From: Amoebophrya sp. A120
Taxonomy: Eukaryota > Protista > Dinoflagellata
Reading direction: 5' to 3'
DNA length: 64,000 nucleotides
NCBI GenBank assembly: GCA_905178155.1
Contig: CAJINV010000018.1
Location: forward strand, 662,609-726,608
Shown here: one piece after another, positions 1 to 64,000 of the stretch
Layout: the number at the start of each line of letters is the position of its first letter
How positions within the stretch are numbered: position 1 is the stretch's first letter
Translations under genes and position numbers: made by a program
The notes under the pieces: model-generated
Seen by the model: only the letters and a program-made list of their open reading frames with translations
The model's database searches: none
Told to the model about the DNA's origin: nothing

Positions 1-2893
1 CCCACGCAATCAATTTTGCAGCTTTTGCCGGATTTTCCGGCATTTGTGTTGGTAAAATCGATTTGCGACCACGCGCGGATTGTGTGGCCCCGCCCGAGGA
101 TAGGGCATCTTTGAGAAGCGTACCGGAAGGGTGCGCACAAAATCGAATCTGTCCGCGAGTACTCACAAAAGCGATTTTGTGAGCACCGCCCGCCGGGCGG
201 AATATGACAACCCGGCGTCCCCAACCCGGCTGCGGGAATCTTTCTGACAGCCCGGATGCTCCAGGGTGGGGCCTAACGCCTCAGGACACCGGCAAAAACT
301 GCCGCGAGACCGAGTTGGCGCATTCTCGAGCTTCGAGAACGCGGGCAACCGACTTCGTTTCGCGCTACTTTGCTTCGCTTGTGGACGTTAGCAGCCGCGG
401 CACAAAGTCGATTTTTTGCGGCGTGCCTGGATTTTTTGCGGATTTTTTTCCGATTTTCTTAACATTTTTGAAGTCGGTCCAAATCAGTACTAAGTTGTCA
501 GAACAAAACATCAATTGACATCATCAACCCCCCAGCAAGAAGCATGACACATTCTCATTCAACTTCGTCTTCAGCATTCAGCTTCATATAAAAAATGCGT
601 GGAGATGGAGAAAAATTTGCAATGCGTAGGTTGCTCCACTCTTCTTCTGTCGACCTCCACATACCTCATTTGTGATGTGTAAAGATTAGTACGCTAGAAG
701 AGGACAACAGCGTGAATGGAGACTCAATGTCAATAGCAATATTGTCGAGTTCTCCAAAAAATCGTCACATGACATAGATGTTGTAGCATCACAGATGAAA
801 CGCACACAAACGAACGTATAACATACTTTGGCAATTGGAAGTCTTCTGATTTCGGCAATCCCTCTACTCCCCTGCAGCTAGCTGACCGAGCGAGTTGTCT
901 TCGGAGTGGGACGGAGGCAGTATGACGTGCGACAACCTCCTGCTCCTGTTGTACGACTAGTGCCCCCCTCGTCCCTCGCATTCGTGATTTGATCTTTATG
1001 TCTCGATCATGAACGTGTGAGCGGGGAGAGGCTGTTGGACGCCCTTCTGCACCCCATGCAAAAAAGCAACACAGCAGCCAATGTTGGCCCGCCGTGGTGG
1101 AGGTCAACACCTGAGTGATGCAAAAGCAAGAAGCTGCGGCACCCTTTATTTTCGACGCAGCACGACTACTTCTCGTTAGAGTTAGTAGTACTAGTACAAA
1201 GAATGAAGCTACATCTACTTCATGAAACATCTCATCCGCGGCAGGAGAGGGGCGCTCTACTTACAACAAGCAGGAGGATTCTTCTGATGTCACGTTTGAT
1301 ATTCCAGCGTGGCGTTAGTTTTATCGATGCCCGCTAGTAGCACATCCATGTGCGGGTTGCCGCTCAGATCCTTCTTCGGCGGCATTTTGGCGGATGGTGA
1401 CGGCGGATGTGCTCGTAGAAGACGGACGAGATGTGGCTGTCGCTGCTATTTTGTGGTGCAGAAAGTAGTAGATGCAGCACAAGGCGCCTCTGTGGAGAAG
1501 TCAATTCACCTTGTCCTCCTGATCCGCGTCGACGTCGCGCTGTGGTGCGCCGTCGTGGTCGTGTGGTGGAGGTTGTAGTACGCAGATTTTTTCTTTCTTG
1601 ATTTTATGTCTTGTACCTACTTCTTTCTGGTTGTGATCTCCTCTGTTTCGTACATCAAGCTTCGACACACCAATATAAATATTTCGTCGTGCTGACCAGC
1701 CTTACGTTGAAGCTGAGTGACCCTTGACCAAATTAATACAACATGAGCATCATCCCGCGGCCCAATTCGTGCACGAAAAAAAAACTAGTTTTATTTTTTG
1801 CCAGCACAGAAATCATCTATATCTTTCATCCTGTGCGGTCCCCTAAACTGGAATAGCATGCGAAGAATCTCGCTGCACAAGACCCAAAGTCGTAGCTGTT
1901 GAAACAACACGAGCTGGTAGAAGTCTCCTCGTAGTTACGTCAGTTTTTAGTTCCGTCTTCAAGACAATACGAACTTCACATCTTCGACAACGATTACGAT
2001 GGGATGGGCATGGGCTAGTACATCGAGTAGACGCAAACAAAGCAGCAGCTCTTCTCATCTCCGTGCCACGACGATCGACGACGACCATCCGCATAACAAC
2101 TACAACAGCGGGTCGAATCTAACGAGAACAGTACGGATCTTCTTAAGTTGTCAGGAGTGACGAGTAGCGTCATTCGTTGTTCTACTACTTACCCCCCGAA
2201 ACAAGGACCCCCTGCAACAGATCAGCCGTGCTTCACCGGAGGGATGAAAGGGACGACAACTTACCTTTTATTCGTGATTCGTATTCCAAAGAACTTCTCT
2301 ACTAGTTGATGCTGCAACTACGTAGTTGTCCAGGTGGGTCATGCGGATTATGATCAGAGCAGTGCACAACTAGTACTGGAAAACGACTTCTATCGGCATA
2401 ATTTCCACCCCTTGGTTTCGGTTTGAATGTTCTTGGTTAGGATATAATTTTTGTTTGGTTACGTACTACACGTCGACAAAGAATATCAACGAGTTAAATA
2501 ACTTAGACCCTTTGTCTTTACTCATTCGATACTGTGAAAATAGGTGTTATAAGGTTGCCCCTTGTAATATTTCTAAGTGTTGCCGCGGGTCGTGGAAGGT
2601 GGAGCGCGCAGCTCGCTTCTCGCAGATTCCTCCTTGTCTTCGTTTGTAAAAACATTCTTGAAGCTCCTGCTGATGCTCTTACACCTACTCGAGCACGCAG
2701 CCTTTAAAAAATTCAAAATTTATTTTATTCTTCCTTGCAGTTGTACTACTGTGCTGTAAGCGGATCAAGATCATCAAGACCACAAATATAATACTGGCAC
2801 GTGGTAGTACTTCCTGCTTCGACTTCATGACATATCCACTGCAAACGCCCATTGCACGCATTGGGTTTGGGTATGCCGCGAAATTAGGTTCAC

Positions 2894-5800
2894 CTACGCC
2901 TCCAGCTTCGAGTATGAAGAAGTCAAATGGGAGAGCGTCGCCAAGAACTTGGAAATACAAAGAAAGACCATGAACATGACCAACTGCCTCTGGCGCCTCA
3001 CAGCACGAAATCGATGTGAGTATCTTCATCATTTGTCAAATAGAAATACTGACTGTCGTACTTTATTTGCAGGTGAACAAGGACAAGCATCAGCATGCAC
3101 ATACAGTCAATTGGTCTGAAGAGCATTTCCATGCCGACGGTTCTCCCTCCGACTCTTCCATACCGGAACCAGCGCGGCAGTGTGGATGTGTCAGGTTTGA
3201 AATCGTCAAAGTTGAAATAGTTTGTCATGCATAAAACAGATACCAGTCGGAAGCCCACTTATCAAGCGCCGCATGACAAATTTTCCGAGCACCGGAATCC
3301 AATTTGTCATGCTGTTTGGGCACAGAAGACTGCTTTTGTCATGCTCTTTTAGCAGCTCTCTTTCAAACCCTAAATAGGCTCACAATCTGCCTCACTTGCC
3401 ATCCCGGCAAGACAGGCACTCCATGCCTTGCATTTTATGCATGACAAATCATTTCAACTTTGACGATTTCAATCCTGACGCTTCCATAGGCAGTGTGGCC
3501 GGCGTAGTAGTCGCAAGCCTATCCCGATGAAATGAGATAAATGCGTTGTTTTTCTTTCCACGTATGAAGATTTCTATGACTACGCAGCGAGCTTTTCATG
3601 CACGTGCTCAATAAACGACGTTCCTGAGACCACTCTTTCGTCTTTGCGTTGAATCGACACTAAACTTCTACCCTACAAGTACAAGCTCCGACATCGTACT
3701 CCTACTCATGCATCATGCGCATGATGTTGATCGATGACCACATAAAAAAGAATTGCAATTCCTTATTCCATTTTCATCAGGATAGGGTGTCCGGTGCCTT
3801 GATGTCGAAGGTTGTGAAGCTGTGTATAGCCGCTTCAACTCTGGAACATCAATCTGAATCTTATGATCTTTTTGTTTTGTATTTTTACCGAAGCAAGAAA
3901 AAGAATGTTTCGGTCTTGCATACAGGCCAAACAGGGTGGAAAAGCGTAAGCTACTTCTTCTGCAAGGAGCTTTGTATGCGTATCTAAGACTCGGTAGGAT
4001 TGACCATACTTCTTTCAGACAACTTGATACCCAAGGCAGAGATATCGTACTTGTGCAAGTTTCTTGTCATACTGAGAAGACGAGGACCCGTGAGTCGGGG
4101 TCGTCGGCACCACTTCTACCATCCACGACCACATCCGCTGATGAAATGGACCATTTCATCAGATTCAGACTGTTCCAGCTGAGCACGCCGTACTGTAGGA
4201 CGGGTATCCGCACTTTTGGATGTAGGGGACCTGGTGTTGTACTTCTTTGTTCCTCAGAATCAGACAACTACCTTCGATGTCGTTGTGCGTGTTTTCGAAT
4301 AATCTTCCCAGAAAAATTTGCATTTTTAGATCGACGAACAAGTTAGTAGAGCATCTTCTATCACGCTTCCTTCGTCGAAGATGTTGATCAAGTTGAAACA
4401 TAAAGATATTACACATGCAAAAACACATCAAACCTGCGTCTGTTCCCACAAATCCTCCCACTTTTCATGTCGCCCCTTCGATTATGCTACGAAACTCATC
4501 TTCTTGAAATGAGCAGGCTGCCAAGTCAAGACAATATAATACACAAAAAAATCGAGACAAAGTAAATTATAGCGAGGGCAAGTCCAATGCTGCGCCGATC
4601 TTTGGTCCACCTGCTGAAGCTTGACTTGTCTTGACACAAGCTGCACGTTGAACAGCCATCTTCAGGTGGCAGCACGACAAGGACCAGGAACTGATGGATC
4701 ATCATCATACATTCAAGTGGTATCTTACAAGTAACATCAAAGTGGTCGGTTTTCATCTTATGCTAAGAAAACAGCAGCTACGTCGTGTCTGAGAAGATTA
4801 ACTTGTTTCTTTCTATGTCGTATCAAAACTCCGATGCTGGTGAGGTTGCAGTAGGTCAGAATTCCGCCTGGCTTGAGCTTGGACTTGACCTTGCCGATGA
4901 ACTCGAATTGGTGCGCTATCAATCAGAAAAGCGTTTTCGTTACTAGCGGTGTTCTTTTCGCAGATTGCGGTCAGGTCGTGGCATAACTGATTCCATTTTC
5001 CTATCACGACGCAGCAGGCTGTGAATAAATGCAGGCTGCATCGTGCTGTAGATGGACTCTAGTTTTTGGTAATGGTTCTTTTGCTTTTGCATGCGTTTTT
5101 GCATCACAAATTCTGTTCGACGTTATTCAACCTCAGCGTGCACTTTTCTGTGTGATATGCGTGTGCTGCTCCTCGGCATTCAGCGGGTAGGGGTCATACC
5201 TAAATTGTGAATGTGTATGTGATTGAGTTCTTGTTCGCGACGAGGAGCATTAGTACATGCGCTTTTGAAATCTTCGGCAAAACCAAAAGAGCCTGAATGT
5301 TGCTACCATGGGTGAGGTCACGATACGCCGCAACATCAAGAACAAACAAAACAAATCAGTACAGCACTCCGTCCAGGTAGCCTTCGGGCAATTCCGCCAC
5401 TTTGTCTTGCCACAGAACGTATCAAGCGGAGACGTGGTTGTCGAGGCAGCAAGGTTCTTCTCAGGGAAACAATGCGTATCAAGGAAGAGAATAAGAACGT
5501 ACTTAGAACAAAGCGAGTGGTTTTCATGATCATCCTCGTCTTCCGATTGTTCGCAGCGCCAGCCTTTCGACCGAAAATCGTCTTCATCGTTGCATGCAGA
5601 TTTTCTTTCTTTCTTCTGGTTCTGCCTACCCCTACAAAAAAATCGAGCAAAAGGCATGATTCACGGTGCACATATTGCGACGACGTTGGTTCCGACAATT
5701 AAGCACATTTTATTTCCACTTTTTCCTGAAAGAACCGTCACCGTGCAACCCCCACAACTAGTTCTTTGCAGTGCGTAGTCCGTGCAAAAACGTTATCAAA

Positions 5801-7856
5801 TGCAAAAGTGTCTGAGTCTGGAAGAATGCATGTCTGTCATGCTTGTCTGGCATGACTCTTAAATCTGTCATGCACGTTGCCCACGAGCCTCACTTTTCTG
5901 TCATGCTGGGCCAGCAGCACTTGTGGCCTCATCATGATACGCCACCCAGCGTCACAAATTTCCAGACCCAGACACTTTTGCATTTGATAAACGTCACCTT
6001 GTGCGGTTTGTCCTTGGCCCACTCCTGTCCACGCTTGATGACGTCGGCGTTCGCCTCAATTATTATGTGCTCCTCGATGTCGCTATCCCTAGAAAAAAGA
6101 CAATCCCAGTCAGCCAATGTCATACATTTACCACGTTGTACTAAAACATCGAGTTGTAGTACTTGAGTCTGCAGCTTCTGCTTCTGCTTCTGTCTTCATG
6201 CAAAGCCAAATGTACGTGGGTGTAGTGAGTCATATTTTTCTCAGTGGATAGTCGTATCGCTGGACGGCAGAGGCAGAGAGACTGTAATATTTTTACGGTA
6301 ATTTTTTCTAATATCCATTTTCTTTACGTTTTATTTTCATTTTTCGTGTACAACTTACTTAAACCATTCTTTAATATCCACGCAGCGACGACATACAGTT
6401 TCATCCTTCTCCATCTCGTAGTGATTATCGCCACAACAACGGAGCTGCAAGGAAGTCGCTTTCTAACCTTTATTTCAAACTCAAAAAAAAAAAAAACGGA
6501 AAGAGTTGCGATTTGTCCTCTATCATTTCAGCAAATCGCAATCGTCCTTGTGTTAATTTGTACTATGATCGTGCACTGTGCTAACTTGTGCGGGAGGACG
6601 ACTCTCTACAAGTACTTTCTGAAAAAATAAGAAACGCATAGTTCATCTTACCCGAGTCCAAAGCCGACCTCGAGGACTTTTCCGCCCTTCTGTATCACAA
6701 GAAAAAGTGTTAACGTTAACGGAATTTGCGATGCAGGAATGCATCAGAAAAGGTGCCCAAATTTGTATTGCGTAGCATGTATGGAAGGCAAAATGTGTAA
6801 TGCATGACTGCCATCTGTGAAAACCGGTAACGTTAAGACTTTTTTGTTTGATATTCTGCGTGGCCACTTCCGCGAGTTTCTCCATGTACGGTTTTTCTTA
6901 TGACAGTGCACATTATAGCTCCCTCCCTCCCGGCTCATTTGTTGTAGAAGGGCATGAACAGCAGCAATTATAGAAACGCGAACGCTGCCAGCATGGAGTT
7001 TGTGCATGACAAGTTGCTACGCTGCAGACTGTTGAACCACTTGCCCTGTCCTCGGGATTTGTCATACGTACTGTAGAACGGCAACTGCTGAACTTGGGAT
7101 TTTGCATGACAAGTAAAAGCGAGAGGGGGAGTAGTTCTGCACCGGCATATTTCCCACTGCTCCATCACCGGATGTCCGTCGATGAAGAGCACCTCTTATG
7201 GACGTGCAAATCATATGTCTGGGTCTGGAACAAGATGATTGGGGGCGTTGGTCATGCAGCTTTTGCATTTTGATTTTTGCCCGCGATGTCGGTGATGCAT
7301 GCTCTCGTCGCAGTACAGGGTTCGCGGCGAAGAAGTTTGCCAATACCTATCCTACATGGGTGGAGATACCTTGTCCGGATGAAAAAAAATATAATAAACT
7401 GACAGCTTTTTTAGTAGTTGGTGCTCACGCGGCACTTGTACATGTTTCTGCATGATCGAACGTTAGAGTTACCATCACAAGGTCCATCCTTTTTCTTTAT
7501 CTTTCCAGACCCAGGCATATAATTTGCAGTGGATACCTCTCCTCTCCCATCCTCTTCGACGTGATAGTCGGCTTTCAGCCCATTCCAATCGCTATCCTGT
7601 GCAAAAGTCTCGCACTTCTCGTAGTACTTGTAATCGCATTCCTGCAAGACAAGTCTTAATCTCCTTTCGCTTTCCAAGCTATAGCTAAGTCACGTACCTC
7701 TTGCTTGTCATGGGCTACGTACAAGGAGAGCTCTATACTTCTGCAATTACTTCTAGTACCACGCACGAGAGACCACTTTGTTTGTCATTCATAGTCGGCG
7801 TGCTTGCTGTCTTCCTTGAGACCGTGGTACCCGGTTTCAGGAGCGGTGGCCACCAT
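2894..7856 (-). CDS. GAMT: Guanidinoacetate N-methyltransferase (GAMT/RMT2-type SAM methyltransferase), 17 exons, ~240 aa
   Basis: Removing 13 TIR elements (+5 nt each) and 3 GT-AG introns (6282-6651, 5200-5362, 4231-4433) gives MVATAPETG...DWNGLKADY...LFIDGHPVMEQWEKPYMEKLAEVATQKGGKVLEVGFGLGLSASAVQRYDIEEHIIIEANADV...HGLWQD...LDGVLYDPYPLNAEEQHTHQFEFI...LKPGGILTYCNLTSIGVL...QTQVPYIQKCG...PDTCDYY...LVPKLEA*. This is colinear with vertebrate GAMT motifs (PVMERWETPYM, GGRVLEVGFG, HWIIE, YDTYPL, HTHQF, LKPGGVLTYCNLTS). Confidence 0.93.
2913..3162. mobile_element. Degenerate TIR introner, last GAMT intron
   Basis: Ends tatgaagaagtc.../...gactcttccata; flanks tcgag/ccgga are diverged; removal +5 nt gives LVPKLEA*. 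Confidence 0.6.
3181..3488. mobile_element. TIR introner family A (GAMT intron)
   Basis: ~50-bp TIR tgtggatgtgtcaggtttgaaatcgtcaaagttgaaa / tttcaactttgacgatttcaatcctgacgcttccata; TSD ggcag/ggcag. Confidence 0.92.
3520..3784. mobile_element. TIR introner (GAMT intron), TSD fully diverged
   Basis: TIR tatcccgatgaaatg / cattttcatcaggata; flanks aagcc/gggtg; removal +5 nt restores PDT-CDYY. Confidence 0.8.
3825..4192. mobile_element. TIR introner (GAMT intron)
   Basis: Imperfect TIR tatagccgcttcaactctggaac... / ...gttccagctgagcacgccgta; TSD ctgtg/ctgta. Confidence 0.78.
4483..4822. mobile_element. Degenerate TIR introner (GAMT intron)
   Basis: TAT...GTA ends, weak TIR, flanks tcgat/tcaaa; removal +5 nt joins IGVL-KGRHEKWEDLW. 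Confidence 0.7.
4917..5157. mobile_element. TIR introner (GAMT intron)
   Basis: TIR tatcaatcagaaaagcg / cacttttctgtgtgata; TSD tgcgc/tgcgt; interrupts the HTH-QF motif. Confidence 0.87.
5420..5777. mobile_element. Degenerate TIR introner (GAMT intron)
   Basis: TAT...GTA ends; flanks gaacg/gtccg; interrupts HGL-WQD. Confidence 0.75.
5794..5989. mobile_element. TIR introner family D (GAMT intron)
   Basis: 30-bp TIR tatcaaatgcaaaagtgtctgagtctggaa / ttccagacccagacacttttgcatttgata; TSD aacgt/aacgt. Confidence 0.93.
6084..6250. mobile_element. TIR introner (GAMT intron)
   Basis: tatccctagaaaaa / tttttctcagtggata; TSD gtcgc/gtcgt; interrupts QRYD-IEEH. Confidence 0.82.
6693..6853. mobile_element. 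TIR introner (GAMT intron)
   Basis: TIR tatcacaagaaaaagtgttaacgtta / taacgttaagacttttttgtttgata; TSD ttctg/ttctg. Confidence 0.9.
6899..7149. mobile_element. TIR introner (GAMT intron)
   Basis: tatgacagtgca / tgcaccggcata; TSD tttct/tttcc; interrupts QWE-KPYM. Confidence 0.85.
7197..7535. mobile_element. TIR introner family D (GAMT intron; can be read GT-AG)
   Basis: TIR containing gtctgggtctggaa; TSD cctct/cctct. Confidence 0.9.
7593..7793. mobile_element. Degenerate family B-like introner (first GAMT intron)
   Basis: Left end tatcctgtgcaaaagtctcgcact, right end ...cattcata; flanks atcgc/gtcgg; joins KHAD-WNG. Confidence 0.75.
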
Positions 7857-9686
7857 CTTGTCACGTCGTGCTCGTGTTTATGATCTCACTGCAGTAGTAG
7901 AGCGCTGTAGAAATTGAATTCCTTTTTTCTCTCCTGAAAGAAGACAGACGAAGATGCTCGTCACATCATCAGCAGGCTGACCGCGGCGTAGCACAAAGCC
8001 TTCAAGCCGATGAGGTGGATAGCACTAGCTAGTAGTACAGAAGATGAACGAGAAAACAAGTAATAGTATATGCTCAATGCAGAATACTTGCTGGCAGGCT
8101 AGGCTCAGTCCTCGGGTGAAAACAAAGTAACTCCGAGGTTTATTAGGTTACAGAGACTGATAAATCTTCAATGTAGTGGATGTTGACTTTTATTAGCATT
8201 TCATTAGAGTTGTGCGTATATGATCTACAGCTACAGGAGTTTAAACATAATTAATCCCTCTCGCCCTCTGTCTCCACCCTCATCTAATGTTGTGGATAGT
8301 AACAGAGCCAGAGTCCCTCGTCACTCGCTTCTCTCTACTCTATGGAGGTTGTTGATGAGCTCGCAGAAACAAGCGAGGACTGCGAGTGCGCCTACAGATC
8401 ACGACATGCACAGGCTGCAGCAGGACAAGGAAAATCATGATGAGGTTCACTGCATGTGATTCTGATTCTGAACAACTGACAGCGCCAAAATAAGGAAAAA
8501 CGCAAAGACTGTAGAAAATATCGACGTCTGGTTCTTCACCTCCAAGCTCTTCGATTTCGTTGCATTTTTCCATGACATTATCTCTAGCAAGAGGCGCCTG
8601 GTGGTCCCCGCCCCATGCGGCTGCGGGCCACATTCATGCTAGTTGTGGAGGTAATAAACAAAGAAACGAACTGCTTTTGCAGCTCGGTGTTCTTGTTAAG
8701 AATAAACAGACTTGCAGCGAGGTCAAGAACCCCTCGTCGCTCGGTGTTGTCGTCGTTTTGAAATCTAAATCTTCGATATCTCCACTATGTCAAAATATTT
8801 TAGCCCTTAGTCGATTCTTGTCTACGTTGTTTCGTCGTTATTTCTCGTAGTTGGGTTTGCAAGAGAAGATGGAATAAATGCTTAAAATTACAAGCTTTTG
8901 CTTTTTACTGTAGAAAGAAATTATGTCCTCGCTCGCTACTAAATATTTGACTAGAATGAACGTGCTTTCGCTACTCGATTGAGATTCAAATGGGTCGGCG
9001 TCAAAAATTGAAAAAAGCAAAACCAAAATGAACAAAAATGAAAAATGCGTAATTGGTGTATCGTAATGTGTACCTGAATTGTGTAAAAATAAAATGTGAA
9101 TGTGTATGTAATACGGACAACAAAAGTGATCAAATTCAAATTGTGTATGATAGCGTTAAAGTAAGAATGTTATGGTAAATGTTAGAATCGTGATGGGAAA
9201 CAAGAAAAACTCCGAGCGCGGTGGGGGACCATTCACGGCCGAGGGCCACAATTTGATCGTCCACACTACAACTGGAGTACGAGGTGAACGGGTGACGGGG
9301 CGAGGCCCCATGGAATGTTGTTAGATGAGTCTACGTATAAAAAAGTTGTAGTGGTGTTGTAGTTGGACCACCGCGAATTCCTGCGCGCATACAAGCAGCG
9401 CAAGTGTTTGTCTTCGATTCGCACAGAATTATGACTTGTAGAAGATGATAAGAAGTAAACTGGCAGCAAAATAAAACAATTTATGTATGAACAAATAAAT
9501 CGAAGATAGTGCCGATCATACAACAGCTCCTTGGCCACACGGCACCTGGAAGCATCGCGTGCGAGGTGCGGCGGCGCGGACTGCAGAAAGTCACGAGGGA
9601 TATGTTTTTTTGCGATGTTGATTTCCTACTCCTAAGAACTGCCAGTAATGCAATCGCTATCGCAGCACGACCACTGCGCTTTGTAC

Positions 9687-12199
9687 TTATCCCGATGTGG
9701 AGGTTCCTGGCCGGAGCCCTTCGCCCCCGTGGTTGTCGATCTCGATCTGCTCATCGTCCTGCAGGATCATGGCGAAATTCCAATACCGCTGCAGCGTCGC
9801 CCTGACTCGAAACCAAACGCTCTGACGTATCATTTGTAAAAACGTCCCCACCCCAGAGTTGTCATGCAGATGTGCAATGACAGGAACAGTTGTAATGGGC
9901 ATCTCCATGAGAGGAATTTCTAGTCGTGTTTTGGCATTTGTAATGCTGCAACCAGGATAATCAGATGGATTTCTGATGCGTTTGCCCTTGCTAACCTGCA
10001 CTACACTACGGACTGCAACTTGTGATGCATGAGTCCCAAAAATTCCAGGTTTGTGTTGCAAAATCCCCATCTTGTTGACTATGGGGTGGGGACGATTCTA
10101 CTCAGGATATGACGTCCTGCGGTGCTGCTGGTCTCGCAACGCAGCAAGAACGCCTGCAACACAGTATGAAAGCCTCAGGTTGGAAATCCTCAAAGTGAAA
10201 ATAATTTGTAATGCAAAAAAACGACGCCAGTTGGAGCACCATTTATAGTCGGCGCATGACAAAAATTTCCCGGGCACTCAAAACGTGTTTGTCATGCTAG
10301 TTAGGCAAAGTGGTGCCCTTCTCTCATGCTAATCAGCAGCCCAATTCTGAACCCGTAGAAGCATCGTAGTCGGCCTCCAGTGCGTTCTCTGCAATACAGT
10401 CTTTTTGGTGTCGCATTTCATGCATCACAAATTATTGATAATCTGATTCGAACCGAAGCCAATTATTTCCACTTTGAGGATTTCCATTCTGAGGGTGTCA
10501 TACACAGCCTGCTCCTCGTCCTCGTTTTCGGTGTCGCTCGCGGCTCCGTACTCGTAGTGAGTCTCAGTCGGCGGGCCATTTGATGTTCCAGCAGTGGTCC
10601 TCAGGCCGTAGCGACGCAGCTGATCACCTTCTGCATGAAAATGGCCGGCGGCGGCGCCTCCGTGGGGTAGATGATGTTGCGACGCCGGATAACGCTCAAC
10701 AACATCTCCATGCAGATGATCATGCTGGGGATATCCTGTGCAAAAGTATCGCACTCGTACGCGTTTTTATGCATTATAAATGTCTTTACTAAAGCAAATC
10801 CGCATTACTACAAATTGAATTTGTAATGCTAAATGATTTTGTAATGCAATTTACACTAGTACGATACTTTTGCAGTTCATAGAGGAGCATCTTCACCAAC
10901 TCGACCGTACCGGCTGAACAGCAGCGCGCCTTCGTGTAGCGCGACGTTGCGGTCGTGAAGATGCTGAGCATCATAATATCCTCAGTAAAAACGTCCCCCT
11001 GTCAGAGCCAAGATGGGGATTTTGCAACACAAACCTTAGAAGTTTTGGTGGTCACGCATGACAAATTTCAACTCGTACGGTAGTGCAGGTTAGTGTGGAC
11101 AGCGACAGCCGCATTACAAACCCCTTTTATCTTCCTGTTTACAGCATTACAAATTTTAGAACATGATTGGAAATCATGCCTATGATGGATATGCGCATCA
11201 CAAATGTTCCTGTCATTGGAAATCAGCATGACAACTCCGGGGTCGTGGGGACGTCTTTACACAGGGTACATGAGGGGGACCTTCGTCGTCCGATATTTGC
11301 ACCAACGTTTGCTGTTCAGTTTCATCGGGCCCGCTTTGGCTTTGCTCCGGCAGCTCCAGCTGGAGGTGGTGCTGCAGCAATGAATCCCGCTTGTGCTCCT
11401 GGCGAAGATCTGTCTTTCCTTTTCGCGGCATCAGCGATGTCGACCCCGGCTCGTCCTCGGCAACATTGTTTATCATTCTGATCGGCAATAAATCATAAAG
11501 CGATTGACCTTGTTCGCTCTCCTGTCCCGTTCCGCATTCTTGTTGCGCTTCGGGATCAACCACGCGGAGTGGGTGCTGGAGAGCATGATTTTCGTCGCCG
11601 GTGTTTCTGGCGCCCCCGTCGAACAGCAGCCGTATTCTTGTCGGGTGAAAAAGTTTCGCGGCAAAGGAAAATCTGCGCGCTAGCACGGAGGTCCAGGCCG
11701 CCGGGGTCGCTTGCAGGTTCTGCAGTAATATGCAGAAAGATCCTGCTTCTTGTGTGGAAAAAGAAGGGTCTTCAGGATGATCTTCGGCCCGTCCTTGTCC
11801 TTCGCAAGTAGTTATGCCCAGCACAGCGTGTCCGTCTCCAGCTGTTGCGGCAGCGCAATCGCCAGGATTTGTCGCACCTTCGTCGTGTACTGTCAGCCCA
11901 GCCTCAGCATCATACTCATACTTGCTCCGTTCCAGTTGCAGTTGCACTCGCGCGCCCTGCATATCATACCCTTTTCCAGTTGTTTCGCCCCCTTCTTCCT
12001 CGGAACTAGACGTGGAAACGGAGTCCGCGCGGCGTCTTGCCCGGGGAAAATAATCGGTCCGGCCCTCGCCCTCCGCAGACGACGAATTTCTGCTGCCACA
12101 GGTAAAGAACTTGCTGCGGCAAGAATTATTTGAGCCAGCTCGGCGTCTTCTGTTCGGGCTGGCCCAACAGAAACACCGGAGAAAGATGAGGAAGGCCAA
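9687..12199 (-). CDS. Hypothetical protein, multi-exon, 5' end unresolved
   Basis: ORFs 11213-12199, 10425-10754 and 9687-10070 fuse into one stop-free frame (...EGPPHDAQH...EDAPQHDH...EEQAVLQAFLLRCE...GRQSVWFRVRATLQRYWNF...*) when four elements +5 nt are removed. Confidence 0.72.
9828..10109. mobile_element. TIR introner family C
   Basis: TIR tatcatttgtaaaaacgtccccacccc / ggggtggggacgattctactcaggata; TSD tgacg/tgacg. Confidence 0.9.
10165..10502. mobile_element. TIR introner family A
   Basis: TIR tatgaaagcctcaggttggaaatcctcaaagtg / cactttgaggatttccattctgagggtgtcata; TSD cacag/cacag. Confidence 0.92.
10732..10881. mobile_element. TIR introner family B
   Basis: TIR tatcctgtgcaaaagtatcgcact / agtacgatacttttgcagttcata; TSD gggga/gagga. 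Confidence 0.9.
10977..11268. mobile_element. TIR introner family C (opposite orientation to 9828-10109)
   Basis: TIR tatcctcagtaaaaacgtcccc / ggggacgtctttacacagggta; TSD cataa/catga; internal sequence is a reverse-complement homologue of the 9828 copy. Confidence 0.9.
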
Positions 12200-13438
12200 G
12201 CCGGCACGGTAAGCTTATCCAGCTGGAAGAACCCCCCTCTTCAGCGGACTCAGAAAACAAGAAAACGCGGCCCAGGTGTACAAGAAGAAGTACTTGTAGA
12301 ACTCCACTTTTAGCAGACAATGATCTTCACCACGGCCCGCGTAGTTGTCATTCACCTACAAAATAAATGAAGAGCTAGCGCATCACCACGCTCTTTGTCA
12401 CCACGAGTTTCGTGGGAGCGGAGGGAGGTTCTTTAAACTTGATAGTCAAAACGAAAATAAAGCGACTTTCGCTCCGCACGACACGGGTTTCCAACTGCGG
12501 GATTCCTGGCTGTCCTTCCCCTCCGTCGTTCAGGTGGTCTTTTTTACTTTAGTCACATTCTTCTTCTGGAGCAGCTCCTGGATAAAGTATATAGATATAC
12601 TTTATCCAGGAAAGGGAAAAAACAAAAAGAAGAAAACATGAACATCATCAGTCATCCGTGACGAGCATAAAAACAACACTCTGATCAAGCAGACGCTTGC
12701 TGGCGCGGGCGTCTGATAGATGCAGGACTCGTGTTCCTGAGCCTGATCATGAAGCTCAGATGACTCGTCCTGCTCCTGATCGTGGTTGAGGTTAGCTCTT
12801 CATAAGTATTCATTTTAAATTTAAACTATCACTATCACTATGCTGCTGACTGAGCATGACAAAGGTAATACTTAATTGCGCACGCGGATGAAGACCACGT
12901 GGGGGCAAAGGCGGAGGGCTTCTGGACAGGAGAGGAAGTCCACGCTCCTTCTTGTTTGAAGATGTAGTCCGCGTCGAGAGCAGAAAGCCGCTCGTCTTTT
13001 AGTCGCATACGAAAACCCCGGCCAAGGAAGCGGCACTGATTGCGCACTGCGGAGAAAGGTGTGCAGCCGCAGCGGCATTCCCCTGCTGCGTATCATACAG
13101 CAAAACCAAAAATCTAGCTGGACAAGCATGATCGGCGTTGCGGGAGTTCTGTGCTCTTACTGTGTCCCGCATTGTTCGTCGGGGAAGAACTAAGCTACCA
13201 TGCGCGACATACTTCTACCTAGTGCCACAGTTGCAAAGGAAATCTTCTCATGCATAGAATTTACTTGATCTCCTGCGCAATTGCGGACGGGAACTGGTCG
13301 CGTGCCGAGCTGCACATAGCAGTCGACGCATGCGTTTGCGTCGCCATGATCTTTATGCAAAACCAAAAACAAAACTAAAACAAAGAACAAAGCCTGCCTC
13401 TCTGCTATAGCTATGTGTGCTATTGTTGAGCACGACCA

Positions 13439-14711
13439 TCAATTTTGTGTATGATAGCCTTCCTCGCGAGGAAAAAGCTCAGCGATAATTTCGCCGGGGC
13501 AGGTGGTAATGAGTTCGGATAGTCTCGTCTCTGCACCACTGGCAGGAAAGCCATGACTGCCGGGCTGCTGGGTGTAGGGGAGAACCTCGGAGATGGAGGC
13601 CTGTGCCGTGTGTGCCTTTAGGCTGCTAGACACGGGAATTTGTTGTAGCTGTAGAAAGGATATTCCATTGCGTCCGGCGGCGCCTGGCTCTCTACCTCGT
13701 TCAGCTGGCAAGGGTTCCAGCCGCCAGTATTCCTGATGCGCGCCCGGGTACAATTCTTCCGCGGCGACTCTCAACAAACGTTCTGTCTGCGGATCGAAAT
13801 GAGCGCGAACGACCGCGTCGTCCGCGTGCCTCCGTATGAACGGACAAAACGAAAAGCCTGACACTGAAAGACGCCAAGCTCTTGCGTCCTTGGGCAAAAG
13901 AGTTCTGTTGCCGGCAGAAGAATTTGGAAACGTTGCTGCGCATCTTTTTTGCGAAACAATTTTGAAGAAGCCTTGCTCTCCCGATGGGCTCTTGGCGCAG
14001 TTTTCTCAGAATTCAGTCAAAAGAACAGCAGTGCGCAAACCGGTTGAAAAGTTATTCTGCCCAATGGCCCAAAAAGCTTTGCACTTTGTGGGTGTCTGGC
14101 TTTGCACTTTGTCCGCCCATAACCAGGCGCTTGTGTATGTTGTTCTGCATCGCGATCGCTGGAAGCTTGCGTATCATGTTCTCCATCTCTTTGAAGCCTT
14201 CTCTGGCCCGATCAGCGATGTCCGGGAAGAGAAGGAATAGGCGCCGACGTTCATTGGGCGTCAACAGGGCCTCCTCACTACGTTCATCCTTGCCGAGAAT
14301 AACATTATACAAAACGCGCAAAGTAGTTTTGTACTGTTGCTCTCCCCCCGGGCCCGCTTTTCTAATGCGTTCGCGGATTTTCTTCAGAGTTGCAATTTCC
14401 TTCTCCAGGTCCCCCTTCAGGAGTGCCATCTTCGTAACCTTTCCTGGCCCAATTTCTTGTATTTGCGCGGCTCTGCGTGCCAGTTCCGGATTCTCCTCGG
14501 CGAAAACCACGCGCGCCGAAACTAATAAATCGTAGCACTGGCTGGGGCTGGGTGCTCTCTCGACGCACCATGGTGACAAGCTTGCCCCCTGTTGTTCGTG
14601 GGCGTAGCGATAGCAGATCGGCTCAAGCTTGTCCACTATGGGCGCTACGGCTTGTTGATACTCACTCGCCTGCAAGTCCTTCCACAACACGTCGGCGCAA
14701 TCTTTTTCCAA
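13439..14711 (-). pseudogene. Possible decayed coding region of unknown family
   Basis: A protein-like 219-aa ORF continues past in-frame stops (HWAE*LFNRF...FD*ILRKLRQ) and an apparent frameshift into ORF 13439-13897. Confidence 0.35.
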
Positions 14712-17700
14712 GCGTTCTGATCAGATGGAAAACACCCGTGGCGGCATTCTGTTCCGAACGCTGGCAACATTTTCCGGCTTTGAAGAACAGCGACCCGCTC
14801 AAGAACAACCCACAACACCCGAAGACCTAATCTACCAGAACAATCGGAAGGGGGCTGAAAAGGGAACAGGGGCGCAACTAAATGAAAGAGGGCCACTCGT
14901 CGGAAGATACCCGCCCAGCCCCTGGAGGAGGCCCAGGGGCCGCTGGGAACGTGCGTATCGAAACCAAACAAGGGAAAAAGGAATCGCGAGCGGGCTTTTC
15001 AGGGTCAATGGGGGCGGAAAAAGCCTGCTCGCGCGTGCTGCTACGTAAATCCCTGAACAAGGCAAGGCGCCTGGCTGCAGATGCGGTAGCTGCGGGGGAA
15101 AATAAAAAAACGTGGCGGGCCGGCGCGAGAAGGAAGAACCCCAACGACGACCAAAGCAGCCCCGCAGCTGGGGGGGTGGTGTCTGTGTGAAAAGGGCGGC
15201 ACAACACGGCATCGCCATAGCCGCCATGACCTCGCCGGGCGCCCCTCCAGGCCTCTGAGTTTGTAGTTTGGCGCGGCAGCCCCAGGGACGAGGATGACAC
15301 CGGAACGGCTTTGGCCCTGTTATACGACCGCCCGGGGCGACGATCTGAAAGCGAAGCCCGGCCGCCCCGGCTGTCTTCTAGCTCCTCCCAAGAGCGCCAC
15401 CTAGCTATACCCAAAAGAGGAAGAGCGCCTGGCCGTCTGCGCCTTTATTTTATATTTGAAAACGCACATCAGCACCACAGGGCACGAATTCCTTCAGACA
15501 GTGCGGAAAAATAGTATAAAGGGCGCGGGGCTACAAAAGAAAGACAGAGAAAAGCCAAGGCTATGCTCTTCTCGCGCCTGGCGGGCAAGAAAACAACCCA
15601 GGGGCGCCGGGTAGCGAGTGAAGGGACACGAAGCTGGGCGCCGGGTAGAGAGCAAAGAGGCGGCGGGCAACAACGAAACCACGCGCCCGGAACGAAGGGC
15701 GCCACGGCAAGAAAAAGCGCGCGGGCGCCCCGAATTTCTGGCATCCCCCGAAAAACTTTAAAATGGGCCATATTGAAAGGACTTAACGCCGCCCGGTGTG
15801 CGTAGGCCTAATTCAGCTGGTGAGCGTCGTTCTCCCTCCCGAAGGAAGTCATGGCGGCGGGCTTCTTGCGTTTTCCGCACATCGCTGCCGCTCGCTTTTC
15901 TCGTTTCCTGCGCTGTGGTAGCTCTTTGCCCTGCACCAGTCCCATCCTGCTTGCCAGCCTCATTCCGATCGCCAACGGCGCCCCGGTGCTGGACGAAGAG
16001 ACGCTCCTGCATCTTCTTATTAAATTCCCCGACAGCGGCAGCCACTTGCGCGGCCTGCCCTCGGCCGCTGCTGCTCGGACCAGCTGCAAAAGGTCGACCT
16101 GTGGTTGTGGAGTTGCCTTGGGGCGGCTTTTTGTTTTGTTATAATTCTAGTTGGAAATGTAAATGTATGTAGCAATAATAAAAAATTGCCGGGGGTGCCT
16201 CAACGAGCTGCAAAATACATAGACCGCTCACACGCAACGGGCTCTGCGCTAAATAGCAACCAAATCAAATTAGGAATCCCAAACAAAGCCCGAAACCCTG
16301 AAACCCATCGCAGCGGCGATCCGGGACGGAAGCTGAATAGAGGAAGTCACGCCGTCCGCATGTAGGCAAGTCGGAACAGAGAGACGCGGTGGCGCACATC
16401 ATGTGCAGCTCGATCTAATCCTAGACCTAGACCTAGCCGTGATGTAAAAAAGAAAAACACACAGAGCAGGAAAGAAAAGCTGCTTGGTGCCAGTTGGGCC
16501 CGGGGAAAGGGAGAGGCGCTAGTAAATAGCATTAACGTTTTTATTTCGTGTTGAGAGTATTTGTATTTCTTTTTTTTATAAATATAAATGCAGGAAACGG
16601 AAGAACGGGAAGACGAGCAAAGAAATGTCAAACATGGAGGAGGAGAGCTAGTGAGTCACATTTTATTCTAGTCTAGCGCGCGCCTCTTCGCTAACACTTC
16701 TGCCCACATCGCCCACAGAATTCAAAGCAGTGGCGTGATAGGCTTATTTACATAGACTCAGACCTCTGCCCACGCGTAAAAATAAAACGGCACGCAGCCA
16801 CCTCGCGACCACAGTCTTCTTTGTTTTGGTTCTTGAAATCCGGCGGGCTTCGACTGTTAGTCGCACTTACTCGGGAAAATGATTGGGCGCCAGAATTGGA
16901 GAACAACAACAAGAGACGGCAACACACGAATCGGCCCCGTGGCCTTTTTTGCGCGGGCCCGCCCCACGCATCACGCACAGTTTTGGCCCTTCGTACTATT
17001 GACGACGCTGAGGCTTGGCTTCACGACGAAAAAACGGCGGCAACTACACCAAACAAACAGAAGCGGCCAGCCTGTGGCTGTGCAAAGGAACAATACAACG
17101 GCCGTAGCAGCAAGCAAATGAGGCGACGGGCAACGACATGTCGAGGAGGCCTCCCTCACATCATTCTATTCCTGCACCGGTGCGCGGCTCATCATCAGCG
17201 TGATGGCCTCTACATACTTCTCCACGACCTCGACGTTTTTCCTGCCTCCTGCCACTGAGCGATGGAGAAAGGGTAGGCAAAGCCTACCAGAAAATAAAAA
17301 TATGCATGATCCTGATAGATACCACTCCAGGGCGGGATCATTGTCGCCTGAGTCTATCTAAAAAGACATACTCGACCGGACGCCTCAATCCCACCCAGCC
17401 GCCGGCGCGGTTGCAGAGGGTCACGGCCCACATGCACATCACAGGGCTAGAAAGCTGACGACCGGCGCAGCTACGTGGCCAGGCAGCGGCTGACTGCTAC
17501 AGTAAGCTGAGGCTACTTGTTTGCTCGCTGGGGCCAGCCTTATGGCTAATGACCCTCTGCGAGGCCGCTTGTGCGCAACCACTGGCGACAGCCGCACCGC
17601 AGAAATAACCTCTGAAAACGAGCGAAGCCGAAGCCGCAGAAGCAAGCAGTGCGAACGACCAAGGCCCCCCAGACCCAACCCTGCTTGTGCGTCGCTGCGA

Positions 17701-18434
17701 GAGTGGGACCGAAGCGAGCAGGAGAGGCGCTGCGGGTCGGTCGGGGGCTGCGCGTGCGGGAAAAGGTGCAAGCCCATAGAAGGCGCGGCGCGCGGACGCT
17801 GGCAGGAAAGGCCCGCCGAAGCAACATCTCCCGGCGGGTCACTAAAATGCAAAAAAGGCCGCCCAACTGAAGCGAATGCACCCGGGGAAGGAAAGGATTT
17901 TGGATAGGGCTCGGAAGAAAAAGCGCAAGGACTTGAAGATAGCAGGGCCACACCCGCCATGCCAGAAACTACTTTTCTCATTTACTACAAATTGAAAAAC
18001 ACACAACTCCTAGCGACTGTGCCATTGTCGCTGTAGTACCTGTGTCTGCAGTGGCCCACCTCCGCAGGTAATCGCTTTGAAAGCGCCGAACGCCTTATCG
18101 TAGCAAAACCTCGAGCTCTCATTTTTTCGAAAAGTTTTTGCTTTGTCGTAGATAACTACTTTTCCTTTTCGTTGCGGCCACGTTACCTTTTTTAATTTTG
18201 CACAAAAGATAGAGTGCTTTTAGTATCGCGCTGCGACGCGAGGGGTGACCTACATCTCTACATGATCTACCGCCTGGAAGACCAGAGTCAGGCTGCTGCC
18301 TCGAGGCGGAAGAGTGACGCCTACCAGCAGCACGCTTCGCGAACGACAAATGAAGCGTGAGTGCTTATGCAGGCGGGCATAAATCTGTTTCCTAATTTTT
18401 ACTTCAATGCCTATGCCTATCCTTATGCAAGAAG

Positions 18435-20800
18435 TCAACGCTCTGCAATTTCAATAGCGATAAATACAAAATCAAAACTCATCAAAATGAATGACATACT
18501 CGACTCAAGATTGCGTGTGGATACATCGTCGTCTAGTCCCTGGACAAATACTACGTTTGTCTGCCCTGGAGTTGCGACTATATTTCGATGAGAAGCTGAG
18601 TAAGGAGGTTTCGAGCCGTGGGGACCCACGACCATCTTCTCTGGTGCTGCGTTCGCTTTCTCGAAAAGTTTCATGTTCATCAGCACTTGGCGATTAAAGT
18701 CTTCGACCGTTTGCACCTCCTGCCGGGGTATATCAGTATCCAGCCGCTGGACATATATCACGCGCTGTCCCCGTGTCATTGCGCTTGCTGCTCGCTGATA
18801 ACTCGCTGGTGGCGGGGCCGGGTGTGGCGAGAGAGGTAGTGGCGCGGGGAGGAGTGCATCTTCACTTGTTCGCTGCGCTCCCCCCTTGGCCCGGTTCTTT
18901 AATTCCGCCCAGATGTAGTGATTGAACTCTTGTACTGCAGAATGCGTTGCTGAAGAGTGTCCGCTACTTTCGCCTGTTGGGGATGACGCCAACGACGCAG
19001 CAAGGCGACGCATCAGGTCTGGTGCACCTGCTGCGCCGAGGCTGAGCTGCTGGACATATACGAGCTGCCGCCCTGTTAGGTTTTCTGCCCGCAGAAAAGC
19101 CGGCGGAGCTGCTAGGGCTGCGGGCAGCGCCGACCCGCTCGGCGCGCTCACTTCTGCTGTTTGTGCCGCCGTGGCCCTCAACAAGTGCGCCTGGATTTGC
19201 TGATTGAATTCTTCGTCCGCTTGGGCTTTACGCGTCCGGCCAGACACAACTGGGTCGACCCCCTGGACATACACATTGACGGGGTTCATCAACCCTGTGC
19301 CGCCGGCGGGTTCTCCTGGAGAACGTGCAGGACCTGGAGCTCCGCTTCGCTGGCCTGTAGCTTGCACTTCCCGGGCTGAGCCGGCGCCTTTCGAACGCTC
19401 GGCGCTGAGTTGTTCCGGCGCCCTATCTCCGGCCATCCGCGCGAACCGCCCGACAGTGGCTTGCCAAGCTCGCGAAGGGGCAGCCCCAACAGCCTGCAAC
19501 GCGGCCCCGGCGGCTCGTATAGGTGTCGAGGAAAACCTCTTCGGCCTCGACCCCTCGGGAGGGGCGGCCGGTGAGGAAGTTGGCGACGCGATATGACCTT
19601 CACCTTCTTCAACCGAAGATTCGCCGAGGACCGGGCCAGCGGTGGCGCTCCCGCCAGCGCCGCTCGCGCCATCCGCACCTTTGCCGCCCATCTCGCCGCC
19701 CCTCTCACGCGTGCCGCCACTCATCAATGTGGTGGGCGATGTAAGTCGCCTCGACGGCAGGAGGTGCGACACGCTCCTCCACACGCTTCCCGTCGCCGCA
19801 GGAGAAGTAGTGGCGACAACCCCCGTCCCCGCGGCCTCAGGCATTTGAGACGCAGCTGCTCCCCGCCGACCACTCGGGCCCGGCGGAGTTACCTGAGGAG
19901 GCGTCCTATTGCCGTCCCCACTGCCAGCCGCGCCGCTTTTGCCATCCGCGGCGCCGTTTTTCGGGATGCCCCCGCTGCCGCTCTTGTTGAAGTTGATACG
20001 CTCCGCAGCCCCCGTCTTGCGATTCTCGCTACTCCCGTTCGTGGCATCCCCCGCGCCGCCCTCCGTGCCGCCCTTCTTCGTGCCGTCCGTGCGGCCGCCC
20101 TCGTTGTCCTTGCCGCCCGGCAATATGTTGGCTTTTGAAAAAATTTCATGATTGGCGCCAGGAGAAGCTGGCGCACTTCTAGTAGCAGTGCCAGGCAGGC
20201 CTCCTTTTCCTTTCATAGCCGCCTGCTTGGCGATGGCGCCCTTCGCCGGTCTAGTAGAAGTGCGAGGGCGAGACGGGCCTCCTTTTCCTTTAATAGCCTC
20301 CTGCTTGGCGATCGCGATGGCGCCCGCCGCATCCGGGTCCAGCGAAGTCGTTGATGGCAACAGCATGTGCATGCCCTTGCCCCCGCCCTCATCGCCGCTC
20401 CCGTTGGCGTCCGTGTCGCCCTGCTTGTGCTTCCCCTTCTTGCCACCCCCCTTAGCGCCCTTGTTGTCCACCAGCTGCGGGGGAGTATCAAGATGTTCTC
20501 CATCGTCCTGAGGTGCGAGTGGGTCATGAGGAGGGGCAGGACCACGCCGGGGCCGCGGACGCGCAGATGCAGGAGGCTTGGGGGCTCCCACTCCCAGCAG
20601 CGGAAGATGTTGCGTCGCAATAATTTTTAGTCCTGCGTCTGCCCCGGGGGGAGGTGTGGAGGTTGCTTGCCTGAGGTCGGGCGAAAGGGATGCGGCACGT
20701 GGTGCTTCATCTCCTTCTATTGGGGTTCCCGTTCGGTGTTCTCGTAGATTTCGATCTCCATTTTCTTCATCTTCTACACCTCCTTCAGAGGCACGCTGAG
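18435..20800 (-). CDS. Gly/Ala/Pro-rich low-complexity protein with C-terminal repeats; probably the last exon of a larger gene
   Basis: 718-aa ORF whose frame stays open upstream to at least 20800; four VYVQ-type repeats; similar-looking open segments at 22263-22700 and 22775-23476 may be upstream exons. Confidence 0.65.
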
Positions 20801-23800
20801 GTAAAGAGACGGAGCCGCACGAAGCTTCACGGCACAGAAATGAGTGGCCCGACTGGGGTACTGACGCAGATGACTGCGTCGCAGCTCCAAGAACAAGATC
20901 CGTCCGGCTGTCGCCCGCTAGTTTCCTGAAAGAAAGCCTCCCCGTCCCCGATCATGCATATGAATAGAACTGCTGAGTGCTGACGCTGAGCAGCGTGCTG
21001 CCAGTTGTTGCAGTTGCTTCATCCGTACCACGCTGTGTTGTTCGAGATGGGAGGAGGGCCCTTCGCGCTGTTCGCAATTTTAAGTGGCCAGTAGCCAGGT
21101 ACAAGAGCAACCGACATTGACTCGCCACGACCCAGCGCTTCGCGAAGCACTCGAATGAGAAAGCGAGACTGGGGGCGTCGCTGCGCTTTGGTAATAAATT
21201 GCCAATCGCACCAGGAGCATACATTCTATTAGAAGCACACAACTAGCCCCCTCTTGCAGCGAACGCAAACGATGTGGCGCATTTTGCACATCGCCCTCGT
21301 CGTCGATGGCCTTCGCACATGCAAGGCGGGGCGATTCTTGCAAGGAATACTAGTTCGGCGTGTAGTTTCATCATGATCGCGCAACCTCCTTGCCTGCGGC
21401 AACTCAGCATCCTATGATATTGAAAAACGCCTCAGCTTCGGCATCGCCTTAATAGCCACTGACAGTGACCACTTCATGTGAAGAAGAACGAAGTCTGTGT
21501 TTGTCTCGGCTATGTGCGTTGCTTGCTTCGTGCTTCTGGTTCTGCTTCATCATCTGATGCAAAAGTCAAAAATATTCATCTGGAGCAAAACCAAAAGTAG
21601 AAACAAGGCGCAATAATGATAATTAAATCTAAATTTACATTTAGACTTACTCTTCTTTCTATATAATTTTGGTTTTGCGGTCCAGCCACGCGCAAAAATG
21701 AATACGGGGGTAATAATAGAAATAGTGCAGCTACTAGAGCTTGTGTAGTCATTGTCATTTAGGTACGGAGCTGAGCCTGCTGAGGCGTTTTTCGCATTGA
21801 TATTAGGGCCGCCTTCTCGTCGTGGTCATGCTCCGTCTGCTTGCTTCCAGAACTACTATCGGAGTTGGTCAGCAAGCCTGACTTGTGTTGATTTTGGCCG
21901 TCCGCTCGACGCCTCTCCCCGAACGATGTTTCCTGCTCTTCATCCTCCACGCTGCTTGTGGTCGATTATCCCCTGCAAGGGTATCGCCGTCGTCGTGCTC
22001 GTCGTACTAATTGCAAGCATGAACATAAAGAGCACCTAACTTTTTACTTTTCACGTAGATATTCGCACGACCACAAACCGGCCCGCTTTTCCCTTGGGGC
22101 CTCAGTCGGCATGACAAGTTCCGTTTTTCCTTGTGACAATATCAAAATTTGTGATGTAGCTAATGCACCCGCTGCTGCGCCAGCGCCGAATGACTGTGCT
22201 TTTGCCCACAGTCTCTCCGCACCAGCAGGCGCCGGAAATCAAAACTGTTGTTGATGCGGTTTCTACATACTTAATCTACTTGGTACGATCGCGACACCTT
22301 TGCAAACACGCCGTATCGACTCGGATGCATCTTCATCTTCGAGGTGCGTGGTGCTGGCATCTTCTGCCGAAGCTTTTTGCCGCTGGGGAAAGTCTGTGCC
22401 GCCAGGTGTTGTTGCCAAACCTGATTCTGCTGATTTGATGCCAGGCGCGGGCACGGGCGAGACGTTCTCTCTGCTCGACGTGGTTGTGCGACTTCGATGT
22501 CTTTCATCGAGGAGGCTGTAGTCTGAGAGAATTTCGCCAGCCGGAGGCGTGCTGGCGGCATCGCTCAAAGATGAAAGCGATCCAGGACGAGGCGCTTTAG
22601 TGGAGTAGGCTGCGCGCCTTGCTGGGCCACCGGCGTCTTCAGTGTCAGCTTCCTCGTCCTGCGCCTGGTCATGCCCACCGCCTCGTCCTGTGCTACGAGG
22701 AGACTCTCTCCAAAAATTCTTGTAGTAGTTCCTTATAACCTGCTCAGCCGTTTTTACGGTCTCAAGCTTTACAACTAAAATGAAAATCTGTGACGGCAGT
22801 CGTTGTCGTCACAGGATTCAGCATGACAACAAGAACCGGAACTCCACCAGATCCGAGGAAAATCTGGCAAAATTTGTATTGTGAAAAGCGCAATCGCAAT
22901 GGCAATAAAGCTCTGCATGTTTTTCATGCTCTCTATGAAAGGGAAAATCCAGGCTCTCTTCGTGGTAAGAACGCTTGATATTGCAAAACCTGAGCGGGTC
23001 ATATTCCTACTTCTCGTCCTCTCGTTTGATGGCGCGACCAGGTGGCGGAACTCATGTGCTGTAGCCCACCTCGTTGCCTGTTCAAAGAATGAAAATGGGT
23101 CGCGGTGCAGCTGGGTCTCATCATGATTCAGATTCCGCAAATCGTGTGAAGTTGTGCGTGGGTGGTCCGTCGGGGTCCGCGTCTGGGCTCTTTCATCACG
23201 AGAAAATAAAGAAGCAACAAGCCTTGGCTCCCCACTTTCCTTTTCGAGCGCACTTGATGTAGTTGGAATGCCGTGCGCAGGCGCAGCACTAAATGAGGGC
23301 CCGCTTGCTCCTCCCAGGTTTTTCTCATGTTGCGGTCCATCGGCTGTGCCTGTGCCTGTGCGTCGGTGCTCCCGGTCGGGTGCCTGTCTCTGATAACTTT
23401 TCCCGCTCAGATTTCGCTTGCCATGCCTCTTCTTTCTCCCCCAGTGCTTCTTTTTCTTCGCCTCTTCCAGCTTCATGCCCGACCCAAGTTCGTCCCCTCC
23501 CTGAAAGAGGCCGAGCGAGGCCGCCTTGGGTACAAATTATCGCAACGCAGCTGTTGACGCAGAGAAGCTACTGACAAGTGAAGATTCGTGCTCGCCTTGC
23601 TTTTGTTTTCTAGTCGTGGAAGATGAGTCCGCAAAGACGAAAAAAATTCGGAAATCCGGCACCTCCTTGCACGCAAGTTGTGGTAGCCCACCAGCCTCTA
23701 CTGCTTTAGCTTAATGAACGCGCATCGGCGCAGTATCGTCGCCATGCCGTATTATGTTGCTGCTCAGCTGCCTCATGGTCATGGGGTTTAGATGTAGCAT

Positions 23801-24116
23801 TTGTCTTAGAAGAGAAAATAAACTATGCTGTTCCTGGTAAAAAACTGCAATAATCACTGTCAAGCACCACCGCGCCCGATGGCTCACGGAGTAATTGAAG
23901 ATAAAGACGCTTGCGGAGCACGTGCGCTCAGGTCTTTGTCGTATCAGTCGCGCTCCTGTAGTAGAAGTAGTCGACCCGGCGGAAGCAACATGAATAAAAG
24001 CAGAAGGCTAGTAGTTTGTCCATGGGCTGCATCCTCGGCGGCCACTAACTTATCTTAGGACTTTTATGATAATGATGTTTATCTTATATCTTTAACTTAT
24101 TTATGCATATCATCTA

Positions 24117-27100
24117 CTGACTGACTGACTACTGCTAAAATCCGTGGCTTTTCGTGTTAGTTCCGCGCTGGGTTCTATCATGGATGTGCAGTGCTTTGTT
24201 ATCTCTTGGTCCTGGGAGACCCCTCATTTCCTCACACGATGGGATTGGCTGCAGTCCAGGCTTTCGTTGCGTTGTTCTGTTGGAAAGTGTGGCCCAGTAC
24301 TGTTGCTTCTTCCATCCCGGCGATTTCACAGAAGAAGAAGCTTGTTACCCGGAAACTTATGCGCTCGCCACTGTCTGCCAAGACAGAAAAATTGTACTTA
24401 GACCTGGACTGTTTCTCCCACACCTTCCCGTTTATTTGCGATAACAATTTTTTGTTTGCTTCATCAGTCTCACGTCGTTGTTGTTCCAATCTCCGCTGTC
24501 TTTCCTCCTCCATTGCTGTTCTTTTTTCCGTTTTTGGGCGTCCCGCTACTGCTCCTCTCTGCTTCTTTATCGGCTTGACCGGTTTCCGTTTTGCTAGTGT
24601 CGCTCGTAATGCTACTGCTGTTGGCTTCGTTTCTTTTAACGTTTGCATTGTGAGCCCGAACATGTAAAAATCGTCTTCTAGCTGGCGACCCCATATCGAT
24701 TTGCAAAAAAGTTCCTTCTCTATGCGCGAGACGGAACCCTCCGCCTCGTCACCTCTACACGTGTGGGCGACCCAACCTAGACGCCTGGTCGCAACTTCTA
24801 CTTCTAGGGGCTGCACACCGAGATCGGTGCACAGCTGCAGGCGGTTCTTCTCCTGGTTTTTGTAGTGCCCGCCTAGCACATGCCGCAGCGCACTATCTTG
24901 GTAGCGCCGCAGCTGCGTCGCTGCCGCGCTAGATATCGCCCAGCATTCCGAGTTATACATGGCGACTGATAGAGACAGGGATCGAAACAGGTCGGACTTC
25001 AGGTAAAGAGGGATTGTTTTGTCCCGCCATATCGGCGAGAGCTGCTGCACTACCCCCAGAGCTATCGCGCAGCGTCTTGTTGTTTCTGCGTCTGTACTTC
25101 CGTCAAGGGCTATCTCCGTACCGAGGTACTTGAAGCTTGCCACCTGTTCGATGGCTTTGCCCAGGTGGCGCACCGGTTTCCCCTCCTGCACTGCTGTGGG
25201 CTTTTGTGCTTGTTTGTTCTTCTGTTCTACTTGCCGCCCGATCCGCAGCGTGCGCAGTTCTTGCATCGTTTTGTTAGGTCTGCAAAAGCCGGTGGCTGTG
25301 TGGAAGTGAAGAGCGGTGGCATCCGGGAGGATGTCACCGCACTTCGGGCATTCGTGCGCGTTTTTATCGGCAATGACATGCCGAATCTGCCCTAGCCGCA
25401 TCAACCTGATGCTTTCTCCCTCGTTTGTTAGTGCCCAGCCGCTCTGTTTCAGTGTTACTGCTGTTACCCCTCTTGACGGCGTGTCCCACACCACCAGGTG
25501 GGTGGGAGCCAGGTCCCCCAGGCCTGCCATCTTTAGTCGCCCTGCTTCTTCTTTCCACTGGTTGTTCCAGTCCTTGCCGCTCCATTCTATCACCCACCCC
25601 CAGTCTCCGTCGTGCTGGCATCGCTCCATTTTTGCGCTCGGGTTTTTTCTTTCCTCCACTTCTGGGTTCACCGCCAGGACCTTCGTCTTTTTGGTGTTCA
25701 ACTCCAACCCGATAAAGCGACACGCGCTAGACAGCTCCTGGAGTGCGAACTCCAGGTCTTTGGCGTTGCTGTCCTTCACGACCAGGTCGTCGACGTAGCC
25801 GAGCCACGCCAACGCCTGGGCCTCTGCCTGCTCCCGTGTCCACTTCTGCTCTTCCACCATTGTTGCAATGAACTGTGCGAGAGCCCAGTCCACGCATATG
25901 GCGAAGAGGAGTGGGGAGAGGGCTGACCCCTGTCGAATTCCCGACCGCTGTCGGAAAGTCGGGGCGTGTTTGCCTTCGCCTAGTCGTATAGTTACTTTTG
26001 CGTTTTGTTCGTACATGTTGTAGATTATTCTGCAGATGTTTTCTGGGACGCCCTGCAGGCGGAGCACGGTAAACATTACATCCCACGACAGCGAGTCGAA
26101 GGCTTTCTGGAAGTCTATGAACGCGTAAAGCGCCCGCCTCCCTTCTTTGTTAGACCGCTCCACGTCGCGCAGCAGTTCGAAAACTGCATGTCTGCACGAC
26201 AGCCCGCGCCGGCACCCTTTTTGTCGCGGGTCCAGCTTTTTGCCTGCGTCTGCTTCGATCCTGCGAAGAATCACGAGACCGAGCAATTTTTCGCCGAGTG
26301 TGATCAGCGCGATCGGGCGCCAGTTTGCTGGGTTGGCCTGCACGCCGTCCTTGTGGAGCATGGCGACCACCGCCTCGCCCCACTCTTCCGGGATTTTTTC
26401 CCCCGCGAAGATCCGACGCACCAAGGCCGCCAGCACCGACTTGACTGTGTCGCATTCTTTTGCGAATTCCGCCGGGATCGGGCCGGCGAAGGCCCTGCCC
26501 GCTTTCAGCTCTTTGAGCGCTGCGGCCACTTCATCCCGCGACGGGACCGCGTCCAGCCCTTCGCACCACGTTGGCCCGGGCTCGTTTCTCTCTATCTCTC
26601 TCTCGCACCGCTTCCAGGTTTTTGTTTGCCGGACTTCGTCCGGCGGCTGTGGTCGCGGCTTGCCGAAAATGTCGCCCCAGAAGTCTGTCCAGACCTTGGC
26701 CGGGCCTGGCAACTCCTGCGGCCGCTTCCGGCCTCTACCCGCCAGTTGCCGCACTGTGTCGAAAACTACTTTTGTATTACCGCACGCGTCGGCCTGTTTC
26801 AGCGTTTCTATTTTGTTCTGTACCCATGCGGCTCTGTCGGCTTTTACTAGTTTGTTGATCTCCCTTGTCAGCTTGGTAACTTTGCCGGCGCCGCTAGCCT
26901 TGGCCTTCCTTCGTTCCTCTATTTTGTTCCAAGTATCTTCCGATATCCATGGCTTTTGCGGCCCACTCGCAGGCGCGAGCTTGCGAAGTTTCTCCAGAGT
27001 CGCCCCCAGATCTTTCTCGAACTCCGTCCACCAAGCCCCTGCACTTGTTGGACCGTTTTCGATTTGTTCAAGCACCTCGGGCGTGTACTTGACCGCCAGC

Positions 27101-27462
27101 CGCTTGCTGGCCTGTTCTGCCTTTTCCTTGCTTCGAATTATTTGCGGGGGAATTTTTCTAGAGGAAGGCTTTTTTATTGCTCCAAGTTTCATCTCCATCA
27201 CCACCATGCGGTGGTCGCTGTGTGTGAGTGTGCCCTTGATCACTTTTAGTTTTTGAAAGAGGCCGCGATCTCGGTGGGATACGAGGAACCGGTCGTATTC
27301 CCTTTGTCGTCTTTCTTCGCTTGTCCACTTTCCGGTGAAAGTGAACCGCTCCCGCCACGGTTTTTTGTGCAAGCTGGAGAGGTCAACAAGCTGCCGCGCT
27401 GCTGCTAGCTCGTGCAGCCGCTGCTTGTTGTCTGACTCGACCACAAAGTCGCTAGTCAGGCC
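24117..27462 (-). mobile_element. 5'-truncated non-LTR retrotransposon (RTE-like LINE)
   Basis: 12-bp TSD gcatatcatcta (24105-24116 and 27463-27474); short (CAGT)n tail at the 3' end; single long RT ORF. Confidence 0.9.
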
Positions 27463-27471
27463 GCATATCAT
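24232..27471 (-). CDS. LINE ORF: C-terminal part of APE endonuclease plus reverse transcriptase
   Basis: APE end motifs (YDRFLV...HSDH); RT motifs NWRPIAL, QKGCRRG, FIDFQKAFDS, GIRQGSALSPLLF, YVDD, FKYLG; RTE-type tail YNSECW, RRLGWVAH. The listed ATG lies in the TSD, so the true N-terminus is missing. Confidence 0.93.
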   Translation of the reverse strand: MICGLTSDFVVESDNKQRLHELAAARQLVDLSSLHKKPWRERFTFTGKWTSEERRQREYDRFLVSHRDRGLFQKLKVIKGTLTHSDHRMVVMEMKLGAIKKPSSRKIPPQIIRSKEKAEQASKRLAVKYTPEVLEQIENGPTSAGAWWTEFEKDLGATLEKLRKLAPASGPQKPWISEDTWNKIEERRKAKASGAGKVTKLTREINKLVKADRAAWVQNKIETLKQADACGNTKVVFDTVRQLAGRGRKRPQELPGPAKVWTDFWGDIFGKPRPQPPDEVRQTKTWKRCEREIERNEPGPTWCEGLDAVPSRDEVAAALKELKAGRAFAGPIPAEFAKECDTVKSVLAALVRRIFAGEKIPEEWGEAVVAMLHKDGVQANPANWRPIALITLGEKLLGLVILRRIEADAGKKLDPRQKGCRRGLSCRHAVFELLRDVERSNKEGRRALYAFIDFQKAFDSLSWDVMFTVLRLQGVPENICRIIYNMYEQNAKVTIRLGEGKHAPTFRQRSGIRQGSALSPLLFAICVDWALAQFIATMVEEQKWTREQAEAQALAWLGYVDDLVVKDSNAKDLEFALQELSSACRFIGLELNTKKTKVLAVNPEVEERKNPSAKMERCQHDGDWGWVIEWSGKDWNNQWKEEAGRLKMAGLGDLAPTHLVVWDTPSRGVTAVTLKQSGWALTNEGESIRLMRLGQIRHVIADKNAHECPKCGDILPDATALHFHTATGFCRPNKTMQELRTLRIGRQVEQKNKQAQKPTAVQEGKPVRHLGKAIEQVASFKYLGTEIALDGSTDAETTRRCAIALGVVQQLSPIWRDKTIPLYLKSDLFRSLSLSVAMYNSECWAISSAAATQLRRYQDSALRHVLGGHYKNQEKNRLQLCTDLGVQPLEVEVATRRLGWVAHTCRGDEAEGSVSRIEKELFCKSIWGRQLEDDFYMFGLTMQTLKETKPTAVALRATLAKRKPVKPIKKQRGAVAGRPKTEKRTAMEEERQRRLEQQRRETDEANKKLLSQINGKVWEKQSRSKYNFSVLADSGERISFRVTSFFFCEIAGMEEATVLGHTFQQNNATKAWTAANPIV

Positions 27472-30400
27472 CTAAATCTATATTTATCATGCTTTGCTTG
27501 TTGTTGTCGGTCTCTCGTGTTGCTCTTCTTGTACTTGTTGTTCACAAAGAGGAAGGCTGAAGAGACAAATTCAAATGCCCGAAAGAGATGGGTCCTGTCG
27601 CGTTTGAGGCAGCCAGGGGGACGATGCAAAAATGAAAATACAGAAGAGATAAAGTCGCAAACAAATAGCAAAGCGAGCTACTAGCACGGGGCCCGCTATT
27701 TAACAAGGCTGAAGCAACAAGGGCGCACGCCAAGCATCACTGCTTGTTTGCTCACCTTCACGTATCGAAATATTTGCACGATGACCGACTGCGAACATTG
27801 AACGACGCAGCCAACGCACCGATCACGCAAGGCAGGCCCGAGGATATGCTAGTAGTAGTACCCATGCAAAGGCAACTTATCACGTTGACACGACGACACG
27901 GCCAACACAAAGGGAAACAAACGAACGATAACTACATGGGCCAACGTCAGCACGAAGAACGAAGCCAACAGATGCTGCCTCGCTATTCTATTGCGCGCCG
28001 TCCCGCCACTCAGAAAGGCATCTTGATAGCCATGCTAGTGTGTGCTGCTGCTGATTGTCTTCTAGCATAATAATAACACATACACAGCCCCGAGCCCGGC
28101 GAGGCCAATATAATGACGAAACCGAGGGCGTAGCCAGACTCCTAATACACCGAAAGCGCAAAGAAAGGCGGGGGCGGAGAATGGGCCACAGGCAAAACAC
28201 GGCAACCGTGGGCCCTTTCTTTGCAGACGAAAGAAACATGTACACGCCGCAGGTTTGCCGGGCCCGCAGAATAATACACAAAACGGAGAAAAACTCCCGG
28301 GCCCCTTTCCGCGTCTTTTTCCTTTCCAGCACTCATTGCCAGAGAGAGCAACATCACATCGGCCGGGGAAATGGGGGCGGGCGCCAGGGGGCTTCGGCCT
28401 CGTCCTCTATCTATGCCTACCACCATCCACGCAACCGGCTGGGCAACGCTGCCGTCCCTCAATGCCCGAAGCGATCTGCTGGCGCCTTTGGGGGTTGTCG
28501 GTACTTCCTTGGCCCGGCGTAGGAACACCCCGCGGGGCGCCTTGTCCAACCAACCTACCAGCGGGGCACGAGCGCGCCCCGGCAATCAGGAAAATACGGC
28601 GCACGGCGGACCTGGGCCCTTGCTTTGGCCGGCGGGTCGCGATTGCTTCACAGGTACGTAAGCCGCGCCACGAAAGGCAATGGAGCGGCGATTGTTTGAA
28701 TGACGAAGCTGAGCAAAGGCTGCGTGCCCCCTGGCCCGCCCTTCTATCGTGCAGGCCTACTCTAGACCCTTCCACAACAAGAAGGAGCAAGCCAGCGCGT
28801 GCGCGCGCCGGCAATGCTAACGAATAGGAGAAAGAGCGGGCGCGGCGGGAATCGCTTTGCGCAAGCTATCGGCGGGGCACGGCAGCGCAGATAGGCAACA
28901 AATTAGTAGAGCCCGAAGGTAGGACTTCGCTGCCCCCGGTCGCAGCCTATCAAGATGCGGCGGGTCGCCGCGCTGCCTCTAGAAGCTGCTGCCGTCTTTA
29001 TTGGGTTCGTTCGTTTGGCCGAATAGCGTAGCTGCCCCGAAATCTATCTAAGGCAAAAAAAAGCTGCGCTCTACAAAGCAGAGAAAGAAGGGCCCCCACC
29101 GGGGGGCGCAACGGAATAGGGACACGAATCACGCCGGGGCCCGCCCCCGCGAGCAGCCCAGCGCGCCCCCACGCATTGAGGCTGGGGAAGAGGACTAAAA
29201 AAACTGCAGGCATGCACTGCGACCGGAGCAAGGAAGCCGCGCCGGCTGACGAAGGCGGGCGCATTGTTGCGCGGTTTCGGTGTAGGTCGATGGCCGCGCC
29301 GCTTCGGGCAGGGGCGGAGGCATCGGCATTCCGCCATGGCCGCCCCTGAGGCGACGGGGACTTGCCCCGCGCGCTCTCCAGAACTGCCCTGCCGTTCGGC
29401 TTCGGGGCCTGACGAATACAACGACACACACGAGCGCATCGCTGGCGACTCGCTACGGTCGCCCGCTTTGTCTTGTGCCTGCTCTAGGGAACAGCGGCGC
29501 CATCGCGTTCCTGCAACAATCCATCCACGAAACCCCTGGCCTCTCGGCCAAGCAGGACAGGGAGAACAACGCCTCACACAGGATGGAAAACAAGCGGCCG
29601 GCGGGCGCGCGCTCGCGTGCGGTCGCACGACATGGATGCGTGGGCGTTGCCGTGCCCTTGGCTGCCACGCGGCGCGCCTAAGAGTTTACGCCCGTGGGAA
29701 ATAACACGAGACGGAGGCCGACGGCGGTGCACAGGGTGAAAGGATGCCCTCGCTTTTTCCTCTTGTCTTATTAGTTATTACGTCGACGAAGCAAGCGAAA
29801 ACGAGAACACAGACACAACGCACACACTAGCTGCGCCGCCAACAACGTGTCCAATGTAGAAGGCGCCCAACCTAGACGGCCGAGACCACACACCCCAGAG
29901 CCGCGCCGGGGTTGATTAGGTAAATCGAGCCTGTGCCCTGCATGGCGCCTGGGAGCTTGCTCTTTTTCGCATTCGCAACGACGTGGCCGGCTGGCAACCA
30001 CGGAAAGAGGCCGAACACGAGTACAGAAACAAGGCGCAAGAGAACCAACGAAGCGCGCGCAATTCGACGAGACAAACTCTGCGCGACTTTCCATTTTATT
30101 CCTCCTACACGGGCTGCAACCCCAGCAGCTAGCTTGCGCCCTGGCTGTTCGTTGTGCAGCTGAGAGCCCCGTGAACCCTTCCCGCTGCGCGCTGGCTGCC
30201 TCCCGACCGAGGATGGAAGGAAGGGGCGCCAAGCAAACATAGATAGAACAAGTTCGGTAGGGGCGGCCACACCCTGCACGCCTCTCATTTGTGCAAAAGC
30301 TGTGCCGCGACCGCTCCATCGGAGCGAAAAACTAAAACCACACACGCTCGCTAAACAGGCAGGATACAAGCTCAGAAGCGATCGCCCCCGGGAATGGGTC

Positions 30401-31974
30401 TGGGGGCAATCTCCGCAATGAATTAGCTCTCCTTCGCGCAGCGAGCTAGTAAAAACTGAAGAAGAAAAATAGCAAAACATACGACAGACGAAAAGGAAGA
30501 GTTGTAATAAAATGAAACAAATAAAAGAGAAAGATAAGATCAATACTAATACTGTGAAACCTATCGAGCGCCATTCTTGTGCCCGAGACAGATATAGACG
30601 ACGCGCGCCAACAAAGCCAAAAAAGAAAGCCGCGGCGGGCTGTTCTGCAGATTATGCTGCCCGGAGACCCGCTCCACGGAGGCGCACGGCCTGCGCGCGC
30701 CCGCGCGCCGACAACGAGAACCGTCACGCACGCGTGCTAGGCTGTGCCAGCTGAGCGATGCGCGCCAGCGCCAACAATGGCGCCCTGGATAGAAAACGCG
30801 GACCGACGCTCGCGGCGCCGCACCATCGGCAGAGCGGTTGGCGCAGTGCTACGGCAACGGCTGCGCGCCTGCTTCTTTTTGTTCGGAACGAAGGAAGGGC
30901 ACACGCCACGGCCGAGAGGGCCTCCGGGGGGTTTGCGCGAATCACCGACCGCGCCGCGCCCCTGCGACCTACTGACACAACGCAACGGGCGCCGCGCCTG
31001 TCAGTCAATCTATGGAGCCGCGCGGCCGCCACGAGGAAAACACCACCAGGCGCAATGCGCACTAAACAAAAAAACAGAAACGAGGCGCGCAAGAAAAAAC
31101 CCAGAACGGCCACAAACGACAAAAAAAAACAAGCAGCCCGAAGGAACAAAATCGAAAAAGGTAGACCGCAACAAACCAGACCGGAAGCGCAAAAAACGGA
31201 AAGCGGACGGACTGCAAAAACAAAGAAAAGCACTGCCGGCCACATTCCTTCGCGTTTTTGTTTCTGGTGCCTGGGGCGGGCGCGCGCCTGTTTGCGTTTT
31301 GGCGGATTTGCAGGCCGACTCCTTGCCCCGGACCAAGCACCGGCGGGCGGCGCTTTCGAAAAAAAGCGCGGGCGGGGCCCGGTTCATTTCAATCACCGAT
31401 CGCGGCGCAAGGCCCCAGACCCTTGGCCCGCGCGGGCTTCCGGCAAAAAAAGTGCCCCGGCTGGCGGCATTTGCATTCGCTTAAAAAAAGAAAAAAAAAA
31501 CAAGAAGAAAAAAAAAAGTAGCAAAAAAGTAGCAAAAGAGAAGAAGTAGAAGGGTTTAGGTGTTTAGGGTTTTCCGATTCAGCAAAAAAAGTTCTTCGTC
31601 GACGCGTAACAAGCTGGATCGGACGTGTGCCGCTACTACCGGCTCGACACATAGAAAACGAATTTCGCGCGTTGTGCGGGAGTAGCTACCCCTCCCCTGC
31701 TTCGGGTTGTAGTTGCCATTGGCGTCATTGATTGCGGTCGACAAAATCTCTTCCCGATGATTTCCATCTCTGCGTTTGTGGATGGTGAGCATGGAGCTTG
31801 CTCCTTTTTGTGCCGCGGTGTCGGAGGTTCGTTCACGCACCGGCCGCATTCTTGGAAACGGAGGGGGGGTGCGGGACCCCCATCAAGCCGTCGCGGCGCG
31901 AAGCCGCAAATCCCTGGTCCTCGTTCACCAGCAGAAGTGTTCGACCGGTGGGGCGGTCCTCTGAAACTGAAAAT

Positions 31975-32200
31975 GGCGAAAAAAAAAAAAAGAAGCAAAG
32001 AAAAAACAAAAAAAAAAAGGCAAAGCAAAAAAAAAAGAAAGGGAAAAAAGAAAAAAGGAAAAAAAGGAAAAAAAGGAAAAAAAGGAAAAAAAGGAAAAAA
32101 AGGAAAAAAAGGAAAAAAAGGAAAAAAAGGAAAAAAAGGAAAAAAGGAAAAAAAGGAAAAAAAAAGAAAAAAAAGAAAAAGAGGAAAAAAAGGAAAAAAA
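31975..32200 (+). repeat. Purine-rich microsatellite (A7GG)n
   Basis: About 12 near-perfect 9-bp units within A-rich flanks; accounts for the spurious K-rich and F-rich ORFs. Confidence 0.95.
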
Positions 32201-32297
32201 CCTCCCGCGCGAATGGGGCAGCAAGCAAACCCAAAAGGGCGCAGCGGCTGCTGCCAGTAAAAAAATAAAAACCACCCCTCGCCGCCTCTCCGTTCGG

Positions 32298-35200
32298 TTA
32301 AGGTTCGCCCCATTCGGCCTCCACGATGGGGCGACCTTTATTTGTCGCGCTTCCGGCTGGCGGTTTCGCGCGAAACGACCCCGACTCCCCGTCCCAAAAG
32401 CCATCATCAGGGGGCCCAAAGGACTCGTCGACCAAATAAACCGCCTCAAAGAAGTCGCTCCGCTTGAATTCCTCCTCCTTATAACGCGGGCCCCTTTCGT
32501 CTGCTTCGCCTGCGGCGGGTAGTGGAGATTCGCCAAGGGCAGTAGCGGCGGCTCCTCCTTGTGCGACGAAAACTTTTTCGTCGAGGATGCTTGTGACCAA
32601 GTTTTCGTACATCTCCTTTCGGGGGCCTCCGAAGGCTTTCCAAACCCAGGAGCCGGCTCGCTCCGGCTCGCTCTGCGACCTGTCCTGCTGCAGGTCTTCA
32701 GAGTCGGCAACGGAGACCAGCTCCGTAGGAGTCATTTGGTGGCCGGCCGGCTTCCCGTCCAGGGCCTCAGGCGCCACGACAAACTTATTGAAGTCCCGTG
32801 GAACAACATCGACGTCCACTATGCTGTTGGAAAGACCATGCGGAGCCATTCCCGCATCCACGCGATGTTCACGCCGTCGTGGTTCTGGTGCTTGTGATCC
32901 GGGTCGCGCAGGGGTGACCCTTGCAAAGTTCGGACGATTTGCCAGCTCCGGTAGCCCGTTTGCTGCAAGTAGGGCGGCCTTCGCCGGGCCGCTCTCCCAG
33001 GGCGTTAGGTCGTAGGAATTGCCTCCACCGCCCAGGGAGACCTGCTTGGGCGCCTTTCGCAGGGGCCAGTTGTCCCCACCTCCCAGCATGGGCAAAACCA
33101 CAACGCGCAGCGGCTTGCCTGACGCGACCTGCTGCTGAATACAGGCATCAAATGCGGAACGGTAAGCAGCCTCCACGCCCTCCCAGAAGAATTTGAAGTC
33201 CCACTGCGACCTCTGGTTTAATGTGGCTCCCGCTGCTTGGGTTTTTCTGTCCGCCGCATTAGGTGGCATCACCCAAACCAAGGCACCCAAGTGGGGCTCG
33301 GCCTTGCCTGTGCCCTTGGCTTTCGCAGCGACCAGGCTTTGGACAGCGGGCTTAATAGTGTTCTTGTCTGTTTGCGGCTGCAATGCCTTTGGGCCTCCCA
33401 GATTCGGGTCGGAGACCACCCACGCGTCCCCGAACTTGCTCGCCCTCTCAGCATTCTTGTATGTTTCACGCCCCCCCGTCCGCAACAAAAACTGGGGCTT
33501 CCCGAAATTGTCCTGGATTGTGCGAATCTGCGATAGATTGTCTTTGTCGTGATCTTTGTTGCCAGCAGGGCGCCCAGGCCTAGCGCTGGCGGCATGTTTC
33601 GGCGAGGACTCGCCAAGTTCTCCCTTCGCTTCCGCAGCTGGCGACCCATTATGGGGATCACCAAAGGGCCGGCGAATCAAACCCCACCGGCTACGAAACA
33701 GATTCTCATGTAGTGCAGTCATCTTGCTTTCGTCGCCCGCCGACTCGTGTATCAAGAATCTCGCGTAGACTCTCGCCTCTTCGGTTCGGTGCAAAGAAGG
33801 ATTGCGATAGACCCCCCTTTCCGTCAAGTCGAGTCGGTTGTTCATCAGAGGGTTTTCGTGCGAACGCGTGCACTCCCCATCCCCGCCAGGAATTCCAGGA
33901 TTGCCACCAACGACGAGGGCAACATTCTGCGGGCCCGGGTTTTTTGAGTCGCTGCGGGGGTCCAAGAACTTTTCGGCCGCAAAGTCCAGAGCGGTCTTCG
34001 TCGTGATCGTTGGCTGAAGTGGGTGCGCAGCGGTTTTGCTGCCGGCCCGCCCCCCGGCTCCTGTGGTCGCCATAGTACTTTTGAAAAGGCCTGCTCCCAC
34101 GGTTTTCTTTGCGCCTCCCTGACCCTGGCCCGCACCCTTCTCTTCTACAAGCTGCATGCGAGCGCTTCTCTTGGTTTTGGCAAAAGCGATCATTTTTTCT
34201 CCATCATGGTCGCCTGCTGCTGCACCAGCAGGACTCCCCCCCTCGGAGGCCTCGCCTCCACTTGCATGCGTCGACGCTTGGAACACCACCCGCTGCGAAT
34301 GAGACTGACCGTTGTGCGGAGGCAAAATTGCCTCGAACTTAAACATTCTACTGAGGCGCTTGCGCCAGGCCTCCAGTTCGTTCGCCACGTCCTTAATGCG
34401 GATTAGGTTATGTTGTTGGTCAGCATCTGCCACACCGTCGGTGCTGGGCTCGGAAGTCTCGGAATGACGTTCCGACGACTGCCTCGTCACGGCACCTAGC
34501 AAAGGCGCCATGACTTCTTTGGCAAAAAATCTGGCGAGGAAATTTTTGTCATCAGCCTGACACAGCGCCTCGTCCGCGGGGGTCAACAGCTTCGATCCCA
34601 CTTTTTGCGTCAATTTTAACAACGCAGCAACTTGAGGGTGCGGGGGTGAAGGCGCTCCCGCCTGGCCAGGATGGAGATGGTTCTCATTACGCATTTCGAT
34701 TCCATGCAATACCTTGATGAAGGCAGCTCTTTCTCTTTGATGTCTTGGGGCTGTCTCACTCCCAGATCGAGCAGTCTCTTTTTCATGACCCTCTTTAGTA
34801 CGGCTCACGACATACTCTTGGAACATGTCGACTAAATCGTGGTCTCCGGGACTACCACGACTTCCTCGCGCGGAGGCTAGTGCAGGAGTTGTGGCTGCGA
34901 CGGAAATTAAGCTCTTTCGGATAGAGGCTTCTGCTATTGTTCGTGATGCCTGGTCCGTGCTAGCGCCTCCTGATTGTTTTCTGCTTTGTACTGCTTCGCC
35001 CCGAGTCCGACCTCCGCCGACGACCGTAGAAAATGCAAAGGCGGCAACTTCTCCTGGCGGGGCGGCGGGCTCCAGGTTTCTGACTGCGGCAACAATCTTT
35101 TCTGCTTCCTTGTCGATCACTAAGGCAGCGCTGGCACTGGGCGCGGCGGCGCTTGCGCGAGACTCTTCATCATGTTCTCCCCCAGATGGAGCAAAGCTGG

Positions 35201-38200
35201 CGCCACCATCAATGTCGACGCTCGCCGGTAATTCGAGCCAGAACTCCCACTCTGGCGGAATCATCGCAAAACCAGAAGTGCTCTCTTCCGCACCCGATGA
35301 TGAAGCAGCGGTGGTCTTGTGGTCGTTCGTTCTGCTAGCTCGATGCAACATACTTCCCAACTGAATTATCTTTCTCGTGTAATCAGAGTCGAGAAAGGAG
35401 AAGAGCGCCTTCGACGGCGCCCACGCTTCTAAAGTTTGCGGAGTGGGGACGCCGCACACGACGTGGCTGTTCTTGTTCAGGATCTGCTTCTTAAGGCGCT
35501 GCAGCTCTCTATCATACGCAAGTTTCATCTCCGGTTCGGCCCTGGCTCGGCTTTCGTCCGTGCTGGAGTAGGAGTAGGCCAGCCTTCTCTCGCTGCCCGA
35601 GGCCAGTTGCTGCTGACTGATGGCCGGGGCCGGGTGATGGTGAATATCCAAGTTTTTGCGTCCCAGGAAGCGCCGCCCATCGAAAAAATCCGCGGCAGCG
35701 CCCACACTAAGCTTTATCTGAACTAGTTTGCGGCTCTGCTCGCCATCTCCGCCACCCCCCGTGCTGGGCTTTTTCGGATCCCGCGCCCGCCACACGAGCG
35801 CCACAGGCTCCGGCGCGAAATCAAATTTTTCGGCATCAGGATTCCAGAAGCCAGCTGCGGGTAGAGGTTCGCCAGCGCCCCCAAGCGGAACACCTTTTCT
35901 GGAAGTGTCAGCCTCGAAATCGGCAAAGTTGGAATCATTTGAGATGCATCAAGAAACAGCTAGTGCCAATTGGTCGCCCAATTTCTATGTATTTCATCTA
36001 TGTGGCCCCTAATGAGGACAAGCAATTTTTCATAATTCTTCTTCATGAGGCAAAGAGCGAAGGCTGTTTTTGTTGTTCTCCTTTGCTGCCCTATCGCTAA
36101 AAACGAACATATATCAAACTTACGACAAGCGGTCTCGTTTGCCAGCATTGTTTGTTGAGAAAGACAGGCACTCCGTGACTAGCACTTCAACACGCGTTGC
36201 AAATCATTTCAACTTTGTCAACCTCAAACCCCCTGACGCTTCCATATCTTTGTCTTCCGGTGCTATGATGTAAACACTCTCGAAGAAGTCCCTCTTCTTC
36301 AGGGTGTATTCCGCTGGCTGTGCGTCGCTCGCACCGGTGGTGGTAAAATCTTCCACCTGCTGGACCACCTGGACGTGGACCTGCTCATCAAGAATGCTGT
36401 CGACCATCTTCTCGTACATGACCGCCTGCGGGCCGCCTGCAACCTGCCAAATCCACTGATCCCAATCATAATCATTTTTGTGTGAGGTTCTACCGGATTG
36501 AATCTCAGGCGGTGAGGCGGGTAACACGATATTATCATCTTGTATGGCGACGAAGTCGGGATCGAGATCGGTGTGCGCTGGATACCCATCCAGGCGAAGC
36601 TCTTCCGCGCGCGGTCTCGCCGGTGCGGTAAGAGGTACCACACGGTGGCCGTGCCGGTTAGTTTTTTTTACTGATTTCAACGGCCATCGATCGTGGGCAT
36701 CAGCCACTGGAATAAAAAGTTTAATCGGCTTATAATCAATTACAATTTCGCTTTCGCCTTCTTCCCCCAAACCAAGTTTCCGTTTCGTTTTTGTCGGCCA
36801 TTGCTCTTTGATAGAGGCGTCAATCGCCGCACGAATGGCGGCGGTTTCTCCTTTCCAGAAAAAGTCAAAGTTATTTGCGGCGTGAGCGTTCAGTGTGCGG
36901 GCGGCGGGGCCGACGACGTCCCTGCTGCCTTCGACGGGCCCGTCAGCCGCTGCATTGGGACCGGCAACCCAAATCAAGGCGCCCATCTGATGCCGATCTT
37001 GCGGCCCCACGCCACTGGCGCCGGCGGGGCTCATTTTTTGGTATTCCAGTTTTCCTGCATCAAAAACCCCTGCACCTGAATCAGCAACTTTGACTTCCGG
37101 ACCGAGCCACGGCGACGGAATGACCACAGCACCTCTAAACTTGTTGTGGCGGTTTGTGTTCGAGTAAGTTTCTGGGTCCAGCTCTCGTCTCGTGTCAGTG
37201 CCGACGTTGATCATGACTGAGCCGTTGTCCTGGAGGGTGTCTGTGCTTAACGTGCCGGAGCTCGTAAGACCCCATAAACCTTGGATCAGGTGGCCAAGCC
37301 CAGCTACCTCGTGAAGAAGCACCATGCTCTTCAGCTGGTCGGCGTTGGTGTCCAGGTATATAGCTGCGGCACCCCAAGGATCTTCCGGCGCCGGAAGCGG
37401 GGCAGCGGGAGGAGGGGACGGTGACTTCGTCTCGTCCGACATCAACATGGACGAGGTGTACCACAAGAAATTGGAGTAAGCAGCTTCTTCTGGAGTTTGC
37501 TCAGGTGTAGGCTTTATCATACGAAAATCAAGCTTGTGAGAAATCGCGCGACCCAGTGTCTGGCCCTGCGGAAAAATTGAAGCGCCATTTCTTTCCGCTG
37601 TCGCCGGCTGCAAGCTGATCTCCCCCGGGGGTTGAAGAGTAAGCGGGGCACATCTTCCGCCGGGGGCCCCTGGGCTCCCCAGGATGACCAAGACAACTGT
37701 ATCCGTATCGAGACCTTTCTTGACCACATTATTCCACACGATCTCCTGGCCCCACCTCTTGGCAGTCACGCCCTCAATGCTTGGCCCGACGCCGACACGC
37801 CTCCTCTCTACTATCTGAGGGAGAACATGGCTGGCGGCCAGGGGCGACCATATTATAGCACTATCAGGTGGTCTGCCTGCTCCACCAGTAGAGGCGGTCG
37901 GTTTTGGTTGTGCAACTATCTGTAGTGTCAGGAATTCACCAGGGCTGGCGGATTGGTCTCCAGGGCGGGTTGGAGGTAGTTGGTCGGGGCTCGCAACGGT
38001 GGTGACGGCCGAGGGGTGTCGGGTTGGTAGTACTACACTGAATTTGTATGGGGATGTCAATCGTGGTTCCCCATGATCTTCAGAAGTAGTTTTTTGCCAA
38101 GTGCGTAGCACAAGTGGTCGTTCCTTTTCGTCATTGGGGAGTTCGAGCAAAGGTGGTTGCGACGAGGCATCGTCGGAGCGCACGCCCCATCCCGAAAATG

Positions 38201-48630: not shown

Positions 48631-51600
48631 TAAATAGAAAGGCTTACTGAAGAAACATCAAAAAAAAATCAGTCGTAGTCGTAGTGAGTGGCCAGGAGTT
48701 GATGTCGTGTTCTTTCGTGTGTTTCAGCAATGCAAAATAAATGGCAGTGTGTGTGTGTCGTGTGTAAAAGGATTACATCTCATGGACGTCCTCGTAGGAG
48801 TCAAGACCTCCAAGAGGGTGTGTATGAATATACACGAACACAATTTCTCAAAAAGTACAAAAAAATTATTGCGCGATTTGACTCTGGTACTAAAAAGCGC
48901 TCGTGTCCGTGCTCGCCACACGACGCTCCTCGAGATGAGGTGCTGTGCCTTTTCATCATGACAAGGGGATCTACTCGCTCCTCCGACGCGGGGGCTATCA
49001 TGATCCTTGCACGAATGATCCCTGAAAAAAAACTCGGAGGTCCTCGAGAAGTGAAGATGATCTGGATCTACAAAAAGAGGCATCAAGTCGGTCATCGTAA
49101 TGCGTAGCACCAGTGTCGTGGTCAAACCTCCGATGTCTCATTCTCATTCACCTCATGGTCATTGCATACACATAGTTTGCACTTGTTGGAGATGCGCTGT
49201 TTGTTTTTAATATGCATTCATATATGCATTCATTTGTTCATCAGCGACACACCTGGGCTGCAACTCGTCAATGATTCTGAACAAGTAACTCTCGGTACAC
49301 GACGACCGGTGAAAAATTTGATCATGCCGTGCTGCGGCGACAAATGCTAGTGCTTGCATACAACTAGCGGTCAGGCAGATGGAACGGAAATGCTGCTCTA
49401 CTTCTTTTTCTTGTTTACGATCACAAAATCGCAAAAATAAGTGTACATTTGATGAAAGTGATTTGGCTTATTAGGTTCTTGTTCGTTTTGTAAATAAATT
49501 TGTTTCTCCTCGCATAATCAGTTGTTGTAAATACCGGAGGTCGTGGCCAGCATTGCGGGCTTTAGTTGACACGCACACGATCCTATGTAAAAAAGCGTTC
49601 CCATGAGTTCTTGCCAGAATTGTCCTCAGGCATATTTGCATGCTCATGCTTTGTCTCATGCGAAGCAGCCTCTTCAGTTCTAGGAGCATTTTTTTTCTTA
49701 TGCCGTGGGACTTTGTCAACATCATGCTGTATTAAGTGGCATAGGCATACAATGGAGCTGCTAGGTTTCGGTTTGTGATGTGCCACTACCACTAGCCTTC
49801 AACCAGCACGACAATACAACTATCTAGAGCAGACCCAAACATGTAAGTTATGCCCGACAACTAGTAAACCTTGTTGACCACTCGCGCACTATGCAAAATT
49901 TACTTGGCTCTGGAGAGTTCGTTGGGGACCTCGTTTTTACACAAGATATGACGTGTTGGTCCTGTATTATGTCATCGTCGACGACAGAGAGGCCACGTTT
50001 CATCTTCAGCATCGCAAGCAAAAAGTGTCTCAGTCTCAACTTGTTGTAAAAAAGCGCAACTTTCTACAGACCGTTTTTTGTCATGCTCGAGGTCAAGATA
50101 GATGCAACTGCACGAAAGTCGGCTGCTATATGCGATCTGCCTTCTCGTGTCCGAGGACGCATCACAAGTTTTCCGTGGCATGTTGAGCAAATCATTTGTA
50201 TTGCTGGTTCTGATACAAAGGTCTGTTGAGACTGAGACTGTTTATTTTTCTGGTGATATTATTCATCTTCCGGGTAGAGTAAATATACGAGGATTCGGAG
50301 CCTTTATCTATGCCAAACGAAAACTCCTGGCTGAGTTTTAGTGAAAGTATGTACATCAGAGATATGACGCGCTCAGATGTTACAATCTCAAGCGTTGCAA
50401 CAGAGTGGGGAGTCATTTGTCTTGCTCTTGCATAGCGGTTCAGCACTAGAAATACATACGCAGAGCGTTGCGCTTTTTGCAAAACAAATTTCGGCGAGTT
50501 CTAATGCAGTTGGGGACTCCAGCAGAACTTCAGCTAGTACTTGTCATGATACTATATAGCCATGCGTATATCTGTTCTAGCATGAGCGTGAGCTTTTTGC
50601 TTCTGCATAGGGACGACCATGGTGCCTACTCATTGTAACGCTTGAGACTGTAACACCTGAGCAGCTGTATAAAAAATGAATCATGTTGCTAACAATGACG
50701 AATCAAAATAAATCATGGACTACAGCAGCATGGTGGCCAAGGAAGGTGCTGACACACACCACCGTGCTGATGGTCTTGGTTTCATCTCTCCATAATGCGG
50801 ACATCAATTCTACTTGTTGTAATATCTTCGGGTATACTTGTTCTAATATCTGTATCTGCTTCCACTATCAGTCTTTCCCATGGCTGCATTGCAACCGATA
50901 CAGCTATCCCGGAAAAGAAAACTCGCCAACCATGGCCATTTTCTATGACAAAGAACTCGTCAGGCTTGATTGATTCCGATGGATTCGAGCCACCAAACCA
51001 TGGCATAGTAAAGTGCCAACGTTTGCAACCGCAATGTGTATGTGACAACGAAAAGGCAAAGGAAGGCACCTACTGCTGGTGCAATGTGAAATAAAAAAGC
51101 GCATGTAGCTAACTACTTAGGTGCCGGACGGGGAGGTGATAGCGTTAGGGCCATTGGCGTTCTCTTGCCCCGGGCTGGCCGCCCAGGGCCGAAAAAGTGA
51201 GCAACTAAGTCACGCACCAGCCCCGAGCGCATAGTCATAGTGCATAGGATGCGGCCCGGAGGCTCTCCGCTGTGTTTATTTTGCTTTCAACACGGATACC
51301 AGGGCCACCACTAAGAAACGGCCGCAGGCTAATGCGTCGGAACGGCACCCGAGGTCTGTGCTGTTTGGCCTGTCGTGTTCCGCTTTCTCATCTCCGGGGC
51401 CTTTGCGCCCTGCTCGTGCCTGCTGGATATATCTCGCCAGACAACGGCAAAACGACACAAAAAGAAATTTTCGCTTTGACAATCACAATTTTCCTAAATT
51501 TGCTTGGAAAGACTCGCGCGGCCGCGGGTATGGGCCCGGCCCGGGCAACGCGGGAGGCACCGAAATTATTTGGGACTATGACTATACCATGCGGGCAGTT

Positions 51601-52319
51601 GGCCTCTTCATCATTTGGCTGGCGCTTTTTTGTCTTGTGCGTCCTACAACTGTTCCGCGTCCTCGCCTGCGCGAACTACCTTCCGCCCAGGCTTCGGCAG
51701 CCGCCGAAAACGCGGCCATCTTTTTTGTCACGGGAAAATCGCAGTCGCGCCAGCGCACTACCTCGCTGCTTTTATCTCGTGCGTGGCTTTTTTGGGCACA
51801 CTTTTGGGCGCCCGAAAATCGCCAGAACCTAAGGAGCAGGCGGCGGGCGGCCGCTCAGAAGGTGCGCCGGTTTTGCCTCTTTGTGGCCACCCCTTCGCCT
51901 CAGAAGGTGGACACCAGGTCAACTAAAACAAGGCGAAAAGGACCAGCCGCCAATTGCTAGAATGCGAAACGAATCGCCGCAATCGCTGTCGCATCCACTC
52001 CAACTCACATCATTAAAAATAGTTGAGCGGTAGACTGGACGTAAGTAGCGCGCACTTTTTAGTTGTAGAGGCGACATCATTTTCAAAAGGGCAGACACAC
52101 TGACAGCACTTTTTTGAATTTGTTCGTCTAAAAATGCCTTCGCTCGCTACGGCTACTGGGAAGTACTTTTACTTTCTTAGTTACTGTTGCTTCTACACGA
52201 AGTAGAGTTCCCGCACGATAGATAGTAGGTGAAGCAGTTTTCTCCTCCGGGATAGGCAGATGATGGCTTTTGTTTCCGGGAGATGACACCAGCATCGATA
52301 TAATTGTGGATAGATCTTG

Positions 52320-52631
52320 TATGGGAGTGTCAGGTTTGAAATCGACAAAGTTGAAATAATTTGTCATGCTTGCATAAAATGGATGCCAGTTAGACCTGCA
52401 GTTTGTAGTCGGTGCATGACAAATTTTCCCGGTCCTGGAAGCGGGTCTGTCATGCGGTTTAGGGCAAAAGAGCGGCCTTCTCTCATGCTAGTCACCGGCC
52501 CAACTTTTGACCCTTACCAGGACTATAATCTGCCTCCCTTGCGTCCTCTGCAATAGAGTCACTTTTTGCATCGCATTTTATGCATTGCAAGTTATTTCAA
52601 CTTTGTCGATTTCAACTCTGACACATCCATA
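52320..52631. mobile_element. TIR introner family A
   Basis: tatgggagtgtcaggtttgaaatcgacaaagttgaaataa / ttatttcaactttgtcgatttcaactctgacacatccata; TSD tcttg/tcctg; host gene not resolved. Confidence 0.9.
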
Positions 52632-52648
52632 TCCTGCTGATGTCGTTG

Positions 52649-52994
52649 TATCAAGTGCAAACCTCTCTCCGGTCTGGAAGGATGCGACAAAGCTGCTCAT
52701 GCTCAGCTAGAATGGCGCCATCTATCAGGTCGTCTGTCATGCACGCTCTTGTTATCCAAGAGCGGTCTTCATCATCTTTTTCTATTACGCTGGAAAAATA
52801 ACTATGGAGGAGGTTGTAATGGAGACATAGAAAACGCATGGTAGTTCATCAAAAACTTGTCCACATGCTTAGCCGCTAGTGGTGGCGTGCTCATATCAAC
52901 ATTGACATTCTCCAACCACCGCTAGCAATGCAAGTAACAGTAAAGTATTTTCAATTTCATCTTCCAGACCCAGACATCATAAGTGCGTTTGATA
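52649..52994. mobile_element. TIR introner family D
   Basis: tatcaagtgc...ggtctggaag / cttccagacccagac...gcgtttgata; TSD cgttg/cgtcg. Confidence 0.8.
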
Positions 52995-55202
52995 CGTCGT
53001 GGATTTATGCAGATGCAAAATGAATTGTCGGTGTCAGGGTTTGGGTTTGCCGGGCTTGTCGAGAAAGAGAAGCCATGGATGCCGTGTCGGAAAAAAGAAC
53101 ACGTAAATCAAGGGTCTAATTCTACTAACTTGTTCCTCTTGTGGCGTCGAGGTCGACATGGTCAAGAAGGATCGATTTTTATGCTTTTTCATATCAGATG
53201 AAAACAGATCCAGAACTCTGTAGCAATTTTCTAGTGTCCGTGCTTCGCAACGGACACAGAGTCACGGTTATTTGCATTTGTTTGTAGACGCCAGAATTCT
53301 GCAGATGCAGAAGGACGGCTTGCATATGCATGTTGCACCAGCAGCTTCAAAAATATCACGATGCAAACCACGCATGCATCTTCCAGGTAGCACATATTTT
53401 TCCTATGTATTAGTAGCACCCTGATACTAGTAGTACAAGTAAGATGGTCACACGACCACAATCGGGTGCTGTGCGCATGACAAAGACAAACGGCTAAACA
53501 GCAATGACTGAGAATAGGATCCATGGTTTTCTTTTCCCGGCGACTCTGACACGAGACAAAATCATCTTTCTTCAGACTGGATAGGCTTTGTCCCGTCACG
53601 AAATGAAATCAAAAAAATGGCATAGTACGGTATAACCTGCTCAGGTGTTACAATCTGCTCAAACGGTAGCAACAGAGTAATGCTAATGCTGTGCCGCAAA
53701 AATAAGTGCATCTGCATCATCTAGCACAGGATTGCGCATGACAAGTTCCGAAGCTGCCCGTTCAGATGAATCTGGCGAATGGAGAGAAAGTCCGTTTAAA
53801 TGAAAAAAAGGATTGCGCATATACAATACAGCCCGTGCTTGCGGATAAAGCTGGCGAAATTTGTACCTATTTTTCATGCGAAAAGCGCAAGGCATCCTTC
53901 CATGTAGTTGTTCCGCATGCTCTCTATGCAAGACAAATTATACAGACTCTGTTTTATTATTGTAATGCTTGAGATGGTAACACTTGTGCGGGTCATATAC
54001 GAGTTGTGTTGAGATGTGCTGCTCGAGTTGTTGAGTAAAAGAAAAGTGTGATTTTTTGCTTCAGGAATATGCGATATCCAAGGAAAAAACTGCGATAGTG
54101 CACCTGCTTTGGTGAGAACGAGAAGAGCATCTATTTGACCTACTGCCAGTCTCTTCTTTTTCTTCACATGCGAATGTGACTTCTGTGACACTTTACAACA
54201 CATTCATGCATCAAGGTAGGTTTAATGTCAATACCACGACGGACAAATTGAAATTGGCATGTACGTTGGCCGCTGTATTAATACGAATACAAATTTGCTT
54301 GCACCACTGCCGTGTGTTTGAATATGCAAGAAGGCTCTCTTGCTCATGTTGTTCTACACCCAGTTACACTTCCACCGTTAGATGATTTCCGTGGATACCA
54401 TGGTGCACAGCTCCCCCTTGACCCTCTCGTTTGTCGTGTTCATTACATTGGCAGGCACGAAGTGTAGATCATCAAATAGACTCAGTAGAACAGAATTGCG
54501 GTGAGAAGTGTAAAATAAATAGCTACACATGAGCCTATTGCTCATAAACTGACGCATAACAAAAGCAAAACAAAGCGGAGGAGTATTCGTCTCTTCCTCT
54601 TGCATACATTTCGATTTTCATACATTAGTTTGCTCTAGTTGCATGACAAAGACAATAAACTGGAGCAGTGAAGAACAAAGGGGGGTGGTGCACTTGGATA
54701 GATAGAAGTTCTTGCATTTGATTTTGATGTGAAGAATGGAAACGGCGTCGAGAACTACCCATCTCGCGCTTGCACTTGCCCCCGCATAGCTCTTGATGCC
54801 GTCGAGCAGGATATTATGGATAAAACAGGAGGCAAGAGCCGCGTGATCTTGTTCGCTAGAAAAACTATAAAAAATCTGTTGAGTTGTGATGCTTGTGAAC
54901 ATATAATCTTGTTTATCAATCTTCTTCTGCTATAATTGCATAGTATTTTGGAATAAGTATAGTGTTGAAATGTGAAAAAGAAAATGGGTTTGGTCTTGAT
55001 AATTTTTGCTTGAATACGATAACGATTTTTTGGCTTGATCAACGATATGCAGTTTCAAAAATTGAAATAAGCACTTCGCGGAAAAAAAAATGTGATGATA
55101 GACCCAGCTGCAGCTCGTGGACCAGTTTTGTGTTGATGGAAATTATCAGTTGGCACCGCCCCCAGTCGCTGCAGTCAGGAGCTGGCGACGATCCTTTTCT
55201 CG

Positions 55203-58200
55203 TCACTCCGCCTGGTTAACCACTCCGCTCTGACTGGAACCCATCGCGCCGCTACCGCCGCCGTCCCCTCGGTTGCTGCGGCTGGCCTTGTCTGGGTTTT
55301 TCGCGATTGGGTCGGTCTTTTTGATCTTCTCCAACCGTCGGTAGACTTCGGTGCTGCCGTATGCAAGAAATGAACTGTGTATAGAAGTTGCGTAACAAAT
55401 CGATCCTGTAGTAAAAAATATATATGCTTCTATATTGAGCAATTCATGCAACAGAGACACACTTGTTGTCCTGCCGTGCTGGCCAGCAGCTCTGGGATCC
55501 TCTTTACATTTTGATTTTGCTTCCACGTTGTACTAGCTGACAGGCTGAAGATTAGATATCATGCGGAACAAGTTCTTTGTGATGCTGCTCTGCTTCTAAG
55601 AAACCTGCGGTAACTACACTGTTTTTCTCGTTGGATATGCTGGGACGGACTTCCTGGTCGAAGCTGAAGCACTGGCCGTGTATACATTGCAAAAGTATCC
55701 TATCGTACTAGTATAAATTGCATTACAAATTTTATCAGAAAGAATTTGTAATGCTAATTCAGGTAAAAAGGTAGGTTTGTCATGCAAGATTGGAATTAGT
55801 ACGAGTACGATAGTTTTGCACAGGATACCGTGTCCTGAGCAACAACGTCCCTACCCCGCCTTGTCATACATATTTGCATGGCGAGGACATCTGTAACGCG
55901 GCTTCGCATGATGAATGGTGCTTTCTAGTGAGTCGCCGTATTTGAAAATCCTTCTGTCTTCATGCGCTAATGCTAAAGCTAACCAGGATAGAAATAAAGT
56001 GGATCATTTATTGTCATAATGCCCTTACTAGACAGGCTAGGCACGAGGACTGTAAAAAAACTTACATCTTCGCCAAACTAACTCCTAAAGCTCTGGAACT
56101 GGAGTTGTCTTGCAGGGTTTTCCTTTCTAGTTTTGCCTCTCTTGCCTGCGGGAGCGGATTATTACTAGTACAAGTACTACCCTTTCGCTATTTACGAGAT
56201 TTGTGTTGCAGAGGTCCCATCATCTTGAATGATGACGCGGGAGTAGGGACGTTTTTCCTCAGGGTAGGCCGTATGGATGTGTCAGGATTGAAATCGACAA
56301 AGTTGAAATAACTTGCAATGCATAAAATGAATGAAAGCTGAGACCCAGTTTTCAAGTGGCGCATGACAAATTTAGGTAGAGCCGGAATCCAGTTTGTCAT
56401 GCTGTTTGCGTAAGAAAGACGCCTTTTGTCATGCTACTTTAGCATCTCAGTTTCTACCCGTCGAGAGGCTTACAATCTGCCTCACTTGCCTACTCTGCAA
56501 GACAGGCACTTTCTGCGTTGCATTTTATGCATGACAAACTATTTCAACTTTGAGCATTTCAAACCTGACGCTTCCATAAGCCGATCAGCGTCTTTACTGC
56601 CTGGATTTCGATGTGATCCGGTGTGGACGGTGGTCGTTTCTGCACGGTCATTATCAAGTGCAAACGTGTCTGGGTCGTCTGGAAGATTCCGAGATTTGTC
56701 ACGCGGTTTTTCCAAGGTCCACCAAGTCTGGAATGCAGGCCCTAGCATCACCGGTAGTTCTGCAGCCCTTTGGTGATGCCTATTCTGCATGACCACAGGA
56801 GATGCCCTCTCAGCATGGCCAGAAGTGGGGACCTTTTGCAAGTCATGCAACACAGATTTTTCTAGCATCTGCAACACGCATCACAAGTTCGCATCCTTCC
56901 AGACACAGACCACACATTCGCAGCATTTGATAGTCATTATGTTCGTTAGCGTCGGCATATCCTTGACACCGTCATAGGGGATCGTGCCGCCAAATATCTC
57001 CGAGTATCGTGAGAAAAAAGTGTCACAGTTACTACTTACATATTGTGAACCGGTTTCAACATCAACATGACGGAAATGCTTGCTGCAAGCCACCTCGCTT
57101 CCTGCGTCTTTTTTTCGCTTCATGACAACGATCTCTAACTCTACGTTGCAGTTTTTTTCTTTGGTCCTGCTGAAGTTGCACCATGCGTACTAACTGTCAC
57201 ACTTTTTTTCTTGAATACACAGAAGATACCTGATGGTCAATAAATTGATCGTGTTCCGACATTGCATTCACCATCGTGCACGACAAAATGAAAAACAAAG
57301 CCCTTAAAAATCCACAATGTCTGCTATCCTTTTTTCACCATGACTACGTGTGCGTGTCGTTCAAGAAAACTTCTACCCGTTTCAAAGTCATCTACTCCTG
57401 GCACTTCTAGTTTTCTTTTACACTATCTAGCCAAAGACGATGATGAAATTACAAATATTATGTACATGACATCGCCCAGACGTCGATTTTTTCTGTGATC
57501 TTGAGCTTCTTATCGAAGAGTTCCGGAGCCATATATCGGGGTGATCCGCCGTTATGCCTTGCCCGCGCGTTGTTTTTGTCGATGTACCTTTGATGGTGTT
57601 CTATGCATCGCAAACAGGTGCAATTGGGTCAGGGTCTGGAAATTAATAATTTGTGTGGCTGATATCAAATTAGAAGCACTGCAATCTTCAAGGACGCAGA
57701 GCAGCTACCGCTCGCACAGAAAACTAGCAGGAGCAGAAGTCTTTCATCAATCTGCATCACAGCTCTTTGGGCTGATGGCCTTCAGATTGTGCATGACAAA
57801 CGACCCAGAGCCAGTAGACAAATTACAATGCATATGTTCAACATGGTGGGGGCAATGTCAAAAATCATGCTCCAGGTCGTGGAGGTTCCAGCCTCTATGA
57901 GAGTGCACAACGGAGCGAGCCGCTTCCCCTCCCCGTCATGTGTATGGCATGCAGAGCTACAGCTAGAAAACAACCCTAACGAACAGCACTGAGGTAGCTG
58001 TGCGCTTTGCAGTCCAGACACGGAGCGCAGTGCGCTCTGCAGTGGCTTCTGTAGGTCGTCCATAGTCTCAGGAAAGAAAGTCATAGTCACAAGGCGAAGG
58101 CAACGGCACAAGCGAAAAAAAAATATCTCTGGCGCATAGCATGCGGATTGGCTCTCCACGTCCTCTGCCGTGCTTTTTCTTTTTTGCGTTTTTCTTTTTA

Positions 58201-61200
58201 CTTTTCGCGTCTGCACTTTTTGCAAAACTTCCTCGGCTCAGAAACCGGCGAAAAAGTGGCCGCTATTACGGTCGCCCAAAATGCTCCGAAACCTCGGCCG
58301 CGCCGTGCGATTTGGCTGTTTCAATTTCGGGCGCGTTTTTTTGGGCGCCTATTTGGGCGACTCAAATCGTCACCAGAATCCCACACGGCGGACGCCTTAG
58401 AAGGGCGCCGCCCTTGCTGGCGCCCCAGCGTCGTTTTATGAAGCGGGGACCGATAGCCATAGCGTCCCCCCCGCCGCGATTTGTCGCCAAAAAAGCCGAA
58501 CAGGCTTGGGCTTGCGCGCTGGGATTTTCTTCATCCTGAGAGACGCTCTTACTTACTTTAGGCTTGCAAACTGCCGGCCATTTTTGGCCATTGATGTCAA
58601 GAAAACTCCCCGGCTATCGAACCGTTCGGTGACCTCGCTGCCTGCTATGATTGATGCATCTTCTCATGCAAAAATCTGTGATCAGGATGCATGCGCATCA
58701 ACACAAAAAGTACTAGCACTAATTTTTGCTGTTACAACACATCTTCAGAGCTGCGTGCTGCAGATTCCTCGCACGCCCCGTTCATCATCTTCTGGAGAAT
58801 ATCACTTTATAGGACGAAATTGAAGCTAAAGGATAGTACTCTGTCAAGCCGAAGTCGCACAGCTTTATGTTGAACTTCAGGTCGAGGACGACATTCAGGC
58901 TCTTCAGGTATCAACTGCAAATATGTAGTCTGGCTCAGGGACAGGGTCTGGACGAACTAGAAATGAGTATAAGCTGTAACTGTATTAAAATGTCGTCCTG
59001 TGAAATAAATTGATGCTCGCACGACTGCAAAAATACGAATACATACAGGGCCAAGCATGACAAGTTACTTTCAGAGCTCCTTGGACATGGTGTATCCTTT
59101 TCCGAATCATGACAAGAAACCAACTGCGTTTCTTGTTTTGCATGCCAAGCTAGAGTAGAGGCTCCTTTCCTGCGTGCCCATGCATCACAGAAGCAGGGGG
59201 CATGACAAAAAATCATGCGTTCTTCCAGCAGACCCAGACATGATATTATTTGCAGTTGATACCAGGTCGCGGTGTACCACAACTGGGTCCCGCGTGTGAA
59301 GATACTCGACGCCCTCGCACAGCTGTAGGAGAAAATACGTCCTTGGTCTTTTTCTCTAGTACTACATTGGAGCAGAAGCAGGTCCTGGCATAGGTGACTT
59401 CCGTCCTACTCGTTACATTACTAAACTCAATTTTCATCTGCAGCTGCACCTGCAGAGCGTACTACTACACTCATGCAGATTCTTGTCATGCGCGACGGAG
59501 TGCAATCTTTAAAAAATGTCGAAGAACTACAGCCGCATGGACATGGTGCAGGAGGGAACACCTTATATCTATTCCGTACTACTCATCTGTACCTGCATGC
59601 TCATGTTCATCGAGTGTCTGGTCGGCAGCTTGACCTTCCGCACGTGGAGGAAATTGTAGAGCGAGCCTGAAAGTAAAGAACATGCATTGCAACACCAAGT
59701 GTCTTTTTGTCATGCTAGAAAGCCAAGAGTGGCGGTGTTGTATGACAACCAACGTGACGAGGAGCATCAAATTCCTCTATCATGCGCATGACAAACCAAA
59801 AAGGAAAAACGTTTTTTTTTCTTTGAAAATGAAATCTCCTGAGATCATCAACAGAAAAATTTCATATTGAACTACTGTAGTACCGTTCGGCATGTATTCT
59901 GTGATAAAGCAGAGATGCGGGTGCTCGAAGCAGGCTCCCAGAAATCGCACAAGCCTCTTGTGGTTCAGGTGTCGAAAGGATTCGATCTCCTTTTTGAGTT
60001 CGTTTATCGCGTGGGAGTCGTGCTGCGCTTTCTGCGGGTCACGGTATCGGATTGCAAAACTCCCACCTGCCCTTATTTCTTGGGGTGCATGAAGAACTAC
60101 AGCAACGCAAGTAGTGTCACAATAAATCCGGCTTTCACATGACGAATCCATACACAATAAACTTCTGTATTTTAGTGCAGTTTTTCTTTGAGCTTCGTGA
60201 TGAACTTCGACTGCTAATCATGCAAGACATGCAAAGGACGAGTGGAGGACGGGACTTGGTATACAAGAACTGCAGCACAAACAATACATGAGGGAGACGG
60301 GGAGTTGTGTACTCTCCTACCCGGTACAGTGCTTTTATCGCTACCTCCTGTCCTTTCCACTTGCCCTTAAAAACCTTGATAATTTTATTGATATAGGTAA
60401 AGCTGCATTTCATAGCAACATGAACATACAACGCGTGCGACCAAAACCATTACAAAATTTTCAGGTTGACAACATATTGAAATTCCTTTTCGCATGAAAA
60501 ACCTCGACAGATGAAAGGCGTTTTTTCGAAGAAAAACTCGCAGTCTTCGTACTAGCAGTAAGTATGAAAGTACACAACTCCCCCTCCCCCTCTCTGAGCA
60601 GATGAAACACAAGCGAAAATGGCGGATGAGAATGAAATGCAGCTTTTGCGTGACAAACTCGCAGCCGGCCACTCAAGTGCTGTTTTGGCCGCTTCATGCG
60701 CAAACTGTCATGCAAGCAGTGGTAAGAGAAAATGAAAGAGGGTATTTTGCATGATAAAGAAAGGGGTCGGGGTGGAGGTGTTGTTCACTCTCATAAATAC
60801 GGCATTCTCTTACCTGTCCAAATTCCCCGTTCCCGAGTGTCTGATCTACATTGAGGTCTGCCCATTCGATTTCGGGAATGTCGCCGGCTACGCTTCTTCG
60901 CCCATTTGGTATTGCGCCCTTGATCCCACCGCCACCTTGGTTGTGCATTTGATTGTTATTGTTTCCTGCGTTGCTCATGCCACCTGGTGCCCCGTTTGCT
61001 GGCCCATTTTGCCACAGTCTTGGCGTCGCGATCTCGGGGTAGGGCACGGACAACTGTCGCGCCACCATGTTTGGCCCCGCCGCTGCAGGTCCGGCGCCCG
61101 CCGTCCCTACAGGGTTATTTATCTGCTGCACTGCAGGGTTATTTGCGTTACTGTAGTAGTCGTGTGGCTTGCTGCCGTGGTACTGTGGGTTTTGTCCATC

Positions 61201-61499
61201 TTGCTGCTGTATCCTGTGCAAAAGTATCGTACTCATACTAATTGCGGATATGCATGACAAATCCAACTTCCTACCTGAAATAGCATGACAAATTGCATTT
61301 CTGTTCTTGGAAAAATTTGTAATGCAATTCATACTACTACGATGCTTTTGCAGTGCATATGCTGGGGGAGCATGTTGTAGCTAGGATTTTTGTTAAAGGG
61401 TACTGATCCTGGCGGTGCGACGGCTGCGCCCGCAGCTCCACCGCCGTTGAGATGCACTCCTGATTGTCTTGCCATGTTGCTGTAATTGTGGTGGTCCAT
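55203..61499 (-). CDS. TKL-family (MLK/Raf-like) protein kinase with N/Q/G-rich N-terminus, multi-exon
   Basis: Reconstructed exons: EIEWADL...LGNGEFGQ/VFKGKWKGQEVAIK...EIESFRHLNHKRLVRFLGAC...ITEYMPNG/SLYNFLH...EGVEYLH...VVHRDL/KSLNVVLD...IKLCDFGLTE...GSPRYMAPELF...KIDVWAM...EIFGGTIPY...LIG/QCFSFDQEVRPS...*. The activation-loop exon is tentative. Confidence 0.9.
55360..55637. mobile_element. Degenerate TIR introner (kinase intron)
   Basis: TAT...ATA ends; TSD tgccg/tgctg; joins RPS-STEVYRRL. Confidence 0.72.
55681..55827. mobile_element. TIR introner family B, inserted into the terminus of the adjacent family C copy
   Basis: tatacattgcaaaagtatc / gatagttttgcacaggata; TSD ccgtg/ccgtg. Confidence 0.9.
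55831..56266. mobile_element. TIR introner family C-like (middle of the triple stack)
   Basis: tgtcctgagcaacaacgtccctaccccgc / gcgggagtagggacgtttttcctcagggta; TSD ggccg at 55674-55678 and 56267-56271. Confidence 0.82.
56272..56578. mobile_element. TIR introner family A (inserted at the TSD of the family C copy)
   Basis: ~50-bp TIR, highly similar to 3181-3488; TSD ggccg/agccg. Confidence 0.92.
56652..56932. mobile_element. TIR introner family D-like (kinase intron)
   Basis: tatcaagtgc...gtctggaag / cttccagac...gcatttgata; TSD gtcat/gtcat. Confidence 0.85.
57005..57217. mobile_element. TIR introner (kinase intron)
   Basis: tatcgtgagaaaaaagtgtcacagtta / taactgtcacactttttttcttgaata; flanks ccgag/cacag. 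Confidence 0.83.
57553..58138. mobile_element. Tentative degenerate or compound introner before GSPRY
   Basis: Left end tatgcc abuts the GSPRY exon; the right end ...gcgcata is a best guess (flanks gccgt/gcatg). Confidence 0.4.
58909..59261. mobile_element. TIR introner family D splitting the kinase catalytic loop HRDL|K
   Basis: tatcaactgcaaata / tatttgcagttgata; TSD tcagg/ccagg. Confidence 0.9.
60045..60319. mobile_element. Degenerate TIR introner (kinase intron)
   Basis: tatcggattgcaaaactccc / gggagttgtgtactctccta; TSD cacgg/cccgg; joins ALYR-DPQK. Confidence 0.72.
61210..61359. mobile_element. TIR introner family B (kinase first intron)
   Basis: tatcctgtgcaaaagtatcgta / tacgatgcttttgcagtgcata; TSD tgctg/tgctg; joins MLPQ-QQDG in frame. 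Confidence 0.92.
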
Positions 61500-62415
61500 T
61501 CTGGTACTTGAGCTCTGTGCTGGCGAATAGCCAACCCGCGTGGACAGGGCACTCATGCGGGCTGACGGACGAAGAAAATCACGTGGGTCCTCGTGGTTCT
61601 CGACGCGGCTACAGCTTCCTGGTGTTTGAAAAAGGACTTGTTCGCAGGACGAGAAAAAGTTTCTGTGGCGTGATGAAGTCTCGTCATGTGCTGGAGAAAG
61701 TGAAAGATGACGGCATCAAGGAAAACATAAGAAAGCGATAAATAAAGTAGAAGCATGTAGATTTTCAACCATCATGTCTGATATTCCCGTTGGCCATGAC
61801 ATCTCTACAACAAAATTGTGTTCAAGATAACATGCAAGCAAGCATGTCGGCTCTACTTCGTTCCGAGTCGTGTACTTGTGTACTAGTACTACTTCATTCT
61901 TTCCCGCCGTGTTTTTGTTTCTGCAGGTGTTTCTGCAGGTATTGAAATGATTTTCCTTGTTCATGCTTCTTGCTTTCTACGTTGACACTTTTTTTCAAAC
62001 GATACAGTTCTTGGTTTTGGACTTGATTTTTTCTTCCACGAAGGATAATTCCGGTTCCACCGCTGCGTCCAGGAGTACGCTGAACTGAAACGCCAAGCTT
62101 GGGATTCTTCACCAGGAAAGCGGACCAAGAAGAGCAACTACGCTTTCTTTTACAGGAGGCTATGGAGGTGGCGCTGCTCGCTTTTCTACTAGTTCGTCCG
62201 TTTAATACTCCCGTAGTGCAACTTCTTGATGATGAGCAGCAGCTCCGGGTTGAAGTTGATTTCCACCAGGCCGCGCAGATGAGCCAGGCTTCCGTGGCCT
62301 CGTCCGCCTGTCGATCGCGGTATTCTGCTGCGCAAGAAGCTTGAGCACGAAAATTCCACCAGATGTTGTGCTCTTCTGTCGTCCGCTCGTGAACGACGAC
62401 CAGCAACGGAAGGTC

Positions 62416-62720
62416 TATGGAAGTGCCAGAATGGAAATCCTCGACGTGGAAATAATTTGTGATGCATGACATGCGACGCAAAAAAGACTGCATTGCAGAG
62501 GACGCAATGGAGGCCGACTATTGTCCTTCCACGGGTTAAGAATTGGAGTGCTGATTAGCACGAGAGAAGGGCGTCCCTTTGCGTTAACCAGCATGACAGA
62601 CATGCTTTGAGTGCCCGGGAGATTTGTCATGCGCCGCCCAGAAGTGGCGCTTCAACTGGAGTGCTTTTCTGCATTACAAACCATTTCCACTTTGAGGACT
62701 TCCAACCTGAGGCTTTCATA
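62416..62720. mobile_element. TIR introner family A (inverted relative to 10165-10502)
   Basis: tatggaagtgccagaatggaaatcctcgacgtggaaat / atttccactttgaggacttccaacctgaggctttcata; TSD aggtc/aggtc; host gene frame not resolved. Confidence 0.92.
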
Positions 62721-62838
62721 AGGTCGCTTCAGGTTGTATACACGACCTTGTTGGCCACGTACTACTGCAACTACACGTAGAAGTAGTCCAAGCCTGGTCT
62801 TGCCACTGACGTGCTGTACGGAAGCGCGCAGGAGCAAG

Positions 62839-63024
62839 TATCCTGTGCAAAAGTATCGCAATGATCGTCCTAATCGCAATCATGCAACACAAATGTCACT
62901 CATCTTTAGCTAAATCGCCCATGACAAATGTGACAAATTCCATTTGTCATCAACATGCTGAGCTAAAGATTTGCATTCTGTATATTTTTACCTACATACT
63001 AATCCGATACTTTTCCAATTCATA
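62839..63024. mobile_element. TIR introner family B
   Basis: tatcctgtgcaaaagtatcg / cgatacttttccaattcata; flanks gcaag/cgaag. Confidence 0.82.
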
Positions 63025-64000
63025 CGAAGTCTTGCAAACCAAAACTTCACGCTCGTGCCTGTTTGCCGACAGCTCCGTTCGTCCCTCTCGTCGTGCTGAT
63101 AGAAAAGACTTCCACCTCCGCGACAAGTTGCTTGTTCCTCCGACCACACTGCGAGAAGTTCGTTGCAGAAGGTCCTCGCTTTTTTCCGTGATGTGTTGAA
63201 GTCGTCCACGACCGCCAGGGCGATGCGTTCTCCTCGCTAGATAGGTACTAGACTGGCCCTGATTTTTTCGCGAGCAAGTCGAACAAGTTGTGGATGATGG
63301 TCGTGACGAACTAGGACGACACCAGCAACCACCGCTCGTTGGATGAATCAAACACGGTGTGCCACGCCGCGTCTGCTTGTGCGTGACCAAGGAGATCTTC
63401 CCACCTGCTCGTTGTGCAAGAGGTAGAGTAGAACCTCGTCCGCGCTCTTCTCGCTTGTCCTATTTGTTGCAGACCTGCACGACCAGCTTTTTCTAGTACT
63501 ACAGCTTCTTCCCCGACCAGCGGCACGACACGACAGGTTGTTTCCTTCGTGGTGACAGCTGTTCAGCAGCTCAAGAAGAATACAGCACTTGAGCTTCTTT
63601 GCAAGAGCTCGTCCTCTTGTTGACCAAAAAAAAAATATTCTACAGAATTTTTTCAGATGAATGTGGTCTTCTTTGTCTTCATCCTCGGGGCGAGGGGAGG
63701 ACAAAACTCCAGCAGAAGCTACGATGCCAACATTCAGAGGGGAAGAACTTGTTGTAGTTGTTCTATGTGCCGTACGACGCTGTAGCTCGTGCTCATCATC
63801 TACACAGAGAAAGAACATGTTGACCCCAGCTGTTCTCTTTCATTTAAAGATTTTTTGGATTCAACTATCTGCCTTCGCGTGTGTTTCTTTTGGATCGTAA
63901 TGCAGCGTTCGCTCTCGTACTCGTTCTTGGGGCCAGTGATGCAAAAGCATACATAACTTTTATGACGCCTACTACGTAGCTCAGGAGACGAAACGCAGTT

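What the first reader, a model, noticed from the sequence alone, without database searches (positions are those of the whole stretch)
2894..63024. Genome-wide system of TAY...RTA, 5-bp-TSD transposons acting as non-GT-AG introns (rule: remove element + 5 nt)
Seen: about 35 elements of at least 4 internally different families share TAY...RTA ends, TIRs and a 5-bp flanking duplication. In every case where the host protein is recognisable, deleting element+5 nt restores frame and conserved motifs (13 in GAMT, about 9 in the kinase). For most, no placement of the junction within the TSD gives GT-AG (e.g. TSDs tcctc, ctgcc, acgtt on the coding strand). Established: repeated non-canonical 'introner' introns with inverted and direct repeats have been reported in Amoebophrya genomes, with the excision mechanism unresolved. 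Inference: the shared termini and fixed TSD length point to one transposase family and one dedicated removal mechanism.
Basis: partly seen in the sequence, partly recalled or inferred. Interest (0 to 1): 0.93.

Follow-up and report, generated by a model that had tools for sequence, protein, structure and literature searches.

The report
Fixed cut rule for parasite introners
These are the already published jumping-DNA introns of the marine parasite Amoebophrya, but their decayed flanking repeats show that each is cut out of the transcript at one fixed offset from its ends without the usual GT-AG signals, likely by a relaxed spliceosome that measures from an adenosine near the element's end.

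Summary
I count 44 elements with inverted ends and a 5-bp duplication, 13 in GAMT and 9 in the kinase exons. Transcript contigs skip exactly element+5 nt (20 seen as joints, 9 inferred). DNA-like contigs keep them. They are the introners of Amoebophrya A120 (Farhat 2021), and a 5-bp duplication with TA/TA ends is already listed for one family (Gozashti 2025). The elements are therefore known.

What I did not find in print is the cut site, which Farhat call variable or unknown. All 22 junctions with imperfect duplications share one position: the intron starts 1 nt before the element and ends 4 nt after it (exon|N-TAT...ATA-NNNN|exon). Kinase orthologs give the same answer without RNA. Intron +2 T, +3 A and -7 A are constant in the window, and end pairing is weak in 11 of 28 spliced copies.

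Best guess (0.55): a spliceosome that branches at -7 A and cuts at a fixed distance with no AG. A Euglena-like dedicated machinery is the main rival. No transposase was found. The scan noted a similar single case in Prorocentrum (not checked).

The parts
2300..7860 (-). GAMT gene with 3' UTR; 238-aa ORF after removing 13 elements and 3 GT-AG introns (4231-4433, 5200-5362, 6282-6651). Lower limit is the edge of the stretch laid.
2913..3162 (-). element in GAMT; duplication TCCGG/CTCGA; cut position 2-4
   Evidence: joint
3181..3488 (-). element in GAMT, family F1; perfect CTGCC; 3' end ACA
   Evidence: joint
3520..3784 (-). element in GAMT; CACCC/GGCTT; cut exactly at 4
   Evidence: joint with no shared letters
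3825..4192 (-). element in GAMT; cut 1-5
4483..4822 (-). element in GAMT; cut 3-5; ends not predicted to pair
4917..5157 (-). element in GAMT; cut 1-5
5420..5777 (-). element in GAMT; cut 4-5; also seen retained at low depth
5794..5989 (-). element in GAMT; perfect ACGTT; near-perfect inverted ends
6084..6250 (-). element in GAMT; cut 1-5
6693..6853 (-). element in GAMT; perfect CAGAA
6899..7149 (-). element in GAMT; cut 1-5 (cut 0 makes a stop)
7197..7535 (-). element in GAMT; perfect AGAGG; GT-AG exactly at cut 4
7593..7793 (-). element in GAMT; cut 1-4
9828..10109 (-). element, family F3; not tested with RNA; strand inferred
10165..10502 (-). element, family F1; not tested with RNA
10732..10881 (-). 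element, family F2; TCCTC/TCCCC; not tested with RNA
10977..11268 (-). element, family F3; not tested with RNA
22734..23003 (-). element; not tested with RNA
41668..41892 (-). element (a duplicate copy ends at 42770); not tested with RNA
43472..43626 (-). element, family F2; not tested with RNA
47796..48075 (-). element; no joint shown; strand assumed
48105..48489 (-). element; no joint shown; strand assumed
49579..49948 (-). element in non-coding transcript (likely kinase 3' UTR); no duplication left; 3' end ATC; cut exactly 4
50010..50258 (-). element, UTR; 3' end ATG; cut 3-5
50363..50671 (-). element, UTR; cut 4-5
50905..52254 (-). 1350-nt element, UTR; cut exactly 4; no Pfam hit in its two longest frames
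52320..52631 (-). element, family F1, UTR; cut 3-5 (from a loose end)
52649..52994 (-). element, UTR; cut 2-5 (from a loose end)
53006..53583 (-). element, UTR; cut 3-5 (from a loose end)
53631..53997 (-). element, UTR; cut 1-5
54068..54700 (-). element, UTR; cut exactly 4; ends not predicted to pair
55203..61556 (-). protein kinase gene, 484 aa; 9 exonic elements and 5 GT-AG introns (57230-57465, 57588-58839, 59323-59592, 59667-59883, 60375-60813)
55360..55637 (-). element in kinase; ortholog residue needs cut 2 or more
55681..55827 (-). element, family F2, inserted across the 3' splice site of 55831-56266
55831..56266 (-). element whose duplication CGGCC is complete only after 55681-55827 is out; abuts 56272-56578 with no exon between at cut 4
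56272..56578 (-). element, family F1; cut 0-4 (from a contig piece end)
56652..56932 (-). element in kinase; perfect duplication
57005..57217 (-). element in kinase; cut 4-5 by RNA and by ortholog motif IFCEI
57602..57834 (-). element inside the canonical intron 57588-58839
58909..59261 (-). element in the HRDLK codons; ortholog needs cut 4 or less
60045..60319 (-). element in kinase; 5' end TAG; CCGGG/CCGTG
61714..62004 (-). element upstream of the kinase start; 3' end ATG; cut 3-4
62839..63024 (-). element upstream of the kinase start; CTTCG/CTTGC; cut exactly 4 (from a contig piece end)

Best explanation
The elements are non-autonomous inverted-repeat transposons with a 5-bp target duplication that are cut from the transcript at one fixed position, 1 nt before and 4 nt after the element, likely by the cell's U2/U5/U6 spliceosome using the element's first bases as a relaxed donor (N-U-A) and a predicted branch adenosine at -7 from which the 3' cut is measured without an AG. 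Shown: skip of element+5 nt, the fixed cut, constant +2 T, +3 A, -7 A in the window. Because the ends are near-symmetric, either orientation supplies the signals and any exonic target is restored letter for letter, which would let the family spread without harm. Inferred: that the spliceosome does it, that -7 A is the branch point, that end pairing is dispensable, and that one integrase-like (Ginger/IS3EU-type) transposase mobilised all families.
For: Cut: 16 of 16 joints with imperfect duplications allow position 4 and no other position is shared (0 of 200000 random draws; bound 4e-6); 6 more from loose ends and piece ends agree; 5 are exact. Only position 4 gives the 484-aa kinase equal to the annotated protein, and 5 other relatives carry IFCEI, HRDLKS and RPSS, which together need position 4. 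15 junctions exclude the mirror position 1 and none excludes 4, while families occur in both orientations, so the cut follows transcription. RNA level: the same contigs skip 3 GT-AG introns, and low-depth contigs retain one element beside a removed one; DNA-like run X1 runs through the elements. Signals: +2 T, +3 A, -7 A in 43 of 43; all 12 departures from TAT..ATA in the window avoid them; in 288 strand-called copies from another assembly 17 of 22 departures fall on the predicted side (p=0.017) and +2 T never changes. Pairing looks dispensable: G-U 42 against A-C 43 on the transcript, and end pairing under 0.2 in 11 of 28 RNA-seen copies folded. Farhat Table S4: all 9 top A120 sites start xT, all 9 A25 sites TT; nearly all spliceosomal proteins and U2, U4, U5, U6 were found, U1 was not. 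Fixed branch-to-AG distances exist in Yarrowia, Trichomonas and Giardia; U+2 pairs with U6 A51 and Slu7 is dispensable under nine nucleotides.
Against: No lariat or knock-down evidence. The yeast P-complex docks the 3' site through G+1, A-2 and G-1, none of which is kept here. A G+1/G-1 coupling seen in the window (7 of 12 against 3 of 31) failed in the larger set (15 of 75 against 67 of 213). The bases around -7 A are a poor branch consensus, and 17 of the 28 RNA-seen copies folded keep some end pairing that could bury it. In the replication set -7 A is changed in 2 of 288 and +3 A in 3 of 288, the ORF-based strand call gave only 14 of 19 (p=0.06), and the two strand calls disagree in 18 of 189. 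Some TAC ends may be inherited within families, so counts are not independent. All RNA-tested genes lie on one strand; the strand of the 9 downstream UTR junctions is inferred; runs X3-X6 are one sample and only guessed to be RNA.
Confidence: 0.55

Rival explanations
1. A dedicated, non-spliceosomal cut-and-join machinery (as proposed for Euglena nonconventional introns) binds the element ends or their stem and cuts at a fixed offset of 1 and 4 nt.
For: None of G+1, A-2, G-1 is kept and no +1/-1 coupling replicates. Euglena introns also have paired motifs at fixed offsets, and circles without a lariat are reported (passages). U1 was not detected in A120. Own-end complementarity exceeds other-end complementarity even in old copies (9.7 against 7.6 of 16).
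Against: Departures break terminal pairs without compensation and always spare +2 T; no G-U bias; 11 of 28 spliced copies have weak predicted pairing. The kept bases are those the spliceosome reads at the donor.
Confidence: 0.3
2. The spliceosome removes them, but uses an internal branch site while the end-to-end stem positions the two cuts (close to Farhat's hairpin model).
For: Most copies can pair their ends; YTRAY occurs on the sense strand in 35 of 43.
Against: No strand bias of branch-like words inside elements (CTRAY 37 sense, 40 antisense); does not explain the constant -7 A or splicing of copies without a stem.
Confidence: 0.12
3. The skips are not splicing: either DNA excision in some life stage, or reverse-transcriptase jumps across hairpins between direct repeats.
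For: Runs X3-X6 are only guessed to be RNA; X1 may be the window's own source and one stage; hairpins with direct repeats are a known cause of cDNA jumps (own knowledge).
Against: Four joints have no shared letters on the two sides; skipped forms dominate (for example 572 against 12.5, and 266-398 against 11); the same contigs lack GT-AG introns; orthologs need the same cut; reversal of a 5-nt staggered insertion would give position 0 or 5 and no dependence on transcript direction (inference).
Confidence: 0.03

Closest known systems
Introner elements of Amoebophrya sp. A120 (Farhat et al. 2021, PMC7789003; Gozashti et al. 2025, PMC12130899)
   Same: Inverted ends starting TAT, seven variable bases, then an A run; short direct repeats; RNA-supported non-GT-AG removal; lengths of 150-350 nt; the window's kinase equals a protein named A120.
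   Different: Those papers give repeats of 3-5 nt (2-6 in automated calls) and call the splice position variable or unknown. Here the repeat is 5 bp throughout and the cut is fixed.
Euglena nonconventional introns (Nomura et al. 2025, PMC12501133)
   Same: Transposon-like ends, slidable boundaries, rule found from non-slidable junctions, fixed offsets of end motifs.
   Different: Signature N3CDG...CHG N5-6|R with required pairing; here +2 T, +3 A, -7 A, and pairing looks dispensable.
Fritillaria non-canonical introns (PMC13326754, PMC11282704)
   Same: Transposon-derived non-GT-AG introns handled by a U2-type spliceosome.
   Different: Preferred ends AG-AC/AG-AT and a conserved U1; here both terminal bases are free and U1 was not detected.
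Micromonas and Aureococcus introners (as reviewed in PMC11282704)
   Same: MITE-like elements whose splice sites use the target duplication so that the exon is restored.
   Different: They need a canonical GT/GC or AG in the element or duplication; these need neither.
IS3EU/GingerRoot and Ginger DNA transposons (PMC10045372)
   Same: TA..TA termini; A120 family 38 is listed as Ginger-like, 5-bp TSD, TA/TA termini.
   Different: IS3EU/GingerRoot usually make 6-bp duplications; Ginger elements are recalled to start TGT; no transposase is at hand here.

Membership tests
Amoebophrya A120 introner elements | Inverted ends starting TAT, seven variable bases, A run | tested here: met
Amoebophrya A120 introner elements | Direct repeat of 3-5 nt at the boundaries | tested here: met
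   5 bp
Amoebophrya A120 introner elements | Removed from transcripts, mostly non-GT-AG | tested here: met
Amoebophrya A120 introner elements | Repeated families, host lineage Amoebophrya | tested here: met
   5 multi-copy groups in the window; same families in 152 metagenome loci; kinase identity
U2-type spliceosomal intron | GT/GC at the 5' end and AG at the 3' end | tested here: not met
   1 of 43; 4 of 288
U2-type spliceosomal intron | U at +2 and purine at +3 | tested here: met
   43 of 43; +2 T in 288 of 288, +3 purine in 287 of 288
U2-type spliceosomal intron | Lariat with a branch adenosine; dependence on U2/U5/U6 | not testable with these tools
   constant -7 A is only a hint
Euglena-type nonconventional intron | N3CDG...CHG N5-6|R signature | tested here: not met
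   position counts
Euglena-type nonconventional intron | End pairing required | tested here: inconclusive
   predicted pairing weak in 11 of 28 spliced copies; no G-U bias; prediction only
IS3EU/GingerRoot transposons | TA..TA termini | tested here: met
IS3EU/GingerRoot transposons | Usually 6-bp target duplication | tested here: not met
   6-bp identity 0.24 and 0.22
IS3EU/GingerRoot transposons | Cognate integrase-like DDE transposase | tested here: inconclusive
   none in 15 window ORFs or 51 of 196 locus ORFs scanned; no whole genome was held

The most novel reading that the evidence does not exclude
Amoebophrya A120 runs a ruler-type splicing code: the spliceosome reads only U+2/A+3 and one adenosine at -7, both carried by the transposon ends, and cuts the 3' site by distance with no AG and no G+1. 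Tens of thousands of introns would be removed this way, including nested ones and pairs with no exon between them, and a transposon with such ends would be harmless at any exonic target in either orientation.
Probability: 0.5. Interest if true: 0.82.

Novelty: already known. Interest (0 to 1): 0.6.

Why it matters
The elements are published, but how more than 60% of this parasite's introns are removed has been open since 2021, and the boundary was called unknown. A fixed cut turns that into direct tests (branch mapping at -7, three point mutations) and would let the genome be re-annotated by rule. If the spliceosome does it, it would be a natural case in which the terminal G+1, A-2 and G-1 are all dispensable at genome scale. 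If it does not, a second nuclear intron-removal machinery exists outside euglenids.

Tried and rejected
No whole genome was held, so 'genome-wide' rests on 152 loci of one metagenome assembly picked for one end motif and on the papers. G+1/G-1 coupling: p=0.002 in the window, not replicated; rejected. A +1 cut making 'ATA-G' an acceptor: considered, excluded by 15 junctions. A plus-strand gene at 2700-3900: rejected, the stretch is the GAMT 3' end. Candidates 3674-3826 and 3975-4192 were wrong starts; the RNA joint gives 3825-4192. Stop-codon test on 45 one-mismatch copies in the loci: one event (L041) that looked against position 4, but the frame ran through undetected elements and another frame is open; inconclusive. 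Transposase search: nothing in Pfam; the 415-aa ORF inside a 2459-nt element of L060 has no family, no homolog but itself and no Atlas hit. No Rfam match in the window. Earlier-findings look-ups by sequence and by genome were empty.

Full report
Observation. A strict scan for TAY..RTA, a perfect 5-bp repeat and complementary ends gave 12 hits against 0.1 in shuffles. A scan allowing up to two mismatches gave 34 against 1-2. With a terminal weight matrix and RNA joints I curated 43 elements and added 60045-60319 from the protein alignment. Mean flank identity peaks at 5 bp (0.72; others 0.23-0.35), though only 14 of 43 repeats are perfect. BLAST groups 15 of the 43 into five families; the rest are single. 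An internal word, TGTVATGC, occurs in 27 of 43, at 4.7 per kb inside and 0.26 outside.

Host. The best hit of a kinase exon is a protein named Amoebophrya sp. A120, with an A25 ortholog close behind. The spliced gene equals that protein at 484 of 484 residues. Farhat 2021 (PMC7789003; I read the abstract, sections 10, 11, 12 and 16, further passages, supplement parts 1 and 4 and passages of the rest; no figures) describe A120 introners with ends starting TAT, seven variable bases and an A run, direct repeats of 3-5 nt, and 5-bp repeats in the legend of Fig. S19. Their Fig. [quoted passage not shown] Gozashti 2025 (PMC12130899; passages, and 38 of 58 A120 rows of the family table) list automated repeat lengths of 2-6 with mixed splice sites, and family 38 as Ginger-like with a 5-bp TSD and TA/TA termini. 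So the elements, the repeat and the non-canonical removal are known.

Removal. Four contig runs of one sample, guessed to be RNA, give one GAMT transcript with 14 joint rows covering 13 elements and 3 GT-AG introns; the product is a 238-aa GAMT-like ORF. In 45500-64000 only 15 of 230 joint rows were shown; six are element skips in X3 with zero depth in X1 and X7, and one more appears in table 5c. Nine further skips are inferred from a loose end, piece ends and exact length sums of 451 and 501 nt. X1, which looks like DNA and may be the window's source, runs unbroken through 12 elements. Low-depth contigs retain one element while the neighbour is gone (5386-5793 at depth 6-11 against 170-340), as expected of partly processed RNA. 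No DNA run was laid on GAMT.

The cut. Where the two repeat copies differ, the transcript shows which bases stay. Of 20 joints, 16 are informative and all allow keeping four bases of the upstream copy and the last base of the downstream copy; no other position is shared. Six inferred junctions agree. Five are exact: 3520-3784, 49579-49948, 50905-52254, 54068-54700, 62839-63024. Coding junctions of GAMT and the kinase give position 4 without the UTR cases. Independently of RNA, relatives P0004, P0006, P0008, P0009 and P0012 have IFCEI, HRDLKS and RPSS; positions 0-3 change C377, position 5 changes K312 and truncates the frame (the five canonical introns were chosen among GT-AG options to fit P0003). 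The intron is thus N-TAT...ATA-NNNN. Fifteen junctions exclude the mirror position, and families lie in both orientations, so the rule follows transcription. All tested genes are on the minus strand. The downstream non-coding transcript is taken as kinase 3' UTR because one contig spans the stop codon and ends at the next joint; that is an inference.

Signals. At this cut +1 and -1 to -4 are free, while +2 T, +3 A and -7 A hold in 43 of 43. All 12 departures from TAT..ATA in the window lie at +4, -5 or -6. One end motif found 152 loci in a metagenome assembly. They share the families but no unique sequence with the window and yield 347 copies against 0 in 366 kb of shuffles. Removing element+5 (or +2, +8) leaves long frames on both sides in 154 of 288, other frames in 65-78. 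With strand called from flanks alone, 17 of 22 departures are on the predicted side; the six first-base changes are all on the 3' arm; two break -7 A and three break +3 A; the ORF-based call gives 14 of 19. A +1/-1 coupling did not replicate. End pairing shows no G-U bias and is weak in 11 of 28 RNA-seen copies (the 1350-nt copy was not folded). Farhat's Table S4 fits: all nine leading A120 sites start xT, all nine A25 sites TT.

Mechanism. U+2 is read by U6, and short branch-to-3'-site distances work without Slu7 (10.1101/212811, passages); fixed distances occur in Yarrowia, Trichomonas and Giardia (PMC2483917, passages). I therefore favour a spliceosome that branches at -7 A and measures the 3' cut (0.55). 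Against it, the same structure relies on G+1, A-2 and G-1, and the -7 context is weak. A dedicated machinery as suggested for Euglena (PMC12501133, passages and section 5; PMC11282704, passages) gets 0.30, a stem-guided spliceosome 0.12, artefact or DNA excision 0.03. The cut rule itself I put near 0.95. One cluster tests the order: 55681-55827 sits across the 3' cut of 55831-56266, which in turn abuts 56272-56578 with no exon; a contig of depth 14 covers only the middle element, which fits inside-out removal (inferred, flanks not shown).

Mobiliser. TA..TA ends match IS3EU/GingerRoot, whose repeats are usually 6 bp (PMC10045372, passages). No transposase was found. One integrase-like enzyme is a lead only.

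Novelty. I found no statement of a fixed cut or branch position in the searches (listings; PMC12005148 and PMC13326754 as passages). Figures of Farhat (Fig. 3, S19-S25), 20 A120 rows and files 13-14 of Gozashti, and Roy et al. 2023 (listing of the preprint only) were not seen and may bear on this. Verdict: known elements, with a new and testable splice rule; interest 0.6.

Noticed in passing
window 55681-56578: Three elements in a row: one inserted across another's 3' cut, and two sharing one target copy so that no exon lies between them. Implies ordered, recursive removal.
   Followed up: partly
window 3166-3175, 5779-5787, 57219-57229: Micro-exons of about 9-11 nt between elements or between an element and a canonical intron, seen as letters between joints.
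   Followed up: partly
window 49400-55200: Long non-coding transcript, likely kinase 3' UTR, with nine elements removed although no reading frame depends on it.
   Followed up: partly
window 24232-27471 (-): 1079-aa ORF with a reverse transcriptase domain (RVT_1), LINE-like.
   Followed up: partly
window 18435-20951, 32298-35948, 36204-40526 (-): Long uninterrupted ORFs (838, 1216, 1440 aa) in an element-poor stretch; only a weak kinase match in the last.
   Followed up: partly
window 3017-3072 (+): A GT..AG segment with a branch-like word lies antisense inside element 2913-3162; may be captured sequence.
   Followed up: no
window 41120-42842 and 43049-43473: Tandem duplications (about 82% identical), the first including an element.
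   Followed up: no
window 44300-46400: Satellite-like and inverted repeats with raised depth in the DNA-like run.
   Followed up: no
window 51100-52000 and 58100-58600: GC-rich stretches resembling intergenic DNA inside the 1350-nt element and inside a 1252-nt canonical intron.
   Followed up: no
L060 202-2660: 2459-nt element with matching ends and 5-bp repeat carrying a 415-aa orphan ORF; no family or homolog found.
   Followed up: partly
window 62427-62530: Raw RNA run X9 maps only here, at 90-95% identity, suggesting a related family F1 element in another strain.
   Followed up: no
window 60563-60795, 21413-21802, 36161-36246: Further element-like ends, decayed or inside introns, not included in the 44.
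   Followed up: no

Follow-up and report, generated by a model that had tools for sequence, protein, structure and literature searches.

A fixed register for the removal of inverted-repeat element introns at an Amoebophrya-type locus, with a possible branch adenosine near their 3' ends

Non-canonical introns make up more than 60% of all introns in Amoebophrya A25 and A120, and the mechanism of their removal has been described as unknown. The closest described system is that of the A120-type introners (Farhat 2021, PMC7789003), which are non-canonical and about 150-380 nt long. They have inverted repeats of the form TAT...A run and direct repeats of 3-5 nt, and they occur in repeated families and alongside canonical introns in the same genes. 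The text of that paper reports no clear splicing signature: the cut is variable or unknown relative to the hairpin and the repeats lie 1-5 nt from the splice sites. In its Table S4 all nine top A120 motifs read NT-NN and all nine top A25 motifs TT-NN with a TTA repeat, from which we deduce a T at +2 and an A at +3 in both strains. In this work we have followed up an earlier note on a stretch of 64,000 nucleotides (the window), and the elements were present at the coordinates which it had given. They carry an inverted repeat of TAT, about seven looser bases and at least three A, a 5-nt target-site duplication (TSD), which falls within the direct repeats of 3-5 nt over the exon-intron borders of the A120 type, and they form repeated families and are removed from transcripts with ends other than GT-AG. 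The signature, the GC content of the window (~0.49) and its co-oriented genes fit A120 or a close relative; the genome is probably that of a parasitic dinoflagellate, and this is very probably the same system. One protein search for the host gave no homologue. The terminal inverted repeats (TIRs), the fixed-length TSD, the high copy number (a depth of ~10^5 compared to 26 for single copy) and the presence of both orientations are those of MITE-like elements. An Rfam search of the window gave no match.

At all 29 element joints, which come from transcript contigs of one sample and from minus-strand genes only and in which minor junctions are hidden, the element plus 5 nt was removed (Table 1). 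A cut after the fourth TSD base (register 4) is compatible with every joint; registers 3 and 5 are each compatible with 22, seven joints excluding base 3 and seven excluding base 5, and perfect TSDs make seven joints uninformative. Four joints fix register 4 exactly, at 3520, 49579, 50905 and, from piece coordinates, 62839. If each intron chose a register between 0 and 5 at random, the observed product would be found in all of them with a probability of ~10^-6.8, and two apparent exceptions to the 1/4 rule are nested elements. The fixed offset that the earlier note had proposed is confirmed, with the cuts 1 nt ahead of the 5' TIR and 4 nt past the 3' TIR. Of its two candidate positions, after base 3 or after base 4, the second stands and the first falls on the seven joints mentioned. 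Its reasoning from reading frames holds as well: base 5 comes from the downstream copy at 58909, where the contigs read HRDLK, they give LIGQ at 56272, HGL at 5420 and GVL at 4483, and at 3520 (PDTC) they place the cut exactly after base 4. Transcript joints across mismatched TSDs, the check it had suggested, revealed no random register. With the 1+4 split, exactly one TSD copy is restored.

A hairpin together with a direct repeat is the classic setting for artefacts of template switching by reverse transcriptase. Could the joints have arisen in this way, through assembly across hairpins or through joining guided by the direct repeats? Runs X1-X4 were taken for RNA on the grounds that canonical GT-AG introns are joined in them and that they end in poly(T); they are not on record as RNA, and both this guess and the marking of most joints as 'between: not known' count for an artefact. 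However, at the exact joints 3520, 49579 and 50905 the flanks are alike at only 0-1 of 5 bases, a single register is found in all 29 joints, frames of 245 and 278 aa are open after joining, and the same contigs carry element joints and canonical GT-AG joints, which makes an artefact very improbable. The raw reads of X8 and X9 aligned with copies of the repeats alone (90-95% identity) and not with the locus, RNA coverage was absent over 12356-14700 (which contains element 13834), and opposite-orientation pairs within a family mostly have perfect TSDs. It is also known that TA-bounded, TIR-bearing elements, here in a probable alveolate, resemble the IESs of ciliates, which would speak for excision from the DNA with transcription of the excised templates. 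Yet the DNA run X5, which may be the source of the window, holds the elements in long single-copy pieces: the gene is covered unspliced, and of the 12 RNA joints shown the run contains not one. Moreover, the elements lie in both orientations, yet the mirror-image register 1 is excluded in 14 of the 29 joints and required in none, and a partly spliced intermediate exists. Excision from DNA is already largely refuted and is hardly credible. Removal occurs at the RNA level, with a free +1 base, no AG rule and no dependence on the direct repeat.

Table 1. Host genes and introns in the window (element coordinates in parentheses)
Feature	Position	Strand	Remarks
Host gene, presumably guanidinoacetate methyltransferase-like (from motifs)	2800..7900	-	245-aa frame; Pfam search with partial exon: no match
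Element intron (2913-3162)	2909..3163	-	GT..CG, register 2-4; AG 3 nt further unused; contig loose end
Element intron (3181-3488)	3177..3489	-	perfect TSD; 3' terminus decayed to ACA
Element intron (3520-3784)	3516..3785	-	CT..CT, exact register 4; flanks alike 1/5; joint 3515>3786
Element intron (3825-4192)	3821..4193	-	start GTAC; CAG ending 1 nt past cut unused; joint 3819>4193
Element intron (4483-4822)	4479..4823	-	register 3-5; terminal stem not predicted
Element intron (4917-5157)	4913..5158	-	transcript contigs
Element intron (5420-5777)	5416..5778	-	unmatched ends, no terminal stem, register 4-5
Element intron (5794-5989)	5790..5990	-	terminal pairs 20/20; very high copy family
Element intron (6084-6250)	6080..6251	-	transcript contigs
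Element intron (6693-6853)	6689..6854	-	transcript contigs
Element intron (6899-7149)	6895..7150	-	transcript contigs
Element intron (7197-7535)	7193..7536	-	GT-AG at register 4
Element intron (7593-7793)	7589..7794	-	register 1-4; terminal stem not predicted
Elements 9828-10109, 10165-10502, 10732-10881, 10977-11268	9824..11269	-	weakly covered gene; 10732 without RNA joint shown
Host transcript, protein kinase	49379..63641	-	one exon matches Pfam PF07714; 3' UTR spliced, from stop near 55200 to poly(T) loose end at 49379
3' UTR element intron	49575..49949	-	AT..GT, exact cut; 3' TIR terminal A lost; direct repeat absent in register; joint 49574>49950
3' UTR element intron	50006..50259	-	3' terminus ATG, register 3-5
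3' UTR element intron	50359..50672	-	TT..TC, register 4-5
3' UTR element intron, 1355 nt	50901..52255	-	CT..TG, exact register 4; flanks alike 0/5; joint 50900>52256
Four element introns (52320-52631, 52649-52994, 53006-53583, 53631-53997)	52316..53998	-	joints and loose ends; separating exons 6-42 nt
Nested pair (inner 54075-54397 within 3' TIR of outer 54396-54700)	54064..54701	-	joint 54063>54702
Element intron (55360-55637)	55356..55638	-	register 2-5; terminal stem not predicted
Three stacked elements (56272-56578, 55831-56266, 55681-55827)	55675..56579	-	55831-56266 with 3' terminus ACA; joint 55674>56580
Element intron 56652-56932	within 56648..57218	-	perfect TSD
Element intron 57005-57217	within 56648..57218	-	GT..CG, register 4-5; AG 3 nt further unused
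Element intron (58909-59261)	58905..59262	-	within HRD motif of the kinase; ends GT..TG; register at most 4; joint 58904>59263
Element intron (60045-60319)	60041..60320	-	GT..GT, 5' terminus TAG, register 4-5
Element introns 61210-61359, 61714-62004, 62416-62720, 62839-63024	61206..63025	-	transcript contigs; 61714-62004: 3' terminus ATG, register 3-4; 62839-63024: register 4 (piece coordinates)
Eight canonical GT-AG introns	span 4231..60813	-	transcript contigs
Canonical introns, methyltransferase-like gene	4231-4433, 5200-5362, 6282-6651	-	GT-AG
Canonical introns, kinase gene	57230-57465, 57588-58839, 59323-59592, 59667-59883, 60377-60813	-	GT-AG

The ends of the element introns do not follow the GT/GC...AG pattern of U2-type introns. 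Among 38 element introns we counted 27 distinct dinucleotide pairs, the bases at +1, -1 and -2 being supplied by the random target site, and only one intron has GT-AG ends. It is the 7197 copy, one of two for which such ends had been claimed; the other, at 47796, would be GT-AG only if its gene lay on the plus strand, and no joint is shown for it. AGs near the 3' cut were skipped even behind GT donors. The earlier claim of 3' ends without a dinucleotide rule holds, although none of the tables shown contains a joint for its TCCC example (10732); so does the claim that every intron begins with N-T-A (38 of 38), that is, with a U+2/A+3 donor. Termini decayed at the 3' side were found as described, ACA at 3181 and 55831 and AGA at 35898 (the last without RNA). 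T+2, A+3 and A-7 are invariant in the 38 introns of the window, whereas T+4 (32/38), T-6 (36/38) and A-5 (35/38) are less well kept (Fisher p=0.002). The base at +1 is G in 13, A in 11, C in 10 and T in 4.

A wider sample was obtained from 360 matches to related elements, of which 303 remained after duplicates were removed and the two ends together were allowed to depart from TAT at no more than one base, and 290 after strand calling with a codon model. The detector recovered 13 of the 35 RNA-supported window elements among 26 hits, so that the sample favours young copies. In these 290 elements the second TIR base was changed once at the 5' end and nine times at the 3' end, and the third base seven times at the 5' end and once at the 3' end; a looser scan of 306 elements gave 1 and 9 for the second base and 11 and 2 for the third. 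Since subfamilies may pass on their variant ends, these counts are not fully independent. The 5' TA, said to be always kept, is kept in the window but not throughout the related elements, in which the T at +2 was changed in four and the A at +3 in one; this T is no better preserved than its mirror base (4 vs 2; looser scan 4 vs 4). Conservation on the sense strand attaches to A+3 and A-7 rather than to the terminal base pairs. The earlier note had overlooked that the asymmetry is reversed at the third TIR base, which concerns A-7. A mutation bias of the sense strand as the source of the end asymmetry was rejected (T 308/10,690, A 313/10,852). No U2-like consensus surrounds A-7 (position -9: T15 G13 C9 A1), and a terminal AG was found in 20 of the 290 elements against 21 expected. 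We also rejected a branch site in the internal motif GCATGAC, since this motif showed no strand bias (269 vs 275). The eight canonical introns have the donors GTAC (5), GTAA (2) and GTTT (1), with GTA common to 7 of 8; an A at -7 or -8 occurs in 6 of 8, which is not clearly above chance.

According to the P-complex structure, exactly two first/last pairs can be accommodated, G-G and A-C (10.1101/212811). In the related elements the +1/-1 pair was one of these in 68 of 290 cases against 41.9 expected (p=5e-5; mirror control 41), and among 12 positions the enrichment peaks at register 4. In the window these pairs occur in 10 of 38 introns (p=0.04). The excess is modest, with 62/306 in the looser scan compared to 50 at register 2. 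Codon phase is insufficient as its cause, although it lowers the significance (p=0.009 against the worst phase). In our model a transposon which has inserted with a 5-bp target duplication would leave the RNA as an intron at the fixed 1/4 offset. A relaxed spliceosome would read N-UA at the 5' end, branch at the conserved adenosine A-7 and take the seventh base past it as the 3' site, with no AG required. The TIR hairpin may draw the ends together and would have to open before branching; in folded naked RNA, A-7 is predicted to pair with +4 in 25 of 36 introns. Since both ends read TAT...ATA, insertion in either orientation supplies U+2, A+3 and A-7. We infer the agency of the spliceosome, the branch point at A-7 and the 3' site as the seventh base after it from these regularities, and to this reading, with a relaxed spliceosome, branching at A-7 and a cut 7 nt further on, we give a probability of about 0.5. 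Slightly more tentative is the wider proposal that, with a spliceosome free of GT and AG, a TAT...ATA element and its 5-bp duplication make an instant and precise intron in either orientation, even when nested.

Is the 3' site perhaps set by the stem? The earlier note suggested a ruler; its fixed distance from the element end stands, while measurement from a base-paired TIR stem has partial support. According to this explanation, the ends are held together by the TIR hairpin, and its base places the two cuts, at distances of 1 and 4 nt; they would be the work either of a spliceosome that branches at another place or of a separate machinery like that of Euglena, with circles as its product. In most introns a strong duplex does join the two ends (z < -3 for about three quarters), and in Euglena a paired CAG/CTG core with fixed spacers has been shown by knock-in (PMC12501133). 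From the end profiles by themselves the true site comes first in just 24/38 (5') and 26/38 (3') introns, so that sequence alone may not suffice, and the stemless intron at 5420 has retained-intron contigs besides spliced ones. On the other hand, the usual terminal stem is missing in 4 of the 36 folded introns (the rebuilt middle element 55831 being excluded from these counts): 4483, 5420, 7593 and 55360 have a terminal pair probability of at most 0.05 and yet lost exactly the element plus 5 nt. All three terminal pairs were found broken in one element or another, asymmetrically, with A+3 and A-7 spared; at TIR positions 1-3 there were 10 A.C and 1 G.U, and the inner stem has no significant excess of G.U over A.C (46 vs 36, p=0.32). 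A stem ruler also offers no reason for the G-G and A-C enrichment. We consider it unlikely, though by no means negligible; a ruler anchored at A-7 predicts the same geometry and fits the data better. Nested elements need the 3' TIR of the outer element to be rebuilt, which is compatible with the stem and the branch models alike. In 54064..54701, removal of the inner element by the 1/4 rule restores the end of the outer one; in 55675..56579, element 55681-55827 is nested within the 3' end of 55831-56266, and one contig keeps only the middle element (pieces 55828-56267), a partly spliced intermediate.

Another candidate is a protein specialised for the task, such as a domesticated TIR-binding protein acting together with a ligase, which would read both TIR ends as sequence, make its cuts at set distances and seal the exons without any branch. 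The ~10-11 bits per end and the neglect of nearby AGs even after GT donors would suit it, as would the fact that U1 was not found in either A25 or A120 (PMC7789003). However, A120 keeps U2, U4, U5, U6 and nearly all spliceosomal proteins (PMC7789003), and neither the spliceosome-type preference at +1/-1 nor the TA common to canonical donors is explained by such a protein, which we regard as rather improbable.

The fixed register turns seemingly random borders into one rule which can correct gene models, and A+3, A-7 and the +1/-1 pair are three positions that separate a relaxed spliceosome from an Euglena-like machinery. If the branch model is true, it shows to what extent the spliceosome can shed its most conserved signals and explains why introns from a single class of transposon could spread through a whole genome so cheaply. 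Compared to the text of Farhat, the fixed 1/4 register, A+3, A-7 and the +1/-1 preference are additions; the register was not found in the literature searched, although figures 3 and S19-S25 of that paper may show it as the mode. The nonconventional introns of Euglena are similar in being probably MITE-derived, with TIRs near the ends, no GT-AG and fixed spacers (Nomura et al. 2025, PMC12501133; review PMC11282704). In Euglena, however, the core is CAG/CTG, the spacers measure 3 and 5-6 nt, the second exon begins with a purine and the products are circles. The introns of the window lack a core of this kind and have spacers of 1 and 4, a purine opens the second exon in only 22 of 38, and the conserved bases are two adenosines which are not each other's pairing partners. 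The euglenid signature N3-CDG...CH'G-N5-6/R is absent, positions +4 to +6 being T-C/G-x and the 3' spacer 4. In Fritillaria borealis, TIR transposon introners with TSDs are removed by a modified U2 spliceosome (PMC11282704; bioRxiv 2025.08.15.670264), but AG-AC and AG-AT dominate there and the termini are still patterned, whereas ours are drawn from random target sites. The stwintrons of fungi likewise have an inner intron that interrupts an outer splice signal and would have to leave first; in our case what is interrupted is the end of a 3' TIR, in an intron derived from a transposon. Lastly, the fixed spacings in Yarrowia, Candida guilliermondii, Trichomonas and Giardia place a branch adenosine at 6-8 nt before the 3' end (Irimia and Roy 2008, PMC2483917; offsets counted here). 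Yarrowia, Trichomonas and Giardia have, like our introns, no polypyrimidine tract after it and keep a strong ACTAAC-type motif and the terminal AG, while our introns have neither of these two signals and the branch role of A-7 is a prediction.

The window is eukaryotic DNA in which short exons are interrupted by elements of 150-380 nt that start with TAT, end with ATA, carry imperfect terminal inverted repeats (TIRs) and are flanked on both sides by 5-nt direct repeats (TSDs), in agreement with the description of the Amoebophrya A120 introners in the text of Farhat et al. 2021 (PMC7789003). It is this signature that points to the host; one protein search gave no match. RNA evidence came from four contig runs of one sample, whose RNA status is our guess, with DNA-like runs for comparison. 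X1, X4, X8 and X9 were aligned to 46500-64000 and X1, X2, X3 and X5 to 2900-14700; the joints listed were 15 of 30 in the first region and 15 of 143 in the second, three of the latter being repeat-copy joins of X5, and the raw-read runs X8 and X9, compared with 46500-64000, did not map to the locus. All non-canonical RNA joints among those listed were accounted for, and joining gave open frames of 245 aa, a product which we take to be methyltransferase-like, and of 278 aa, a kinase with PF07714 matched on one exon. In the DNA run X5 the first gene is covered by single-copy pieces without a break, and none of the 12 listed RNA joints occurs; the elements are therefore removed at the RNA level.

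Where exactly does the cut lie? We fixed 29 element junctions, of which 18 came from joints, five from loose ends, and three each from inserted letters and piece coordinates; every one of them loses the element plus 5 nt. Leaving four upstream TSD bases in exon 1 (k=4) fits all 29, compared with 22 for k=3 and for k=5, 18 for k=2, 15 for k=1 and 9 for k=0; perfect TSDs make seven of the 29 uninformative on register. At 3520, 49579 and 50905 (elements are named by their start), and from piece coordinates at 62839, the register is exact, and registers chosen at random would give this outcome with a probability of about 10^-6.8. The earlier note had placed the cut after TSD base 3 or 4 and called for cDNA across mismatched TSDs; one common register emerged, base 4 being upheld and base 3 not, so that its observation is confirmed with a cut 1 nt before the 5' TIR and 4 nt after the 3' TIR (the 1/4 rule). 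Its protein arguments hold as well, as the RNA joints give HRDLK, PDTC, LIGQ, HGL and GVL.

Both apparent exceptions to this register are nested elements, for which we infer the order of removal. The joint 54063>54702 reaches 11 nt beyond the best hairpin, but once the inner element is taken out according to the 1/4 rule, the outer 3' end is whole again and likewise satisfies it. The joint 55674>56580 covers three elements and as a single intron would end 6 nt beyond the last one; stepwise removal restores the rule. Here X1 and X4 contigs run across the middle element alone, with 27-29 extra bases per side, as would be expected of a splicing intermediate.

Neither the direct repeat nor AG is used in choosing the cut. 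Exact cuts occur where the flanks match at only 0-1 of 5 bases. AG ends just one of 13 GT-starting introns, and in four GT introns an AG 1-3 nt past the cut is skipped in the dominant contig, including GTAC...CAG at 3825. Among 290 related elements a terminal AG was observed 20 times and expected 21 times. In the kinase 3' UTR, where no frame exceeds 99 aa, at least nine elements have the same cut geometry; the reading frame is not under selection there, yet the geometry is unchanged. This 3' UTR (49379-55200, minus strand, about 1.2 kb) has exons down to 6-12 nt around its spliced element introns, and the element flanks are more decayed than those in coding exons.

With six introns from piece coordinates and three rebuilt nested ones added to the 29, T+2, A+3 and A-7 (counted from the 5' and 3' cuts) are each present in 38/38 RNA-supported introns, while their TIR partner bases vary (A-5 in 35, T-6 in 36, T+4 in 32); the asymmetry has a Fisher p of 0.002, or 0.008 once one related pair is merged. 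For replication we used 99 loci (375,800 bases) retrieved by one family's end, detecting elements blind to the three terminal bases; the 290 elements were oriented by a codon model, which placed 24/28 window elements on the minus strand, some of them in the genes on which it had been trained. Changes at the 5' and 3' ends numbered 1 and 9 at the second TIR base, 7 and 1 at the third, and 4 and 2 at the first; a looser scan, which took in 306 elements and found no match across 62,758 shuffled bases, counted 1:9, 11:2 and 4:4. No strand bias was found in interior substitutions and families occur in both orientations; together with the asymmetric end changes, this places A+3 and A-7 under sense-strand constraint, and T+2 less clearly. 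Two elements with well-supported strand (L050 2335-2603, L067 5409-5662) are exceptions to the +2 T rule, their 5' end being GAT after G, which would make a GG donor. Two others share one locus and a weak strand call (L001 1359-1507, 2873-3123); both counter the asymmetry, and would agree with it if the call were wrong.

What reads these positions? The earlier note had proposed that the 3' site is set by a ruler measured from the TIR stem. This mechanism is partly supported, as the ruler itself survives. An end-to-end stem is predicted in most introns, +4 pairing with -7 in 25 of 36 folded, and end profiles (10-11 bits) place the true site first in only 24/38 and 26/38, so the stem may still help. 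The introns at 4483, 5420, 7593 and 55360 have no predicted terminal pairing, yet are removed precisely, and changes from family consensus show G.U 46 and A.C 36 at TIR positions 4-20 (p=0.32), and 1 and 10 at positions 1-3. The stem as anchor is the less probable option, and A-7, which has an even chance, is the likelier one. If a spliceosome docks the 3' site, G-G or A-C should be preferred at the first and last intron bases, a prediction modelled on the P complex (10.1101/212811) and made before counting. Such pairs occur in 68/290 elements, where 41.9 would be expected and the mirror control has 41 (p=5e-5; strand classes 35/130 and 33/160), and are most frequent at k=4; the excess is weaker in the looser set (62/306, with 50 when k=2), and p rises to 0.009 when the worst codon phase is the reference. 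Fixed branch-to-end spacings of comparable size are described in PMC2483917. No branch consensus was found around A-7, and among the canonical introns only 6/8 carry A at -7 or -8; both count against a spliceosomal reading. To a relaxed spliceosome with A-7 as predicted branch point we assign a probability of roughly 0.5.

The window holds further features (table). The 3017-3072 stretch is possibly a captured gene fragment. Of the 59 window copies of the motif GCAT[GCT]ACAA, 50 lie within elements; the motif shows no strand bias in the window and L001-L099 and is a possible binding site for a transposase or chromatin.

Further features of the window
Feature	Coordinates	Strand	Remarks
Textbook intron-like stretch, GT...branch motif...CAG	3017-3072	plus	inside element 2913-3162, antisense to host gene
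Long reading frame	~24640-27420	minus	by eye resembles reverse transcriptase, LINE-like
Diverged tandem duplicate	~41200-41950 and 42060-42840		one element copy per unit (41668, 42518)
Palindromic and tandem repeat arrays	44900-46310		40-130 nt
1350-nt element	50905-52254		GC-rich interior; two stop-free plus-strand frames (239 and 194 aa)
Canonical GT-AG intron	57588-58839		holds TIR element 57602-57834
Canonical GT-AG intron	60377-60813		holds TIR element 60563-60795

The introns themselves are already published. Other strains, AT5 and the Karlodinium strain, have canonical introns, and U1 is reported for the latter. In their text and the legend of S23, Farhat et al. describe non-canonical introns without clear signature and with variable cut position; the motifs in their Table S4 are all NT-NN for A120 and all TT-NN for A25, in agreement with what the 1/4 rule predicts. 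No statement of the 1/4 register or of A-7 was found in the literature searched, few subscription journals among it; the mode may be shown in the figures of that study by Farhat et al. The ruler as an idea is not new, because a stem-and-spacer code has been genetically proven in Euglena (PMC12501133); the window introns lack the Euglena signature. In Fritillaria, a U2 spliceosome is able to adapt to TIR-derived ends.

Follow-up and report, generated by a model that had tools for sequence, protein, structure and literature searches.

The minus strand of the window (the whole 64-kb stretch of DNA analysed here) carries an expressed kinase gene of the marine parasite Amoebophrya sp. A120. RNA joints and the Amoebophrya sp. 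A120 protein P0002 (484 aa; PF07714, PF00069) place this gene at 55217-61556, with approximate ends, and divide it into 13 exons, which encode an intact 484-aa protein kinase (PF07714/PF00069) once spliced. One 51-residue exon is a 100% match to P0002, and once a micro-exon is restored, the spliced model derived from the RNA joints includes the whole of P0002 without a single difference. Flanked by a GT-AG intron on one side and the terminal-repeat element 57005-57217 on the other, this 11-nt micro-exon (57219-57229, minus strand) brings the kinase back into frame, and P0002 includes it. A GT-AG intron of the kinase at 57584-58835 (1,252 nt) has a GC-rich middle that resembles an old insertion.

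A single codon of this gene is split by a stack of three introners with a total insert of 905 nt. The exon upstream of the stack (56580-56646, minus strand; RNA-like contig piece, joints and P0002) ends in the Gly codon of LIG, and the downstream exon (QCFSFDQEVRPS; 55638-55674, minus strand) is supported by RNA-like contigs and P0002. Along the forward coordinates, element B (55681-55827, 147 nt) is followed by a 3-nt spacer, element C (55831-56266, 436 nt), a 5-nt spacer and element A (56272-56578, 307 nt), positions and spacers that agree with the original prediction; in minus-strand order the locus thus reads exon, A (56578-56272), 5 nt, C (56266-55831), 3 nt, B (55827-55681), exon. Related kinase proteins align across the stack site with no indel, and in the public gene model the insert is annotated as a single intron.

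All three elements have terminal inverted repeats that are predicted to pair (matches per 20 bases: A 17/20, C 16/20, B 15/20), those of A being ~58 nt long, and both ends of C deviate from the usual TAT...ATA. Elsewhere in the window, A-family copies occur at 3181, 10165, 52320 and 62416, and B-family copies at 10732, 43472, 61210 and 62839. We also drew on at least 152 partly overlapping related loci from a related assembly, selected by an exact B end and with full flanks for 80, in which the same families are found at ~77-94% identity; among the loci listed, near full-length matches number 19 for A and 206 for B, counts that reflect selection for the B end. No full-length copy of C was found in the 64-kb window or among the matches listed in these loci, and its relatives in the window are end-related elements only (9828-10109 and 10977-11268). 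These two elements have C-like ends in opposite orientation and lie ~870 nt apart, with A-family and B-family elements between them. In the DNA-like set X1, C has single-copy depth (30.3) and the ends of A and B have thousands-fold depth; C is therefore probably the oldest of the three elements.

Direct repeats lie over the exon borders of each element, matching at 5/5 positions for B, 4/5 for A and, with B taken out, 5/5 for C. The perfect duplication of B consists of the last 2 bases of C and 3 bases of C's right duplication, and from this we infer that B inserted later than C. It had been proposed that B lies in the terminal bases of C, which holds insofar as C's last 2 bases belong to B's duplication; the terminal repeat of C is nevertheless unbroken, and B has instead shifted the 4 nt that follow this repeat and contain the 3' cut of C. 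The 5-nt target of A and C is present as a triple copy common to both, with 1 mismatch in the outermost copy, at an intronic position. The shared copies agree with the proposal that A inserted into C's target duplication, but the geometry equally allows insertion of C into A's duplication, and on geometry alone the order of these two insertions is free.

Joints in RNA-like contigs

Two RNA-like sets of assembled contigs, X3 and X4, cover the kinase gene; they come from one study, carry one sample label, differ from the DNA sample and are classed as RNA by content rather than by record. X3 skips GT-AG introns (e.g., 59322>59593 and 60372>60812) as well as element introns along the whole kinase gene, and we therefore treat it as spliced RNA. 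Both sets contain the mature joint 55674>56580, which skips 905 nt (contig depth 148.6 in X3 and 95.6 in X4) and is the junction that had been predicted from the sequence; C is thus also removed. In addition, one 496-nt contig per run spans all of C and has the joints 55675>55828 and 56267>56580, so that B (152 nt) and A (312 nt) are absent and 0 other letters differ (depth 14.3 in X3 and 7.16 in X4). Both runs thus hold, at contig level, an intermediate of the kind that the original prediction had proposed to look for, without A and B. It makes up ~9% (X3) and ~7% (X4) of the summed depth, rough figures given that assembled contigs drop rare variants, that their depth is a poor measure, and that no read or single molecule links both joints.

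The depth over C equals that of the 496-nt contig alone, and accordingly neither the A-C nor the C-B junction occurs unspliced in any listed X3 or X4 contig. In every C-containing RNA listed, both neighbours are gone, which argues that A and B are each spliced out efficiently as introns in their own right. Joints expected from removal of C first (55826>56268 and 55826>56580) are absent among the X3 and X4 contigs, in which rare variants are dropped, as are cross-pair joints (those with 2 extra nt, or with C cut into B); those observed connect the two ends of an individual element. None of the placements open to the A and B joints gives GT-AG ends. In the DNA-like set X1, a single contig (55800-56297, depth 30.3) runs through the B-C-A junctions and the splice joints are absent, and X7, with low-depth DNA behaviour, likewise has no joints.

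Could the C-retaining contig come from an allele or strain with C only, in which A and B never inserted or were excised from the DNA? The RNA-like and DNA-like runs are different samples, and no X3 or X4 contig has A or B at this site, both of which fit such an allele. We nonetheless regard it as very unlikely. The listed X3 pieces agree with the window at every letter (the exon pieces of a 2,555-nt record, and retained introns of 421, 417 and 440 nt), X1 has the three-element form only, and the outer duplication of A is already mutated, which takes time; excision would moreover require two precise DNA events, each leaving one duplication copy.

Direct repeats at the base of a hairpin are a known setting for reverse-transcriptase jumps, and the sequence deleted at both the A-less and the B-less joint has short direct repeats on its two sides, at the foot of a stable hairpin. 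We consider jumps of this kind an extremely improbable source of the joints, since C is kept despite having the strongest end duplex, A and B are both gone with no unskipped form among the contigs, the full deletion restores a conserved kinase, and the mismatched duplications all resolve to one register.

Translation of the C-retaining RNA would meet a stop two codons into C. X3 keeps other introns as well (53626-53997 at depth 35.1 vs 260.6, and 55355-55637 at depth 7.9). Retention is therefore no peculiarity of C, and the C-retaining RNA may be, at least in part, a dead-end retention product. Three terminal pairs of C are predicted to be open by folding. The deviant ends of C were considered as a reason for its retention and not upheld, as other introns with normal ends are kept at similar levels in X3.

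Some further signals from the same data concern other transcripts or copies. At 54702-54731, downstream of the kinase stop, an X3 contig boundary coincides with a rise in depth from 156.5 to 285, a step that might reflect a second transcript beginning there on the same strand. The X3 joint 55733>55794 belongs to a 127-nt record that fits only in short pieces and is probably another B copy. The raw-read RNA runs X9-X11 leave the kinase gene uncovered and match only repeat pieces that are 90-95% alike. For the piece of an A-family element at 62427-62530, X9 has 586 reads 90-95% alike, 226 of which end at 62530 and carry a short unaligned tail, presumably library adapter; an abundant RNA may begin inside an element related to this one.

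Cut register and order of removal

The direct repeats allow each joint to be placed in several ways, and we tabulated the permitted placements for 10 element introns with RNA joints; GT-AG introns and the intron 54064-54701 were excluded from the count. The only register common to all of them (10/10) cuts 1 base before and 4 bases after the terminal repeats (1+4), and the element at 57005-57217 also fits, for 11 in total. The register is fixed exactly at the joint 50900>52256, and A and the element at 58904 rule out 0+5. We infer that the cuts flanking every element fall 1 base ahead of its terminal repeats and 4 bases beyond them. They may be the work of a loosened U2 spliceosome or of another machine. 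All of the RNA-supported element introns (12/12) begin N-T-A in this register.

Two of the introns used or set aside here have features of their own. The intron 50901-52255 (1,355 nt) combines clear terminal repeats and an exact 1+4 cut with almost no matching duplication and a GC-rich interior, and the only part of its region found in a 421-nt X3 contig is 50871-51291. The intron 54064-54701 has an unambiguous RNA joint, with its best terminal repeat ending 11 nt before the 3' cut and a second ATA 4 nt before it; the 3' cut may follow a local motif rather than the hairpin, or a remnant element may be hidden inside.

Applied to the stack, 1+4 gives an intron A of 312 nt (56268-56579, minus strand), made of element A with 1 and 4 flanking bases and matching the joint 56267>56580, and an intron B of 152 nt (55677-55828, minus strand) that contains element B and matches the joint 55675>55828, which slides over 6 places. 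The 3' cut of A and the 5' cut of C then fall on one bond (56267..56268, minus strand), which would form a zero-length exon; the joint here slides over 4 places, and the exact bond depends on the register. By register arithmetic, the main part of intron C, kept in the 496-nt contigs of X3 and X4, would occupy 55829-56267 (minus strand), and its final two bases (55675-55676) would be joined to it only once B is gone, for a complete intron of 441 nt (905-312-152=441). Cut as in the primary transcript, intron C would instead overlap intron B by 2 nt (55827-55828, minus strand). The intron ends would read GT..CG for B, CT..GC for C and TT..GC for A.

Several claims of the original prediction can be checked against this arithmetic. 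Joining the 5' cut of A directly to the 3' cut of B, the proposed one-step removal from the outermost ends, does leave 2 extra nt under 1+4, A and C do abut with no exon between them, and removing B first does rebuild the end of C. The proposal that the stack is a compound intron is likewise supported. In folding predictions, the stack forms three separate hairpins, with own-end duplexes of -41.6, -49.4 and -23.9 kcal/mol, the strongest being that of C. A duplex of A-left with B-right reaches -8.7 kcal/mol, and one of B-left with C-right -22.5 kcal/mol in an isolated-end test.

The same numbers bear on the alternative that the insert leaves mostly in one step, from the 5' cut of A to a site 6 nt past B, or in two, A and then C together with B, with the C-retaining RNA as a side product. 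The 3' site needed for this already stands in the primary transcript and has the same last six bases as the rebuilt end of C, so a one-step cut would be possible if only a local motif were read. The public gene model has a single intron here, the intron 54064-54701 suggests that a 3' cut may lie at another distance than 4 nt from the best terminal repeat, and an order of precursor and product goes beyond what contigs show. Against this, the outer joint that was seen would need 7 flanking bases as one intron, whereas every single element uses 5, as in the 11 other element introns; the pairing of A-left with B-right is weak at -8.7 kcal/mol; and all listed C-containing RNA is already without A and B. 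We judge removal in one or two steps to be unlikely.

We think it quite probable instead that the 905-nt insert is removed as three separate introns, with C likely leaving last. In this scheme, removal of A would rebuild the 5' cut of C at the same bond, the zero-length exon, removal of B would rebuild the 3' cut of C out of two bases to the left and two to the right of B's junction, and C would then be excised last as a 441-nt intron. A route in which A and B leave before C exists at contig level. A fuller version, a compound intron of non-GT-AG transposon introns in which a fixed 1+4 offset makes both outer removals necessary to rebuild the cuts of C, is one that we hold tentatively, with confidence somewhat below even.

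The order of removal is less constrained than had been proposed. We simulated all six removal orders under 1+4, and each gives the correct mRNA: A can go first or last, with removal of either A or C rebuilding the cut of the other, and the primary transcript offers C a 3' cut position that could be used, 1 nt into B. The order had been described as obligatory, which is an overstatement, given that 6/6 orders are correct on paper and that B does not split the repeat of C. Cutting C first takes the first base of B and leaves a B remnant that begins G-C-A, which could still be removable if the altered first base is tolerated.

A stronger form of the preferred three-intron reading, compatible with it, holds that C can leave only after B, since C-first removal destroys the first base of B and traps the transcript. 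The G-C-A start of the remnant departs from the N-T-A seen in 12/12 RNA-supported element introns, and no C-first joint occurs among the X3 and X4 contigs, although absence from contigs is a weak argument. On the other side, every order yields the right product and the place of A is free. Spliceosomes are known to tolerate GC donors, which counts against a trapped G-C-A remnant. Among strand-called elements in the related loci listed, non-TA ends lie at the 3' side in 5/7 cases and at the 5' side in 2/7 (one clear, one doubtful), a split that decides for neither side. We regard a strict order as plausible without favouring it. Under the three-intron reading, B before C is probably the main route, which the arithmetic does not force.

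Rarity of stacks and relation to known systems

We asked how often elements of these families lie this close together in the related loci listed, which merge into 136 sequences (366 kb) in which 407 elements were detected. On the window itself the detector picked up A, B and C but missed several known elements. Neighbouring pairs less than 13 nt apart number 0/279 and those less than 30 nt apart 2/279 among the matches listed, where spacings of 30-89 nt hold 10-22 pairs per 10-nt bin. The gaps of 3 and 5 nt in the stack thus compare with none below 13 nt among the 279 pairs in the loci listed. At a loose threshold, 4 of 753 ends were within 9 nt of a candidate neighbour, and on inspection none had a partner repeat. 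Five nested calls, some of them spurious, were made among the 407 elements, and elements in the loci listed avoid each other, which suggests a minimum exon length or exclusion of insertion.

There is no sign of general targeting of element ends or of a hot spot among the 279 pairs and 753 ends in these loci, and no strong target consensus among 302 perfect 5-nt duplications. According to the sections considered of PMC7789003, Amoebophrya A120 has ~30,000 introner elements per genome; with that number, and with an example picked by eye, a rare triple needs no targeting mechanism by itself. Chance together with survival of a splice-compatible arrangement would, we believe, be a sufficient account of the stack.

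By the features tested, the stack is a set of Amoebophrya introners. As described in the parts of PMC7789003 considered, A120 introners have TAT-start inverted repeats, an A-run, direct repeats of 5 nt across the exon borders, ends other than GT-AG and membership in repeated families, the last of which holds here for A and B. Introns without GT-AG make up more than 60% of the Amoebophrya total, and the cutting mechanism is left open there (PMC7789003, same parts). That account concerns single elements, whereas here three are stacked with an intermediate; the sections considered report no stacked elements or intermediates, and the words "nested", "twintron" and "recursive" occur 0 times in the portion of the text considered, as do "nested" and "adjacent" in that of the supplement text. 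"Nested" likewise occurs 0 times in the parts considered of PMC12130899 and PMC11282704. Micromonas has several instances in which introner elements are nested or merged, described from DNA in a passage without splicing intermediates or order (PMC3879977, the passage considered).

Two classes of canonical introns resemble parts of the stack. In fungal, alternatively spliced stwintrons of the [D1,2]/[A2,3] type, an inner intron lies within a splice-site stretch of an outer one, an intermediate without the inner intron occurs, and terminally overlapping introns can lead by either of two paths to the same mRNA (PMC5639578, PMC7138796, in the parts considered). B similarly interrupts the splice-site stretch of C, between the third-last and second-last bases of intron C if the 1+4 register holds, an intermediate without the inner intron is present in X3 and X4 at contig level (55675>55828 with C kept), and the overlap of B and C could permit two routes to one mRNA. 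Stwintrons as described in those parts are, however, canonical U2 introns (GU donor, branch point, AG acceptor) in two parts, whereas the present stack has three transposon-derived parts and no GT-AG. Recursive splicing, in the parts considered of PMC5126111, shares with A and C the placement of a 3' and a 5' cut at one bond to which the upstream exon is joined (56267>56580, with the bond set by 1+4), but uses an AG/GT consensus within very long introns, whereas the bond here reads GC/CT. Unlike the sites in those parts of PMC5126111, the zero-length point here arises from the shared target duplication of two short elements.

The B/C pair thus acts like an acceptor-disrupted stwintron and the A/C pair like a zero-length recursive site, and as the test for canonical splice sites failed for both, we file the stack under neither class. 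A literature search over titles and the openings of abstracts gave, among the papers listed, no report of stacked non-GT-AG Amoebophrya introners with intermediates. Introners, stwintrons and zero-length exons as such were already known.

Value of the locus

Within a single transcript the site brings together three 5' and three 3' ends, and each model of removal predicts different joints. The locus can separate a mechanism that works element by element at a fixed offset from the free pairing of local motifs, and it can also reveal whether the terminal repeat must keep its first base. One transposon can land on the splice site of another and yet leave the gene intact, and gene models with one 905-nt intron hide compound introns of this kind. 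If the 1+4 compound-intron reading is true, recursive and twin-intron splicing would come together in one intron, outside the canonical splice code, and the kinase gene would offer a natural reporter for the recognition of Amoebophrya's unexplained introns.
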